Assembly (NCBI RefSeq): GCF_033153115.1 | Contig: NW_026889793.1 | Span: 186,001 to 250,000 of the forward strand | Source: Saccostrea echinata | Taxonomy: Eukaryota | Direction of reading: 5' to 3' | DNA length: 64,000 bases | Part shown: positions 1 through 64,000 of the stretch, piece after piece | How positions within the stretch are numbered: the first letter of the stretch is position 1 | Layout of the letters: each line of letters begins with the position of its first letter | Notes under the pieces: model-generated | What the model saw: the letters and a program-made list of their open reading frames with translations, nothing else | What the model was told of the DNA's origin: nothing | Database searches by the model: none | Made by a program: the position numbers and the translations under genes

Positions 1-32
1 TTCTAATTTTGCTCCAGTGGAGAGTTATTATA

Positions 33-190
33 CGGCGCCGTTGGATGGCCAGATGAAAAAAAAAATGTTCGGACGAATAATATATTTTTTCGGACAAATT
101 AGAAATTCGTTCGGTCGAATTAGAAATTCGTTCGGACAAATAAGATATTTGTTCGGATAAAATAGAAATTCGTTCGGACGAATTGGAAAT
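33..190 (+). mobile_element. Left end of a foldback-type MITE with a ~21-bp tandem array
   Basis: TA then CGGCGCCGTTGGATGGCCAG, which resembles the 43098 terminus CGGAAGCCCGTTGAGGCCA. About 6 units of AATTAGAAATTCGTTCGGACG follow. Confidence 0.55.
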
Positions 191-1490
191 TACAAATTCA
201 CTAAGCTGCATGCATTATTTATGGCATGTGAATTATTTTTGTGGAGATACATTATTTGTACTTGTGGAATGTATCAGATGAAAAAAGGTCTTTGATGAGT
301 TTTTAGTTTTCCTGTACGTATTAAGAAAACTTATATTAAACTCATCTTAAACTCACTAAGAAAAAAATGCGCTGAAATGAGGAAAAGGTGGAAGGAAACG
401 ACATCGAAAAGTGGAGGATTAATATATCGTGGCACAGCCATGAATAGTGTCAAACGGTTACATGTATGTCTACATACACTGCATGACAAGGTGTATTTTA
501 AGCTTGCCCCATAGCTTTACAGAGCATAATTGTGATAGGGTGATTTATTTCATATATTAATTATTATATTTCAGGATTACATTAATTCAGTTAAATTGTC
601 ATATTTATTTCTTTACAGCATTTCATTTATTGAATAAATCCACATGGAATTATTTACATCAATCTGTGTTTATTGAGTTATTTATAGATGTATGACATCA
701 CAGTGGTCATTTAAACCCCTGTCCCTTTTCTATATATATTTTGTGTAGTGTCCAGGCCAACTTGGATTTCATTGGTTGGTTAGTTTCCCTCTCTTTTGGC
801 TTTTACTTAGTTAATTACTTTTGTTGGAGATCTTGGTTTGACCAGACATATTGGCTTTTTGATATTATGATGACTTAATTATGACAATGACCAAGACAGG
901 ACAGAATATCACTGAATAGAGTACAGCTGTGTTCAGCTTTATATATATTTGGAGTTATGGCTCTATATCACATATAGGTATGATGTACATATATTTTGAA
1001 TATTGTCTATATAATTATATTATTCTGGAAGAGTTCAGTATAATTTGATCTCATTGTTTTATCTATATATTCCAGTGTTTATACTTTGTACATATTATTG
1101 ATTAAGAAAGATAACTCTTAATGTTTTATCTATGAGCATAATTAAAGGGAAATAACTCTTCATTTGACCGTGCTATCTGGCAAGTGATCTACATGTATGC
1201 TTTGTTATAAAATATTTATGATTGTTTATATATATTTCAGAGCTGTGATACTACTGATACTACTGATACTACTGATTATTCTGAGATTGAATATATTTAT
1301 CCACAACGACAGTATGGTGTTTGTCATTATTTTCCTTTAAACGAACCCCATTTCATAATCATAGGCATTATACTCCCCCAACCCTTATTTAAGAGGTAGT
1401 TGGACAAAATATCTCTGAATTTCATTTGCAGCATTTCTAGATTTTATTAATAAGGTTTCACAGTATCAGTTCTAAGGTGTGATAGGCCGA

Positions 1491-1750
1491 TGACTCACTA
1501 TAGTCCGGGGACTTTCCGAAGCCCACTCACCAACACCTATTATGGGAAAATAAATAATGAATGAATGCCAGAATATTTTCAAGCAACCCCCCATTAGAAG
1601 ATTTAGAGTTCAGAATTTCCCAAGTTTTGGTATAGGGGCTCTGTCCAGTAAGATTTCCAATAAAAGACGTGTTAGTTATCAAAATGTCACAGGTTTTACA
1701 GTTTTTTGCAACAATTTGAAACATTAGACATGGGATCGGAAAAGGAAACT
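1491..1750. promoter_or_regulatory. Cluster of AP-1, NF-kB and ISRE/IRF-like motifs
   Basis: TGACTCA at 1491-1497, GGGGACTTTCC at 1507-1517, GAAAAGGAAACT at 1739-1750. Motif matches only. Confidence 0.35.
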
Positions 1751-2752
1751 TCAAATGTATCTCTAATAGAAACTTTACATTCTTTCAATTTTTTGTATGA
1801 ACTATTGGTTTTATAACTTTTATACCAAAGAAGTTGGAAAATACCCCCCCCCCCCTTGAAATAGGATTGTTTGGTCAAGTAGATTTTCAGACGAGTTGAT
1901 CTTTTTCTCTGGCTGTCCCCTCCCCTTCCAAAAACGATGCTACGCCACTGTCATCATAATTACTAATCCTGTTCATAAAGTTTGCGATTCGTTTTTTTAA
2001 TTAATTTCATGATGAACTAAATATTTTGTATCGCCAATCCAATAATTAAATTAATAGAACTAAACAGTGTAAATAATATTAAAAAAAAATCATTCAATTT
2101 TTCCGAATGCTTGCATATATGTACATGTGCCTCAATTTTCTAAGATTCTAAAATAAACTTGAACATCAAATTTCAATTAGAAAATGCATAATTGCTGCTT
2201 TTACTCACGTTTCCTAAAAAAACCCATTTGAGATTCGATATTTTTTCCCTATATAATATGATTAACAACAATGATGATCTTTTAAAAAAAATAACATGGG
2301 CAAATGCACATAACTTCACAACCTCAGTTAATTTTGGTTTGCATTTTCAATTATGTAACTGCTAATTTTCAAAACCGGAGAAACGTACTACCTATAATCA
2401 ATTTTAATTAAGATGGTTAGGTATTCTACGGTTACCAAAATTATCTATTGATTTAGTGTAAAAGGATTCTGCATTATGGGTTCATTGTAAACTTGTAAAC
2501 AAATCCATCATATAAGTTAACACCAGGGTATACGATTATTTTCGATCAATATTCTCAGTATATATTAAGGAATGTTAGGTATTTAAATCGATACCTGTAT
2601 TAATTTTCAACCAGAAAGTAAATTACAAATCTCGTTCAAATCTCACCTGGGTTCTCATCCTGACATTCCAAAGTCAGTCTGTCGACAAAAACATTTATAG
2701 CTCATTCAAAAAACTGTAAGTATAAAAAGAAATCGCTTTTTATGAAGTTTAT

Positions 2753-3302
2753 TAATGCTGCAATGATATACAGATGTATCGGGATAAATGAAAATGCATA
2801 CGATGTCACAATACATGTATCCCTTTACAATTTATCCTTCTTCGTATAGGAAATTGTATGGGAATCACCTCGTCCGTCTGTCTGGCCGCCCGTCTAGCGT
2901 TCCGTCTGTCTGTCTCAACTGGTTTTCCGCATTTTCCTTTAAACGCTTGCAAAGTTGATGTATTGGTATATGAGTAAACCTTGATGAGGTACAGATCAAA
3001 TTTTCATTTCGTTCTGCTTCTGTAAATCAATTCCTAACTTTCTTGCTAAAAAAAGTGGAAAGTTAGTACTTCATACAAATACCACTTAAACCTGAGGTGT
3101 GTCATGACTTTTGTTTGTAAACCAAAGTTATTTTGGCAAATTTAAGGTCAGTTTTAGGAAAATGCATTTTGACACTTTAAAACAATGTGTAAAAGGAGAG
3201 GAAAGGGGGACTGTGATATTTTGTGTGCTTGCTCATAGTACGTCTAGTTTCTGCTTTTCATTTTCATTTATCCCGATACATCTGTAAATCATTGCATCAT
3301 AA
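2753..3302. repeat. ~40-bp inverted repeat (MITE-like) in the putative 5' intron of the TRIM-like gene
   Basis: GCAATGATATACAGATGTATCGGGATAAATGAAAATG (2760-2796) versus CATTTTCATTTATCCCGATACATCTGTAAATCATTGC (3259-3295), 1 mismatch. Confidence 0.7.
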
Positions 3303-3435
3303 TTCATATCAATCGTTTGCTGAAAAAACAGTTATCTATTTATTCACATATTGTCAATGAAAATTTGCACTTTTAAAAGAAGGATTTGTACCTATTTTCT
3401 TAATTTTTTTTTATACGAAGTTTTATCTTTTTAAG

Positions 3436-5153
3436 ATGGCATTATCCAAAATGAACATTCCTTCCAGTGCCCAACACTTTTTAGAATGTGGCATTGAAGA
3501 ATGCGAAAGAAACTGAGTTCTATTGCAACACTTGTCACCTTAGGTTATGCAAACAATGCAAAGTTGAACATCTAAAAAGTCCAAAAAAGAAAAACCATGA
3601 AGTGGTCCTTTACCAGCAACGCAAAAGACAACCTCCTGTAAAGAAGTGCGAGATCCACCCTAATAACTATGTGTACATGCTCTGTGAAGAATGCCAAGTT
3701 CCAGTGTGTTCCAAATGTGCCACTCAGGGAGACCATCGGGGCATATCTTTACTAATCAGGAAACTGTTGATGCAGAAAAATATGCAGTCTTTCAAGAAGA
3801 AATTACCAAAATTCATAAGTATTTTCTTCCTACATCACAAGATTTACAGAAAGAAATTAAAAAAAGATTCATCAGAAATCAAACTCATTATGGACAACAT
3901 CAGAACATCCATGAAAACTGAATGTGAGTCTTTGAAAAGTCTGGTGGACACAGTCGTTTCTGAAAACATGAAGCAGCTAGACCAGATAGAGCATTCACTG
4001 TTAGAAGATATAAACACCCAAGACAGGACATTGGATGTTTACATCACTTATCTTAATAACCTTGTCAAAGAGCTCGACAGATGTCTATCTTCTACAGAAC
4101 ACCAGAAATTACTGTCTGAGAAGAGGCCAAAGATCCCATTCATACCAGAAACAACAAAACCAACCACTCCAGAATTTACTGCTGGTCAATACAGCAAAAA
4201 TGATGTCACCAAATTACTTGGTAAAATACAAATCCCTAACACAAAGGCAGAGAAGAGAGAAATAAGGCCCATTGAAAGTGGCTACAATATAACAATGAAA
4301 CCTATACTTTGGCAGATGAAAGAAGACAGAAAGAAATCGGATGTGAAACAAACATTGTCTCTATCGGCCTCTGTCACCAAGGTCAGGGAGTTCAATGTAC
4401 CAGGTGTTGATAGTGTATTCCATATATCACTAGATCAATCAGACAGACTCTGGATCAATGACGAGTATGATAATCTTGTCCAAACATATTTACAGGGGAA
4501 TGTGATACAGAAGATAAAAACCAGTGGTGGATCTGAAGGTTACCACACAGTCACACAGGGCGGGGATCTGATCTTTACAGACAAAGACAAGAAAGTCATC
4601 AATAGGATAAGACAGGATAATAATATCACTAAATTCATTAAAACTGGAGACTGGACACCTTTCAGCATACACTCCTCCCACATCATCGGGGACTTACTGG
4701 TGGGGATGATGAGGGGTAGAGAGAGTAAACTCACCAAGTACAACAAGACAGGAAAAAACTACAGAACATACAGAGGGATATCAAAGGACAGGGATTGTAT
4801 AGTTTACCACACTACATCACAAAAAAATCAATGGAGATATCTGTACATCAGACTATAATAAAGAGGCAGTAGTGGTGGTAAATAAATCAGGACAACACAG
4901 GTTCTCCTACACGGGTCAGGAGTCAGGGTTCCGTCCCTTTGGAATCTGTACTGATGTCTTTGGTCACATCCTGTTGTGTGATATATACAGTGACGTTCAC
5001 CTCCTTGATCAGGACGGTCAGTTCTTGTCTCTATTACTCACAGGACAACAAGAGATATGCAGTCCCCGTAGTGTTTGTGTAGATGATGAGAACAATCTCT
5101 ATGTAGGGCGAGGTCACACCAACACACTGACAGTGTACAAGTATCTCCAGTGA
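3436..5153 (+). pseudogene. B-box (x2)/coiled-coil/NHL beta-propeller TRIM-like gene, frameshifted (pseudogene or assembly indels)
   Basis: A splice acceptor TTTTTAAG lies directly before ATG 3436 (MALSKMNIPSSAQHFLECGIEECERN). B-boxes: FYCNTCHLRLCKQCKVEH and CEIHP..MLCEECQVPVCSKCATQGDH. NHL repeats: [40 protein letters not shown], ending YKYLQ*. The frame switches at ~3513, ~3740, ~3860, ~4755 and ~4825. ORFs 3488, 3691 and 4872 are pieces of one protein. Confidence 0.85.
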
Positions 5154-6778
5154 TTCTTATTCTGTCATAAAAATGTGTCAAGTGCTGGTAATGCAATTTA
5201 TATAAATATGAAATGCTCTTAGACATCATCAGAAATGATTCATATTCTATCATTTTAACACTGATTGTATATTGTTATTAATCTTAAGACAATCAAGTTA
5301 ATGTGTCTTCATTGTAGTTACTTTTTTTAACCAAATTGTCAGATGAAAAGGAATTGTTTGGAATCATTGATTTACAACGACCATTTCATATTATTATATT
5401 TTCCCGGTTCTGCATCTGTGTACATAAATAGCTTTATCACATTAAAGTAAATTTTTATGGAATAAGTTTTGATTTCTACATATTTATCTGTATAAACCTT
5501 TAGAATATAATGTATGTTTATTAGTATTGTGGCACATCTAAATACAGATTTTTGCAATTTTATTAAGACAATTGTTCAGTAGAGTATTTAATCTGTTCAA
5601 AATAAATATTTCATCGTATAATTTATGATATTTTTTTAATGTACAATATAAATTTATGCATGTATTCACCAATTAAGGGCTTACAAGGTTCATTCACGAT
5701 ATGATTTGAACATTATGAACATTTATACATAGTTTTTAAAACGGCAGTGGCGGATTCAGGGGGTGGTGTTGGGGTAAGGGGGTTCGGGACCCCCCCCCCC
5801 CCCTTGCTCTTAAATTTTTTTGAGTGTCATTTTAACAACACAGTGCACAAATCAGATTGACTCTATATCCAAACCCTTTGTTTAATACAAAGATACAGCC
5901 AGCACTAAATTTAGTACAACAGGAAACCCCTCTCAGCTTGAACGCACGTTCCTCAGGGAAAGAGTGGAGTCACAATAAGGGATCAACGTTTTACATGGGA
6001 AAATATAGGAAACAAAACACAAAGCAGAGTTTGCAACTCAGAATGGTGTTTATGAATGGAAAAGACTAGGTGTGGGATTGAAAAACAATTGTGTCTCATC
6101 ACAAATGGTCCTGTCACAAATTTTGAGGGGTTTAAACTGGAAAGAAATGCTTTATGTTGATGACATTTGTGCATTTTTAAAAGATTTTGTTTCTTACATA
6201 CAACATCTAAACCTTTTTTTTTCTTGAGAAGTGCGGGTTTAACCTTAAATCCTAAGAAATGCAATTTTAGAGCTTAAGAAGTTAATTTATCTCCATATAT
6301 TTCATTCCCTTCGGAATCTTATTTCAAAACAAGGCATTCAAGTCGATCCAAATAAAACAAAGCTTATTGATACGTTTCCCACTCCACAAAAAGTAAAACG
6401 TTTAAGATCATTTTTGGGAATGTGCAATTATTACAGGCGTTTGATCAAAAGTTTTTCAACACTGGTAGAGCCTTTAAACAAATTGTTAAGAAAAATATAG
6501 ACTTTATTTGAACGGAAGAATATCAGAAGATAGGAAAAAATTTAACAATTCTTCTCAAGAACCCCTGGGTGGAAAAGAAGAAACTTTTGTGAAAGCCATT
6601 ACATACTGTTGATTTTAAAATCAAGACCCTAGGGGATATAGGGCTGGACCATGATATTTAATGAGTGTTTTTCATTTGGATATATAAAAAAATTCTGAAA
6701 AACGGATAGGTCAGTTTTCTGACATTTTATACAATCTATCATTAAGTAAAATGCAGACTGACTTTTTTTATACTGTTG

Positions 6779-7000
6779 GGCCATTATTTACACACTGAAT
6801 TATCGACGGATTTTCCCGTTATATACCGATCATGACAAGGAGCACACGGCGGGTGTGACCGTTCGGCAGGAGATACTCGCTCCTCCGTGGCACCTAATCC
6901 CTTCTCTGATGTTTTTAGATGTCTTTGTTTGCTCTGCTCCCGATTTGTATTGTTTTAATGAACTTTGAGCTTGAACAATGTTCGTTATCTCCACATTTCA
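6779..7000 (+). mobile_element. 3'-UTR-only copy of the Penelope-like element
   Basis: Colinear with the reverse complement of 34330-34555, from GGCCATTATTTACACACTGAATT to GTTCGTTATCTCCACATTTCA. Confidence 0.9.
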
Positions 7001-7077
7001 CGCATTCAAAATTATTAAATTTAGGACACAAGAGATCGAGTGTGCGAGAGTAAGGAGTACACTTCGTATGGAAAAAA

Positions 7078-7830
7078 AATGAAGATAAAGAATAGTGATC
7101 ATTCTAATAAAATCTACAAACAATACAAATCTGATGAACAGAGCATAAAACACGAGTCCCCTGTTATTCTAGAGGAAAAATCGGGTGTCTATGAGGAGTA
7201 GGTGTCCGCTATTGACCGGTCATACTCGCCTTGAGCCCTATGCATAGATTAATTAGTCAGTACATTCCGTAATCAAATGAAGTATACATGTAAAAACAAA
7301 GGCCTTAAAATTTGTAATCATGAAACATATCAGCCAATAACGACCTAATGATAAGTTATATTTGCTATCAAGGTCATAATAACGACCTTAGGATTTACAT
7401 GTACGAAATGCAGACTCTAAACGAGATTGTTGAAAATTCTTCTAATATAATTATTTGATCAGTCTCTAGCCTGACTTGCTTTAAAAATTTTTCGTACTCA
7501 GAGAAAGCTCTTGAGTTTGGAATAAATTGGGGGCTTAAACTCCATATGCAGGTGATAGCGGAATATTGCTACATAAATGTGAAAATTGGACATGGAAAAG
7601 CTGAAGTCATCTCGTGTTTTATATAATTTAATTGTTAGTTGGTACCGATCGTCTATATTTAGTGAAACATCCAAATATGAAACTGATAAGGCAGACTATG
7701 CGATTTCTTTTATTTTAAGTCGTTGATAAACATGTATCTCAATGTAGAGCTGAAGGCAACAACAATTGTTTTCTTCTTCTCATGTAGAAGTTTTGATTAA
7801 ATTCTGCTTCAAAAGTTTAAGTACAAAAAC
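7078..7830 (-). mobile_element. Decayed Penelope-like fragment (C-terminal RT plus 3' UTR)
   Basis: Contains diverged 3'-UTR motifs (GACCGGTCATACTCGCC) and degraded RT sequence resembling 34560-35130. Confidence 0.7.
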
Positions 7831-8710
7831 ATGATCGCTTTGTGATCGGGATCCTCGTTTGCCACGCCGCATAAAACCTTAGACGGAAATAACTGTTTCT
7901 TCGCCAAGCGACCGGTGTAAAGACGAATAATGACCCCCATAGAATAATGACCGGGGGTATTTTTCGCCGCCATTATTTAACGGCGAAAAATGACCCCCGG
8001 TCATTATTCGACGTCGAAAAATGACCCTTTTGCACGTAGAAAAAGTGTCATCACCCTAAAAATCTGCATACCCCACGTGAAGAAAAAAGACCCCCGTACA
8101 ATAATGGATTAAAGGTGAAATTTTTAGGGGGCAAAATAAAAATAATAAATCAAGAGACCTGTTGGACAAAATGCTCACTTGAGCTAAATTGGGAATAAAT
8201 CGATGATATGTTGATCTCAATACATTATACAATTGTTGCTGTTTTAAGTTCAATGCAATTCAGAATCTAGAGGAGTTAAAGATTTATCGAGCTGAAAGGG
8301 CGAGGAGAGCATTGTTTTTCGATGGTGGAAAATCACTGATCGTCCTGACAGAAAAAAACAGAATAACTATTTCATTATATGATTAAACGATTGAATTGAT
8401 ACAAACTGATTAAGCAGACATGTCAAGTTTCTTGTTTTACATTTGATCCAGTCCTAGCCAAACACAGTGAAAGAATCGGAGTTAACATAAGCATAACCAG
8501 TATTAATTTTGCATTTGACATCTAGTTTTGGTGCAATGTAGAAAAAATAAATGTCTGGTATGGCAACGAAAGGGGAAATGGCGCATTATAAGAGGCAAAA
8601 TGACAAATTACCTTAGAAATATCTTTGATGAACCCCTCAAAACATTTACTGATGTAAGGAGGATTTCTTTTTCATCTACTGTATCAAAAAGTTGGGGGTA
8701 GGACAACCAG

Positions 8711-8884
8711 NNNNNNNNNNNNNNNNNNNNNNNNNNNNNNNNNNNNNNNNNNNNNNNNNNNNNNNNNNNNNNNNNNNNNNNNNNNNNNNNNNNNNNNNNN
8801 NNNNNNNNNNNNNNNNNNNNNNNNNNNNNNNNNNNNNNNNNNNNNNNNNNNNNNNNNNNNNNNNNNNNNNNNNNNNNNNNNNNN
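8711..8884. other. Assembly gap
   Basis: Run of N. Confidence 1.
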
Positions 8885-9546
8885 GGGGAGGACATCCCAC
8901 CCCTGAATCTATGTGCCTCAATGTTTTGTTCATCTTGTCCACTCAAGTATGAGAGATTTTTTTACTATACTGTATAAGAAAGAGGGGGTGGTTACGAGAC
9001 TTTCAATGAACGTTTTCAAACTAGAAATTGCTAAAAATTACATTTAGAAAAGGGGGAATTTACAATCCCAACCTCTTCTCAGATTCTTTGTGCCTGAATG
9101 TTATGTTCACTTGAGTGGAATTCAGATGCAAGTGAAATAACTTTTCAGAATTGTGTTCAATCTATTTTTAGTTCAATGTAGGAAAAATAAATCCTTATAT
9201 TCACCTGGAAGGTCAATAAAATGGTCTGTCTTTAATTATAAATTGAAAACATTAATCTACTTCAATATACACTGCATTGAAATGTTTCCATATTGATTTG
9301 ACAAATGTATCACTGTTTTAAAGTGGATTTAATAAACAAAAAATATTCCTCTTACATGTATGTATCCTGTTCTCACACGACCATGTTAACAGACTTAAAT
9401 GTACATTAATATTATACTGGGATTCTTCTTTATTACTTCCATATATTTGAAAAGAAATTCCCATTGAGTAGACCACTGTTTATAAATAAAATTGAATACA
9501 CAATATATATCTCAGACATACAGAAATTTTGTGTCCTTCTTATGTT

Positions 9547-10112
9547 TGCCACGTCTGCTTCATATTTGGACGTTCCAGTGACTATAGACGATAAAGACCA
9601 ACTAACAAATAAATTGTCTGACAAACGGGATGATTTCAGCTTTTCTATCGTCAACTTTCCTTATTTATGAAGTAATATTTCGTTATCATTTGCATGTAAT
9701 GATTACGTCTACCAACTTATTCGATACCCAAGAGCACAATTAATCTTTAAATCGAGGCAGGCTACTGACAGATACATGTAAGTTGATGTTACAGGGGTTT
9801 CAACATCCTCATTTAAAATCAGCATTTCGTAAATTCAATGGTCGTATCAATGCCCTATCAACAAATATAACCTATGATTGAGTCAATTGTTTGACCCTTG
9901 TTTTTATACTAAATTCGACAACGGAATGTCCCGTTTACCTGACTTATTCATAGGGCTCACGGCGGGTGTGACGTGTCAGCAGGGGATGCTTACTCTTTTT
10001 AGGCAACTGATCCGACCTCGGCAATTTTCGGGGGTCCTTTTTTTGCCCTGTTAACAGAATTGTATTGATTGTGGATATTTTAAAATCATCACTGTTCGAT
10101 ATCTTCACCTTT
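9547..10112 (+). mobile_element. Decayed Penelope-like fragment nested in the Ginger-like element
   Basis: Translates TSASYLDV..LTNKLSDKRDDFSFSIVNFPYL, then carries the 3'-UTR motif CACGGCGGGTGTGAC. Confidence 0.9.
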
Positions 10113-12007
10113 TTTTTCATTAGGAAATATATGGTATGTCGTTCGCACGAGATATTACGTCATTTTCGATACTTTCTACCTCATTTGCATGACTTTTTAT
10201 GTCATTCAAAATATACCTATATATTAGATTGCATAACTTTCCGTATTTATTTCCGAAAACTTATATCATTCCTTTTTTCCCTTCATTTTCTAAGAATGTT
10301 GATCCTACTCAAAGTATGCTGATTACTTTGGGAGACATGTTTACCAAAGAAAAAGCCAGAACATCCCGCTTGTCTGTTATTTAGCTATGAATGTCTATAA
10401 TCAGTCAAATATCCAAATATGACACAAATGGAAGACATTCATAAAGGGAGATTACGTTAAGAGTTATAACCAATAACAGGCATTTTGCAATTTTCAATAT
10501 GTGCTGAGAACACAATAGGCTTAAAAGATAGAAATATGCATGTAAATGTAATGCTATTTTATTTGCGCGTTCGTCCAGTGTTGGTCAAAAAGGGCATGAA
10601 GAAGAATATTAAACATTGAGGTTCAAACCTTGGCATCAATCACCTGTTATAAATTTTGTGTCATGCACTCTGTTAGAGAAGGGGTCATTTTTCAACGGGG
10701 GTAAATTTTTAAAGGACGTACACATAAATAAAAAGACCCCTAGGGCTCTTTTTCTACAAAAAATCAATTTTTTTCTAAGGGGGGGGGAGTCATTTTTTGT
10801 CGTTCAAAAATGACCCCCGGTCATTATCCTATGGGGGTCATTATTCGTCTTTACACCGGCATAAGAAGTTAAATACACAGATCTCCCGAATAAGGCCTTA
10901 AATAAGGAAGTCCCGTGTCACAATAGGCGTGAGCACGAAAAAAGAACCTTCACTGCTCAATGGTCCTTAGCTTCGAGTATAGGTCTGTACCGGCATACGG
11001 TTACAATCTATCAATCAATTTCATCATAACAAAGACCACACCCTTTTTAAATAAAATGGAAAAAAAAAACAAGAATAGGGCCCAAAAAGGGGTTGAAGGT
11101 GTTACATAGGAATGTATAAGGAAAAAAGATATTTAGCAATCCCTCCTAAGACAAACGACATAAAAAGAATTTTTGTGAAAACTTCTTGACATGTACGTAG
11201 ATTCTGTATTGATTGTGCTTTGGTCATCAGAGGTAGGGTAAGGCCACTTTAGAGGATAAATTTTTACTTGGGGATAAAAAGGGAAAAACCTTCCAAATTA
11301 TTTTTCTCAACACAAGTAGAACCATGCTTAGTAGAATTAATATACAAGCATAGATAATGAAGATTAAAATTTGTTGGAGACAATGTAGAATTAGGCAAGA
11401 TAATCTTTCCAAGAACCACAATGCATGTACAATAATGAATTCGCTAACATTATAAGTTGTGTTGATTTTTTTTTAAAGTTATGGACACTATAACTGGTAT
11501 TTGTCTGAAATTGGGGATTAAATTTAGATACAGGGGAACATTCCTCTATTTAAAAGCAAGGCCGTTTAAGTCATATTGGTTTTAGAGTATCCATATGTTT
11601 TGTGGATTCAGGAATCCCTTATAATGAATACAAAATGGCCACAAAATGGATATTAATTTTTCACATTTAAAAAAAAGAGGAGAAAAAAAAAATTCTGAAG
11701 AATTCTGTTCTATCTTTCTTGATACAGTATCCTGGAATTTGTACACATTTTTTATAACATCAAGTATTTTCTCGGGGTAAAGTTTTCTTGGTTTGAGGGA
11801 AAAAATATTGGTTCATTGGGATATGATTTCATGGTTGAAAAAATGAATATTACACTGAAGTTTGAAATAGCTTATTCAAACATTTCTTGAATACATGGGT
11901 CTCTCCATGCCACGGAAATAAAGAAAAGATAAACACAAAGAAAATAAGTGGTTTTCACAGTTTGGGATTTATTCATTGATTTATTTATTGAACAAAACAA
12001 AACAAAA

Positions 12008-12048
<41 letters not shown>

Positions 12049-12280
12049 AGAGAAAATTTGTTAGTAACGTTTTATTTTTCATATGATTTTAATATACTCA
12101 AAATAATTTTCTGAAAATTGTGTTTACAATGACAGCAGCATTGATAGGAGAAATAAACATTTCTCTGTCAGAGTTTTTGAAATTATTAACAAGAGCATAA
12201 ATAAGAGAATATGTGAAAGAATACATGTATATACAATACTTGAATTCTTGTTTCCAGTTTTTGTATTAATTTTTAAGCAG

Positions 12281-12318
<38 letters not shown>

Positions 12319-14268
12319 AAGTACAAAATTTGTTTGCTCCTAGACTGTAGATTCTTTTTTTTTTGTAATGATTGGTGCAAGTATAGATATTTCTCTTAGA
12401 TATAATATTGAACACCATTCATTCAATTGCAAGCAGAAATCAGAAAGAAATAAAGTACAAAAGATTGAAAGTCGAAATTTTAAAAGATATCTTAAAAAGT
12501 GAAAAAAGATTGAGTTATACAAGTTTGTTAGAGAAATAAATAAAAGATTATAATATCTTGAAACATCCATTTGTTATTTTTTTTTCCAATTTCTATAATT
12601 AAATATTTTGAAATAAAACAATTGAAGAAAAAGACCATTGTAAAGATATTTAAATATGTATCACAAAAACCATCATTTACAATTGATTAATAAAAAAAAG
12701 TGTCTAGCGAGCACAATTCCGCCATATAAGCAAGATTACGAAAACTTGCACTGTAAGTAAATGTCACATCTTACGAACAAAATGTTATTTCTGCGTAGGT
12801 ATCTTTAAAGTAAAATGAAAATCAAACTTCAGAGATGATATAAATAACTATCTCTAAACCATTTTTTCAGAGTCGTTTTAAAGTAAATTTCTTGTTAAAT
12901 TGATCAAAATTTATTTGTAAATCATCCAACATTTCCTTTTACGTGCGACTTATTTTTTGCAAATCATGGAAATCATGAGATTTTATCAAATTATTATGGA
13001 GTGTTTTACACTTTTATGCATGAAAATATAGAATAGGTCAAAGAATCGCAAATACAATTCAACATGTGTATAATCAAATGACAATTTTCTCAATCGAACC
13101 TTTATAAACACATTCTTTAAGACACCTCTTGGTAAATTAAAATAATTTGAAATCAAATTAAGGACAGATGATATAAACAAACTTTTATCGAAAACTTGAA
13201 AATTATAACCAAATTCATATCTATGTAAGTAAACTGAATAAGTTTAACCGCATAGTTTTTAATTTATCATTCAAAGTTTCACAATTATGGGATTTAAAGT
13301 GAAAAAACAAATGTATAGGTTAATAAGGAAGGTTGCAGAAGAGTTGAATTTTGAACATCTAAGAAAGTTTGCAATTTTTAAATAATTTAAAATTTTTTTA
13401 TTTGCATCATTTACAATTTAAATAGGTTAAAAAATACCTATTCAGATATCCATTTTTTGTGTCTTCCATCCTTAAAGACATAATAGAAAATAACTTTCTT
13501 ATCTCCTACAATGAAGATTTACACTTGCTGTTTTCTTAAAAATATTTCTTCAAATGGGGAACTAATAAGAAATATGATTCTTAAAAAACTCATGAAAATA
13601 TTAAATGTTTTAAGAGACATTACAGTCATAAAACACCTAATATTTCAAAAAAGAAATTTCATATTATTTTAATTTACCTGACAGGTGAACTTATTCACAA
13701 TTTTCTGATCTGATTTCATTTTTCTGCTAAGAGAGGCAAACGTTTAAGCAGAGATATTTGAGTTTTGGACAGGATAACTTGTGTTATTATCCCTATACAA
13801 TATACAGAAGAAACCCAAGTAAATCCATCATTTTCAGTAGAAAGAGTTGGATTCCTGCTATGTAAGGAAGCTTTATTTTTTTTTTATTTATTTTATTTAA
13901 AATATAATATATTGAGTAAAGGTTTCAAAGTAAAAAGGCAAATAAAGTAGATATCTGATACCAACCTCTTAAAATGAAAAACGTAAACAATTGTTTTATG
14001 ACATTAATACGTGAAGTTGAGACTGATATATACCAGTTTAGATTTTCTTAAAAACTTTAAAAAAAACATTGTTAATAGTTCTGTATTAGGATTCATGGAT
14101 GTCAAAATTGTTTGCATCTCGCAGAACGTGCATTCTTCTACGTAATATTTCTATAGGTTTATAACAAATTCTACAAATTATAGATAAAAATAGCATATTT
14201 TTAGAGCATAAAAAGGCATCCATCACTATATCATTTACGTACATGAGAAACAAAATGTGCATTTTCAA

Positions 14269-14579
14269 TTATGCACAATATCCCTCAAACTCTTGGACAG
14301 TACAGCTATGATAACAGCACTCACACACGATGTTTGTGTCGCCATTTCTCTTCACATAAGGAAAATGGCTTGCCCTCTTTATGGCGTGAGTTGCATGCAA
14401 GTCGCCTGAGAGAAATGCGAGTGCTTTCTCTTTGTTCGATAAAAACTTTTTGATGACTGACTTCCATGGTGAACGTCTTGAGTTTAAGGATGGATGATGG
14501 GGTTTTATTTTACCAAGATGACGTAGTTTTTCTAACGGTAACAAGTTTTCGGATGTCGTAAAATTTTGTTTTATCATGT
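14269..14579 (-). CDS. Molluscan insulin-related peptide, gene A, last coding exon (C peptide and A chain)
   Basis: Acceptor TATTACAG (AG at 14581-14580), phase-1 join giving N. Encodes ...KRASHFPYVKR-NGDTNIVCECCYHSCTVQEFEGYCA*: insulin A-chain CC-x3-C-x8-C plus an extra N-terminal Cys. Confidence 0.93.
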
Positions 14580-14739
14580 CTGTAATATACAAAAAAGTAG
14601 AATTAGAAATTTGATAAAATAAAGAGAGTGGCATAATGCAAGTTTTAGGTCATTGATATCAAATATCTATTCATGAAAGAATTTGAAAGCATTATTAATA
14701 AGTCATTACTAAAAAAATGTCACGTTATTTTATACTTAC

Positions 14740-14956
14740 TCCTACGAACAATTTTGTCTTTTCTTTCCCGGGTACTTTTATTATTGCAGACGATTTCGAG
14801 AATGTCGGCTAATTTGTCTCCGCATGCGCCTTGTGGATGTACGCCTCTGCGATAGGTTTCATATGTACAGACTTTGTCATACTGGCACAGCGAAGGACTC
14901 AAGAAGTACAGAAAGGATAGAAAGATAGTGGACCACAGGTGGCCGCCTTTAGGCAT
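14740..14956 (-). CDS. Molluscan insulin-related peptide, gene A, first coding exon (signal peptide and B chain)
   Basis: MPKGGHLWSTIFLSFLYFLSPSLC signal, then QYDKVCTYETYRRGVHPQGACGDKLADILEIVC (CG-x10-C plus extra Cys) and basic sites. Donor GTAAGT at 14739, 160-bp intron. An upstream acceptor CTATAG puts the exon start at 15001. Confidence 0.93.
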
Positions 14957-15173
14957 TCTCTATGGGCGGATCCAGAAAGAGTTCGAGCTTGAGGTGAAGA
15001 CCTATAGATTGCAATCAAAACTAAACATTTAAAAAAGTACTTTCGAAAACTTTTAAATTTTTACAAGAGATGAATTTCTAGTTGTATTTTTCTTATAGAT
15101 TAAAAGAAAATGAAGAGGGAAAAACAAGCTAAGACAAGAAAATAAACAAAAATCAACAAATACAAATAAAAAG

Positions 15174-15349
15174 NNNNNNNNNNNNNNNNNNNNNNNNNNN
15201 NNNNNNNNNNNNNNNNNNNNNNNNNNNNNNNNNNNNNNNNNNNNNNNNNNNNNNNNNNNNNNNNNNNNNNNNNNNNNNNNNNNNNNNNNNNNNNNNNNNN
15301 NNNNNNNNNNNNNNNNNNNNNNNNNNNNNNNNNNNNNNNNNNNNNNNNN
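15174..15349. other. Assembly gap
   Basis: Run of N. Confidence 1.
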
Positions 15350-15410
15350 ACACTATTTCTGCATGGTTACCATAATACATCTCTGGACAGGTCACATACA
15401 TACATGTACA

Positions 15411-16409
15411 TGTATATAGAGATATTGTAAAATCACAGAAGAATTCTTTACTTAAAAATCATACTGTAAACCGTATATACATCGCTAAATTCAGTAGAAT
15501 TTTGGAGAGTTGTAAATAAAATGAACAATAAATAACGAGCGATTTCGTATTGCTCTTTATCATGTCGCTTACGTTATTTTAAAATACGATGTTCCATTTC
15601 TAAAAAACGTAAATGTATTTGAAACGCTTTTTTCCCCACAAGACAGTATAGAAAGGTACATAATAGAAAAAAATATCTCTATCTAATGTACTACCGTTTA
15701 CAAACGTCCATTACATATAAAACTGGCGTTACACACAGAAGTTGATTACGTTTTTCAAGGTATTTTTTAATGATCGAAATTCAAACTTAGCGTCTGTAGA
15801 AAAAAGTAATATTGATAATCATGAAGATGACTTGTGTTTACGAATGCTTTTAATACTTTGTTTGATTAGTTTGCAGTGTTCAGTTAATTTCACAGTAACC
15901 CTGTGTAATGAATATGCGGGGAATATACCGGGTTAGTTTATATTTGAACATTTTCAATGATGGTGCTGAACAGTTCTGTCATATCATATAAGTTTCAATA
16001 ATTATAATATATGGCAAAATAAAACAACAGTAGATCAAAATTTGCTCAACCCATGAAGTCACATGTCAAAGAGAAGGTGAATTAAAAAAGGAGGTCTCGG
16101 CATAAAATTGGCCATCCATTTTTTTTATTGTGTAAATTACATTTTACTATATTTTTTTATTAATCAATTACTGCTTTTAAAACAATTAACCAAAATATAA
16201 TTTAAAAGTTTTTTTTTTTTTTTGCTGTCACATTTGAAACAAGAATGTGCATATATACATGCTTATATAGAGAGTGCTTTTTGATATGTGATTCAATTAT
16301 CCGGACGATTCATTTATCCGGACGATTTCGTTGGGGACAGAGGCGTCCAGATAAACGAGGCGCCACTGTATATAGAGATATTGTAAAATCACAGAAGAAT
16401 TCTTTACTT
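15411..16409. repeat. 43-bp exact direct repeat (15411-15453, 16367-16409) next to a Tc1/mariner-like MITE end
   Basis: TGTATATAGAGATATTGTAAAATCACAGAAGAATTCTTTACTT occurs twice. The second copy begins at the ...GGCGCCACTG-TA terminus. Confidence 0.8.
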
Positions 16410-17271
16410 GAGGTTAATATTGATTTAATTAAATTACTATTTAATATTGAAAAAAAGAATTTAAAAAGATAATATTTCATATCAAAGTATTCAGATATAT
16501 TCATTAAATTGATATAATGCTTCTGGATGGTAGAAAAAAAGTGGTCCTAAATTATAATTAGTTGATCATCAACCTGCTGTCACAAACAAATTAGACCTCA
16601 AAAGCTTTCTGAAGCTTGGTTAGAACGACTTTCTACAATGAATTTTGCAAAGTACAGATCCTGTTATACACATGGTACAGACCTCTAAATGTTGTTTTTA
16701 CAATATATATGAGTTAAAATCTTGTATCTTGTATCTTGTATGAGCCGTCTCACGCAAAAGGGCTCTTAAGGTAGAAATTATCAAAATTTACTATTCAGTG
16801 GATTATGATAGATTACAGTGTAAAATAACCAAATTTTAAAGTTTGATTTAAATATTCATAATGATAACTTAAGCTACATGTAATAAATATTAAATTATAA
16901 ATAATACATAATATATACTTTATAGTTATGTTAAATCAGCAACAAACGTGTCCATCTTTGAGGCTAAAGTCTTATTTTGAAAAAAAAATGTTTCTGGGAT
17001 ATTATGTCCTGAAAATTTTGCTCGCTGAAAGGAACAAAAAAAAAAAAAAGAATATGAGGGAGTTTCGAATGTTAAATAAGCGAATTATTTATAAACATGT
17101 ACTAGTATGTAAGTAAACGAGTCTTTCAGTGCGCGTAAATTTGTGCATGAAAATAATTATGGCTTATACTATATAAAGTATTAAATCGAATGAAAAAATT
17201 GGAATTATATAATTTTTTATTTATATCTAACGATTCATTAAAATGAATAGCTTTTAAATTTCTAGGTAGCC

Positions 17272-17575
17272 AATGACGGTAGCCTAGTGGCAGGGCGTTC
17301 GCTTTGGGATCGGGAGGCTAGGGTTCAATTTTCGTTCGCTGCGTCAAACCAAAGAAGTAAACATAGGTTGAAAGCCACGGGTCTCTTGGATGAGACCAGA
17401 AAAACCGAGGTTCCATGTCACGGTAGGCATTGGCATGAAAAAGAAACCTCACTGCTCAATTGCCCTGAGTGTCGAGTATAGGACTAAACTTGAAGCCATT
17501 CGCCGGTATATAGTGATGTCCCAAAATACATGAAAAATTCTCGAATGGATGTAAAACAAGATACAATTAATCAAT
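17272..17575 (+). mobile_element. tRNA-derived SINE with Meta/MESC-like core
   Basis: A box TAGCCTAGTGG, B box GGTTCAATTT, core AAACCGAGGTTCCATGTCACGGTAGG...AAAGAAACCTCACTGCTCAA, and an (AATC)-like tail. Confidence 0.8.
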
Positions 17576-17867
17576 TTCTAAGTTCTTTTTTGAAATTAAA
17601 ATCTGTTCTATCTATTTAGTATTTGTCAATCTTATATTAGTTATATAAGTAAGTTAACATTTACAGAGTGTAAATGGACTCAAAATTCACAGTAATTTTG
17701 AAATATTAAATATTTATATTATTTCTTTGATTTAAAAATAAAGTTCAAATGCATATTTCAAATGATCAATGACTTAACAAAATCTTCTTACTTTCCTTTT
17801 AGTTAAATGAAATTAAAAAAGTAAACATGTATTCATTTCATTTCTCGCGTACGTTTGAAACACCTAC

Positions 17868-17950
17868 CTAAGCGTTGATCCTTCGGAGTAGAAGCTACCT
17901 ATCCCCTGGTGACTGACAAGAAAACAACAGCATTAAGTTGTCTTTATATA
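17868..17950 (-). promoter_or_regulatory. Candidate core promoter and non-coding exon 1 of insulin gene A
   Basis: Minus strand: TATATAAA (17950-17943), Inr TCAGTC (17916-17911), then a ~47-nt exon ending AG|GTAGGT at 17868/17867. This fits the three-exon insulin-family layout. Confidence 0.6.
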
Positions 17951-18669
17951 TGAAAACAACAAGTGCACAAAATATAATTAAAATACTCTTAATTGTAGCA
18001 TTGAAATCTTACAAATTTTTCACAATCTCCGGCGAAAAATCCAATCTTGAAATGGCAACACTTCATTCATATGAATCCGCAATATGAAAGTTGTATTATA
18101 CCGGAAACTATGATGTCATCAACGATCAAATTCTTTACATAATAAACACCAATGATGTCAAACAAACCGGAATTTTTCTCCCCTCTGTCAACATTTTTTT
18201 GGTTTAAGGTTTGTTTTCTTGATTAATGAGGTTCTTTTTCCTATGTCTTCTGCGTCACAATGGCGACAAAAAAGACAGACAAAATGTAGCCTGTCTTTTT
18301 CTGTAGCCTTGAGTTGAACTGTCATTGACCATGGCTTATTACGAACAAAATAACAAAAAGAACCAATCCTGGATATCTGTCTCTCTAGTTGATCTCAATA
18401 CTATTAATTGTTTGGGGTGAGGAAAGTGCCTTAAATTCAATCTTATAAAAGAAGTCCAATGTGGACGACAACTAACCAAAATAGAATTAGTTGTTTTCTT
18501 TTAGAGGTCTGGAAATATACATAGTATTAGCTGTTTGAGTAATACTACAGTTATATTTTTCAACAGTATAAGAAAATAAAACGTTAAAGGTTTACAAAAA
18601 TGTTCACAATACAATCTACGTATTTGATGGTTTTTAGATTCACATTAAACAATTCGCTAGAAATGTTTG

Positions 18670-18880
18670 GTTGTTTCCTTGCTTGTTTAACGTCTCTTTC
18701 GAGATTTTTTTACTCATATTGAGAAGCTACCACTTGCCGGTAGAGGGCTTCAAATTTAAGACCTATACTCGGCACTCAGAGCCATTGAGCAGTGAGGGAT
18801 GGATCTTTTTCGTGCCAGCTAATACTGTGGCACGGATCTCGGTTTATACGATCTAATCCTGAGGACCGGTCATCACGTGC
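18670..18880 (-). mobile_element. 5'-truncated copy of the tRNA-SINE
   Basis: Reverse complement of the core and tail (ACCTATACTCGGCACTCAGAGCCATTGAGCAGTGAGG). Confidence 0.8.
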
Positions 18881-20492
18881 CACAGTGGAAGCGCTAGAAA
18901 TGTTTTTTTTTTGTTTTGTTTTGTTTTGTTTTTGGTTTTGTTTTTTTTGTTTTTGGTTTTGTTTTTTGCTTAATTTTGTAAATAAAAAAGCATTTATTAC
19001 TTTTGGCCTGATACTTCCAATTATTTTTTTCCGAGCTGTTGAAAGTGTAATATGTTGACGTATTTTTCTGAGTAATTTTTTCTACACATATATTACCATT
19101 AAATTTCTGTTTATGTTGTGTACTTCAGAAAGATGTGGAAATGCTTGGTGAAAAGTTGCGTCATATGCGTTCAAAAAATGTCATGTAGTGCACAAAATTA
19201 CGCTTTATTACGAGACCTCTTAAAAGGAAAATTACAACATTACAGTCCATTTGAAATTTAAAGTCGCACATGACATCTAAAAGAAATTATTAACATTAAC
19301 TAAGAGTTCCATTGAACATGTTTCTTTTGGAAATAAAGATTTTTACCGATAAAATCGAATAAGACTCTCTCAATATCAAAAGTATTTACAATATCTCTAA
19401 CTTAATTTTTTTTTTTTTTTTGATTATTTTGGATTATTGACGTAGTTTTTTCTGGCTCATTCTCATTTTTTCAAAGTTTGTTGATATTTCCATGTTGTGT
19501 ATCCACATTTTGTTGTTGAACAACTAACTAAAGATGGGTTAATTCCTAGTAGACAAATTTCCATGTATAGATATAGTATTTGGATGAAGCAGCGTTTTGT
19601 AATTTTCAAACAAAATTAATGTAGGATTTATTATTGTTAAAAAAATTATGGTTCATATTATTAATACAAATTTCTGCCTTTTTTAAAAAATTAATAAATT
19701 TAACAGCTAATATCAGTAAATTGATATAGAAATTATCAGAACAGTGCAGCTAAGATTTAAAGCAATTCTACTCCAGTCTAAAGTAATAATTGTGAGTTTT
19801 CAAAATAAAAAAAAAAAACAACACAGAGGTCTTATTTCCTTTCCGTAATCAACATTTCCCACAAGGAAAAAACTCTTACTTTGAGGATAAAAAACTTAAA
19901 AGATCTAGCTTAATACATGCATGTATTCTTCTAGATGTATCTTTTATCATCGTCAGATAACCGTAACGACAGAGCTCACGACAATTTTGTAACTTTATAA
20001 ACCTCATCCGGTTAAGGAAAAATATTCCATTGACAAAGGAACCACCGGGATTGCACTTAAATCCTCCGAAGTACATTCCTCTGGTGTTAACGTGAGTGGG
20101 AAGGTATAATGGTGTCCCTCTATTCCAGTTTCCTACTCTTTCTCAAGGTTACTGATTCATTCACTCCTTTATCTTTGTATAATTATCAAAGACAAACATT
20201 ATTCGATTTTATTTCTCCATTTACAAACGAAGTCAATTGCTTAATAGCCATTCAGATCGATGTTCCAGAAAACTACATTATCTTGACAGTAACGGTTATT
20301 CTGTTACGCAATGACTCGGTCCTTTTATTTGCTGGACGTGTAAACCTACAACAATTTTAGTATTATAATTTGTCATGTTTTAAAAATACTTTTGTTAACG
20401 TTCCGAACATAGTTTTTCATGTCATAAATATGTAATCAAACCCCTTTTAGAAACCTTGTTACACAAATTAAATATGTTATTTTCTTTTAATG

Positions 20493-20667
20493 TACAGTGA
20501 AAACTGTCTAATCCGACACCTGTGTAGTCCGTTTCAATGTAAATTCTAATATTCATTTCCATTGCCATTTTTTCCACATTCTTTACACTGTGTAATCCGA
20601 GATCCTGTTTATTCCGACATAAAATTTGACTCCAAGTGTAGATCGGATTAGACAGATTTCAATGTAT
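20493..20667. mobile_element. Small Tc1/mariner-type MITE
   Basis: TA-CAGTGAAAACTGTCTAATCCGA ... TCGGATTAGACAGATTTCAATG-TA imperfect TIRs. Confidence 0.75.
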
Positions 20668-21159
20668 AAACTTTCTGATTTATAAACTCTCAGAATACAT
20701 TTTGGGGAATAATAGAACTTAAATAAACGTTGACTTAATTGTTGTAGTGGGAGAGTTTGGTTTACTTTGAAACGCAAAACAAAAATGTCCAATCTCTTGT
20801 TATCTAGTATGTAAATTCATCTCACTTGCCTCTCTCTTTCTAGACTTTATTCAGGATTTTCTTTGATTGCCATACACAAACACAATGGAATTCCGAACAA
20901 CCAATACATCTCTGATTGTAAAGGTTCCCTGTGGACCTTATACACAATATAATTATGCACATGAAGTATAGTAGACTTTTTTCCCATGTAACTTTTCATA
21001 GAGATAAATCCTGTACTCCTTTCTGGGTAATGTATACTTGGTTTCTTGCTCGCGTTTGTTAATTCTTTTTGTGAAAAGTTTCCGAAGAAAATTACGTAGC
21101 TAAAAAATGAAACTCACTGCCTGTCTTTATTTATTGATCATCAGAGTTTGGATTTATTG

Positions 21160-21495
21160 GTTGAATAATTGTTGTTTAACGTCCCAGTTCCAGAAATTTT
21201 CACTCATATAGAGACCTCACTATATACCGGTAAAGGGCTTCAAGTTTAGACCTTTACATGTACTCGGCACTCAGGGACATTGGGCAGTGATGGATCTTTA
21301 ACGTGGCAGCGCCTGTCGTGACACAGGGCCTCGGTTTATAAGATCTCATCCGAAGGACCCACAACTTTCATTTCAAAGTGCCGAGCGCTTGGCGAAGGAA
21401 CAGTTGTTACTGTTTTTTAACGATTTAGGTCAGTCGCATCCGGGGTTCGAACCCATGACCTTCCAAACACGGAGCGAACGCTCTACCGACTGAGA
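21160..21495 (-). mobile_element. Near full-length tRNA-derived SINE
   Basis: Minus strand TCAGTCGGTAGAGCGTTCGC...GGTTCGAACCCC (A and B boxes), followed by the same core and tail as 17272. Confidence 0.85.
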
Positions 21496-24400
21496 TCAGA
21501 TAATGGAAATAACTATTCGAAGACTTGTTCTTCATCGACAGCGCTCATCATAAGTATCAAAATTTACATTCTAATGAAATGGAGCAATATTCTGTGCTTC
21601 AAATTTTGAGAAGTGCATGTATAATGCTAAAATACTCAATTTTATTTTGTGAGGACTTAAATATTAAATGCAAGTGCTAAGAAAACCCATTGTGTGATTT
21701 TGCACAAGGAAACTATTTATTTTTTTCACAAAAAGAGCTATATCGATAGGTGTATTGAGTTTGGCCCCTAGAGGTCAAATCATATTCAGTTCTTTTGTAA
21801 AAATCTAAAATGAAATTTGAAGATGACGAACAGTAATCAAGCTCAAAAGTTCATTGAAGTAAAAGTAAATAATGTAGATCACAGAATTTTGGCGACACTT
21901 TATTTTTGCGAGAAAAATATTCAGTACTTATAAGCCGGACAAATTCATAACGAGTTTGAATATTGTTGACCAAGTAAATAATCTTCAAAAATAAAAGGAA
22001 ATTCTCGGGAGCAGACAGGCTGTCGTAGACATGTAAAGAAAACTTCTCAAGAACACAGTGATTTAAAATGCACATAAAATGTAAATGTGCATAAATAAAG
22101 AATTGGTTTAGATAGCAGTAGCTTGTTGACTTGTTAATTGAAAATCAAGGACACATATCCTTTTTTTAAAGAATGTGATCCCTAGATATCCAGCTGATTA
22201 CAAAAATATCCCAACCACCTGAGACCAGAAATCTGACCGCGTTACCTTCTTTCACATTGTATCATATTCCTACTCGCTATAGTAGTATATATAGAAGTTC
22301 TGATTTATACTGTTAATGAGAAAATTTACGCCTACTGTGGTACGATCTTTTTTCACCTGCAAATTAAGCACAGTGGTCAGCTATCGCGTTTCCTTGGTTA
22401 ATTACGCTTGGTCAGCACTGACCAATAAATGACCTTTGAGTAAAATCGATTGAACTTAAACTTAAGTGCATTTTTTTTATCCCCAGATTTTCTTTCCATA
22501 AAAACATATTATGGAGAAATTGTGAAAACAATATCAGGTTTGCTTTGAAAGTCTGTTCTTGGAAGCTGTGCAATGTACTCTTCTAAAAAACTAAATTTAA
22601 TCATCAAAATCAGATTGATTCGGTTATTCTGATCGTAAGCAGTTCAATCAAGTACACAAAAGTGCACCAAAGTCCTAATACAGTATTTTTGATGGGGTGA
22701 TAGGAAGTTCAACAAATTTTATTTTAGAACCAAGGGAAATTCTTTGATCGTAAAGTCTGCATAGAAATTCATGAAACATCTTTAAATTATGGCTTTCTTT
22801 ACTGCAAACATGTTAAATATGATTTCCCCCTAGTTCTAAAACTATCATAAATACTTTTCACTTAATAAAATAAATAAAAGTTATCCATATAAACCAATCA
22901 TTTACTATAATATTGAAATTAATAATTTGCCAAATAATTTAAGATAGGTATGTGTTTTGAACAGTGTGGAACTATTTTACTACTCTCTCATGATAGATAT
23001 TAGAATCATAAGTCACCTAGAAATAAAGTTCTGGGTTAATGCTAATAATCACATTTCATAGCTATCATATTCATATTGTTTCGAACAAGACAAGGAAGAG
23101 CTATGTCTTACTTCTATCGGTATCGATACGAAACGTCACCGAGCTAATTTAGTACAGATGAGTGACAGAAAAAATAGAAACATAGGATGAAGCCATCAGT
23201 GTATCAGATTTATCAGAATATATTTACTACATTGACGACTGATCGAGATTCCTTTGACAGATGTAGAACGCAAAAACCAATGGTTTTAATGGAACGATAA
23301 GTAAACGAAAAAACAATACCTTCAAGTGAGAGAAAAGGACACAACTTTTTAATTAATAAAAAAAAAATCAAAAGAAGAGGGATTTAAAAATAAAATGTAT
23401 ATTTTTGTTGTTTATGAAGCAATAGAGTTTTTAACATAGCAAACAGTGTATGGGACCCCTTTAGATTTTCCAGATATGTATGCATCGAATGAAAATCAGA
23501 TACATGTATATTAAGAAATAAGATATAATTTTAAAACTTTTTTTGATCACATGACCAACACGTATTTACATCCTGATAAAAGTTTAAAAACTATACCTTA
23601 TTTCTTATATTTACATTTGAAACTGATTTATAATGTATATTGTGTACTGATGTATTAAACCCATAAAATGATAAAATTTTGCAAACCTCAATGGTATAAA
23701 TTGAATGTATTGAACTCGTCTATGACTTATGACGGCACTGTGAAATTTGTGACTGAATAATGAATTTTATGTAATCCTAGTGATCTGGCTAGGCTACCAC
23801 ATAAGTTGTAGTTAAATTTAAGGACACGTGACGAACCTGTTTTTACACAGAATTAAATGCGCCTTGCTTAGATAGTGTTATTTGCAAATGTAAATATTCG
23901 TTTATAATGATGATATAGGTACGTGGTATTTGAGTAGCACACAGGTTTTCCGTCAATTGGCTCCAGGTTCAAACCTTGTCTTATAAAAGGATCTACCCTC
24001 AAACATACCGATACACTGGATTCTTCCTATAAAAAGGATCCAAAAATGTTTAGCATGTGCATATCATTACAGATCAAAGCTGGATCAAATCGCCATGCAA
24101 TAAGATCTGAAGATAAATGTGAGACATCGGGTACTGAGAAGACTTAAATATGATTTGATATTTTCTCAGCACATTGAACCTTGATATAAGGTGTTCATTG
24201 GTGATAGGAATCATGTCGACTTGGATAAAACAAATTCTTCAATCAATGCCAATAGCTCATTTTACTCATAATACAGATGCTTAAGAAAAATTTTTTGCTG
24301 TGAATTTAATACAGAATATTGCAGATAAGTAACAATCACAGGTGCTAATATATATCAATCTTTGATGTGAATGTCTTTTAATTGTGATGAAGAAGGTATT

Positions 24401-27400
24401 GTCTAGATACACGCAATGATGTTATAAAAACAATAAATTAATAATCCTTGTTTCATAATTTGGAAAAAAATACTCTTATAATATAAAGAATCTCAAAACG
24501 ACTACCAAATTTTTCACCAAAAAGGTTTCGTATAAACTAAGGAACATAGTTCCTGTTTCATAATCAATTTATATCATTAAGATCGTGTGAGAAGATTTCT
24601 CAATTCATGTCTCGTTCTGAAAAAACACTACCATGGCTTATTTAGCTAGTTCTGAATGAACCATTAGATCTGATCAGTCCACAATTAGGAATTCGTCTGA
24701 TCTGTGTCATTAACAGCAGTATCATGCACTTCTGTCGCGTGACCAGGATTTTGTATTACAGATAAGTAGGCGATGTTTGCAACGGTAACTGCCTTTATTT
24801 TATGAGTTATGAAAGGCCTGTTTTGAAAACACCTAAGATTTAGAGCAAAAAAAGTACTGTAACCTCATGTCAGTACGACATTGTCATGTATAAGTACATA
24901 GACAAGACAGTTCATAAAGAATAATGGTAGTAAATTCTAGTGTTACGCTGTTTCGAGGTTACATAGCGAAACAAATTAAGTTCCACCCTATAATTACTGA
25001 CATAATACCTGTACTTTTCTTCATCATATACTTAGTAGTAAATACAGAACACCGATTTTGTTCTGTGCGATCGGGTGACGCCTCAATACCCCACTATCAA
25101 TGACCAGTCTGAAAAGCCATATCACGTATCAAAACCGCGTCAAAATAATCCATATCAAATCGTAAGTAACATTTTTATACAGTTTAAAAGTTAATTGACT
25201 TGAGTTTTCTTGAAATGTACATGTAATACAATTCCTAAACTTAAATTTCTCGATTTTGTAAGTTAAAAATGGCATAAAATTTGCTCTACCAAATTTTAAA
25301 GGAAAAGGTCATATGTAATACATGTATTCTCTATTTCCTTATACGAGTATACAATGTACACTTGTATATGAAATCGTAGAATTCATGAAACCAATAAAAA
25401 AATGTTGTTTAAGAAAAACTGAATTTCTTGTTTTAATCACTTTCTATGAAATGTTGGGTTTTGTAGTAAATTTTCAGACTTTTTGAAATGCTGACGCCTT
25501 TCTTTAAGTACACATATGAATTGACCGCTACAAATTGTTTCATTTACTTGATTTTTTTAGTGTTACTGTATTGTTTTTTATTATTATTTTTTAGAATAAA
25601 TGGCACATTTGTATCTGTCTCACACATTGTCTTTGTTCTATATATAATTTGTTCGTTCTTATCTCTTACTGTTTATCGATACAAAATATGTCAAAACACA
25701 ACGTAAATACATGTAATCATATATGCATGCATTTCTTTTCTTTTAATGAAGCTTCAGTGAAGGATTAGGGAAAAGAGTGTGTGGTTTTGACATGAAGATT
25801 AATTTTTATATGAATAATAATATTCCATTGGGAAAAAAAATCATCACTCATCATCATTCTGTAGTCATTTCAATTTGTGGGGGTATGTGTTAGTGGGAAG
25901 CCAAAACATTACTGGTTCACGGTGACGTGATCTCTTGGCTTAATCGTATATCCCAAAGACTGAATCTACCAATACAATGACAAAGTTATTGTTTATGGGC
26001 ACGTTAATTTATTTGGTGAGGATGAGCAAAACAAAGAAATCCTCAAGTATTGGGCCCCAAAGAACAATGATGATTTCACAGCATACTATACCAACTATGG
26101 AGAACGCCATATCTGGGAATTATTAAGCTTGTTTTAATGATATTGGAAAGTTTTAGTAATTAAATCTGCATTTTCATAATAAAGTCAAAGAGGTTTGCAC
26201 AAACGCAAAAAAAAACAATAGACACAAGTACGCAGGGGGTTCAGGCTGGTTAACCATATCCTCCCTTACACGTAGCTTCAACTGTCTTAAATAATCCAAT
26301 AATTTAAAGACTGTCTTAATCTTAATGACGTATATTTTCCTTGAGTTTGATTCAGAAATATGACGTTAATTTCAAGATCTTTTCGTCATTCAAATCCAGT
26401 TGTGGTCCTAGAAATATCCCAGATTTGTATTTTTAGGTTCCAAATACTAAATGACACAAAGGAAACACATTACTGGCAATGACATTTGACGTTAAAAAAG
26501 GAGCTTATGACATAACAACATACAACCGAACAGCTGACTTTATCTGAATGAATAAATGAATATTTGTAGTTGAAATTCAGGTCAGCTCTTTATTGGTAAA
26601 AATATGATAGGATGTTGTAAGAGAGAGAGGCTTATGTATGCAAGCGGTGGAAAGAGCAAGTTAGAAATCCTCTTTATCTTTTATTCATGTTTGTCTATAA
26701 TTAGGATACGTTGTTTGTCCTTGATAGTCCATCATTAATAACGTTCGTAACATATGACCTTCCCAGATCGAGACAGCAATTGCTCTAGTAACCTATAGAA
26801 GTGAAGCTTAATGTTAATTATTAATTATGACTTCACCTAACCGTATCCAACATCCGTTTTATACGTCAGATAATACCCTTGATCTCTATAAAATAGCTCA
26901 ATCACTGTGACGATATCAGGGAGATTTACAAGATTGATGATAGTCTTAAAAAGACTGCATACAATGCTCTGAAAAGATGTGGTCAACGCCTCGCATAACT
27001 CAAGATTTAACAGAATCAGTAATACACATTACCACGTACGTAATGTACAAGGAAACTTACATAAATGTCTAACTTATCAAATGACGTCAGTTATCCTTTG
27101 CCGGGAAGGCAAAAAGAAAATAAGAACAGAATTTTTTTTTACCTTATTAGAAAACAAGTTTCTGAAAATGTCAATTCAAATCTTACAATTGCAATCTTTA
27201 TTGTAAATATATATATAAAGTTAAATTATTCTAATTCATAAGCTTAAATGCACAACTACCAATACCCGGTGTATGTAAGACTTGAGTTGAACTTCTCAAA
27301 AACTCTATCCATTCAGAGTTTCCTAAATAACAGTTATAATTAATACATCTGACTGCCCAGTGACCTTAATCTTTGAAAAAATAATAATAAATCTCTAGAT

Positions 27401-28309
27401 CATAGGTCAAGAATTTATATAATTTCAATATCCTTGTAATCAAGATTAATCCGGTGTTAAATAAATTAAAGTGTCATATAACCTTTTATTTATTTCATTT
27501 AAAACATATGCAGAATAAAAGGTAACATTGAAAAAAAAACCTTCTTCGGTTTAACTTGTATTCTTTGTTGATTACTGTTATAGCAAAAACAGTTTTTCAA
27601 AGATTATTCACAACGGTGTACAAACCCCCTACAAAACCTGCCACCTACACAGGTATTATCAACTATAAAGACAGACAAATTCATTTCCAACCTTTGGTTT
27701 CCTTTACAGCTGATGACGATGTATCAAACGTTTAATTAAAGACTTTCATTTAGAGGGAAGACCTACAAAATCAAGGAATGGAACAAGACAGAAAAAAAAC
27801 CCCTTCTGTTGTAGACTAATGACATTCCACTCCTTATGATTGCAATGTTGGTTTTGATGAACAAACAACCTAATATAGCCATAGACGATAAAAAGTAAGT
27901 TTTTATCCTCTGAATGCAAAAATCGGGGCATTTCTTTTTTTTTTTTTTTGCCTGTCCTTCTATCCCTCTATCAGCAGACACTCTAATATTTGGCTTTATA
28001 ATTTGAATGGTAGAAGGTAAAATATTCAAGGATGGAACACTTATTCAACTATTAATGCCGATTTTCTAAGTAAACATCTCTTGTCTACTAACATCTTGTA
28101 TATATAATCACATAAAACTATATCTAAGAGTTCTTGTTCACATAACTAGGCCATGTTCGGGGTCATCTAAGTTTTAACAAAGACATCTTGTTTTGTTGTC
28201 ATATTTTTATTGAATTACTAAAAAATAATACAATTCAAAAGGGTATTGTATTTTATGTAATGATACAATACTAAATTGAAGCCATTTCTTTTAAGATCAG
28301 GAAAAAACG

Positions 28310-28635
28310 ACGAAATACCCATGCTGAGCAGATAACTCACTCGTTTAAAGTCAACATTTCGTAAATTATATGGTTGGTATAATGACCTTGTTAACAATTA
28401 TAACCTATCATTGTGTGGGTCTTTGATAGTTATATTTCATACCAATTGTTATGCCTTTTTTTTAAAATACTTTTGATTACGGATTATTCCGTCTACTTGA
28501 TCAATATATAGAGCTCACGGCGGGGTAACCTGTCGTCAGGGGATGTTTGTTCCTCCTGGGCACCTGATCCCACCTTTCTGTAGCTTTTTTTTTTTTTTAG
28601 ATCGATCACTTTTCGTTTATCTTCATCTTTTTCAT
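28310..28635 (+). mobile_element. Decayed Penelope-like 3' fragment
   Basis: CGTTTAAAGTCAACATTTCGTAAATT (RLKSTFRK) followed by the 3'-UTR motif CACGGCGGGGT...CACCTGATCCCACCT. Confidence 0.85.
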
Positions 28636-30640
28636 AACTTAAGTCTCCCTATTTTTCAAATACGTATTGCTTTTGATTTAAAAAAAAAAAAAAGAGCAGA
28701 TATAGAATTCAAGCTCATGGTTGAGATCTGCAATAAAAATATTCTACATGAATACCAAATTTTTGAAAAGTCCCTTTTATTTATTCAAACCAGACAGATA
28801 AATGTCTTAATCGTCATTTTTCAGCAGATCACATTTTTCTTCATTTTCTAAATATAATATTCCCTTTTAAACGGACAAGGAAAACCAAAGACAATAAAAG
28901 AATCATTAATCCTAGAAATGTGGGATCATTTGAATTGATTGACTCTTATCAGTTATGGAGGAGGATTAATTCTCAGTCTATTGAACTAGTTTTGCATATG
29001 ATCCATATAATATAATGGTTTCAAAAGGACAATATTACGTATTCACTTTTTTATATTTACGAGGAAGTCAACTTCAGCGACTATTCGGGTACTTTGAAAC
29101 TTTATCGCGCATAATTTAGTAAAGCTATTTAAGAAAAAGGTTAACATCTTCTAAGATAACCATTTTATCTGTTCTTGCTGAAATATTCCAATGCGTAATT
29201 GCAAATGAAAATTAGCATATAATTATACCATTAAGCATATTTTGGACAAAGCGTAAAAATGGGCTACTCCATATTATATTCAAAACATAACCTAAATACC
29301 AGAATATAAATGTAAATGTTGCTATCGAAATTCTAAACAAAATTATTTCTGCTTAGGAGACAAGTTTGGTTAGATAAAAGTTCGGCGATTTGTGATCTAA
29401 ATGTTTTTAACTTTGTTGTTTCAAAACTTACCACATTAAGATATTTCTTGGTAAAAATTCGTATCAGAATTGATAAATTTTGATAAATTGATAAATTTTA
29501 TCAACAAAATAAACGAGTTTAAATCATAAAACAAATATTTCTGCTTTTACAGTATTATATGTGGTCTTAGAAAAGTAATGAAGAATAAATGCCATTAATA
29601 TAAACCTGACAGTGAGCTTTACATTGAGAGGAATAAATGTAAAACATCATTTCGATCAAAATATTGGATGTTTTTATTTGCTTGAAGTATGAATATGACT
29701 GGAAAAATTGACACTTTTGATCTTTACCTTTAAGTACCTTCTTTCTTATTTGTCCTTCTAACAGACATGAAAAGATAATCCACATAATAAAAGTAAATGG
29801 TGGGTATTTTCGTTTTAGCAACCAAGTCTTTAAGCACCTCTAGAGCGATAAATATTGATTGAAATATATTATTGCTATTGTCCTTAAAAAAGTTAATATC
29901 AAACATATCTTGCGGTGTTTTCAGATGTATCCAACTGATTTAAATTTATTTCCTGGTCTCAACAACTTCCTCAATTCCTATCCTTGAGAAAAAAATAATA
30001 AAATATCAAACGACACAGTATTGCTAAATGTTCTTGATATTCTGACAAATTACCAAAAGATCCCCTCCCCTCCGAAAAAAGACATAAGTAATGCACTCCT
30101 TGCTTTCCTGTAGGAAGTTGCTTGAAACAAACGATCAAGTGTATTCCGAGGAAAATACTCTTGATATGCTACAGAAATGATCCAATACAATTTTTTTTCA
30201 ATCCAATCATATTATATAACTCGGAGATATATAGATTATCATATAAAAGCATATAAAAGCAATGCACCAGTATTATGTCTGTGGTGGTACCTTTTACAAC
30301 ATTGAAATTTTTGCATATATTTTTGACAATTTGTATCCTTAAAGCTCTTACATGAATGAGGAATCTTAAAGAGATCTTGGTTTGAGCAAAATAATTTGCA
30401 CTGAATGAAGATTCTTTCACTTAAAGAATTAAATGATTTTTTGTTTGGTTTTCACAAGAAATAATGATGAAAGTATTCAGTGGATATGAATATATAAAAT
30501 GATCAAGTTGTAGCTTAGTACTTCTTGAGAAGATATATAAAACAATTTTTCTATAAATCGCGATGTAAAAGGTTCGATACTTGATGGGACCTCATTATAC
30601 TAGATTAAGTAAGATCATGAACCATTCTCTGAACATGTAA

Positions 30641-30775
30641 AATGTGAAGATAACGAACAGTGATCAATCTTTTAAATTCACTAGACATAATCTATCGTAA
30701 ACAGGGCAAAAAATACAGACCCTGGAATCGCCAGAGGAGGGATCAGGTGCCTAGGAGGAGTAAGCGTCCCCTTTG
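30641..30775 (-). mobile_element. Penelope-like 3'-terminal fragment
   Basis: GAAGATAACGAACAGT...GGGATCAGGTGCCTAGGAGGAGTAAGCGTCCCCT. Confidence 0.85.
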
Positions 30776-31199
30776 ATAGGTAATGTACTTGAATCGTCAC
30801 TACATAAGGACATTTCCCATAATTGTTATCACTTCTTACCTGGTAGTATTTTTAAAGGTTTTTTCAAATGATCATAAATGAATTTTCTCTATTTCTGTTT
30901 CTACCGTTGCCAATGGGACTGCTCTCTACTCTAAAACTTTAACCCCTATTACACAGGGATACTTTTGCAAAAGTATTTGATTATGGAGAAAATATCAAAT
31001 CTAAGAAAAGTTTGACGCGACGCTTGTATCATGCCTGACTACGAACAATAGCAAAAGGTCACCTGAGTGACGAGGTTAACCATACAAGCACTTGTTCTTG
31101 ATAATAGTCCCAGTATAGATCATCCAAATTTTTAAATTTTCTTTCGAAAAAAAAGTTCCTTACTAGAATTGATGCATTTTAAAATGAAATGTGTATTCA

Positions 31200-31815
31200 A
31201 GCTCAAAGTCCATTGAAACAATACAAATTATGAGCATAACACTGATCTCTAAAAACATCACAGCTGGTATCAGGAGCCATTCAGGAATAAGAATCCCCTG
31301 TCGACAACTTACACCCGCCGTGAGCTCCTTGTCATGATAGGGTAAACGGAAAAAACCCAGACAATTCAGGATGAAAAAAATGGCCTAACAACTTGTATGA
31401 AAAACTTTGGTCAACATTCAACTTAATGATAGAATGTATATGCTAGCAAGGCCGTTGTATCGACCATAGATTTTGCAAAATATTGACTTTAAACGAGATT
31501 GATGATATCCTTGTACCATCAACTTCTTTTTCAATAACTTGCCTCGTTCTAAATGCAAAATAGGACTGCTTATAACTGGGCACAATTAGTTTCATTTTTG
31601 TTGGAAAAGCAGCTATCTATGATGTCATAAAGTTCGGTCTTTAAATTATTGGAAATGGTTGTATGAAGTGTTGATCGAAAAGTCGTATATGGTTTGATGC
31701 CATTGAATTTGGTTAAAAATAAATTAATTTTTCTAAAAGTTCTTTGGAGTTCTTAAGTATCCACACCTGATTAACACCACATCTCAAATATGCTGTTGCA
31801 CTGTACTCCAGAAAT
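31200..31815 (-). mobile_element. Internally deleted Penelope-like fragment
   Basis: Translates EYSATAYLRCGVNQVWILKNSKELLE and carries the 3'-UTR motif ACACCCGCCGTGAGCTCCTTGTCATGAT. Confidence 0.85.
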
Positions 31816-33703
31816 AATTGTCCTAAACACAACATTCTCAAAGACCAAATGAGTTTTCGACTTACAATCTTAGGATTTGGAGTGGCAAGTTGAAATGTAA
31901 TTTGACATGAAGAGTACAAAATATAAGATACAAATTCTTTCATTTATATATATTTTACATCCACTGAAAATTAACCCTTGCAGATATTGCAAAAAAAATT
32001 ACATAACCCACTTACTCGGTTTATGTATTTTTTCTGCAACAGCTGCAACATTAATTCCCATACTTACAACCAAAGAAAGCATTTTATTATTTAATTGTAC
32101 GTAGCCCAGTAGTCTTAGAATGCAATCATCTAATCATCGTGAAAGGATTAATGTTCTGATTCAATTTTCTAATTTTCCTTTGGCCAATATATATATCAGG
32201 CAAATATTTTGATGATGAGTTCCATAATACTAATCTTTTCTATAAATAGAATGGATCTTTACAGGCGTACTAGTTTTTATGCTTAATCAAGATAATCGAC
32301 GCCTTTCACTAATTAGTTTGGGAAATTATCAAATTAATTTCTTCGGGTGTTTTTGATAATTTAGGAGATTGTCCTGAAAATGAGTTTACAACCTGAATTT
32401 ATTATGTCATTTGACCGAAATTATAATCGGATGTAAATCATAACCTATACTTCCGATGATATGAAAAATGTAGGAGGTGAATTGTATTGAAATTGTCTAT
32501 CAAGGAAAAACCCCATTATATAAAGATTCTGAGCAATTGATTTCGTACCTTTTGACTGCTGTTAAAACTTCCTTTAGGCCCTGTGTCTCAATTAACGTTA
32601 CAAGCTATTTATCACATTAACTTATCAAATTCTTTGTTCTTGACCTTATGAAATATGCTTATGTATATCTGTTTTTATCAAAAGTCACTTGTTTAGCAAA
32701 AGTCACTCGAGGGTTGATATATTAGTCGCCAATTTTGATTTTCAGGACATCTTCCTGTGGTTGTTTTGATAGATTTATGAGATAGTTATATATTCTGGGT
32801 ATCTTTATAACACTATATAAGCGCAGTTCCTCTTTACTAAAAGTACGAAAGCTTGCAATTAATTTCTCTGACTGTATATTTGACATTTAGCTAAATATCT
32901 TTTATATGATTTACTGAAGGTAAAGAAACAATTTAAAAATTCCTGAACAGTTTTTGTGGCATCTATCATTACCATTTCAGCTTATTTCATTATATTATTT
33001 ACGTTTTTTTAATTTTCTCTAATTGGTTATCTTATACAATGTATTTATTGATTTTACCCGAAATGAGAAATGTTCAAATGCATCTCGAATTTTATTTTAA
33101 AAAAAACACTAAATACTAAGTTGACATGTTTACCAGAACTTTGCATTGATTTAAATAAAGACAACAAGAATGGAACATAAATATAATGCGTTTTATCGTA
33201 ATTATTTACGGCATCATTTTAAAATTACCGGGTTATTTCTCTCTCGTTTTTTTCGAAAAGATTTCAGTTGTGTAAAATGTTGTATACAATTGAAGTCTTA
33301 CTCAGTGCAGGTAATGAACACTATAGATAATCTTTACTTTTTTTTCATGAATAATTAAATGGGAGTGTTCAACTGATTTTTTAAACGTGCAAAAAGGAAT
33401 TAATTTTCTGGAAAAATTAAATGTAAAGAAATCATGCAAGAAAACTACTCTAAATAAAGAAGGGAGAAAAGTTATGTCTTCATAACCTCCACGAACCTCC
33501 AATTTGCTTGAAAAAGTTTTATGCACGCCCCTGAGAGTAATGATTAGGGGCTCCATAACAAGGATTTCCAAGATAAGCTTGATATCAAGGTGGAGTCTAA
33601 TTCTAACTTAGATTTTGTTTAATATAGAATATTAGATAGATAACATCAATTAATAGGTAAGTTATTATTAGTATTATTTAGTTAATATTACTGTATATTT
33701 GTC

Positions 33704-33800
33704 TCCTGATCCCACCTCTGATGTTTTAGAGGTCTGTGTTTGCTCTGCATAGTTGAATGGACTTATGAGCTTAAAACGGTTCATTATCTCCATATTTCAT
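33704..33800 (+). mobile_element. Penelope-like 3'-terminal fragment
   Basis: CCTGATCCCACCTCTGATGTTTTAGAGGTCTGTGTTTGCTCTGC...TTATCTCCATATTTCA. Confidence 0.85.
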
Positions 33801-34329
33801 TCCTTAAAATGGGGCAATTTTTTATTGTAAAGAAATTAAAATTAATGATTGTGCAAATAAAACAAAGTAACGAAGGAAAATAACAAACATACCATATATG
33901 AACTAACATTCAATGAAAGTTTGCATTTTGTGTGAATGTATCTAGGGATGTCACTATGTTAAGCTTACTGGAAGAATTGCAGTCTTCAATGTTCATTACA
34001 AATAATTTTTTTTACGAAGCTTTAAGATTAAATAGAATTAAAGAAGATTCGGATTTTAGTCCTATATTTTTTCCTGGAATACTTTCAATGCAGTGTCTAT
34101 TGCAACCTTTAAAGTAAGAATCGCACTACATGTAAAACATTTTTAATTTTAGTTCTGGGTTATCAATGTAAACTTACAGCTGCAGTGTACACTTAGTGCA
34201 ACAAATAATAACATTGAAGGATATACTTTTGTAAGCATTTTAAACAAAATCATTTTGTTACTGAGTTTTCCAAGTTCAACTAGATATGCTTTAGAACAAT
34301 GTTGTATCATTTGACAAAGAAGATGACGA

Positions 34330-36780
34330 TGTGAAATATATGGAGATAACGAACAGTATTTAAGCTCAAAAGTCCATTAATCAATACAAAATAGGAGCAG
34401 AGCAAACACGGACCTCCAAACATCAGAGGTGGGATCAGGTGCCATGGAGGAGTGAGCATCCCCTGCCGACCGGTCACACCCGCCGTGTGCTCCTTGTCAT
34501 GATCGGGAAATAACGGAAAAATCCGTCGACAATTCAGTGTGTAAATAATGGCCTAACAATTAGTGTGAAAAACGTCAGTCAGCATTTGACTCAATGATAA
34601 ATTGTATTTGCTGACAAGGTCATTGTATCGACCATAGAACTTACGAAATGATGACTTTAAACGAGACAGCTGATATTCTTGTTTTATCAACTTATTTGTC
34701 AATAATTTACCTCGTTTTAGAAATTGTACATACGTAGAGCATGCTCTTGCGTATCGAATCAACTGAGAGATATATACCCCATATGCAGGTGATGAAGGTA
34801 TATTGCTGCATAAGTAAGGGAAGTTGACGATTGAAAAGTTAAAGTCATCACGTTTATCATAAAGCTTGGTTGTTAGATCACCATTAACGTCTTTCTCAAG
34901 TAAAATATCCAAATATGAAACAGATGTGTCAGACTCTGTGGTATCTTTTATCTCAAGTTCACAAGGATATATCGTATCGACATAAGAATGGAAATAGCCA
35001 TTGTTAATTGACAATACGTCATCGATATATCTAAATGTCGAGTTGAAGGCCACAGCAAGTGTTTTCTTCTTTTCACGTACAAGATTTTGGACAAATTCTG
35101 CTTCATATGAATACAAAAAAAGGTCTGCTAATAACGGGGCGCAATTGGTACCCATAGAAATTCCAATAGATTGTTGGAAGACCTGGTCTCCAAAAACCAC
35201 ATAGATATTGTCAATCAGAAACTCAAGCATCTTTTTAATGTCAACTTCAGAGTACTTGTGTGAACAATCAGAATGTTTTTTAACAAAATAATTTTGCAAA
35301 TGACCAATGACAAGGTAAGTATATTTACGAGTTCCATTTTTATTGAAAAAGCAGCTGTCAATGATATCAAAAAGCCTGGACTTTAATTTATCGTGGGGAA
35401 TGGTTGTGTACAAAGTTGAAAAGTCGTAAGTTTTTAAGCTGTTGATTTTGGTAAAATCTTGTGATTTCAAATTTTCCAAAAGTTCCTTGGAATTTTTAAG
35501 TATCCACATCTGATTTACACCACTTCTCGAATATATTGTTGCACAGTACTCTTGAAGTTTCTCCTTCACCACTGTTAATATCTTAGTGAGGAGTAAAGAT
35601 AGAGGCTTGGTTGAACATTTACTGGAACCCGCTATGTATCTTTCTTTGTAAGGATTTTTATGAAGTTTCGGAATCCAATATAAATATGGTAATTCAAATT
35701 CATTTTGGTTGTTTGGAATATTAAAAATATTCAAAACTGACATATGATTTTGAAGAATTTCTTCCTTAGAAAGGGAACTATGAGTATAAGTTGGATTACC
35801 ACTTGTAGAATTAAATCCAAGTTCCTCTAAAATACATTTAATATAATGAGCCTTACAAACAAAGACAATGTTGTTACCTGCTTTGTCAGCAGGGACCAGT
35901 ACGTACTGATCATGTAATCTATCTAATTCTTTTTTCACTTCTGGATTATTGAATACAGAAGGATAGATGGTTTTCATATTGCCTCTCAATCTTTTAATGC
36001 GTGATTTTAACATACATCTGATACATTTAATCCATTCTGACAAAGTGTCAAGGTCTTCTTTTTCATGTCTGGTCCATCGCCTGGCGTAGTCCTCTACAGA
36101 ATCCATAATATTTATGAAATTCCGACGCCAGTTGAAGGATCTGGGTTCCCTAAATTTAGGACCTTTTAAAATTAGTGATCTAAGGTCCTCATTATTAACT
36201 ATATTTACGTCACCAGTAATAACGTGTCCAGCAGGACTATAGTTATAGGGCGAAGAAGAACATGAACACGATGGAGGATTATGCTTCAGATATTCGATAT
36301 CCAGGCCCTGTAAAGTTTTCTTGTAATTAAAAAGTTTGGAAGCAATAGTCGATGTATATTTGTAGGAAATACAAGGTGGAGTCTTTAACTTGACATATGG
36401 TGGAATACAAGACTGGACCCTTTTGTGATTAAGAATATTACTTATATTAACCGCGTCAATTCCTTTGTTGGCATATTGAAGTTTAAGGAAAAAACGGATT
36501 GTTTTAACTGCATTTTCTTCAGTAAAACGCGGGGGTTTAAAAAGCCTATGATTGGCAATATCCATAATTACAGATCCGAGCCTATATTCTGGTGTCGAGG
36601 AATCAAAAAATGGACTTTCCTTGACCTTTTCAAGAAGACTATTTAAAAGTTTCAAAGGGACAGGGTAAAGTTTGGTGCGAATATGATGTAAACCTAACTG
36701 TTGATTTACGTAAGGTAGTAATGAATCAAAAGAGACATCGTGTATTAAAGGTTTATTGTAAGACCGATGCCCATGACTAC
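34330..36780 (-). mobile_element. Penelope-like retroelement (probably Naiad clade), 5'-truncated and recent
   Basis: Uninterrupted RT frame plus a ~225-bp 3' UTR shared with many local copies. There is no C-terminal GIY-YIG domain. The frame stays open upstream of 36655 to SHGHR at ~36778. Confidence 0.85.
34553..36655 (-). CDS. Penelope-like reverse transcriptase (N-terminally incomplete)
   Basis: Motifs KGPKFREP, VPADKAGNN, YWIPKLHK, DFSTLYTTIPH, QSIGISMGTNCAPLLADLFL, catalytic YIDD, and thumb LYDKRDDFNF. The TTG start is arbitrary because the frame continues ~41 codons upstream. Confidence 0.92.
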   Translation of the reverse strand: MKLLNSLLEKVKESPFFDSSTPEYRLGSVIMDIANHRLFKPPRFTEENAVKTIRFFLKLQYANKGIDAVNISNILNHKRVQSCIPPYVKLKTPPCISYKYTSTIASKLFNYKKTLQGLDIEYLKHNPPSCSCSSSPYNYSPAGHVITGDVNIVNNEDLRSLILKGPKFREPRSFNWRRNFINIMDSVEDYARRWTRHEKEDLDTLSEWIKCIRCMLKSRIKRLRGNMKTIYPSVFNNPEVKKELDRLHDQYVLVPADKAGNNIVFVCKAHYIKCILEELGFNSTSGNPTYTHSSLSKEEILQNHMSVLNIFNIPNNQNEFELPYLYWIPKLHKNPYKERYIAGSSKCSTKPLSLLLTKILTVVKEKLQEYCATIYSRSGVNQMWILKNSKELLENLKSQDFTKINSLKTYDFSTLYTTIPHDKLKSRLFDIIDSCFFNKNGTRKYTYLVIGHLQNYFVKKHSDCSHKYSEVDIKKMLEFLIDNIYVVFGDQVFQQSIGISMGTNCAPLLADLFLYSYEAEFVQNLVREKKKTLAVAFNSTFRYIDDVLSINNGYFHSYVDTIYPCELEIKDTTESDTSVSYLDILLEKDVNGDLTTKLYDKRDDFNFSIVNFPYLCSNIPSSPAYGVYISQLIRYARACSTYVQFLKRGKLLTNKLIKQEYQLSRLKSSFRKFYGRYNDLVSKYNLSLSQMLTDVFHTNC

Positions 36781-36821
36781 TGTGAAACCTATAAAAATGG
36801 AAATCAAAATTATTTTTGTCT

Positions 36822-37037
36822 TACTGTGAAATCATTAAATTTCGTGGGGTTTAATTTTTGTTGTTTTCGAGGTATGAAGAGGCACATAAATTCATGTCCT
36901 CCACAAAATGTAAAATTCATACACATACATATCTACTCAACACTTTAACAACCATGAGAAAGTAAATCCCCATAAACCAATATATTTTCCTCAACCCTCG
37001 AAAATTTGACACCACATAAATATGTGATTTTATAGTA
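36822..37037. mobile_element. MITE with imperfect TIRs and TA flanks
   Basis: TACTGTGAAATCATTAAATTTCGTGG ... CCACATAAATATGTGATTTTATAGTA. A related copy lies at ~25857-26082. Confidence 0.65.
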
Positions 37038-37614
37038 TTTGATGGCATTATTAAATTTAGATACTCCACCAATATACGTATTCATGATTGAAACATTTTG
37101 TTGTGATTCAATTTATTAATCTGCAGAACGTACATCATCCTCCACCTTATTTCTTGTGAAATTGTTAAAATTTGGATACATAAATTTCATTAATAATTAT
37201 TGAATTAGGAAAAAATTAAAAATTTAAAATACATGTAATCAAATCAAAGGAAATTTAGGTTTCGTAAATTCCTTCAAAGTATTTTCAGTTGTAGACATTA
37301 GTAATTTTTTTTATTCTCTTCATAAAATTTATAATAAAGTAACTACATAATGTATATAAATAACAACAATACACATCAAAGTTTGGGTATCATTACTGTA
37401 TTTACCTTTGAATGCAAGGTACATGTATATTTGCATGATAAAAGTGTAAAACGTTTTGAATCGTGAAAGTTAAAAATTGATAGACGACATCTAGAAAAAC
37501 TTATGTAAATACATGTATATATAAACATGTGCTTAAAGTGCAGTATTTTTGTGGCTGTCACTTCTCAGATCAGAGAAGTTAAATTTGAATGTTCAACGTT
37601 GTTTACAATAGGTT

Positions 37615-37790
37615 TTTGCCCGATCATGACAAAAAGCACATGGCGGGTGTGACCCGTCGACAGGGGTTGCTTGCTCCTCCATGACACCTGATCCCACCTC
37701 TGATGTTTTAAGAGGTCTGTATTTGCTCTGTTACAAATTTGTATTGTTTCAATGGACTTCTGAGCTTGATTACTGTTCGTTATCTTCGTA
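37615..37790 (+). mobile_element. 3'-UTR-only copy of the Penelope-like element
   Basis: CCCGATCATGACAAAAAGCACATGGCGGGTGTGACCCGTCGACAGGGG...GTTCGTTATCTTC. Confidence 0.9.
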
Positions 37791-39554
37791 TGTCACCTTT
37801 TACTCTCGTCTAAATGATGTCAAAGAAGAATTGCATTTTTTTTTTAGGATTTCACTTCTCGTGTACATGCTAATTAAGCATTGTTATTTCAAGCAGTGTT
37901 GTTATTTATTCACTTATATTAAATAAAGTAATGAAGGTAAAAGTTAAGCGTGTTTTGATGTTATTTATATTAACATTCGGTATGAATAACATTCTATCTT
38001 AAGAAATATCAATACACTTAATTTTAATTGACCCCACATTGATGTTAATTTCATCATGGAAGTTCCCTTAATAATCCCTAAAGATACACTATACCTGTGC
38101 AGGGATTGCTTTAATGTGTTGGGAGATTAAATGGACGTTCCGTTTCTAACTTGCACATTTAGAGAGAGTCTTGATATCTTGAAAATTTTCTGTAAATTTT
38201 TTAAATGAATTCTTTTCCTTAAAAAGAAAAACTTTCTTACTCATTTCTAAAATCATCTGAACACTTTCATTTATTTAAGCATACATATAATAAATTGGCC
38301 AATGATTATCTTTAATTTGCATGATCTGCATTAAATTGTATAAACAACAAGTATGAATCATTTTTCATATCTAAAAGCATTGACAACAAGACAAAATATA
38401 TATCAGTTTACTTTAGGAATTATATTTTTCAAAATATTTAAGAATAAATACATGGTACGTCACTTTTTTATTCAGTTCTTCTTGACCTTATTACTGTACA
38501 ACGTAATTATGCAAATTTTTCTTCATTTATGTACATTCGTGAACTTACATCGACAATAAATTATGCATTCTAACATATCACACATACAATAAAATACCTA
38601 TAAATACTGAGAATAATTAAGTAAAAAACGAAATAAACTTGATACTGGATACACTAAAAGGGCCCTGTACATAATAACTATTTCTTTATCATCATGTCTA
38701 TGTATTAAAACCTAATAAAGCAAAATTTTTTAGGGGAAAAGCCATTTAGAAGGCATCTGCAGGGAAGTAATCTTTGAAAACAATGGATATTCTTCGGCTT
38801 TTCAGTATAAGAGGCATTGTTTCGAATGTAATATGGAATATGGAATAGAATGGGAGAGTTCTTTAACCAAACCCGCGACAGGAACTATTCCCAATAACTG
38901 AGGGTTGAATAGCACATTATAAACCAAGGGGTGTTGCTTTCTGGAACTCTTTAGTGTTTGAGAAGTTGCCAACCAATCATATTGCAGGAAATCAATATTG
39001 GCGGCCAAAATTTTAATGAAAATTTTCCGAGGGGTGGATAGAACAAACTATAGCCCGGGGTATAGCTTTCTATAAGTGAAAAATTTCACACTACAAGAAA
39101 TAGATATTTTACCTTCTTAACATTACAAAGAAAATATTCTAACAGAAGTACATGTATAACTCTGTTTTTGTCTGAAAAGGATACAAAGAATAACTGCTTA
39201 TGTCTCCAAATGCACCCAAGTATATATATATATATATAAATTAACAAGATACCCTTTCAGATATATCACTTTTTTTTATTCGCGGGAACTTTATTTTCGT
39301 GTAATTTCGCGAGATTGTCTGCTCGAAAAAAATTCCTCGTATATTAATATGATTATATACAACAATAACTAAGTTGGTGAAAATTTTGTCTTCTTATACC
39401 AAGCAAATAATTTTGTGAAAATAAAGTGTCTCAAAAATCTGGTTATCCAGAGTATTTTTCTGAATATTTTTTTTCCGTGATCAGTTCAACATTCATATAT
39501 CATCATGGCTCTATCTGTGCAGAGCTTGTGACCATAATATTTTTTATTTCCATA

Positions 39555-41505
39555 TTTAAGCTCAACTTGGCCAGAGGCGTCTGGAACAATTTATTCTACG
39601 CCTGTTTGTATGTTTGTGTGTACGTATGTAAGCAAGAGTATTTTTTTCATTTTCATCTGCTCCAAAGACAGAATTGCTTCTCAAAAGAAGGGGATTCAAT
39701 ATTTTTAAAAAATCCATGTTTTCTTTTTAGAAGGACATGAAATGTAGAAGTCATTTAAAATTTTCACAAAAAGTACTAGGCCAGACTCAAGTCTGTACAA
39801 ATGAAGGAAATGATTAAGAAATATTGAAGAGGGTGGATGCTTTTCAAATCTTCTTCTATAGAAACACTGGACCTGAAAATATCAAAGCTACATAATCATT
39901 ATAAAAATAACAGTGTAAAGTTTTTAGCTCACCTGAGCCGAAAGCTCAAATGAGCTTTTCTGATCACTGTTGTCCGACGTCCGTCTAGCTCACTGTATGT
40001 CCGTCCGTCTGTAAACTTTTTGCATTTTCGACTTTTTCTCAAGAACCACTTAACCATTTTCAACCAAAGTAGGTAGAAAAAATCCTTGAGTTCAGACAAT
40101 TATTGATTATTTCAATGAAGGGCCAAGCCCCTTCCAAGGGGAGATAATCAAGAAAATGCAAAAATAGAGTAAGACCACTAAAAATTTTCTTCTCAAGAGC
40201 CACTGGCCCAGAAAAGGTGAAACTTATGTGGAAGCTTCTTTAAGTTTAGGAAATGTATATTCTAAATTGTTCAAATCATGACCCTCGGGGGCTAGGGTGG
40301 GTCCACTATATGGAATGAAAGTTTTGCATTGAAATATATAAGAAAAATCTATTAAAATCTTCTCCACAACTACTCGGCCAGAAAAAGTGAAACTTAAGTG
40401 GAACCTTCCTGAGGAAGTGTAAATTCTAAATTGTTCAAATCATGATACCCTGAGGTAGAGTGGAACTTAAATAGGGATGAAAAGAAAAATCGTCTTCTCA
40501 AGAACAGCAAGGCCACGATTAGTAATATTTAAAAGGAAGAAATCTCGGGTAGTGTAGAGTCAGATATGTTCAAATCGTGACCACAGGTGATACGGTTGGG
40601 TCACAATATGTGATCAAAGTTTTACATAGGAATAACAGCAGGGCATGGTGACAGATGAGCGTTTTGGTCCATGGGCCTCTTGTTCAATATTCAAGTTTGT
40701 TTAAATCATGACCCTTTAGTCTTAAGTATTGCAACAATAAAGGTTAAAGATTCCTCTCAAGAACAGCAAGGTCAAAATTGATGATATTGATACACAATAC
40801 ACTTTGTCTTAAAGGCTAGGGTTGAATAACAACTGGTGGTCACAATTCTACATGTGAATACGGGATATTGGCTCTTCAAGAACATGAGCCATAATAATTA
40901 GTCATCTTGATTTGCAGGTATCCTTATGTATTGAAGATTTAAGTAAAGTATTTAAATCGTGGCTTATGGGACTAGAGTTAGGTAATAAAAAGAGTACATG
41001 TGATTGCTAATAAATATGAATATGTATGGAATATGAACAGCGGCTCAAAAATAATCATGCTAAGATAGGGTCACAGAAGGCGGGAAAAGTTTAGCACAGA
41101 AATATTTCATGTTAATTTTGTAGACATCTGCAGCAACGACGAGGCTACAATTTGTTTATCTGACATTTATAATCTCAACACTATAGATTCCTTAAGTATT
41201 TTACCCGAGTACTTAATTTCCCAAAAATGGCCCAAAGACGTTGAATTGCGAGAATATGAATTGGCAAGTGGATTATTCATCAAGAGTTTTTACTTGTGTT
41301 TCAGCAATGTAAAAATATTTTTTTTATTTTACGATATGTGATTCTCGCGAAATTACGCAATAATAAATTCCTCGCCTATATCTTTAGGAATCTGTAATTA
41401 TATATTGTTATTTAATACTGTTAAAAATCATGTGCAACATGTAAAATTGTATTTATTTAAGAGATAGCTGATTGCAGATGAGTGTTGTGGCTCACGGGCC
41501 TCTTT
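39555..41505 (+). mobile_element. Older Helentron-like (HINE) element hosting a nested copy
   Basis: Degenerate 5' end TTAAGCTCAACTTGGC with a GT-rich microsatellite, satellite-like units, and 3' end CAGATGAGTGTTGTGGCTCACGGGCCTCTTTT. Confidence 0.55.
39921..40684 (+). mobile_element. Helentron-associated non-autonomous element (HINE) with central ~165-180-bp satellite units
   Basis: 5' TTTTTAGCTCACCTGAGC, a (GTCC/GTCT)n tract, repeated TTCTCAAGAACCACT...TGTTCAAATCATGACC units, and 3' CAGATGAGCG...GGTCCATGGGCCTCTTGTT (subTIR plus short hairpin). Confidence 0.8.
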
Positions 41506-43097
41506 TTGAACCAATGAGATTTGTCTCAAGAAGAGAGGAATTAACATGTTCTTCTGGAATTATCTTAAATAGATTGTACGAATCTTGCAATTGTGTAAAG
41601 TCATCGCCCAGAGACAACCATTAGGCTTAAAACAAATTCCAAAATTTAATAGTAAATAAAAAATAGCATAAAATACGTGATAATTTCTGTTTTTCAATTT
41701 TTCTCATCCTTAAGCACATTCTATTTTTTCTTTACCGTGTTCACTATTTTAGCGATAATTGTCGATCTTCGGGTTACCCGGTCCATTTTAAGATATTTAC
41801 ATAATGACGGAATCACTCAGAAATTAATTTTCTCTGCTTTTCCTTAAGACATTTCGCATTTAATCAATTATTTGTAACACTATTAAGCGTGTAGGAGAAC
41901 CAGCCAATCTTTATATATGGCTTACTGCGCGAGGTATAAATGACCTCTGGCTATGTTTACAAATACACAACACATGGGGCACATCATCGATATCATTATC
42001 GCTTTAGTCGTCAATCAGATTTGATGACTGAGAACTTCCTGGGTTAAGCCAGTCTTCTGTTATAATAACAAGTGTCCCCATTGTCATCTCGAGGTGTTTA
42101 ACTAGGTGCGGATAATGGTTTCAATCGATCAGAAGCGCCATCTAGCGGTTAATATCTGATATTATCTCTCGACCCAATTTATTGAGATACTGAAACTACA
42201 GACCTGTTGAAGCGACACTGAACGGTCAAACGTTCCCGAACTAGATGTTGGACAGGGCATTCATACCTACTTTTCTTTTCTGACATATGTCAATATTTCT
42301 TTGGGGGGGGGGGAGCAAGGCTTTGGAGGGGGAGAGGTAAAACTAGTTTCTTAAATATGAATCAAGGTTGAACAAATAAAACATCTCTATCCTTAAATAG
42401 AACATTGAAGACAAATTGATCAGGAGAGAAACGAGGGACAGTCTCTTTTAGTTTTATATGTGAAAGTGGAGACGGGCAGAGTTGGAGAGACCGAGATAAG
42501 TTGCCATACATGTACATGTTTGTCATATATATATGTAATAACAGAATCAAAGAAAAGATATTAAGAGACCAGCCAACTTGCCCCTTTTCCCCAAAATTAA
42601 GGTTTTTCGTTTGCTTTTTCAAAGCTTGATTTCTTTCTTTTGAATAAGCTTTTTATGCCCCTGACATGAAATTGCAAGGGCACAAAGTGTTACCCTTAAT
42701 TCCATCCGTCAATCCGTCATAATTATTTTCAGGAATTCTTATGCCGTGCTTGTATATAACAGGGTAGTTATTGGTACTTGTATGTTTTTTAAATTAATGA
42801 AAAAATTCTGACAAGCAATAAAAAAAAGATAAAATAAATAAATAAATCCGTCAAAATCCTGGATTTTGCCAGTGCTCGACCTAACAACATCAAAAAATGG
42901 AGGTGGGGGATGGGGGGGGGGAGCAGCATCTAACGGAAAATTAACTAGAGCAAAGTACTGTATTCAGAAAAAGTGTGGGCCCCCCTGCCCCCCCCCCCCC
43001 CCACCCAGCGTTCTACGGGCCTGTTTTATGTTAACCCATTTTAACGAAAGAACTTGCCCTGAGACTTTGAAAATTTCTGATAATTCATTGCTTTCTA

Positions 43098-43965
43098 CGG
43101 AAGCCCGTTGAGGCCATTTCAGAGAAAGAAAATATTTTTATTGCGTTTAAACGCAATAATTATTGTGTTAAAACGCAATTATTATAATTATATAGTTAAA
43201 CGCAAAACATTGCGTTAAATCGCAATAACATTGCGTTTAAAGGCAAAACATTGCGTTTAATCGCAATGTATATTGCGTTTAAACGCAAAACACTTTGCCT
43301 TTAATCGCAAAAGATTTGCGTTTAAACGCAAAAATTTTGCGATTAATCGCAATACTTGAATCATATGAGATCAAAATCAAAATCAAATGAAAACAGATTG
43401 ATCGATGTGTACTACCAAATTGACCAGTACTATTAATACCACTGAAACGTTTTTAAGTTTTTAATTAGCTGTGATACGTAAGCAATTGATCAAAGGCTTC
43501 ATTTAAAGTGTTGGGTTCTAATACGTTTAAGTCATTCTGGTTGTTAGGATACCATTATTTTACTACAAATCTCCAAAACTGGACATTTTGCAAAAAAGTA
43601 ACAGTGTCGGATCCTAGTAATTATAAGCTTTGGCTAATTGATGTCTGATTTTAAACTACAGTATCATTGCGTTTATATGCAAAACAAATCCTTAAAAGAA
43701 GGGATTATTGCGTTTAAACGCAACATAATTGCGCTTAAACGCAAAAATATTATTGCGTTTAAACGCAAAATGTTTAATCGCATAATTATTGCTTTTAAAC
43801 GCAAAAGATTGTGTTTAATCGCAATCGTTTGCGATTAAACGCAAAGTGTTTTGCGTTTAAACGCAATAGACACTGCGATTAAACGCAATGTTTTGCGTCT
43901 TTATTATTGCGTTTAAACGCAATAAAAAATATTTCTTCCTCTGAACTGGCCTCAATGGGCTTCCG
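43098..43965. mobile_element. Foldback MITE with long TIRs, TA TSD and arrays of the palindrome TTGCGTTTAAACGCAA
   Basis: TA-CGGAAGCCCGTTGAGGCCATTTCAGAG... and ...CTCTGAACTGGCCTCAATGGGCTTCCG-TA. About 10 palindrome units lie in the left arm and about 12 in the right. Confidence 0.9.
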
Positions 43966-44618
43966 TAATGCCCTGGATTTTTATTTTGTTGCTGTGCTTG
44001 TAGAAAATAATTAAACTGCATTTTGATGTGTATATTAATGACTTACATATCACGTTCGAATTTTATATCGATTGACCAATTTCCACGAAAGTTGCTGACA
44101 TTAGAATTTAAAAATTTGTAATCATTCAATTTTATCCGAACATTTTTTTGTTTTGCTGTGCTTATAGACAACGAGCTGAGTTTTGTTCTGTTTCCTTACA
44201 GTTCCAGTTCGAGTTTCATGAGTGACCCATTTTCACATTTTCTGAGTTGCCAACCCGAAAAATTCGTTATCTACCACTGGTATATAGCTCTTTAATCTGT
44301 AAATTTCTCCTTACGAAATCTTTCTAGCACGGGTATTGGAATGTGCACCCTTGACATATATGAAATAGACTGAGACACAAATGTAGAATATTATTACATA
44401 ATGTAAGATGATAGTACAATGATCAAATTATTGTCTGTTTAATAGACGTGACATGCGCATGAAGCGTGAAATTGATTGTTGTATGACATCACATTTTATG
44501 ATAACTACGAAAAAATTTCAGGTGTCAGTATTTAAATATTAAATAAATTTATAAAGAAAACTTTGATGCCCGAAAAAAAAAAACTGGTACCTCTTATCTC
44601 ATGACAACTGAATAAATA

Positions 44619-44777
44619 NNNNNNNNNNNNNNNNNNNNNNNNNNNNNNNNNNNNNNNNNNNNNNNNNNNNNNNNNNNNNNNNNNNNNNNNNNNNNNNNNN
44701 NNNNNNNNNNNNNNNNNNNNNNNNNNNNNNNNNNNNNNNNNNNNNNNNNNNNNNNNNNNNNNNNNNNNNNNNNNNNN
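44619..44777. other. Assembly gap
   Basis: Run of N. Confidence 1.
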
Positions 44778-45274
44778 AAGATTTTTTTTAAATCAATGAC
44801 TGCATACTCGTTCCAGAATGTCGTGTTTCTCCCCTCAGGCGATTAGGGCGAAGGTCGACTGGTCAGCTATTACAGATGACCTTGTGTCGGACAGTGCCCT
44901 GAACAAATTGTTGGTTTGGGAGTTAGGACAAAACAACTGCATTTTATGTTGATATAAAGTAGTGCAAAAAAAAAAAAAAATAAATAAATAAAATATACAA
45001 TGATAAAAATGCACCTATCTCTACAGATTTAAACGTTTGAAAATTTAAAAACTTAATATAAAATATAGATTGTAAATGAACTGCTTCATCAAATGTTATA
45101 ATTAGCATTTTGCATATTCATTCAATTTCATGAATATTTAAATTACGGATATTCCTTCAAGAGATATAAACAGCGCCATCATAACATTTTCCGAGTACTC
45201 AAACTAATAATATTCACATCGGAAAAATTTAGATACTAGCATCAAGTCCACGAGTTGTATATTGAGTGTAAGAT

Positions 45275-45398
45275 TGTCATGTAAGTTTTGAATTTACCAG
45301 GTGGCAGTAAATATACCAAATTTACATGACAAGTTGTGATGTAATTTTTCTTATTTACTGCCACCCGGTATAAATTAAAAAAAATTTAGAACATGACA
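45275..45398. repeat. Local inverted repeat
   Basis: TGTCATG...TACCAGGTGGCAGTAAATA versus TATTTACTGCCACCCGGTA...CATGACA. Confidence 0.7.
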
Positions 45399-46685
45399 GG
45401 ATGTTACTTTGATCTGGTTAGTGATCAGAGGGTTTATGAACCTTAAGCATGAAAAAATAGTCGAATAAATTTTACTCTTTCTTATTAAAAAAAAAAAACA
45501 CGAAGAAACAGTGATTTGCACAAATTATAAGGAGTTCATACTCTTGGTTACGATTTTCTGACAGCGAAAGAATGTCATTTGGTAAAGTTCGGATAATTTC
45601 ATCACGGACGTATACTTTATAGTATTTATTTACTTGGATACTGAAGTAGCATGTAAGAGAAAATACATTGTAGACTGACGTATAGAAAACAATCGATACC
45701 TTTACTTAGCCTTGAATTTCACAAAGAATCGCAGGTTTCAAGAAGACGTAAGTTTGACCGATAGTCCATCATTTTTCTTGTCAATCTGTCATTGCGCGCA
45801 TGCACAAGAAGATGCATTTACTAACTGCCCTGCACGTTTGGCGCTTTTCTCTCGACCTTCACAACATGCTTGCACGTCCATTCAAAAACAATTTTGCAAG
45901 AAGATTATTGTGTGGGTTGGGAAAAATCGGTTTGACCGCAATGGATATCACAGCTGTTCGGCGGATCTTTCATCCAAAGGCAAACTTTGAACTTTTACTT
46001 AGAGAATGGCCAATGACTTCTTGTATAGTGTACCTGGTCACCTTGTTGTTTTCAACAACGTAAGGTTTTTAAAGACGCTTTTTTTCCAAATTAAAAAAAG
46101 AATGCATAATAATAATAATCAGATTCTTTTATATAAATACATAAATCTATAAGAATTGGACGCTAATGTTGCAGAGTAAAATTTTTTGTTGAATAAAACT
46201 TGAATTCTCCAAATCAATTGGACTAAAAAAAAATAAAAATCCTCTGTGATATATCATATATGTGCATTTTCTTGTTTTGCTTGGCACTCACATAAATAGT
46301 TTGATTTTATTTTGTAAATTTGAATTAGTTGTGTCTATATTTCTCATTTTGTTTTTAAATTTGGCCCAAATTATTGTCCACAATTTTATTTCTTCAAAAG
46401 AATAGGATTTCTAAAAAATATAATATGTGTTACATGAATCTAAAATATGAGAAGGGGGCACTAAAAAGTGCATACGTGTAACAGAAATTTTTCTCAAAAT
46501 AAGGAGTCTAAAAATGGATAATAATGTGCAAGAATTTAACGATTTAATGAAGTAATCAAGCTACAGATCTTGAAATCACTGAATTTTTTTCTGCATAAAT
46601 AAATATATTTTTATAAACGTACAAAATTAGAACAATTGTAGAATTTGTTAATACAACCTTAATCCTGCTATATAACAAACACATT

Positions 46686-48005
46686 TATTATATGATTGAA
46701 TAATTCCCCTCTTTCTGATTGGCTGAGATCCAACAATGTTAGAAAAATACTACATTATATTGACCTGCACGTGATCTTCCAGGTCAATATAAGGAATTAT
46801 TTATTCTACATTGGACTAAAAATAGATAGGGAAATTCCAAATTAATGCAAATAGTTTTGGAAAGTTATTTCACTTGCATATGACATCCACTCATATGAAC
46901 ATAAAATTAAGGCACATAGATTCTTGGGTGAGGGGTCGGGGGGGGGGGGTGCAGGATTCCTGCCCCTCTCCCCACCTTTTGAGAATGTTAAGTTTTAATT
47001 TAAATTTTAAGGATAAAAAATTTCATTGTAAGCCCCCCTCCCCTCGAAAAGTTTATGTACCTTTACATCCCACCAAATAAAATTTTGATTTGGGAGAATT
47101 CTATTCCTTTTGGGGGGGGGGGGGGCTAGTCAAAGATTTGTTTTCAGGTACGTTGTCAATTTTTTTTTCTTTATATGCCCCCTTTTTCAAAATTAATCCT
47201 ATATATGTGCCTGACATTTATTTTTCTACATTGCACCTAAACTAGAATTAAAAATTTCAAAATAATACAACTGTTTTTTTTTTTAACTCTGTTTCTCTGA
47301 TATTCGGCTAGTACTTCAGTAGATGTGAACAAGTAAGATGGCACGGATTGCTTAATGAATGTGTGTCATTTAATCATTGAATCATATAATAAAACAATTA
47401 TTGCTGTTTTTTCGGTCAATACGATGATTTAGCCACCTTCGAAGTACAATATTCACCTCGCCCTTCGGGCTCGGTGAATATTGTACTCCTCAGGTGTCTA
47501 AATCATCGTATTGACCTCAAAAACCAGCAATAATTGTATATTATTATATGATTGAATAATTTCCCTCTTTCTGATTGGCTGAGATCCAACAATGTTAGAA
47601 AAATACTACGTTATATTGACCTACACGTGACCTTCCAGGTCAATATAAGGAATTATTGCAGGTCAATATAATGAATCACGTGACCTTCCAGGTCAATATA
47701 AGGAATTATTGCAGGTCAATATAATGAATTATTCCTGTTCCATTTTTTCATGTTACAATGTGTTCTTGTTGAAATTTCTCGTTAAAACTTTCAATTAAAG
47801 CAAAAAAAAAAACAACAGTCTTGTAGGAGTTTGCTATCATTTAATCATATAATAAAACAGTTATTGCTGTTTTTTGAGGTCAATACGATGATTTAGACAC
47901 CTTCGAAGTACAATATTCACCTCGCCCTTCGGGCTCGGTGAATATTGTACTCCTCAGGTGTCTAAATCATCGTATTGACCTCAAAAACCAGCAATAATTG
48001 TATAA
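46686..48005. mobile_element. Head-to-tail dimer of a non-autonomous element ending in a ~150-nt hairpin
   Basis: The head TTATATGATTGAATAATT...CTGATTGGCTGAGATCC occurs at 46688 and 47544. The hairpin centred on GCCCTTCGGGC occurs at ~47390-47540 and ~47855-48005. Confidence 0.8.
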
Positions 48006-49629
48006 TACTTTTAATTTTCTCGGAGATTCTCCATGCAATATACATTTGAAATACAGCTGCGACGAATTCGAATGAAAAAAAGAGATGGAACAAACCTGAA
48101 AGGGTCGGGTTATAGGACATTATAAATAAAACTCAAGGGAAATTGGTTTTTCCATTTAAGACGAATTCCCATTAACCCCTATGTACTTTTGTAGTTCCAA
48201 TTATAGCATAATAAAATGATTGTAATCAGGGCCTACTCGTTGTTTTAAACGACACGATCATTTAAAAGATAATGGATGATCTGAAAGACACAAAAGTATG
48301 GAGACGTTTTTCACCACACGTAGATATATATTGAAGTGAGAAGTGCAAAAACTATGACGAGGGAAAAAAAAGTCGCATCGGCTGAACGAAACAACATTTA
48401 GATAGCGCGATGTACATATGTACATTATATAGTGTAAAGCTTCTTGTCTCCGTGAAATTGCAAATGCAAAAGAAGCACATGAAATGATATTAGAAATTTA
48501 ACTGATTTTGCATATAGCAGCATTTTGTTTGTCAAATGTTTTGTCCACCCCAGCCCCACGCCCACTAGTACTTTTTCAAAAACATATACACGTACGTGCC
48601 TGGGCATATGCAATCGGAATACAATGACAAGCAAAAAAGGGCATCATACTACATGGATATTATTCAGGGGACACAATGTTAATTATCATGGATTGTCTAT
48701 TTTTAGCATACATGAATATTGCCCAAATAAATCGAGGGGGAGGGAAGGGACACGAAATTTCCCTCCCCCACAGTTCTGCAGTAAGTAATTTATTTAGCTG
48801 ATATTTATAATTTTCAAGTCAGAGTGAATTAACTTCAGATCTTGGGAAATATTGACCTTGTAATGTTATTTTCCTTTATAGGAATGGCGACAATTACCTA
48901 TCTGTCCAGGCTGTTTGAGATGATTATAATCATCTTACTCGGTTTATTATGTAATTTTTCTCTTCGTAACTAGCAATATGACATTCTCACGACAGTTGTC
49001 AAGAAAGCTTGGCCAAATGTGACTTCTACCTGGTGGTCATATGGTGATGAAAATGCTTATAGTGCAATTCACACGATAAACAGTTATACGGTCAATACAC
49101 CGATATATTTAAGATCTAAAGCAATGCTGCTTGTTTGTCTCCGTGTTAAATGTAGATATTCACGTAAACTGTTTTTTTTTTTTCGATATTATTGAATATC
49201 TGGTGACATATAGACCATTCATTCCCTGACTGCTTTAGGCAAGTAAGAAACAATTTCAGTATATATAGGGGAGAGGGGGCACTAACGAACGGAAATTCTT
49301 TGATAGGCACAAAAAAGTCATCAGTCGTTAATATAGAAGGTCTTCTTCCATTGGGTTTGTATAGTTTATGCTGACAAAATACCCCCCCCCCCCGCTTTTC
49401 CCTCTTCCAAACGGCCAATGCTTGTGCTGAAATAACTGATACATGTAATTATTATGTTATTGGGTTGTTGGGTATTGTTTGAACTTATTTTTTCTCTGTT
49501 CATGGTCTGGGCATGGTCTTCGTACGTTCATTTTGAAATGAAGCGCAATCATACTGAGCTTCCCTCTTTCCAATTAAACGTTATAGCAATTTTGATTGCA
49601 ATTCGTCCAGTGATTTCAAAATGAGATAA

Positions 49630-50100
49630 CAATTAAGATTTATTACATTTTCAACAGTGAAATACTGAGATTTATTTATTGAATAAAAGTGATATTTTCT
49701 CACAGTGTGAAAGGAAAGTAAGTAAAAAATAATTTCTGGCGTGTCATAAGATAGACATAGTAACTAAACATCTAAATAGAGCTAAAACTGCAAATTTCTT
49801 CCCAAATATGTTGTTAAAATCCATGCTATGTAATGTTTTCAATCTCACAACTGCTAAGCTATGACGTCTCAACCGCTCAACTATGACGTCAAGCCTATGA
49901 CACTGTGTTAAGAAAAGAGAGAGGCAAAGGGAAAATCAAAGAAAATGTAATAAACAGAAAATTCAATGTTTTGTAGATGAATATGGAATTTATTTCACTC
50001 GTGAGATAAGATTCGCACTCGTGAAAATATCAAAAAATCCTGTCCCACTCGTGAAATAAATTCCATATTCATCTATAAAACATTGAATATCCTCCATATA
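49630..50100. mobile_element. Non-autonomous element with terminal 38-bp inverted repeat (possibly Crypton-like)
   Basis: ATTCAATGTTTTGTAGATGAATATGGAATTTATTTCAC (49961) versus GTGAAATAAATTCCATATTCATCTATAAAACATTGAAT (50051), with CACTCGTGA x3 between. Confidence 0.6.
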
Positions 50101-52621
50101 GCAAAAGCAAATGAAAAAAAAAAAAAAATCACAAAGATTTTATAAAAAAGATCTTTAAATCTTCGGCCAATATATAAATCAAAAGTACAGATTCGTGCAT
50201 AAGGACTCTGTAAAAGTTAAATAAGAAAGTAATACAAAGAAGGTAACAGCTTTTTGAAAATTTTGCAGATATATACATGTAGTAATAAAGAGCAGTGGTT
50301 TTGTGGTGAGTGTGGTATTTATTCGGTAGGGTGTGTTAAAACGAGGTGGACACTAAAAATATATAAACTTACATTTGTCGGTGCGTGTGTTTGGCAGGGC
50401 CGAGGCGCGGGGGTGTGGTGGGTGCATTGGTGGGTTTTAAACCCATAGGCCCTATAATTTGGCATATTCTTTTTTAAAGATATTGCATGGGATGATATAA
50501 AAAAAAATCTGAGGATGCCCCCATCCCCTACTGGTATAGTCCCTAATCTTCTCCGAGTTACGGTCGATCATTTATGATAATGTAGGGAAAAAGTCATGAC
50601 ATTTGTTTTAACAACAATCGGATCTAATTCAAGGCCGAAAATAATAGACATTTGGTTGCCATTAGGAATAGTAAAGATGTATCGTGATCAAAAATAATTA
50701 TTTCTATGTTTAATGATTTTGATATTTAGCCGCTTGCTGTTAAAATGTCGCGAATAAATTTCACTGAATGTTGTTCGAATGAAATATTTGCACATTTTTA
50801 TATTCAAAAAATATATCTTCATTTCAAGATTTTTCTGATTTTTTTGGTTCCGACATTTCAAATAAATGATGAATCAAGGGTAAATCTGTTATTTCTTAAT
50901 TTTGTTTGAAAAAAAAACGAACTTAATGTAATGAAGAAATTGAAGAAACCCTTATCTTCTAGAAAATTTTTACCTGGATATGTCGTAACACGAAAGGTCT
51001 AACTTAAGGCAAACACAAGTTCTTAGGTATTCAAAATTTTGAAAGTTCGTCAGAATACAAATAGTAGCAAGGACAGAAATGATACGATTTTAAATGTTAA
51101 ACAATCATATCTTAAATGTACAAATATCCAATATCAAGCCGCGTATTTAATCATTGAATGAGCTATTAAAGTGACAAGACTGAAGTTTCTTCTTTCTCAT
51201 CCCTTCTGTCCGTTTTTCTGAGGGTGTTAAAAGCGGAAGATATTTTTTTTTCTTCAATCAAAGGGAATTCATAAAAGTCGATAATTTCTATTCAAAAGAA
51301 AAATATTGGACGTCTTGTTTTGTAAGGGCGTGGAAAAAGAGTGTTATATAATTAATCGTCTAGATTTCTTCATTCTGGAGTCTGATTCCGTCTACGGAGT
51401 TCGGAGTATTGTAATTCTTTGTTTCCGATAATCTTTTAGACATTAGATATATATCCAGGCTTGATCACGCGTCTGGTAAGGATTATTAGAATCGACTGCC
51501 GCGGCTTCTCTCCGTCTTTCGTTGCTCAGCACGCGCAGGAGATACATCGGAGTGGAGAGGTCCCCTCCATTCGGGATCCTCTAATGTCGTAGACTGTCCC
51601 TAGGAGGAGGAGGCGCACCGAACGGACTTATGTCTTACAAAGACTGGGTAGGTTTTTTTACATATATATATATTTTTTTTCTATTCATTTTTCTTTTTCG
51701 TTTGCGAGATTTTTTTTTTGCCAAGCTCTTGTTGTTTTCCTCCTCGGCAGGGGTCAAATAAGATATGTTGTTTGTGTACTAGTGTTTTGACTTATGTTTT
51801 TTTTAATCGGATTAGCAAAAGATTAATGCAATTAAGAGGAACAGGAAGGGGAAATATTCCATCTGATATAATTTCCTAGTTTCCTGTTGGTAAGAAAATA
51901 ATACAAATTTTATTATTTGCATAAAAGTGACTTCAGTAGTAAAATTTTGCAAAAATTAATTAAAAGAATTAGAAATTACAAAAAAATATTTTTCTGCTGA
52001 CTTTGGACATTTTACCTTTACGCCCTTCGTTGACCCCAAAGTTGTGGGTCGAAACGACATGATAGCCTTGCTGTTTATGAAGGAGAGATGAAGGGTTTGG
52101 CCATGAGCCTTTATCGTTATGTCAATACTTGTTCTGTGTGAAGTTTATATAAAAGTCAAACCCCTGTCCAAATAGAACAAATTAAGAATTATCTCTGAGA
52201 CTTTTAGGGAGCGGATCATTATTTTTAAATTTATTTTACAAAAATCGTTTTAAAAACTAAAGCATCTCTCTCTCTCTCCCTTGTAATAGATTTTCGATCT
52301 ATCAATGAATGAAAATTAAAAAAAAATACAATTTAAGTGGGTTAATAATCGACATTCTTTAAATATTGAGAGTATAATTATTCATCAATTTCTTTTTGTA
52401 ATCGCTACCCAAATAATGTTTACGCTCTCTTCTTATACAATAGAAATTTCTACACAGAACCAACTGATATCAGAAGTTTCATTGAGTCGTTTAACTGTCA
52501 AAATTTGTATTCCGAAGCTTTGTAAGGATAATTAGTTTCCACAGCAGGAACAAATTGAACTTGTTCAAACTATCAAGGTCTTATGATTGAATTTCTATTG
52601 AGGCCAATGGCAGCCCTGATT

Positions 52622-52622
<1 letters not shown>

Positions 52623-52674
<52 letters not shown>
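52623..52674. repeat. (CT)n microsatellite
   Basis: About 25 CT units. Confidence 0.98.
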
Positions 52675-52679
<5 letters not shown>

Positions 52680-53503
52680 GCATCCATAAGAGCTATATAT
52701 CAAACAAGCACATAATATTTTGTTGGCGTTAATTTGGTCTCAGAAAATTAGGAATAAATCGCTAAAAAAAAAAATAAAATAAAATAAAAAGCAAATCATA
52801 TTTTGTATGTGTTATTTTAATCTCAGAAAATTAGGAATATATTTCTGAAAAAAAAAAAACCCAATAATAACAATAATACAATTAATGCACGTCAAATATT
52901 CCACAGAGATTACCCTCTATTCAGGGTCTTTCACCGTCAATGTATATATATTGCTTATCTGTTGTTACCTCATTACACGACTCTGCCGTTCTGATTTGGT
53001 GATAAGTGAGGAAGACTTTAGTATACATGTAATAAATACCTGTAAATACATATTTTGTGATAAGAAGATCGATTTAATTCAAGTTTCCGTTGAGAAGTGT
53101 ATAGGCATAATTAACATACAGTAATTGAAATCAACCCATACATATGTCATTGTATTTTTATTTAAAAAAGGAGAAAACGTGTCAAAAACATATATTTGCC
53201 TTATCGCAACAGCGTACTGAAACAAAATGTTATTAAGTCATGTCTAGGTAGTTGAACAGTCAGGTCTTCAGTCAGCTTCGCTTTTTCAACTTTATTACTC
53301 CCAAATCAGCTGCATGCTTTGAAATTTTTTTTTTTTTTTTTGAAAAAAATCTCTGCAGTGTTGAATTAGAAATAAAATGTACCGTAAGAACGTTCATTTT
53401 TTATCGCATGCACAGGTTCTGCGCACGCATAAAAATACTACGTCATCACTACTCCCTTGTGTTTGCATAAAAATGATTAAAATTTATTTTTTCACAGTGC
53501 ACC

Positions 53504-53756
53504 ATGCGGGAAAACATGCCAGTAAAACGGACACATCAAATTTTTATACTCCTGTGTCTACATTTCACTATTGTACATTCATACTTTGAGCGTGTGTGTG
53601 ATTCTCGGACCGAGCAGCGGGGACCGGATCCGGAAGGAATATGTGGAGGCATGATACCGGAAATGCTCCATTTGGTATGTGATGGGGAATATTACGTACC
53701 CTCACATGCAAAGCGTGATGTATCATCACGTTCCCATAAACAAGAAAATAATGTCG
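53504..53756 (+). CDS. Molluscan insulin-related peptide, gene B, first coding exon (signal peptide, B chain, start of C peptide)
   Basis: Acceptor TTTTCACAG (53497) and ACCATG. Signal ...QIFILLCLHFTIVHS; B chain YFERVCDSRTEQRGPDPEGICGGMIPEMLHLVCDGEYY; KR site; donor GTAAGT at 53757 (phase 1). Confidence 0.93.
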
Positions 53757-54566
53757 GTAAGTAAAAAGATTTCACTGCATGTACAAACGATTTTCATAAG
53801 AGTCTATGTTAGAAACTGCTTAATATATAAAAATTGAAATCGAGGTCTTTGTAAGCAAATTGCATTGCAGGCAAACTCTTCTTTACACAGGGTAAACGAT
53901 CTCTTTATGATAAGCACGTAATAAAAATATTGCGCAAATGTTGTGATGAATGTACATACAATATACATGTACAGTCAAACTTCCATATATCGAAATGCGG
54001 GAATGTAAATTAAAAGAGTTATATCCAAAAGATCCAGAGAGAATTTTTCATTTAACATAAAGTCAGGACCATCAAACCACTTAACCATTAAACCATTGTT
54101 TAATTTAGGAAAGATTTCACGATGAGGAAAAGTTAAGAAACAATGATTTTATATATAGAAATTAAAATACCTAGTCTTTTACTAGCTTTGTTATTCCTCT
54201 TATTCAAGTACGTACAAGTATTGTTCATATTGACTTTTCATGAATATGTAATATAGCTACCTAATGATTGATCGAAATTAGAGTTGTTTGAAATAAATCT
54301 TTAATTCGAATCTAACACACCCACCCTCCCCGATCAGTCACTAACCCTGATCTTGGACCGGTAGATGGTAGTCTTTCACCGCGCCTTGGCACAAAACCAT
54401 TATTAGTGCTATCACGCTAGCATCTCTTTGTCTTTTAATAAAAGAGACAGAGACCCTTTTCTCATAATGAACTAAAAGGGAGGATAATTGTTAATAAACG
54501 CTAAACATTTTTAGAAATTTTTACCATGAATCATATTTTAAGCTTCATTTCTTTTTTTTATTGCAG

Positions 54567-54820
54567 ATTTCCCACGTTATTCGCCTTTAGAAGGACTAAT
54601 CCTCGGCAAAAGAGAGGCCTCTATGTATTTATCAAGCGAGCACTCCCGAACCAAGCGAAATACCTATACAGGCATTGTGTGCGAATGTTGTTATCACAGT
54701 TGCGATTATTTCGAACTTTTGCAGTATTGCGCAGTTAGGAAAAAGAGAGATACCAAACCCGACTCAATTTCAGCGAATTCTCACAATTCTGGAATAATGG
54801 TTGACAAGTTATCAAAATAG
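54567..54820 (+). CDS. Molluscan insulin-related peptide, gene B, last coding exon (C peptide, A chain, D peptide)
   Basis: Acceptor TTATTGCAG (54566). Reads DFPRYSPLEGLILGKREASMYLSSEHSRTKR-NTYTGIVCECCYHSCDYFELLQYCAV-RKKR-DTKPDSISANSHNSGIMVDKLSK*. Confidence 0.93.
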
Positions 54821-56399
54821 TAACAAATAAACCCGGATGTATTATTTAAACGACATTTATTTTTATAATAGGGCATTTAAAACTTTTAAGATATGCTGAG
54901 AATCTCGTTTTATTTTGCTTATTCTTTTATTTGAGTGATACGTCATTCATGACGGCCATTCTTTAGGTTACATTGTACGATTGAAAACAAAGTGTTTTAT
55001 TATTTTGCTAAGTGTTTGGCGGAGAAGATGTATGGGCGATGGATATCTTCATTGTCTCAGCGATGAATGTCATCAGTTTCATCATTGTCCATTGTTCGCT
55101 TCATGTAAATTTCAGCGTAATTGTATACTGTGCCTTATGTATGAGTTCGTAAGAGAGAGAAAAACAATTGGTCCCATACCGATTTCTATTTAGAATTGTC
55201 AATTTCTTTGTCTTATAAGAGTTGTCGAACTTTATGATTTTGAGTTATCGACCTTTTTCAAATATTTTGGACATTTTTGTTTTGATTAAAACGATTTCAT
55301 GGTCCAGATAACGGGCTGAAAAACATATATAGTAAATGTGAATTTTATTTGTTTTAAATTACTGTTGATATTTTTTTGTTTTACTTGAAAGTTGTGTTGA
55401 CGGTCTGAATAGAAATGGGTGAAACTGTCTCTCTTTGCCACCAACAGTGTACTTCTGGCAAATAAAGCTGGTGTAATCTTGTCTTTGTGTTTTTTTTTTA
55501 TCAAATGATAACATGTAAGAATACTACTCTGATAATATTATGTGGCAAAATAAAAAAAAAACCCTGATATTGGATGAGAGGATTAATTACCCTAAAAAGT
55601 GTTGAGGATATCCGACTTACCATTGAAATTTTAAGTTATTTTTTTTTCTTTTCAAAATTTCAATTTGTAACAATCATAAAATATTGTTCTTTACAAGAAG
55701 TTAAGTTCACAATATATTTTACAGTCACGTGGAAAGAAAATCAAGTAAGTGTCAATTCATTATAAGCGTGTTTTACTTGTAAGAAAACTAATAGTTATTT
55801 TCCAGAATTTTATATTGATTTGAAGTACGTTGTTTTAAAATTGGCGATTGAAATAAATTAATATATTCTCATCTTATTTGATTGTGAAACTTTCCAGTTT
55901 TATTACAAAGAATACGTGCAGAACCTGTCTTATGACTATCTTGATTCTTTGTTTAATAATGAAGTTATAATTACACCTTATTCACACCATTTTAATACTT
56001 GCACCTTATTTCTACATTATCCATTCCTGCCACTCTTTCATTCATCTTATTCATCCCTGCACCTCATTCACTTGTACTGCGTTCTTGAACGTAAGCTATA
56101 TTCAGAAATTTCTGCTAAATTCAAAACTTTCGAAAGAGTGTACTTTCTTTATATCCAAGAGTTTATGAAGTATGAAAGAATGAAGTTTTCAGGTGACAAT
56201 CTACAAGATAACAAATATAAGATACATAGCGTGCTCCAGCAAATGTTCTATCAAGCCCTTTTTTTTGCTCCTCACCAAAATATTAACAGCAGTGAAAGAG
56301 AGACTTCAGGAATACTGTTGTTTACTGATTTTTTTGATTGAAAATTAAAATAAAGGCACGACTATATGTGCGTATTTTAATTTTGAAATAAAAATCACC

Positions 56400-57610
56400 A
56401 AGCGACATGCAGTACTGTACAACAACATATTAAGTGGTTTTAATCAAATGTGGATACTCAAGAACTCTGAGGAACTTTTAGAAAGTTTGAAATCGCAAAA
56501 TTCTACCAAAATCAATAACATCAACTTTACGACTTTTCAACACTTTATACAATCATTCCCCTCGAAAAATTAAAGTCCAGGCTTTTTGACATCACAGACA
56601 ACTGCTTTTTCAATAAAGAAAAAAAAAACAAGCTCGTAGATTTACATACCTTTTCACTGGTCTTTCGCAAAATTACACTTTGTTTTAAAACATTCTAATC
56701 GTACACAAATGCTCCGAAAATGATATTAAAAAGATGTTTGAGCTTCTAATTGACAATATCTAGATATCTATAGGAGATCAAGTCTTCCAACAAACTGTTG
56801 GAAATTCCATGAGTGCAAATGTGTCCCGTTATAACAGACTATTTTGAATTCATATGAAGCAGAATTTATTCAAAAACTTTAACATGAAAAGAAAAAGTCT
56901 CTTGCTTTGGCTTGAATTCGACATTTAGATATATCGACGACGTTTTCTCAATCAACAATATTCATTTTCATTCCTACGTTGATTCGATATATCCCTTTGA
57001 ACTCGAATTAAAAGACACCACAGAGTCTTACACATTTGCTTCATATTTTGATGTTTTACTAGAAAAAGACATAAATGGCAACCCAAAAACAAAACTTTAT
57101 GATATACATGATGACTTTAATTTTTCTATCGTCAACTTCTCTTATTTATGTAGTAATATACCACGGAGTTTATGTCTCCCAGTTGATTCAGTACGCAAGA
57201 GCATGCTCTACCTATGAACGATTTTTAAAACGATGGAAGCTATTGACAAATAAGTTGATGATACAAGGATATCAACCGTCTTGTTTAAAGTCAACATTTT
57301 GGCAAATTCTATGGTCGATACAATTACCTTTTTAGCAAATACAATCTTTCGTTAAGACGAATGTTGACTGACATAATACATATAAATTGGTAGGCCATTA
57401 TACATGTGTATTCACGCTGAATTGTCTACAGATTTTTCTGTTCGCCCGATCTTGGCAGGGGGCACGCGGAGGACGTGAAGGAAATTCTGACTCCGTAGCA
57501 CCTGATACTACATCTGTTATTTTTACAGGTCCGGTTTGCTCTGCTCCCGAGTTTTACTGTTCCAATGGACTTTTAAGCTTGATTGTTGTTCATTTTCTTC
57601 ATATTTCATG
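56400..57610 (+). mobile_element. Decayed Penelope-like copy (RT core to 3' end)
   Basis: NSTFRYIDDVFSINN...KLYDIHDDFNFSIVNF and GVYVSQLIQYARACSTY in shifted frames, then the 3' UTR. Confidence 0.92.
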
Positions 57611-58439
57611 TAAGTACGTAACCAAAAATAGGAGTAAATACTTTGTTGATGTTTGAATCTATTTGACTGCTGCTTTAAATCAAAGTGTGAGCAACTTATA
57701 TGATCAGAAAGTGAATCTACATGTTCATAAATTTATTAATCATTAAAATGACACATATTGGTCACATTTTATTCAGCCGTAACTTGTTTTGAATTTTGTT
57801 TGATTTTTTTTTATTTCTTTGATTACGCTTCCGGTTTTCAACATCTTCGTGTTAAAAGGTCAGTGATTCGTAGTCCGCGTGAAGTGGGACATGTATTCCT
57901 TTAACTCCTTTACATTTTGCGTGGCTGTCGAGATTATCAATGGATTTAATTGGGATCAAGTTGTCCTACTAAGTCGAATTGATATATTGACCATCAAGAT
58001 TTTTTCGAATCTCAGTCAGCTATTGTGTCACGTAATTTATACTCTGAATTCTATTAAAGGAAGCTAGTAGAGAAATTCAATATATCTTATAGCATTAATG
58101 TAATGGAATATTGCAATTTTAACTATCGTAATGCATTTTTTTTCTTGAGGTACAGTCTCTCTTTAATTCTTTCACTTTTTAATGATTATCAGCACCTTGT
58201 TGATATTACGGCGCATTTCCGTATAAATTGGATCATTTATTTTAACAATCGTTGTATAAGTTAGGATAAATAAATAAAAGTTAAATTTATAATTAAGAAA
58301 GGCACCTCAATCGAAGAACTTATTCTTATTGGTATTTAAATTCCATCCAAAACAACAAATTTAAAATATAAACGTGTTCGATTTCTATTGTAAGGTAAGA
58401 TTCTTCAGTCGTTACTTGTTTTAACTCATTCAGAAATCA

Positions 58440-58680
58440 TGGCTGTGAAAGTGGTGGTAATGCTTGTGGTCATAGGTGATATAGATGTAATCGTGTTTGT
58501 GGTCGTTATGGTGATTATAGTTGTGTTATGGTGATGGTAGTGTTAGTGGCTTTGGTGGTAGTGGAAATGCTTTTGGTGATAGTGGTGGTAATAGCTTCGG
58601 TAATGATTGTGGTTATAGTGGTGTAATGGTGTGGTGATGGTAGTGGTAGTGATTATGGTGGTGTTGGTAATGGTTGTGGT
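58440..58680. repeat. Degenerate (GGT/GTG/GAT)n low-complexity tract
   Basis: Trinucleotide periodicity, G/T-rich. Confidence 0.85.
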
Positions 58681-60315
58681 TTCTTTCTTTCTTTCCATCC
58701 ATTCATTTTTTTATTCTTGTGAATTAGTTTGTATATTATATGATTGTAATCTTCCCACCTTCAGTAAAATCTTTGCCGGTCTGTCCAGTGACGGTCTAAT
58801 CTGTAAAGATTAGGTTGAATTTTCTTCTTCATTGTGGACTGAAAAAATCGACCCGGCGGTGTTAAGCGAAAGAAAAAGTTTCACACCTCCAGTAATACAT
58901 AGTAAATTATACATCTCTAACACGATTTAGTGAGAATACAGAGAAAAGATACTTATTTGTAAATAATAAGAAACCCTTATGAAGATTCAAATGTGACAAA
59001 ACAGTTTAGTGAATGTTATATAGAACCCGCAAGAGGAAGCAATCCTGTTTTTCAAGTATGAATAATTCAGACCATACTAATCCAGCGAACTTCTCGATTT
59101 ATAACACAATGTTGCCAGCCAACAATTTACCTAGAGGATTTCGTACATTTACACAATGGACTTTAAACAACCTCACATCATTAAGCAAATACATGCAAAT
59201 TTATGATAAAAACAAGGAAAGAGTATTCTTAATCAATTCAAGCAGCAAATTTACAGTTAAATTACAATGTCCATTTTATTTGAACTCTAATGCAACTTAA
59301 GTTGTCCATGAATGGATTGAAAACGGTTCATAAATCAAAGATTTAATTGGTTTAGAACATGAAATAGCATTTCTGTTATGGACAATTCACTTCCATATAT
59401 TCCGAATGAAAAATACCCCCAAACAACCACCACTGTACTTATGCATAAATAACAAACATTCTGAGAGTATTGCAATATGCAATACTAGTCTCCAACTGAC
59501 AAAGGCATTCTGGTTCCCTTTGAAAATTAAAAAAATACCGTAATTCCGTCAAAAATCATTAAAGAGGAACAAAATGCAAACTTTATAACTCATCAAGATT
59601 GACACACATACCAAAAATCAGCTATATACCTGAAAGCGTTTACCAAAAAATTGCGGAAAACTAGGTTGGACAGGCAGAGGGACAAGAATGACAGACAGAC
59701 GAGGGGAAACCTACAATCCTCTACGGTTTCACTGGTAGGAGACTAATAGAATAAGAAAATATCATTTAACGTTTATTCTAAAGGCATTATTTGTTTTGTG
59801 ATTTAAAAACTATTTGAAAGTTTCTGAAGTCCATTTATTACAATGGATCGATTACTAACTTCATTCATGACAATCAATATTCTTATAACCGTAACAAAAG
59901 TCTATGAAAAAAGTAGAATAGGAAAATACATGTTAAATACACGGAGACATATTATAGGTAATGGTTATATCTGTTTTAGGCATATTGTAGGTAGTAAATC
60001 ACTGTACGTCCTCTTCAACTTTATTATTATATGTAATATATTTGATTTTTGGTGTCTAATTATGATCACATTCTAAAAATAAATAAAGGAAGATAGACAA
60101 TTCCTAACCTTAACAAACAGGAGTTTTGCAATCAATTTCAACAAGTTTATTTTCCATTCCAAATACTAATATCTCAATTTATAAAAAAAAAGTTCATTTA
60201 GAACAAACACACACAAGCATTTAGTCCCCTGTGGATTCTATTAAACAGAATTCTTCAAATTACTAAAACATCGAGGGTCACATAATCTTCGCTGGTTTAT
60301 TAGTTCATACTTTTT

Positions 60316-60547
60316 GTTAGGCCATTATTTTCAAACTGAATAGTCCACAGATTTCTCAGTTAACCTGATCATGACAAGAAGCACATGGCGGGTGTGACTG
60401 GTCGACAAGGGATGCTTACCCCTCCGTGGCACCTGCTCCCGTTTTGATGTTTTTATAGGTTCGTATTTGTTCACCTCCCAATTTGTATTGTTAAGGGACT
60501 TTAAAAGCTGTATCACTGTATAACTGTTTGTTATCTTTATATTTCAT
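60316..60547 (+). mobile_element. 3'-UTR-only copy of the Penelope-like element
   Basis: Starts TGTTAGGCCATTATTT (stop-codon region), contains ATGGCGGGTGTGACTGGTCGACAAGGG, ends GTTATCTTTATATTTCA. Confidence 0.88.
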
Positions 60548-61204
60548 TAATTTCCTATTAATCTAAACGAATATAGTTATATTTTTATTTACTTAAGTAA
60601 ATTAAAGTTACTATTGCAAATCAGCTTTTGTCATTAATTGGGAGAAAATATTGCCAGTTACATGTATATCTCTCTCCAAAAAAGGTCATGGCTTAAGTTT
60701 CATTTTAAATCAGTGTTATTGTAAGGTATGGTAAGAAGGTTTTAGGGAAAATAAAAAAAATATCACAACAAAACAAAGAAAGTAATTTAGCCAAACAAAG
60801 TTAGTATCATAACATATCAAAGAAAGTATCATTAAAGCAAAAAAAAAAAAAATAATAATAATAAAAATAAAGTATCATTAAAGCAAATCATAGAAAGTAT
60901 GAGAGGAAATCAAAGAAAGTTCAGTATCAGAGTATCATAGCAAATCAAAGAGAACTGATGAATTGAAAGTGAAATGTTTTAAAAGTTTTAATTAAATTTT
61001 TTCAAGATATGTACTATATTTTATAACAGTTCAAAACTTTTTGTGCTATAGAGATATAAAAAATAGAAAACAAATGGCTAACAAAAAATCTTTGTAAATA
61101 ATCTACTCCAGTGTGTGGGAAGATAGGCTAGTTGTAATTCAACTCAAATACTTGGAGATAAAAACAAAACCTTTAAAACTTAAAACTCTTTTGAGGAAAA
61201 GCTA

Positions 61205-62290
61205 TTATATGAAAATAACAATTAGGAACCAAGCTCCATTAAAACGATAGAAATTGGGAGCAGAGCAAATACGGACCTCTAAAAATATCAGAGATCAGAT
61301 CAGGTGCTATGGAGGAGTAATCATCCCCTGTCGACTGGTCATGCCTACCTTTAACTGCTTTTCATGGTAGGGTAAACACAAAAACCGTAAACAATTAAGT
61401 GTGAAAATAATGGATTAACAATTTGTATTAAAAAAATCGATCGATATTCGACTTAACGAAAGACTGCATTTACTACAAGGTCATTGTATTGACTATTACG
61501 AAAGAATTTGTGAAATGTTGAGTTTAAACGAGACTGTTAATATCATTTTATCGTCAACTTATTTGTCAATAGCTTGCCTTGTTTTAGAAATCGTTCGTAT
61601 GAAGAACTTGCTCTTGCATATGGAATCAACTGAAAGAGACATAAACTCCATATGCAGGTGACAATTGTATGTTGCAACTCAAATAAGGAAAGTTGACGAT
61701 AGAACAATTGAAGTCATCACGTATAACATAAAGTTTTATTGCTAGTTGTTAGTTTGCCATTAATGTCTTTTTATCTAGTAAAATTTCCAAATATGTAACA
61801 CTGTGTGGTGTCTTTTATTTCCAGTTCAAAGGGATATATCGAATCAACGTAGGAATGAAAATGAACACTGTCAATTGATAAAACATCGTTGATATACTGT
61901 ATCTGTATGTCGAACTGAAGGTCACGGGAACTTCCTCTTTTCATGTAGAAATCTTTTAATAAATTCTGCTTCCTATGAATATAAAAATAGGTATACTGAT
62001 AACGGGGCACAATAAGTATAAATGGATATTCAAGCAGTTCGATGGAAGACTCGTTCTCTAAAATCTACAGAGATATTGTCATTCAGAAACTCAAACGTCA
62101 ACTTCAGAGTACTTCTGTGTTGAATCAGAATGTTTTTAACAAAACAATTTTGCAGATGACCAATGACAAGGTATCTAATTTAACGAGATCCATTTTCCTT
62201 TGAAAAAGCAATATTTTTAATTTGTCAAAAAATCTTAACTTTAATTCATCGTGGGGGAATGGTTGTATAAAGAGGCAAAAAGTCATAAGT
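61205..62290 (-). mobile_element. Decayed Penelope-like copy
   Basis: YINDVLSIDSVHFHSYVDSIYPFELEIKDTT, plus 3'-UTR motifs at 61255-61350. Confidence 0.9.
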
Positions 62291-62955
62291 TTGAGCTATC
62301 ATACAAAACCGTTAATAAACACAATTGATAGACTTGACCATCCCTGTTTACTCACAGGAAGGCGACTTTTAAATACTACCAATGCCGTCAGTATACGCAT
62401 TTTTTTCTGTTTATTGCTTATTTGAACTATAGTGATGTGATTGGAAAGTTTTCTTCTTATTAAAGATGACTTTCCTTTTTTGTTCTAACCAAAATGCACT
62501 TAGATATGAATTACATCGGAAAACGTTATATATTAATTTGCCTTTTTTTGAATATTTCTATCATTTCACTACTTTCCGCATTTGAAGGCATAGTCCCCAG
62601 TCCTGATTTCATTATATTTTACTCCTTTATGAATTTGATACTTTTGCATATATATTATGTATTTAGTGAGATAATGGCACATATTTTGTGCTATCATTTT
62701 GTTCTGATAGAGAGAATTCATTCTCATCAAATAACGACTACATCTATTTCTTATATGTATATACAAATAGATATAACTTACCTTCTTGCAAGTTTTATAT
62801 GTTTTAACTAAATTCAATTTGAAATTTAATAGAATAGTGGATAATTGTGATATTTATTCTGTATTTTTACAAGTTTACAGAATTTTGAGACTAATTTTAA
62901 TTGAAAATATAGAGGCATGCTAAAAAGAACTTTTTTCATATATAATAATATACAT

Positions 62956-63187
62956 ATCACCAAAATACTGAAATAACTACTTGTGTAAAAATCTAACTTG
63001 CTAACATAACATGATTCTTTGGTGAATTAGACGTCGTTAATATCCATCACCAAAATACTGAAATAACTACTTGTGTAAAAATCTAATTTGCTAACATAAC
63101 ATGATTGTTTGGTGAATTAGACGTCGTTAATATCATTACTAAAATACTGAAATAGCCACTTGTGTAAAAATCTAACTTGCTAAATAA
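62956..63187. repeat. ~90-bp tandem repeat, ~2.6 copies
   Basis: ATCACCAAAATACTGAAATAACTACTTGTGTAAAAATCTAA... at 62956, 63046 and ~63133. Confidence 0.95.
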
Positions 63188-64000
63188 CTAAGATATCTGT
63201 CACATAAACATGTTAAGTGATCGTTTGTACAAAATTAAGAGATGGTGAAATCTTAATGTCAACTTTTCATATTTATAAATAAACATAGTCTTTCAATTGA
63301 AAAGTAAATTATTTCGATTTTTTATTGACTATTGCACGCTAACATTTCTGTTAAAGTAATTTCGCATGTGATTAACATTTTAAAAAATATCAACGTATTT
63401 AATTTGACATATATATTTGGAGATATGCATAACACAAGAATTCTGGTTAATAAAGATATCTTGCATAACACGAGTAAACTGGTTATTAACGATAACATAA
63501 ATGTTTATCATCAAAAGACTCGAATAAGTATCGGTATCACGGTCGAACAAATAGACAAATTGCTCAATGACCATCTTTTGTGTTGCAAAAACATGTTCCT
63601 TGATTTATTTTTATAAACTTCTCTTACATTTCTATGTATTGCGAAAATTGACAACATCGCAAAACTTCGCTTTAATTCACTTAGTGTTGCCTTTCTGCGT
63701 AAGATTTAAGGTTTTAAGTTTCGTAATTAGCAGATTCTCCGTGGTTTTGGCTAAGAAAAAGTACATTTATACCGATAGTATTTTTCTCTTCTAAAAACTT
63801 ACAGACCGCATCACTTTAATACTGCTTTCATGTATACATCAAATAAAGGCAAAGGAAGTCCCATCCATTATTTTTTTACGTAAGAAAAATAGGACACGAC
63901 AACTTATGTATATACTTTGGCTAAAGAAAACATACATTAATGTGTCTAGTACTTTCCATTTACAATACAAACGGAAATTAAGTTAGAGACATTTTACATT

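What the first reader, a model, noticed from the sequence alone, without database searches (positions are those of the whole stretch)
14269..54820. Head-to-head pair of ancient 4-disulfide insulin paralogues
Seen: both genes have 3 B-chain and 5 A-chain Cys, a phase-1 intron early in the C peptide, an acceptor just before the ATG, the B-chain pattern C-x6-RG-x2-P-x-G-x-CG, and an identical IVCECCYHSC. In that stretch 7 of 10 codons differ only at position 3. Known: the extra Cys pair marks molluscan insulin-related peptides (Lymnaea MIP and Aplysia insulin type). Inference: an old inverted duplication kept under purifying selection, possibly sharing enhancers in a 38-kb interval with no recognisable host gene.
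Basis: partly seen in the sequence, partly recalled or inferred. Interest (0 to 1): 0.7.

Follow-up and report, generated by a model that had tools for sequence, protein, structure and literature searches.

The report
Known oyster insulin-like gene pair
These are two ordinary insulin-like hormone genes of an oyster, sitting back to back about 35 kb apart; they match a linked pair already described in the Pacific oyster and likely act as nerve-cell growth and energy hormones, and sharing of control DNA between them is untested.

Summary
Two intact insulin-family genes point away from each other (A minus strand, B plus strand). Each has 3 B-chain and 5 A-chain cysteines and a phase-1 GT-AG intron in the C peptide. 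B's junctions are spanned by spliced contigs; A's were not tested with RNA. Both genes are annotated in RefSeq. They correspond to Pacific oyster cgMIP123 (A) and cgMIP4 (B), by accession, primer translation and the same flanking genes. Xu et al. 2021 (PMC8149454) already report these two as physically linked duplicates expressed at identical neural sites. The duplication predates the Saccostrea/Crassostrea split (dS about 1.9, dN/dS about 0.25). The shared motifs and exon layout are family-wide, not pair-specific. Corrections: B has an upstream exon with a conserved in-frame ATG, and the gap between likely promoters is about 33.5 kb and holds a retrotransposon ORF. Shared enhancers are unproven: the promoters share no excess words, and published tissue ratios differ about 260-fold. 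Only the head-to-head orientation may be unreported. Verdict: already known.

The parts
17916..17950 (-). Predicted core promoter of gene A (TATATAA at 17950, initiator-like TCAGTC at 17916)
   Evidence: Motif scan; 17916-18400 is 99.4% identical in the second copy on C49; the stretch 17780-18400 matches only C44 and C49 in G000. Not confirmed by RNA.
18111..18160 (-). Two TGACATCA (CRE/AP-1-like) sites upstream of gene A's predicted promoter
   Evidence: 2 of the 8 occurrences in the window; none in the 50800-51450 stretch around B's promoter. Function untested.
17869..17916 (-). Predicted non-coding exon 1 of gene A (donor AG|GTAGGT at 17868)
   Evidence: Sequence and motif scan; prediction only
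14740..15001 (-). Gene A (cgMIP123 orthologue) exon 2: 45-nt predicted 5' UTR, ATG at 14956, presumed signal peptide, B chain, start of C peptide
   Evidence: the RefSeq model of the C49 copy, XP_061195038.1, differs at 3 of 175 residues
14580..14739 (-). Gene A phase-1 intron, 160 nt, GT-AG
   Evidence: same joint in RefSeq models P0027 and P0028; the cgMIP123 qPCR primer reads YDVLKRA, matching the exon start of P0030
14269..14579 (-). Gene A last coding exon: C peptide, KR site, A chain, stop
34553..36820 (-). 755-aa open reading frame of a retrotransposon-like element inside the interval; not part of either gene
   Evidence: nearest clusters are RT/HTH_animal proteins; decayed relatives elsewhere in the window; no Pfam hit
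51345..51376 (+). Predicted core promoter of gene B (TATATAA at 51345, TCATTC at 51370)
   Evidence: the longest spliced contig starts at 51388
51388..51647 (+). Gene B (cgMIP4 orthologue) exon 1: 5' UTR plus in-frame ATG at 51630 (6 codons)
   Evidence: Spliced contigs in 2 of 4 runs laid (X1, X2); RefSeq XP_061193194.1
53498..53756 (+). Gene B exon 2: presumed signal peptide, B chain, start of C peptide
53757..54566 (+). Gene B phase-1 intron, 810 nt, GT-AG
   Evidence: Skipped by contigs in 3 of 4 runs laid (X1, X2, X3 = 2 samples, 2 studies)
54567..55481 (+). Gene B exon 3: C peptides, A chain, RKKR and 23-residue C-terminal extension, stop at 54820, 3' UTR to at least 55481

Best explanation
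The window holds the oyster orthologues of the linked Pacific oyster insulin-like genes cgMIP123 (gene A) and cgMIP4 (gene B), divergently oriented paralogues from a duplication older than the Saccostrea/Crassostrea split, which likely work as neurosecretory hormones each driven mainly by its own promoter. SHOWN here: two intact reading frames, opposite orientation, splicing of B, correspondence to the published genes, the same flanking genes, and purifying selection on the mature chains. INFERRED from the family: each precursor enters the secretory pathway; prohormone convertases cut at dibasic sites (A: RK65/RR71 and KR149; B: KR70, KR99, KR114, RKKR142); the product is a B+A heterodimer with the three insulin disulfides plus a fourth (B-chain first Cys to the Cys two residues before the CC); it signals through the insulin-related receptor to set growth, energy storage and gametogenesis. 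The pair probably arose by local duplication with inversion of one copy. It stayed linked as part of an unbroken oyster synteny block (CAAX protease - A - B - SPATS1), and the copies partly diverged in expression outside the nervous system.
For: Gene models and cysteines. Spliced contigs for B. B is RefSeq XP_061193194.1; the cluster of its C. gigas relative holds XP_011415724.1, listed as ILP2 in Xu et al. Supplementary Data 1. cgMIP4 primers translate to VSSLSHH, CRNWCN and FTSVQS, all in that protein. cgMIP123 primers translate to LRLVCRK, YDVLKRA and VCECCY; the first two fit A-type proteins (LKLVCR in P0028, DVLKRA in P0030), not B. C. gigas gene ids run 753 CAAX protease, 754 MIP123, 755 MIP4, 757 SPATS1. 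G000 C44 has CAAX at 158-164 kb, A at 200 kb, B at 240 kb and SPATS1 at 281 kb. A and B relatives share a contig length in S. cucullata (147,500) and C. virginica (64,991,568). In the tree the 3 A rows and 5 B rows are separated at 96/99 support. pN 0.35, pS 0.69, dN/dS about 0.25. Published qPCR peaks in neural tissue for both genes, but the MIP4/MIP123 ratio is 24 in mantle and 0.09 in male gonad (12 of the 13 tissues in the figure). The two promoters share no more 8- to 10-mers than random windows.
Against: The C. gigas A protein itself (XP_011415722.1) was not retrieved, so A's orthology rests on short primer translations, the C. virginica relative and gene order. The fourth disulfide is not shown (model pLDDT 49.7). 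In the tree the two outgroups are long branches and the root is unsure. Co-expression at identical neural sites and a tissue correlation of rho 0.66 (0.55, p 0.08, without the neural sample) leave room for shared distal enhancers. 7-mers shared by the promoters were borderline (5% of controls reached the count). Matching contig length is weak evidence of linkage.
Confidence: 0.8

Rival explanations
1. The two genes form a co-regulated unit: neuronal enhancers in the 33-kb interval drive both promoters, and this need keeps the pair linked and divergently oriented.
For: Divergent orientation with no recognisable protein or RNA gene between. Identical in situ sites and similar peak levels in neural tissue of C. 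gigas (PMC8149454 Fig. 2 legend; neural ratio 1.25). Gene order kept between two oyster genera.
Against: 33 kb is far too long for a bidirectional promoter, and each gene has its own TATA/initiator-like motif. No excess of shared 8- to 10-mers. Ratio varies about 260-fold across tissues. The flanking housekeeping genes are equally conserved in order, so linkage needs no special cause. About 15% of the interval is repeat shared within the window, including a full-length retroelement ORF. Nerves in the tissue samples could explain the cross-tissue correlation.
Confidence: 0.2
2. A and B are not sister products of one local duplication but members of two older molluscan insulin subfamilies that stayed in, or were brought into, one ancestral cluster.
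For: Mature chains are only 45-57% identical between A and B against 67-94% within each group. Distant metagenome relatives share the same motifs and intron phase. The outgroups do not resolve the root.
Against: Xu et al. report both genes grouping with the molluscan MIP clade and call it a tandem duplication. dS is high but finite (1.87). The two still align in the C peptide.
Confidence: 0.25
3. One copy is an artefact or a decaying pseudogene.
For: The assembly keeps two copies of the whole locus (C44, C49). A's alleles differ by 3 non-synonymous and 2 synonymous codons. A evolves faster than B.
Against: Both frames are intact in both copies; A relatives exist in S. cucullata and C. virginica; B is spliced in public contigs; the C. 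gigas counterparts are expressed.
Confidence: 0.02

Closest known systems
Pacific oyster cgMIP123 (LOC105319754) and cgMIP4 (LOC105319755, XP_011415724.1); Xu et al. 2021, PMC8149454, citing Cherif-Feildel et al. 2019
   Same: Orthologous pair, adjacent genes, same flanking CAAX protease and SPATS1 order; B's mature chains are 78% identical to cgMIP4.
   Different: Different oyster genus. [quoted passage not shown] Orientation in C. gigas could not be checked.
Mulinia lateralis mlILP (PMC13198591, passages read)
   Same: Three exons and two introns; 3 B-chain and 5 A-chain cysteines, four predicted disulfides; placed in the MILP3 clade.
   Different: Described as mainly digestive-gland expressed; no linked paralogue appears in the passages read.
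Lymnaea MIPs and Aplysia insulin (named in PMC8149454; structural details recalled)
   Same: Extra cysteine pair, cleaved C peptides, neuronal origin.
   Different: Gastropod genes; no sequence comparison was run here.
Bombyx bombyxin gene pairs in opposite orientation (recalled, from no call)
   Same: Clustered insulin-family paralogues that point in opposite directions, so inverted insulin pairs have precedent.
   Different: Recent, intronless, closely spaced insect genes with three disulfides (recalled).

Membership tests
Insulin superfamily | A-chain signature CC-x3-C-x8-C (PMC12702675) | tested here: met
   Both genes; Pfam PF00049; a profile of the 8-protein alignment hits IGF/insulin chains in PDB, best E 2e-8
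Insulin superfamily | Signal peptide - B - C - A precursor order with dibasic sites | tested here: met
   Order and dibasic sites; the signal peptide was judged by eye from a hydrophobic stretch, no predictor was run
Molluscan insulin-related peptides (beta type, 4 disulfides) | 3 Cys in B chain and 5 Cys in A chain | tested here: met
   same spacing in all 7 full-length oyster proteins compared
Molluscan insulin-related peptides (beta type, 4 disulfides) | Fourth disulfide actually formed | tested here: inconclusive
   AlphaFold model of B from a 9-row alignment has mean pLDDT 49.7 and gives no bond table
Molluscan insulin-related peptides (beta type, 4 disulfides) | Three exons, second intron within the C peptide | tested here: met
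   B: spliced contigs. A: coding intron from sequence and RefSeq models; first exon predicted only
Molluscan insulin-related peptides (beta type, 4 disulfides) | Neuronal expression and processing to a two-chain hormone | not testable with these tools
   Published for the C. gigas orthologues at RNA level; tissues of runs X1-X5 are not on record
cgMIP123/cgMIP4 linked pair | Orthology of B to cgMIP4 | tested here: met
cgMIP123/cgMIP4 linked pair | Orthology of A to cgMIP123 | tested here: met
   Indirect: primer translations and gene order; the full C. gigas protein was not retrieved
Bidirectional (shared-promoter) gene pair | Transcription starts within about 1 kb (recalled definition) | tested here: not met
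   About 33.5 kb between predicted starts; the ATGs alone are 36.7-38.5 kb apart
Enhancer-sharing divergent pair | Common distal elements conserved across species and contacting both promoters | not testable with these tools
   No other oyster genome DNA available (genome search holds no relatives); the C49 copy is too close (2.0% substitutions over the interval)

The most novel reading that the evidence does not exclude
The head-to-head orientation is conserved across oysters (and perhaps bivalves) because enhancers in the 33-kb interval drive both insulin genes in the same neurosecretory cells, with gene-specific elements adding mantle (B) or gonad (A) expression. This would give a compact, testable control region for oyster growth hormones.
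Probability: 0.2. Interest if true: 0.4.

Novelty: already known. Interest (0 to 1): 0.15.

Why it matters
As found, it matters little: it extends a published Pacific oyster gene pair to another oyster genus and adds the exon map, orientation and distance. If shared enhancers were shown, the interval would become a defined target for studying neuroendocrine growth control in farmed oysters and an example of regulatory linkage between old hormone paralogues.

Tried and rejected
Nucleotide similarity between the two gene regions: only a 50-nt match at 74% (A chain) and short chance hits, so no recent duplication or gene conversion. A third insulin exon in the window: none among the tblastn rows shown or in the motif scan; the family search finds one other locus, on C12 (a lower bound: it missed A itself). 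Treating C49 as a second paralogous cluster: rejected as most likely an allelic copy, being colinear, 2.0% different over the interval and with the same flanking genes. Using C44/C49 to find conserved non-coding elements: too close, and divergence varies in broad blocks of 0.1-7.5%. Homologue search with A's last exon in 'longer' mode: 0 of 50 candidates scored, because the length window excluded 175-aa proteins. Run search: no holder is on record as RNA; the spliced contigs themselves suggest RNA. Metagenome scan: 5 of 86 stretches were relatives, all on contigs under 5 kb, useless for synteny; the scan pattern included VCECCYH, so that motif is not an independent control there. Structure model too poor for a fold search. 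Earlier findings of this scan: nothing in 3 of 3 look-ups. Cherif-Feildel et al. 2019 is not in the library; its data companion PMC6321970 (part 1 of 2 read) has no gene map. Supplementary file 1 of PMC8149454 could not be read and may show the orientation. Searches for a printed head-to-head claim found none, but most subscription papers are not searched.
Full report
Observation. Gene A lies on the minus strand (14956-14740, 14579-14269; 175 aa) and gene B on the plus strand (53504-53756, 54567-54820; 168 aa from that ATG). Both introns are GT-AG and phase 1. Each protein has three B-chain and five A-chain cysteines, the C-x6-RG-x2-P-x-G-x-CG pattern and IVCECCYHSC, with 7 of those 10 codons differing at the third base only. 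Pfam assigns both last exons to the Insulin family, B above and A just below the curated cut-off. A profile of eight oyster proteins finds IGF and insulin chains in the PDB.

Gene structure. Contigs from public runs (RNA by guess only) skip B's second intron in 3 of 4 runs laid (2 samples, 2 studies). In 2 of 4 runs they add an upstream exon at 51388-51647. That exon carries an in-frame ATG at 51630, giving the 176-aa RefSeq protein XP_061193194.1, labelled Saccostrea echinata. An equivalent upstream start is present in all 5 oyster B proteins aligned, as is the Met of MPV; the Met at 53504 is present in only 2 of 5. Which start is used is unknown. For A, a TATA box at 17950, an initiator-like motif at 17916 and a donor at 17868 predict a short non-coding first exon. 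Its coding junction agrees with two RefSeq models and with a published cDNA primer for the C. gigas gene. The distance between likely promoters is about 33.5 kb.

Identity. The cluster of B's C. gigas relative holds XP_011415724.1, one of the four oyster insulin-like proteins in Xu et al. 2021 (PMC8149454, Supplementary Data 1). Their cgMIP4 primers translate into that protein, and their cgMIP123 primers translate into A-type sequence. The genes are LOC105319754 and LOC105319755, flanked by a CAAX prenyl protease (..753) and SPATS1 (..757). In G000 the order on C44 is CAAX protease, A, B, SPATS1. [quoted passage not shown] 2019. It also reports that in situ signal for the two falls at identical sites in a neuron. 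I read parts 1-2 of 7 of that paper, further passages, supplementary files 2 and 5 whole, and rows of files 3, 4, 6 and 8. The 2019 paper was not available.

Age and selection. A and B proteins from two or three oyster genera fall on either side of a 96/99 branch (10 rows, whole precursors, two long-branch outgroups, root unsure), so the duplication predates the split of Saccostrea and Crassostrea. Over 55 mature-chain codons pS is 0.69 and pN 0.35 (dS 1.87, dN 0.47; rough, near saturation). A distant metagenome relative (L023) has the same B-chain cysteine spacing with P-x-G-x-CG, an acceptor 14 nt before its ATG and a phase-1 intron early in the C peptide. Mulinia mlILP has three exons and 3+5 cysteines (PMC13198591, passages).

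The interval. None of 119 N-free ORFs of 55 aa or more reaches a Pfam cut-off, and Rfam finds nothing in the window; short exons and lncRNAs are not excluded. A 755-aa retrotransposon-like ORF sits at 34553-36820, and about 15% of the interval is repeat shared within the window. A second, colinear copy of the locus on C49 keeps the divergent orientation, differs by 2.0% over the interval and is most likely allelic.

Mechanism. Inferred from the family (PMC12702675, passages; established knowledge): secretion, dibasic cleavage, a two-chain hormone with three canonical disulfides and a fourth from the extra cysteine pair, and signalling through the insulin-related receptor. The fourth bond was not shown; the model was too poor. 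On regulation the evidence is mixed. In the published C. gigas qPCR (12 of 13 tissues, one pooled sample) both genes peak in neural tissue at similar levels (ratio 1.25) and correlate across tissues (rho 0.66; 0.55 without the neural sample). However, MIP4 is 24-fold higher in mantle and 11-fold lower in male gonad. The two promoters share no excess 8- to 10-mers; 7-mers are borderline at 5%. Two TGACATCA sites lie near A's promoter only. Independent promoters with partly divided expression is the best reading; shared distal enhancers remain possible (about 0.2).

Novelty. The genes, their family, linkage and neural co-expression are in print. I found no statement of head-to-head orientation, but the primary paper and one supplement were out of reach, and opposite-orientation insulin pairs have precedent in insects (recalled). 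Verdict: already known; interest 0.15.

Noticed in passing
window 3485-5153 (+): B-box/TRIM-like gene with a beta-propeller-type C-terminal part, its frame split between two overlapping ORFs near 4803-4858; a typical expanded bivalve family, possibly a frameshifted copy.
   Followed up: partly
window 34553-36820 (-), with decayed relatives near 7340-7838, 9551-9910, 28336, 31388-31808, 56220-57387, 61418-62293: Uninterrupted 755-aa reverse-transcriptase-like ORF of a retroelement with no Pfam hit; nearest clusters carry RVT_1 or HTH_animal. The Penelope-like label is recalled, not tested.
   Followed up: partly
G000 C49:1.905-2.076 Mb vs C44:158-281 kb: Second copy of the whole locus. The CAAX-to-A distance is about 100 kb on C49 against about 36 kb on C44, and B-to-SPATS1 about 26 kb against 41 kb, so large indels flank the pair while the A-B interval is nearly constant.
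   Followed up: partly
window 15412-16410 (gene A predicted intron 1): About 1 kb present here but not in the C49 copy, bounded by a direct repeat of about 43 nt and starting with a DNA-transposon-like end.
   Followed up: no
gene A C peptide (14579-14350) and gene B C peptide (54567-54650): The paralogues and distant relatives keep a short helix-like C-peptide motif (K-x-x-A-x-x-[FY]-L); A lacks the KR site that B has just before it, so C-peptide processing likely differs.
   Followed up: no
gene A codons 36-37 (about 14851-14846): An RR pair lies inside A's B chain between the extra Cys and the first canonical Cys; C. virginica has QR there, so it is probably not a conserved cleavage site.
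   Followed up: no
L022:562-1017: A metagenome contig carries an apparently intronless 3+5-cysteine insulin-like frame (transcript or retrocopy).
   Followed up: no
L024 (G000 C12, about 21.99 Mb): A third insulin-family A-chain exon with four cysteines, unlinked to the pair; probably another oyster ILP type.
   Followed up: no
window 43134-43922, 46700-48010, 49640-50100: Inverted and direct repeat arrays typical of non-autonomous transposons; they account for most contig coverage between 41000 and gene B's first exon.
   Followed up: no

Follow-up and report, generated by a model that had tools for sequence, protein, structure and literature searches.

Minimal hammerhead ribozymes in the pseudo-LTRs of Penelope-like elements (PLEs) are described, in passages of two reports, as dimeric through a palindromic loop (PMC4209133; PMC6765202). 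Part of a study on another PLE reports that hammerhead cleavage is dispensable for insertion there (PMC11167929). The Naiads are PLEs for which a CxC motif, a DKA motif and a C-terminal reverse transcriptase (RT) are diagnostic (PMC8557442, section 6). Craig et al. reported no canonical hammerhead in them in the parts of that work consulted, and a term search of its main text returned only SECIS elements and partial hammerhead cores as 3′ structures (PMC8557442). Section 15 of the same paper treats the handling of PLE RNA and the building of tandem pseudo-LTRs as an open question (PMC8557442).

The window analyzed here is a stretch of 64,000 nt from Saccostrea echinata (RefSeq assembly GCF_033153115.1, contig NW_026889793.1, positions 186,001 to 250,000). 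A sequence-only reading of it had proposed, for a PLE family without hammerheads, that the 3′ end encodes a structured RNA with a function. Covariation across families agrees with this proposal, and the family is Naiad. The features are collected in Table 1.

Table 1. Features of the Naiad copy, its 3′ UTR motif and related sequences (window positions, or locus positions for the second motif)
Feature	Position	Strand	Remarks
Remaining ORF, 755 aa (end of EN region, linker, RT)	34553..36780	-	TAG stop 34553-34555
3′ UTR	34332..34552	-	same sequence makes the pseudo-LTR upstream of full-length copies
P0 5′ strand, CACGG	34483..34487	-	pairs with 34407-34411
P0 3′ strand, CCGUG	34407..34411	-	
P1 5′ strand, CGGGUG	34477..34482	-	pairs with 34436-34441; nearly invariant
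P1 3′ strand, CACCUG	34436..34441	-	
PAL1, 10-nt self-complementary stretch	34467..34476	-	
Conserved unpaired CAG	34463..34465	-	C and A invariant; G in 9/10 A4 rows
Pseudoknot 5′ strand, GGGAU	34458..34462	-	pairs with 34431-34435
Pseudoknot 3′ strand, AUCCC	34431..34435	-	
Conserved GCUYAC	34452..34457	-	G, C, U, A, C invariant, 10/10 rows
PAL2, 6-nt self-complementary stretch	34442..34447	-	abuts P1 3′ strand; 6-8 nt elsewhere; 11/12 representatives
P4 hairpin	34412..34430	-	variable length and loop
Older decayed 3′-end copy, 87%	6779..6993	+	the 6870 variant of the sequence-only reading
Decayed copy, older subfamily	30639..30772	-	PAL2 is CCUAGG
Older decayed 3′-end copy, 86%	37612..37785	+	
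Further 3′-end copies	near 9952-10113, 21811, 28479, 31193, 33705, 57413-57604, 60318, 61231		
Second motif	L081:2430-2530, L086:1195-1290, L094:2805-2890, L096:2600-2700		
Second motif	L101:1100-1195, L144:1625-1710, L069:2295-2390, L082, L142, L145, L147		

The Host Element

The element occupies 34332..36780 of the minus strand (2,449 nt) and is a young Naiad copy, 5′-truncated at 36780 inside the region of the expected N-terminal GIY-YIG endonuclease and about 98–99% identical to longer genomic copies. The CxC, DKA and C-terminal RT motifs are all present in the translation of its ORF, for which a Pfam search gave no match at E ≤ 0.1. Compared by eye, its 3′ UTR agrees almost letter for letter with the Naiad_Sglo consensus as given in an excerpt of the published set. 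A sharp 3′ end, at 34332 in the window, is common to all 30 loci and carries no poly(A), and the last 27 nt of the family, which is young and abundant, occur in 3,964 exact copies. The Naiad habit of 5′-truncated copies, with a pseudo-LTR preceding full-length ones, was also found. In front of each of the 69 body 5′ ends examined stands a stretch of 3′ end, in head-to-tail order and at least a few bases long; the lengths of these stretches are distributed as in ordinary truncations. Of 64 distinct full-length 5′ ends, 34 have a whole further copy of the motif upstream. The structured block lies 66 nt behind the stop codon of the 755-aa frame, on the minus strand. About ten local copies had been counted in the sequence-only reading; BLAST within the window finds 11 others of the 3′ end, 10 of them touching the block.

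Several other repeats were seen. Local tandem and inverted repeats at 43096-43967, 46685-48006 and 62946-63188 of the window are unrelated to the motif. A tandem array with a unit of about 68 nt (G000:C4:12096562-12097747) holds the motif core of the older subfamily. About 14 of 90 young copies (L184-L273) are interrupted by an internal gap, beyond which the element sequence resumes upstream; such gaps could be template jumps or later deletions. The 5′ motif of Naiad starts is shared by another repeat of higher copy number (22 of 30 loci; G000, L314-L343), whose upstream context differs and which is not linked to the family's 3′ end.

Conservation Within the Genome

The block had been described as the best-preserved part of the local copies. 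Pooled over the copies in the window, its identity is 0.80, slightly above the 0.76–0.77 of three flanks, but it is the best region in only three of the seven copies that cover it fully. In 54 older copies elsewhere in the genome, bystanders that exclude the 30 loci chosen by an in-block pattern, the block stands at 0.79–0.80 and the flanks at 0.73–0.77 (paired p 0.02–0.05). The genome-wide conservation excess of the block is small, 3–5 points. Folding energy was not above chance: the z-score of the window block is 0.21, and one of six sense-strand copies falls below a z of −2. No separate family of mussel-type or 12-nt-spacer variants turned up in searches of the same genome, so the copies within it show decay only; because dead copies decay neutrally, a between-family test was required. 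Support for the structure comes from covariation across families, and not from local copies or folding energy.

The families compared were reached with an RT query, from which the best 80 of 182 metagenome loci and 10 loci on genome contigs were taken. An alignment of 10 rows (A4) was used for pair counts and 12 representatives for the anatomy, covering about eight lineages; the palindromes had already been noticed by eye when rows and representatives were selected, on the criteria of intact anchors and diverse families. With a covariance model, 62 matches (E up to 1) were obtained in 93 loci, and the majority are decayed copies from a single mussel-type family.

A Corrected Fold

The block at 34407-34487 of the minus strand is very probably a real, conserved RNA structure of the Naiad 3′ UTR, although its fold had to be corrected. 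The motif is 81 nt long and forms a three-way junction of P0, P1 and P4 with no spare bases, the single linker of which pairs with the P1 loop. This 5-bp helix, between the strand that follows CAG and the strand that follows P1, crosses P1 and is therefore a pseudoknot. Eight unpaired bases are invariant or nearly so, and the invariant CAG and GCUYAC lie on either side of the pseudoknot strand. GCUYAC is a candidate catalytic or tertiary core.

In A4 the pseudoknot is 94% paired and all five of its pairs change on both sides; RNAalifold picks the helix unprompted. P1 is nearly invariant, with 95% of cells paired, one position that is GU, AU or GC and no two-sided change, and for this reason its support consists of complementarity and that one position. 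P0 has 4–14 bp of differing sequence in 10 of the 12 representatives, and P0 and P4 each pair with differing sequences in most of them; both were misaligned by MAFFT, so that neither has a tool-based pair count. Over the alignment two-sided changes are found in 10 of 16 pairs, a level reached by 0 of 500 shuffles, and slid controls are 29–45% paired; the shuffle control ignores relatedness, and the counts are not to be read as p-values.

These results revise the four helices of the sequence-only reading. All four can be drawn on the minus strand, and the outer stem, P1 and the 3′ hairpin hold across related families. The remaining helix, AGGGG/CUCCU, is unsupported: it is 76% paired, none of its five pairs covaries, it falls below its own shuffles, and its strand forms the pseudoknot instead. 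The pseudoknot and the two palindromes, which are the strongest signals, had been missed. Of the pairing-preserving variants cited earlier, AGGAG/CTCCT near 6870 exists, but in that decayed copy one side alone has changed, which is not covariation; CTCTGG/CCAGGG near 30641 exists too and comes from an older subfamily, in which the 3′ hairpin is longer.

It is most improbable that the block has no functional structure and is a GC-rich repeat pairing by chance or through coding. The z-score and the slight conservation excess among local copies would suit such a repeat. The two-sided changes, the shuffles and the slid controls largely refute it, as does the finding that the best local alignments of L062, L064 and L107 with the window UTR are confined to the motif. 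Coding constraint was rejected, since the block lies behind the stop codon at a varying distance.

Palindromes and Probable Pairing Between Two RNA Copies

The CAG/GCUYAC core is flanked by two palindromes whose sequence changes while their self-complementarity stays, a trait of dimerization signals. PAL1 is complementary in 100% of cells, that is, in every row of A4 and including the central adjacent bases, and the innermost adjacent pair covaries (AU 3, CG 3, GC 2, UA 2). Its central tetramer is strictly self-complementary in 12 of 12 representatives, which carry six different tetramers; the figure for background 10-mers is 5.5%. PAL2 ends exactly at the P1 3′ strand in 11 of 12. Because adjacent bases cannot pair within one strand, pairing between two RNA copies is likely, and on these grounds the motif would probably form an RNA dimer. 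Predicted PAL1 homoduplexes have energies of −7 to −17 kcal/mol, and the alternative hairpin is stable for one of the 12 representatives. Wobble pairs comprise nine G-U and two A-C, an excess that weakly favors sense RNA over cDNA or double-stranded DNA.

The palindromes might instead be incidental or act at the DNA level, with PAL1 a 3-bp hairpin in a monomeric structure that serves RNA stability, a nuclease block or translation control. PAL1 can indeed form 3 bp and a tetraloop, and RNAalifold draws that hairpin. Moreover, nested cofolding of nine motifs clearly favored the native palindromes in only two, weakly in three and not in four, where “clearly” means at most 1 of 30 shuffles as low and the model can draw neither the pseudoknot nor both palindromes together. 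A hairpin, however, needs no self-complementary loop, yet the six tetramers are self-complementary with no exception; PAL2 is too short for a hairpin, and G-U pairs in the palindromes would be senseless for double-stranded DNA. A monomer is considered unlikely.

Distribution Among Naiads

By eye, the same anatomy is seen in at least 10 of 54 published Naiad families, two from Clytia, five from bivalves and three from hemichordates, with names taken from the order of the file in part of the supplement (PMC8557442). In these ten consensus sequences, also by eye, the pseudoknot has 49 of 50 pairs, PAL1 is present in 10 of 10, and PAL2 is even-length in nine and odd in one; the published excerpt adds three PAL2 centers, GUAC, GGCC and UCGA. 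The motif is absent by eye from the Naiad_Mcor and Naiad-3_Chem consensus sequences in the same excerpt. A quick RT tree places the 14 motif-bearing rows together in a branch of 20 rows (SH-aLRT 95); the other six rows lack the motif, two of them possibly cut by contig ends. Sister lineages without the motif still transpose. Its distance from the stop codon varies (60–214 nt to CAG), as does its distance from the 3′ end, judged by eye. No RT relative was found in viral contigs, and three viral pattern matches were dismissed as chance, as they had neither pseudoknot nor element context.

Comparison With Described RNAs

Rfam 15, where the sequence-only reading had proposed to look, holds no relevant match for the block; the twister-like sister motif described below also has no Rfam match, so that the blank is weak evidence. 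No description of the motif was found in the literature searched, a scope that stops short of subscription journals and of Repbase and Dfam notes. Judged on the features that define each class in sequence, the motif is not a hammerhead, an HDV-like ribozyme, a twister or a twister-sister.

The minimal hammerheads of PLE pseudo-LTRs, as passages of the two reports present them, resemble the motif in position, element class and palindromic dimer logic (PMC4209133; PMC6765202). In contrast, the motif has another topology, with two palindromes and a pseudoknot, and no CUGANGA/GAAA core; as had been seen by eye, no CUGANGA..GAAA core, in any permutation, is present on either strand of the 2,449-nt element. 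With no Rfam match either, a hammerhead was rejected.

A loose resemblance to HDV-like ribozymes had also been noted, together with the view that the fit is not canonical, which holds. The order of P1 5′, P2 5′, a pyrimidine-rich stretch, P1 3′, G and P2 3′ is shared with the ribozymes in the part of the report consulted, and so may be a G-U pair in P1 (10.1101/2022.09.22.508989). The G-U at the start of P1 occurs in 6 of 10 rows, but the G that comes after it can pair with the C before it. The HDV P4 and the catalytic C of J4/2 are absent, a lone G separating the P1 3′ and P2 3′ strands in 11 of 12 representatives. The analogue of P3 is broken in several families, its middle pair being C-A in 2 of 10 rows and, by eye, in five families of the published excerpt. 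A loose self-made HDV descriptor, run with no positive control, found no match on the motif in seven families. In the part of the report consulted, HDV-like ribozymes of retroelements sit in 5′ UTRs (10.1101/2022.09.22.508989); the present motif is in the 3′ UTR.

Twister was rejected because its U-A site beside P1, conserved L1 and L4 loops and T1 and T2 pseudoknots, as given in part of one report, are absent and Rfam has no match (PMC5408937). There is a likeness to twister-sister-like RNAs, as part of another report describes them: GCUYA resembles G7-C8-U9-C10-A11 and CAG resembles (C)38-A39-G40, in the same order (PMC11620745). GCUYA is found in 10 of 10 rows, with C at the C^A site in three of the 10; a change of the site from C to U retains partial activity in twister-sister-like RNAs, according to the same part (PMC11620745). 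The opposing GCNAG strand, which in those RNAs makes an internal loop between two helices, was not recovered: NNCAG and GCUYA share one strand, with NNCAG 5 nt upstream, and position 37 varies. The two strands of the motif lack the required joining helix, the partner strand of an alternative mapping is tied up in P1, and positions 12, 36 and 37 differ.

Ty1 PAL1 and PAL2 likewise drive pairing of a retroelement RNA next to a pseudoknot, as part of one report has it, but in an LTR element, at the 5′ end and in dependence on Gag (PMC6844567). In the present motif, the palindromes are in the 3′ UTR of an element with no Gag, and each would pair with itself.

A Possible Dimer-Dependent Ribozyme

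From its sequence and position the block could quite possibly be a dimer-dependent self-cleaving RNA that stands in for the hammerhead of other PLEs, and this is the reading preferred here. The dimeric hammerheads found at this place in other PLEs, the twin-palindrome motif of other Naiads described below and the resemblance of the invariant bases to the twister-sister-like core speak for it. Each palindrome would pair with its counterpart in a second copy, PAL1 to PAL1 and PAL2 to PAL2, and act as a hinge at one end of the P1 loop. The segment made up of CAG, the pseudoknot strand and GCUYAC would thereby be swapped onto the P1/P4 body of the partner, completing the core in trans, and the product would be a two-fold strand-swapped dimer, cutting itself only when paired. 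Either another transcript or the upstream pseudo-LTR copy of the same transcript would supply the partner. The latter could serve because a motif lies upstream in 34 of 64 5′ ends and the arrangement is head to tail in 69 of 69. Both duplexes would lie between closed loops, which is topologically demanding, and refolding or help from a protein may be needed. We would guess at two candidate cleavage sites: 34454/34453, the C^A within GCUYAC, and 34482/34481, a C^G where P1 starts. The 5′ ends of 153 genomic copies show no single-base pile-up, with a maximum of three per position and none at C^A. Unstranded RNA-seq shows no sharp ends, but it is mostly passive read-through, 75% of the reads running into unrelated sequence. 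Both tests, of copy ends and of RNA ends, are weak. The further step, that this would be an undescribed class of self-cleaving ribozyme, an obligate strand-swapped dimer in which two palindromic hinges hand over the catalytic strand, is a tentative and rather doubtful one.

A dimer might also act with no catalysis. The fold would then be a dimerization and protein-loading signal, bringing two RNA templates together and serving as a binding site for the Naiad RT/EN protein. It would set initiation 75 nt downstream, and an RT that reaches the 5′ end of one template could continue at the 3′ end of the other, a jump that would build the pseudo-LTR. The exact 3′ end with no poly(A) and the universal pseudo-LTR, head to tail with the 3′ end at 69 of 69 body 5′ ends, are consistent with this. 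In addition, 5′ truncations are about three times denser over CAG-PAL1-P1-P0 (34463-34487; 16 seen, 5.7 expected), as if the RT stalls at the PAL1 duplex. The excess is present in both copy sets, with a scan p of 0.013–0.035 for an interval chosen after inspection of the data, duplicates having been removed and six lengths hand-corrected for indels. Parts of two reports offer precedents, Ty1 PAL sequences being required for RNA dimers and mobility (PMC6844567) and a Poseidon PLE protein being predicted to be a dimer (PMC11167929). On the other side, the distances of the motif from the stop codon and from the 3′ end vary, sister lineages transpose without it, and pseudo-LTRs would equally result from a circular template or from reading through tandem arrays. 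An inverted partner was found beside 0 of 90 ordinary copies and 1 of 69 full-length ends, which counts against the loading signal and leaves a dimer as the cause of inverted insertions unsupported. A loading signal of this kind is considered somewhat unlikely.

A Second Motif in Other Naiads

At the same place in the 3′ UTR, other Naiad lineages carry twin palindromes with UAA, GAGG and a conserved hairpin (loci in Table 1). This second motif looks like a twister fold in which the first helix is replaced by palindromes, with a tentative match to individual twister residues. It is also present in three mussel consensus sequences in the part of the supplement consulted (PMC8557442). The hairpin of the second motif was looked for over 134–700 nt behind the RT of 12 loci that have the present motif and was missing from all of them. 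The two motifs are alike in having a G-rich strand, two palindromes and a C-rich strand that closes a similar helix inside an outer stem. The present motif lacks the UAA, the GAGG and the conserved hairpin loop of the second, and it alone has the insert of CAG, pseudoknot and GCUYAC between the palindromes.

Other 3′ UTR elements were seen in passing. In L090 and L125, paired palindromes 3 nt apart lie inside an outer stem and are possibly variants of the second motif. SECIS_1 matches of about 29 bits (cut-off 35) lie right behind the RT stop at L080:1998-2065, L081:2146-2208 and L096:2318-2379, and the same hairpin is present in about ten related loci; these are probably further selenoprotein Naiads. 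Naiad-1, -2 and -3_Chem and one part-10 family have, in the part of the supplement consulted, a short conserved element just behind the stop (PMC8557442). This cnidarian element lies upstream of the place of the present motif.

Significance

The defined pseudoknot, core bases and covarying palindromes make the ribozyme and dimer ideas testable in vitro. Even without cleavage, the motif would be a natural two-hinge RNA dimer in an element of the non-LTR type, of which no description was found in the literature searched. If the ribozyme reading is true, bivalve genomes would hold thousands of copies of the class, and it would extend to the Naiads of hydrozoans and hemichordates. In that case three different RNA cores, hammerhead, twister and the present motif, would have been taken up by Penelope-like elements for one dimer-gated job.
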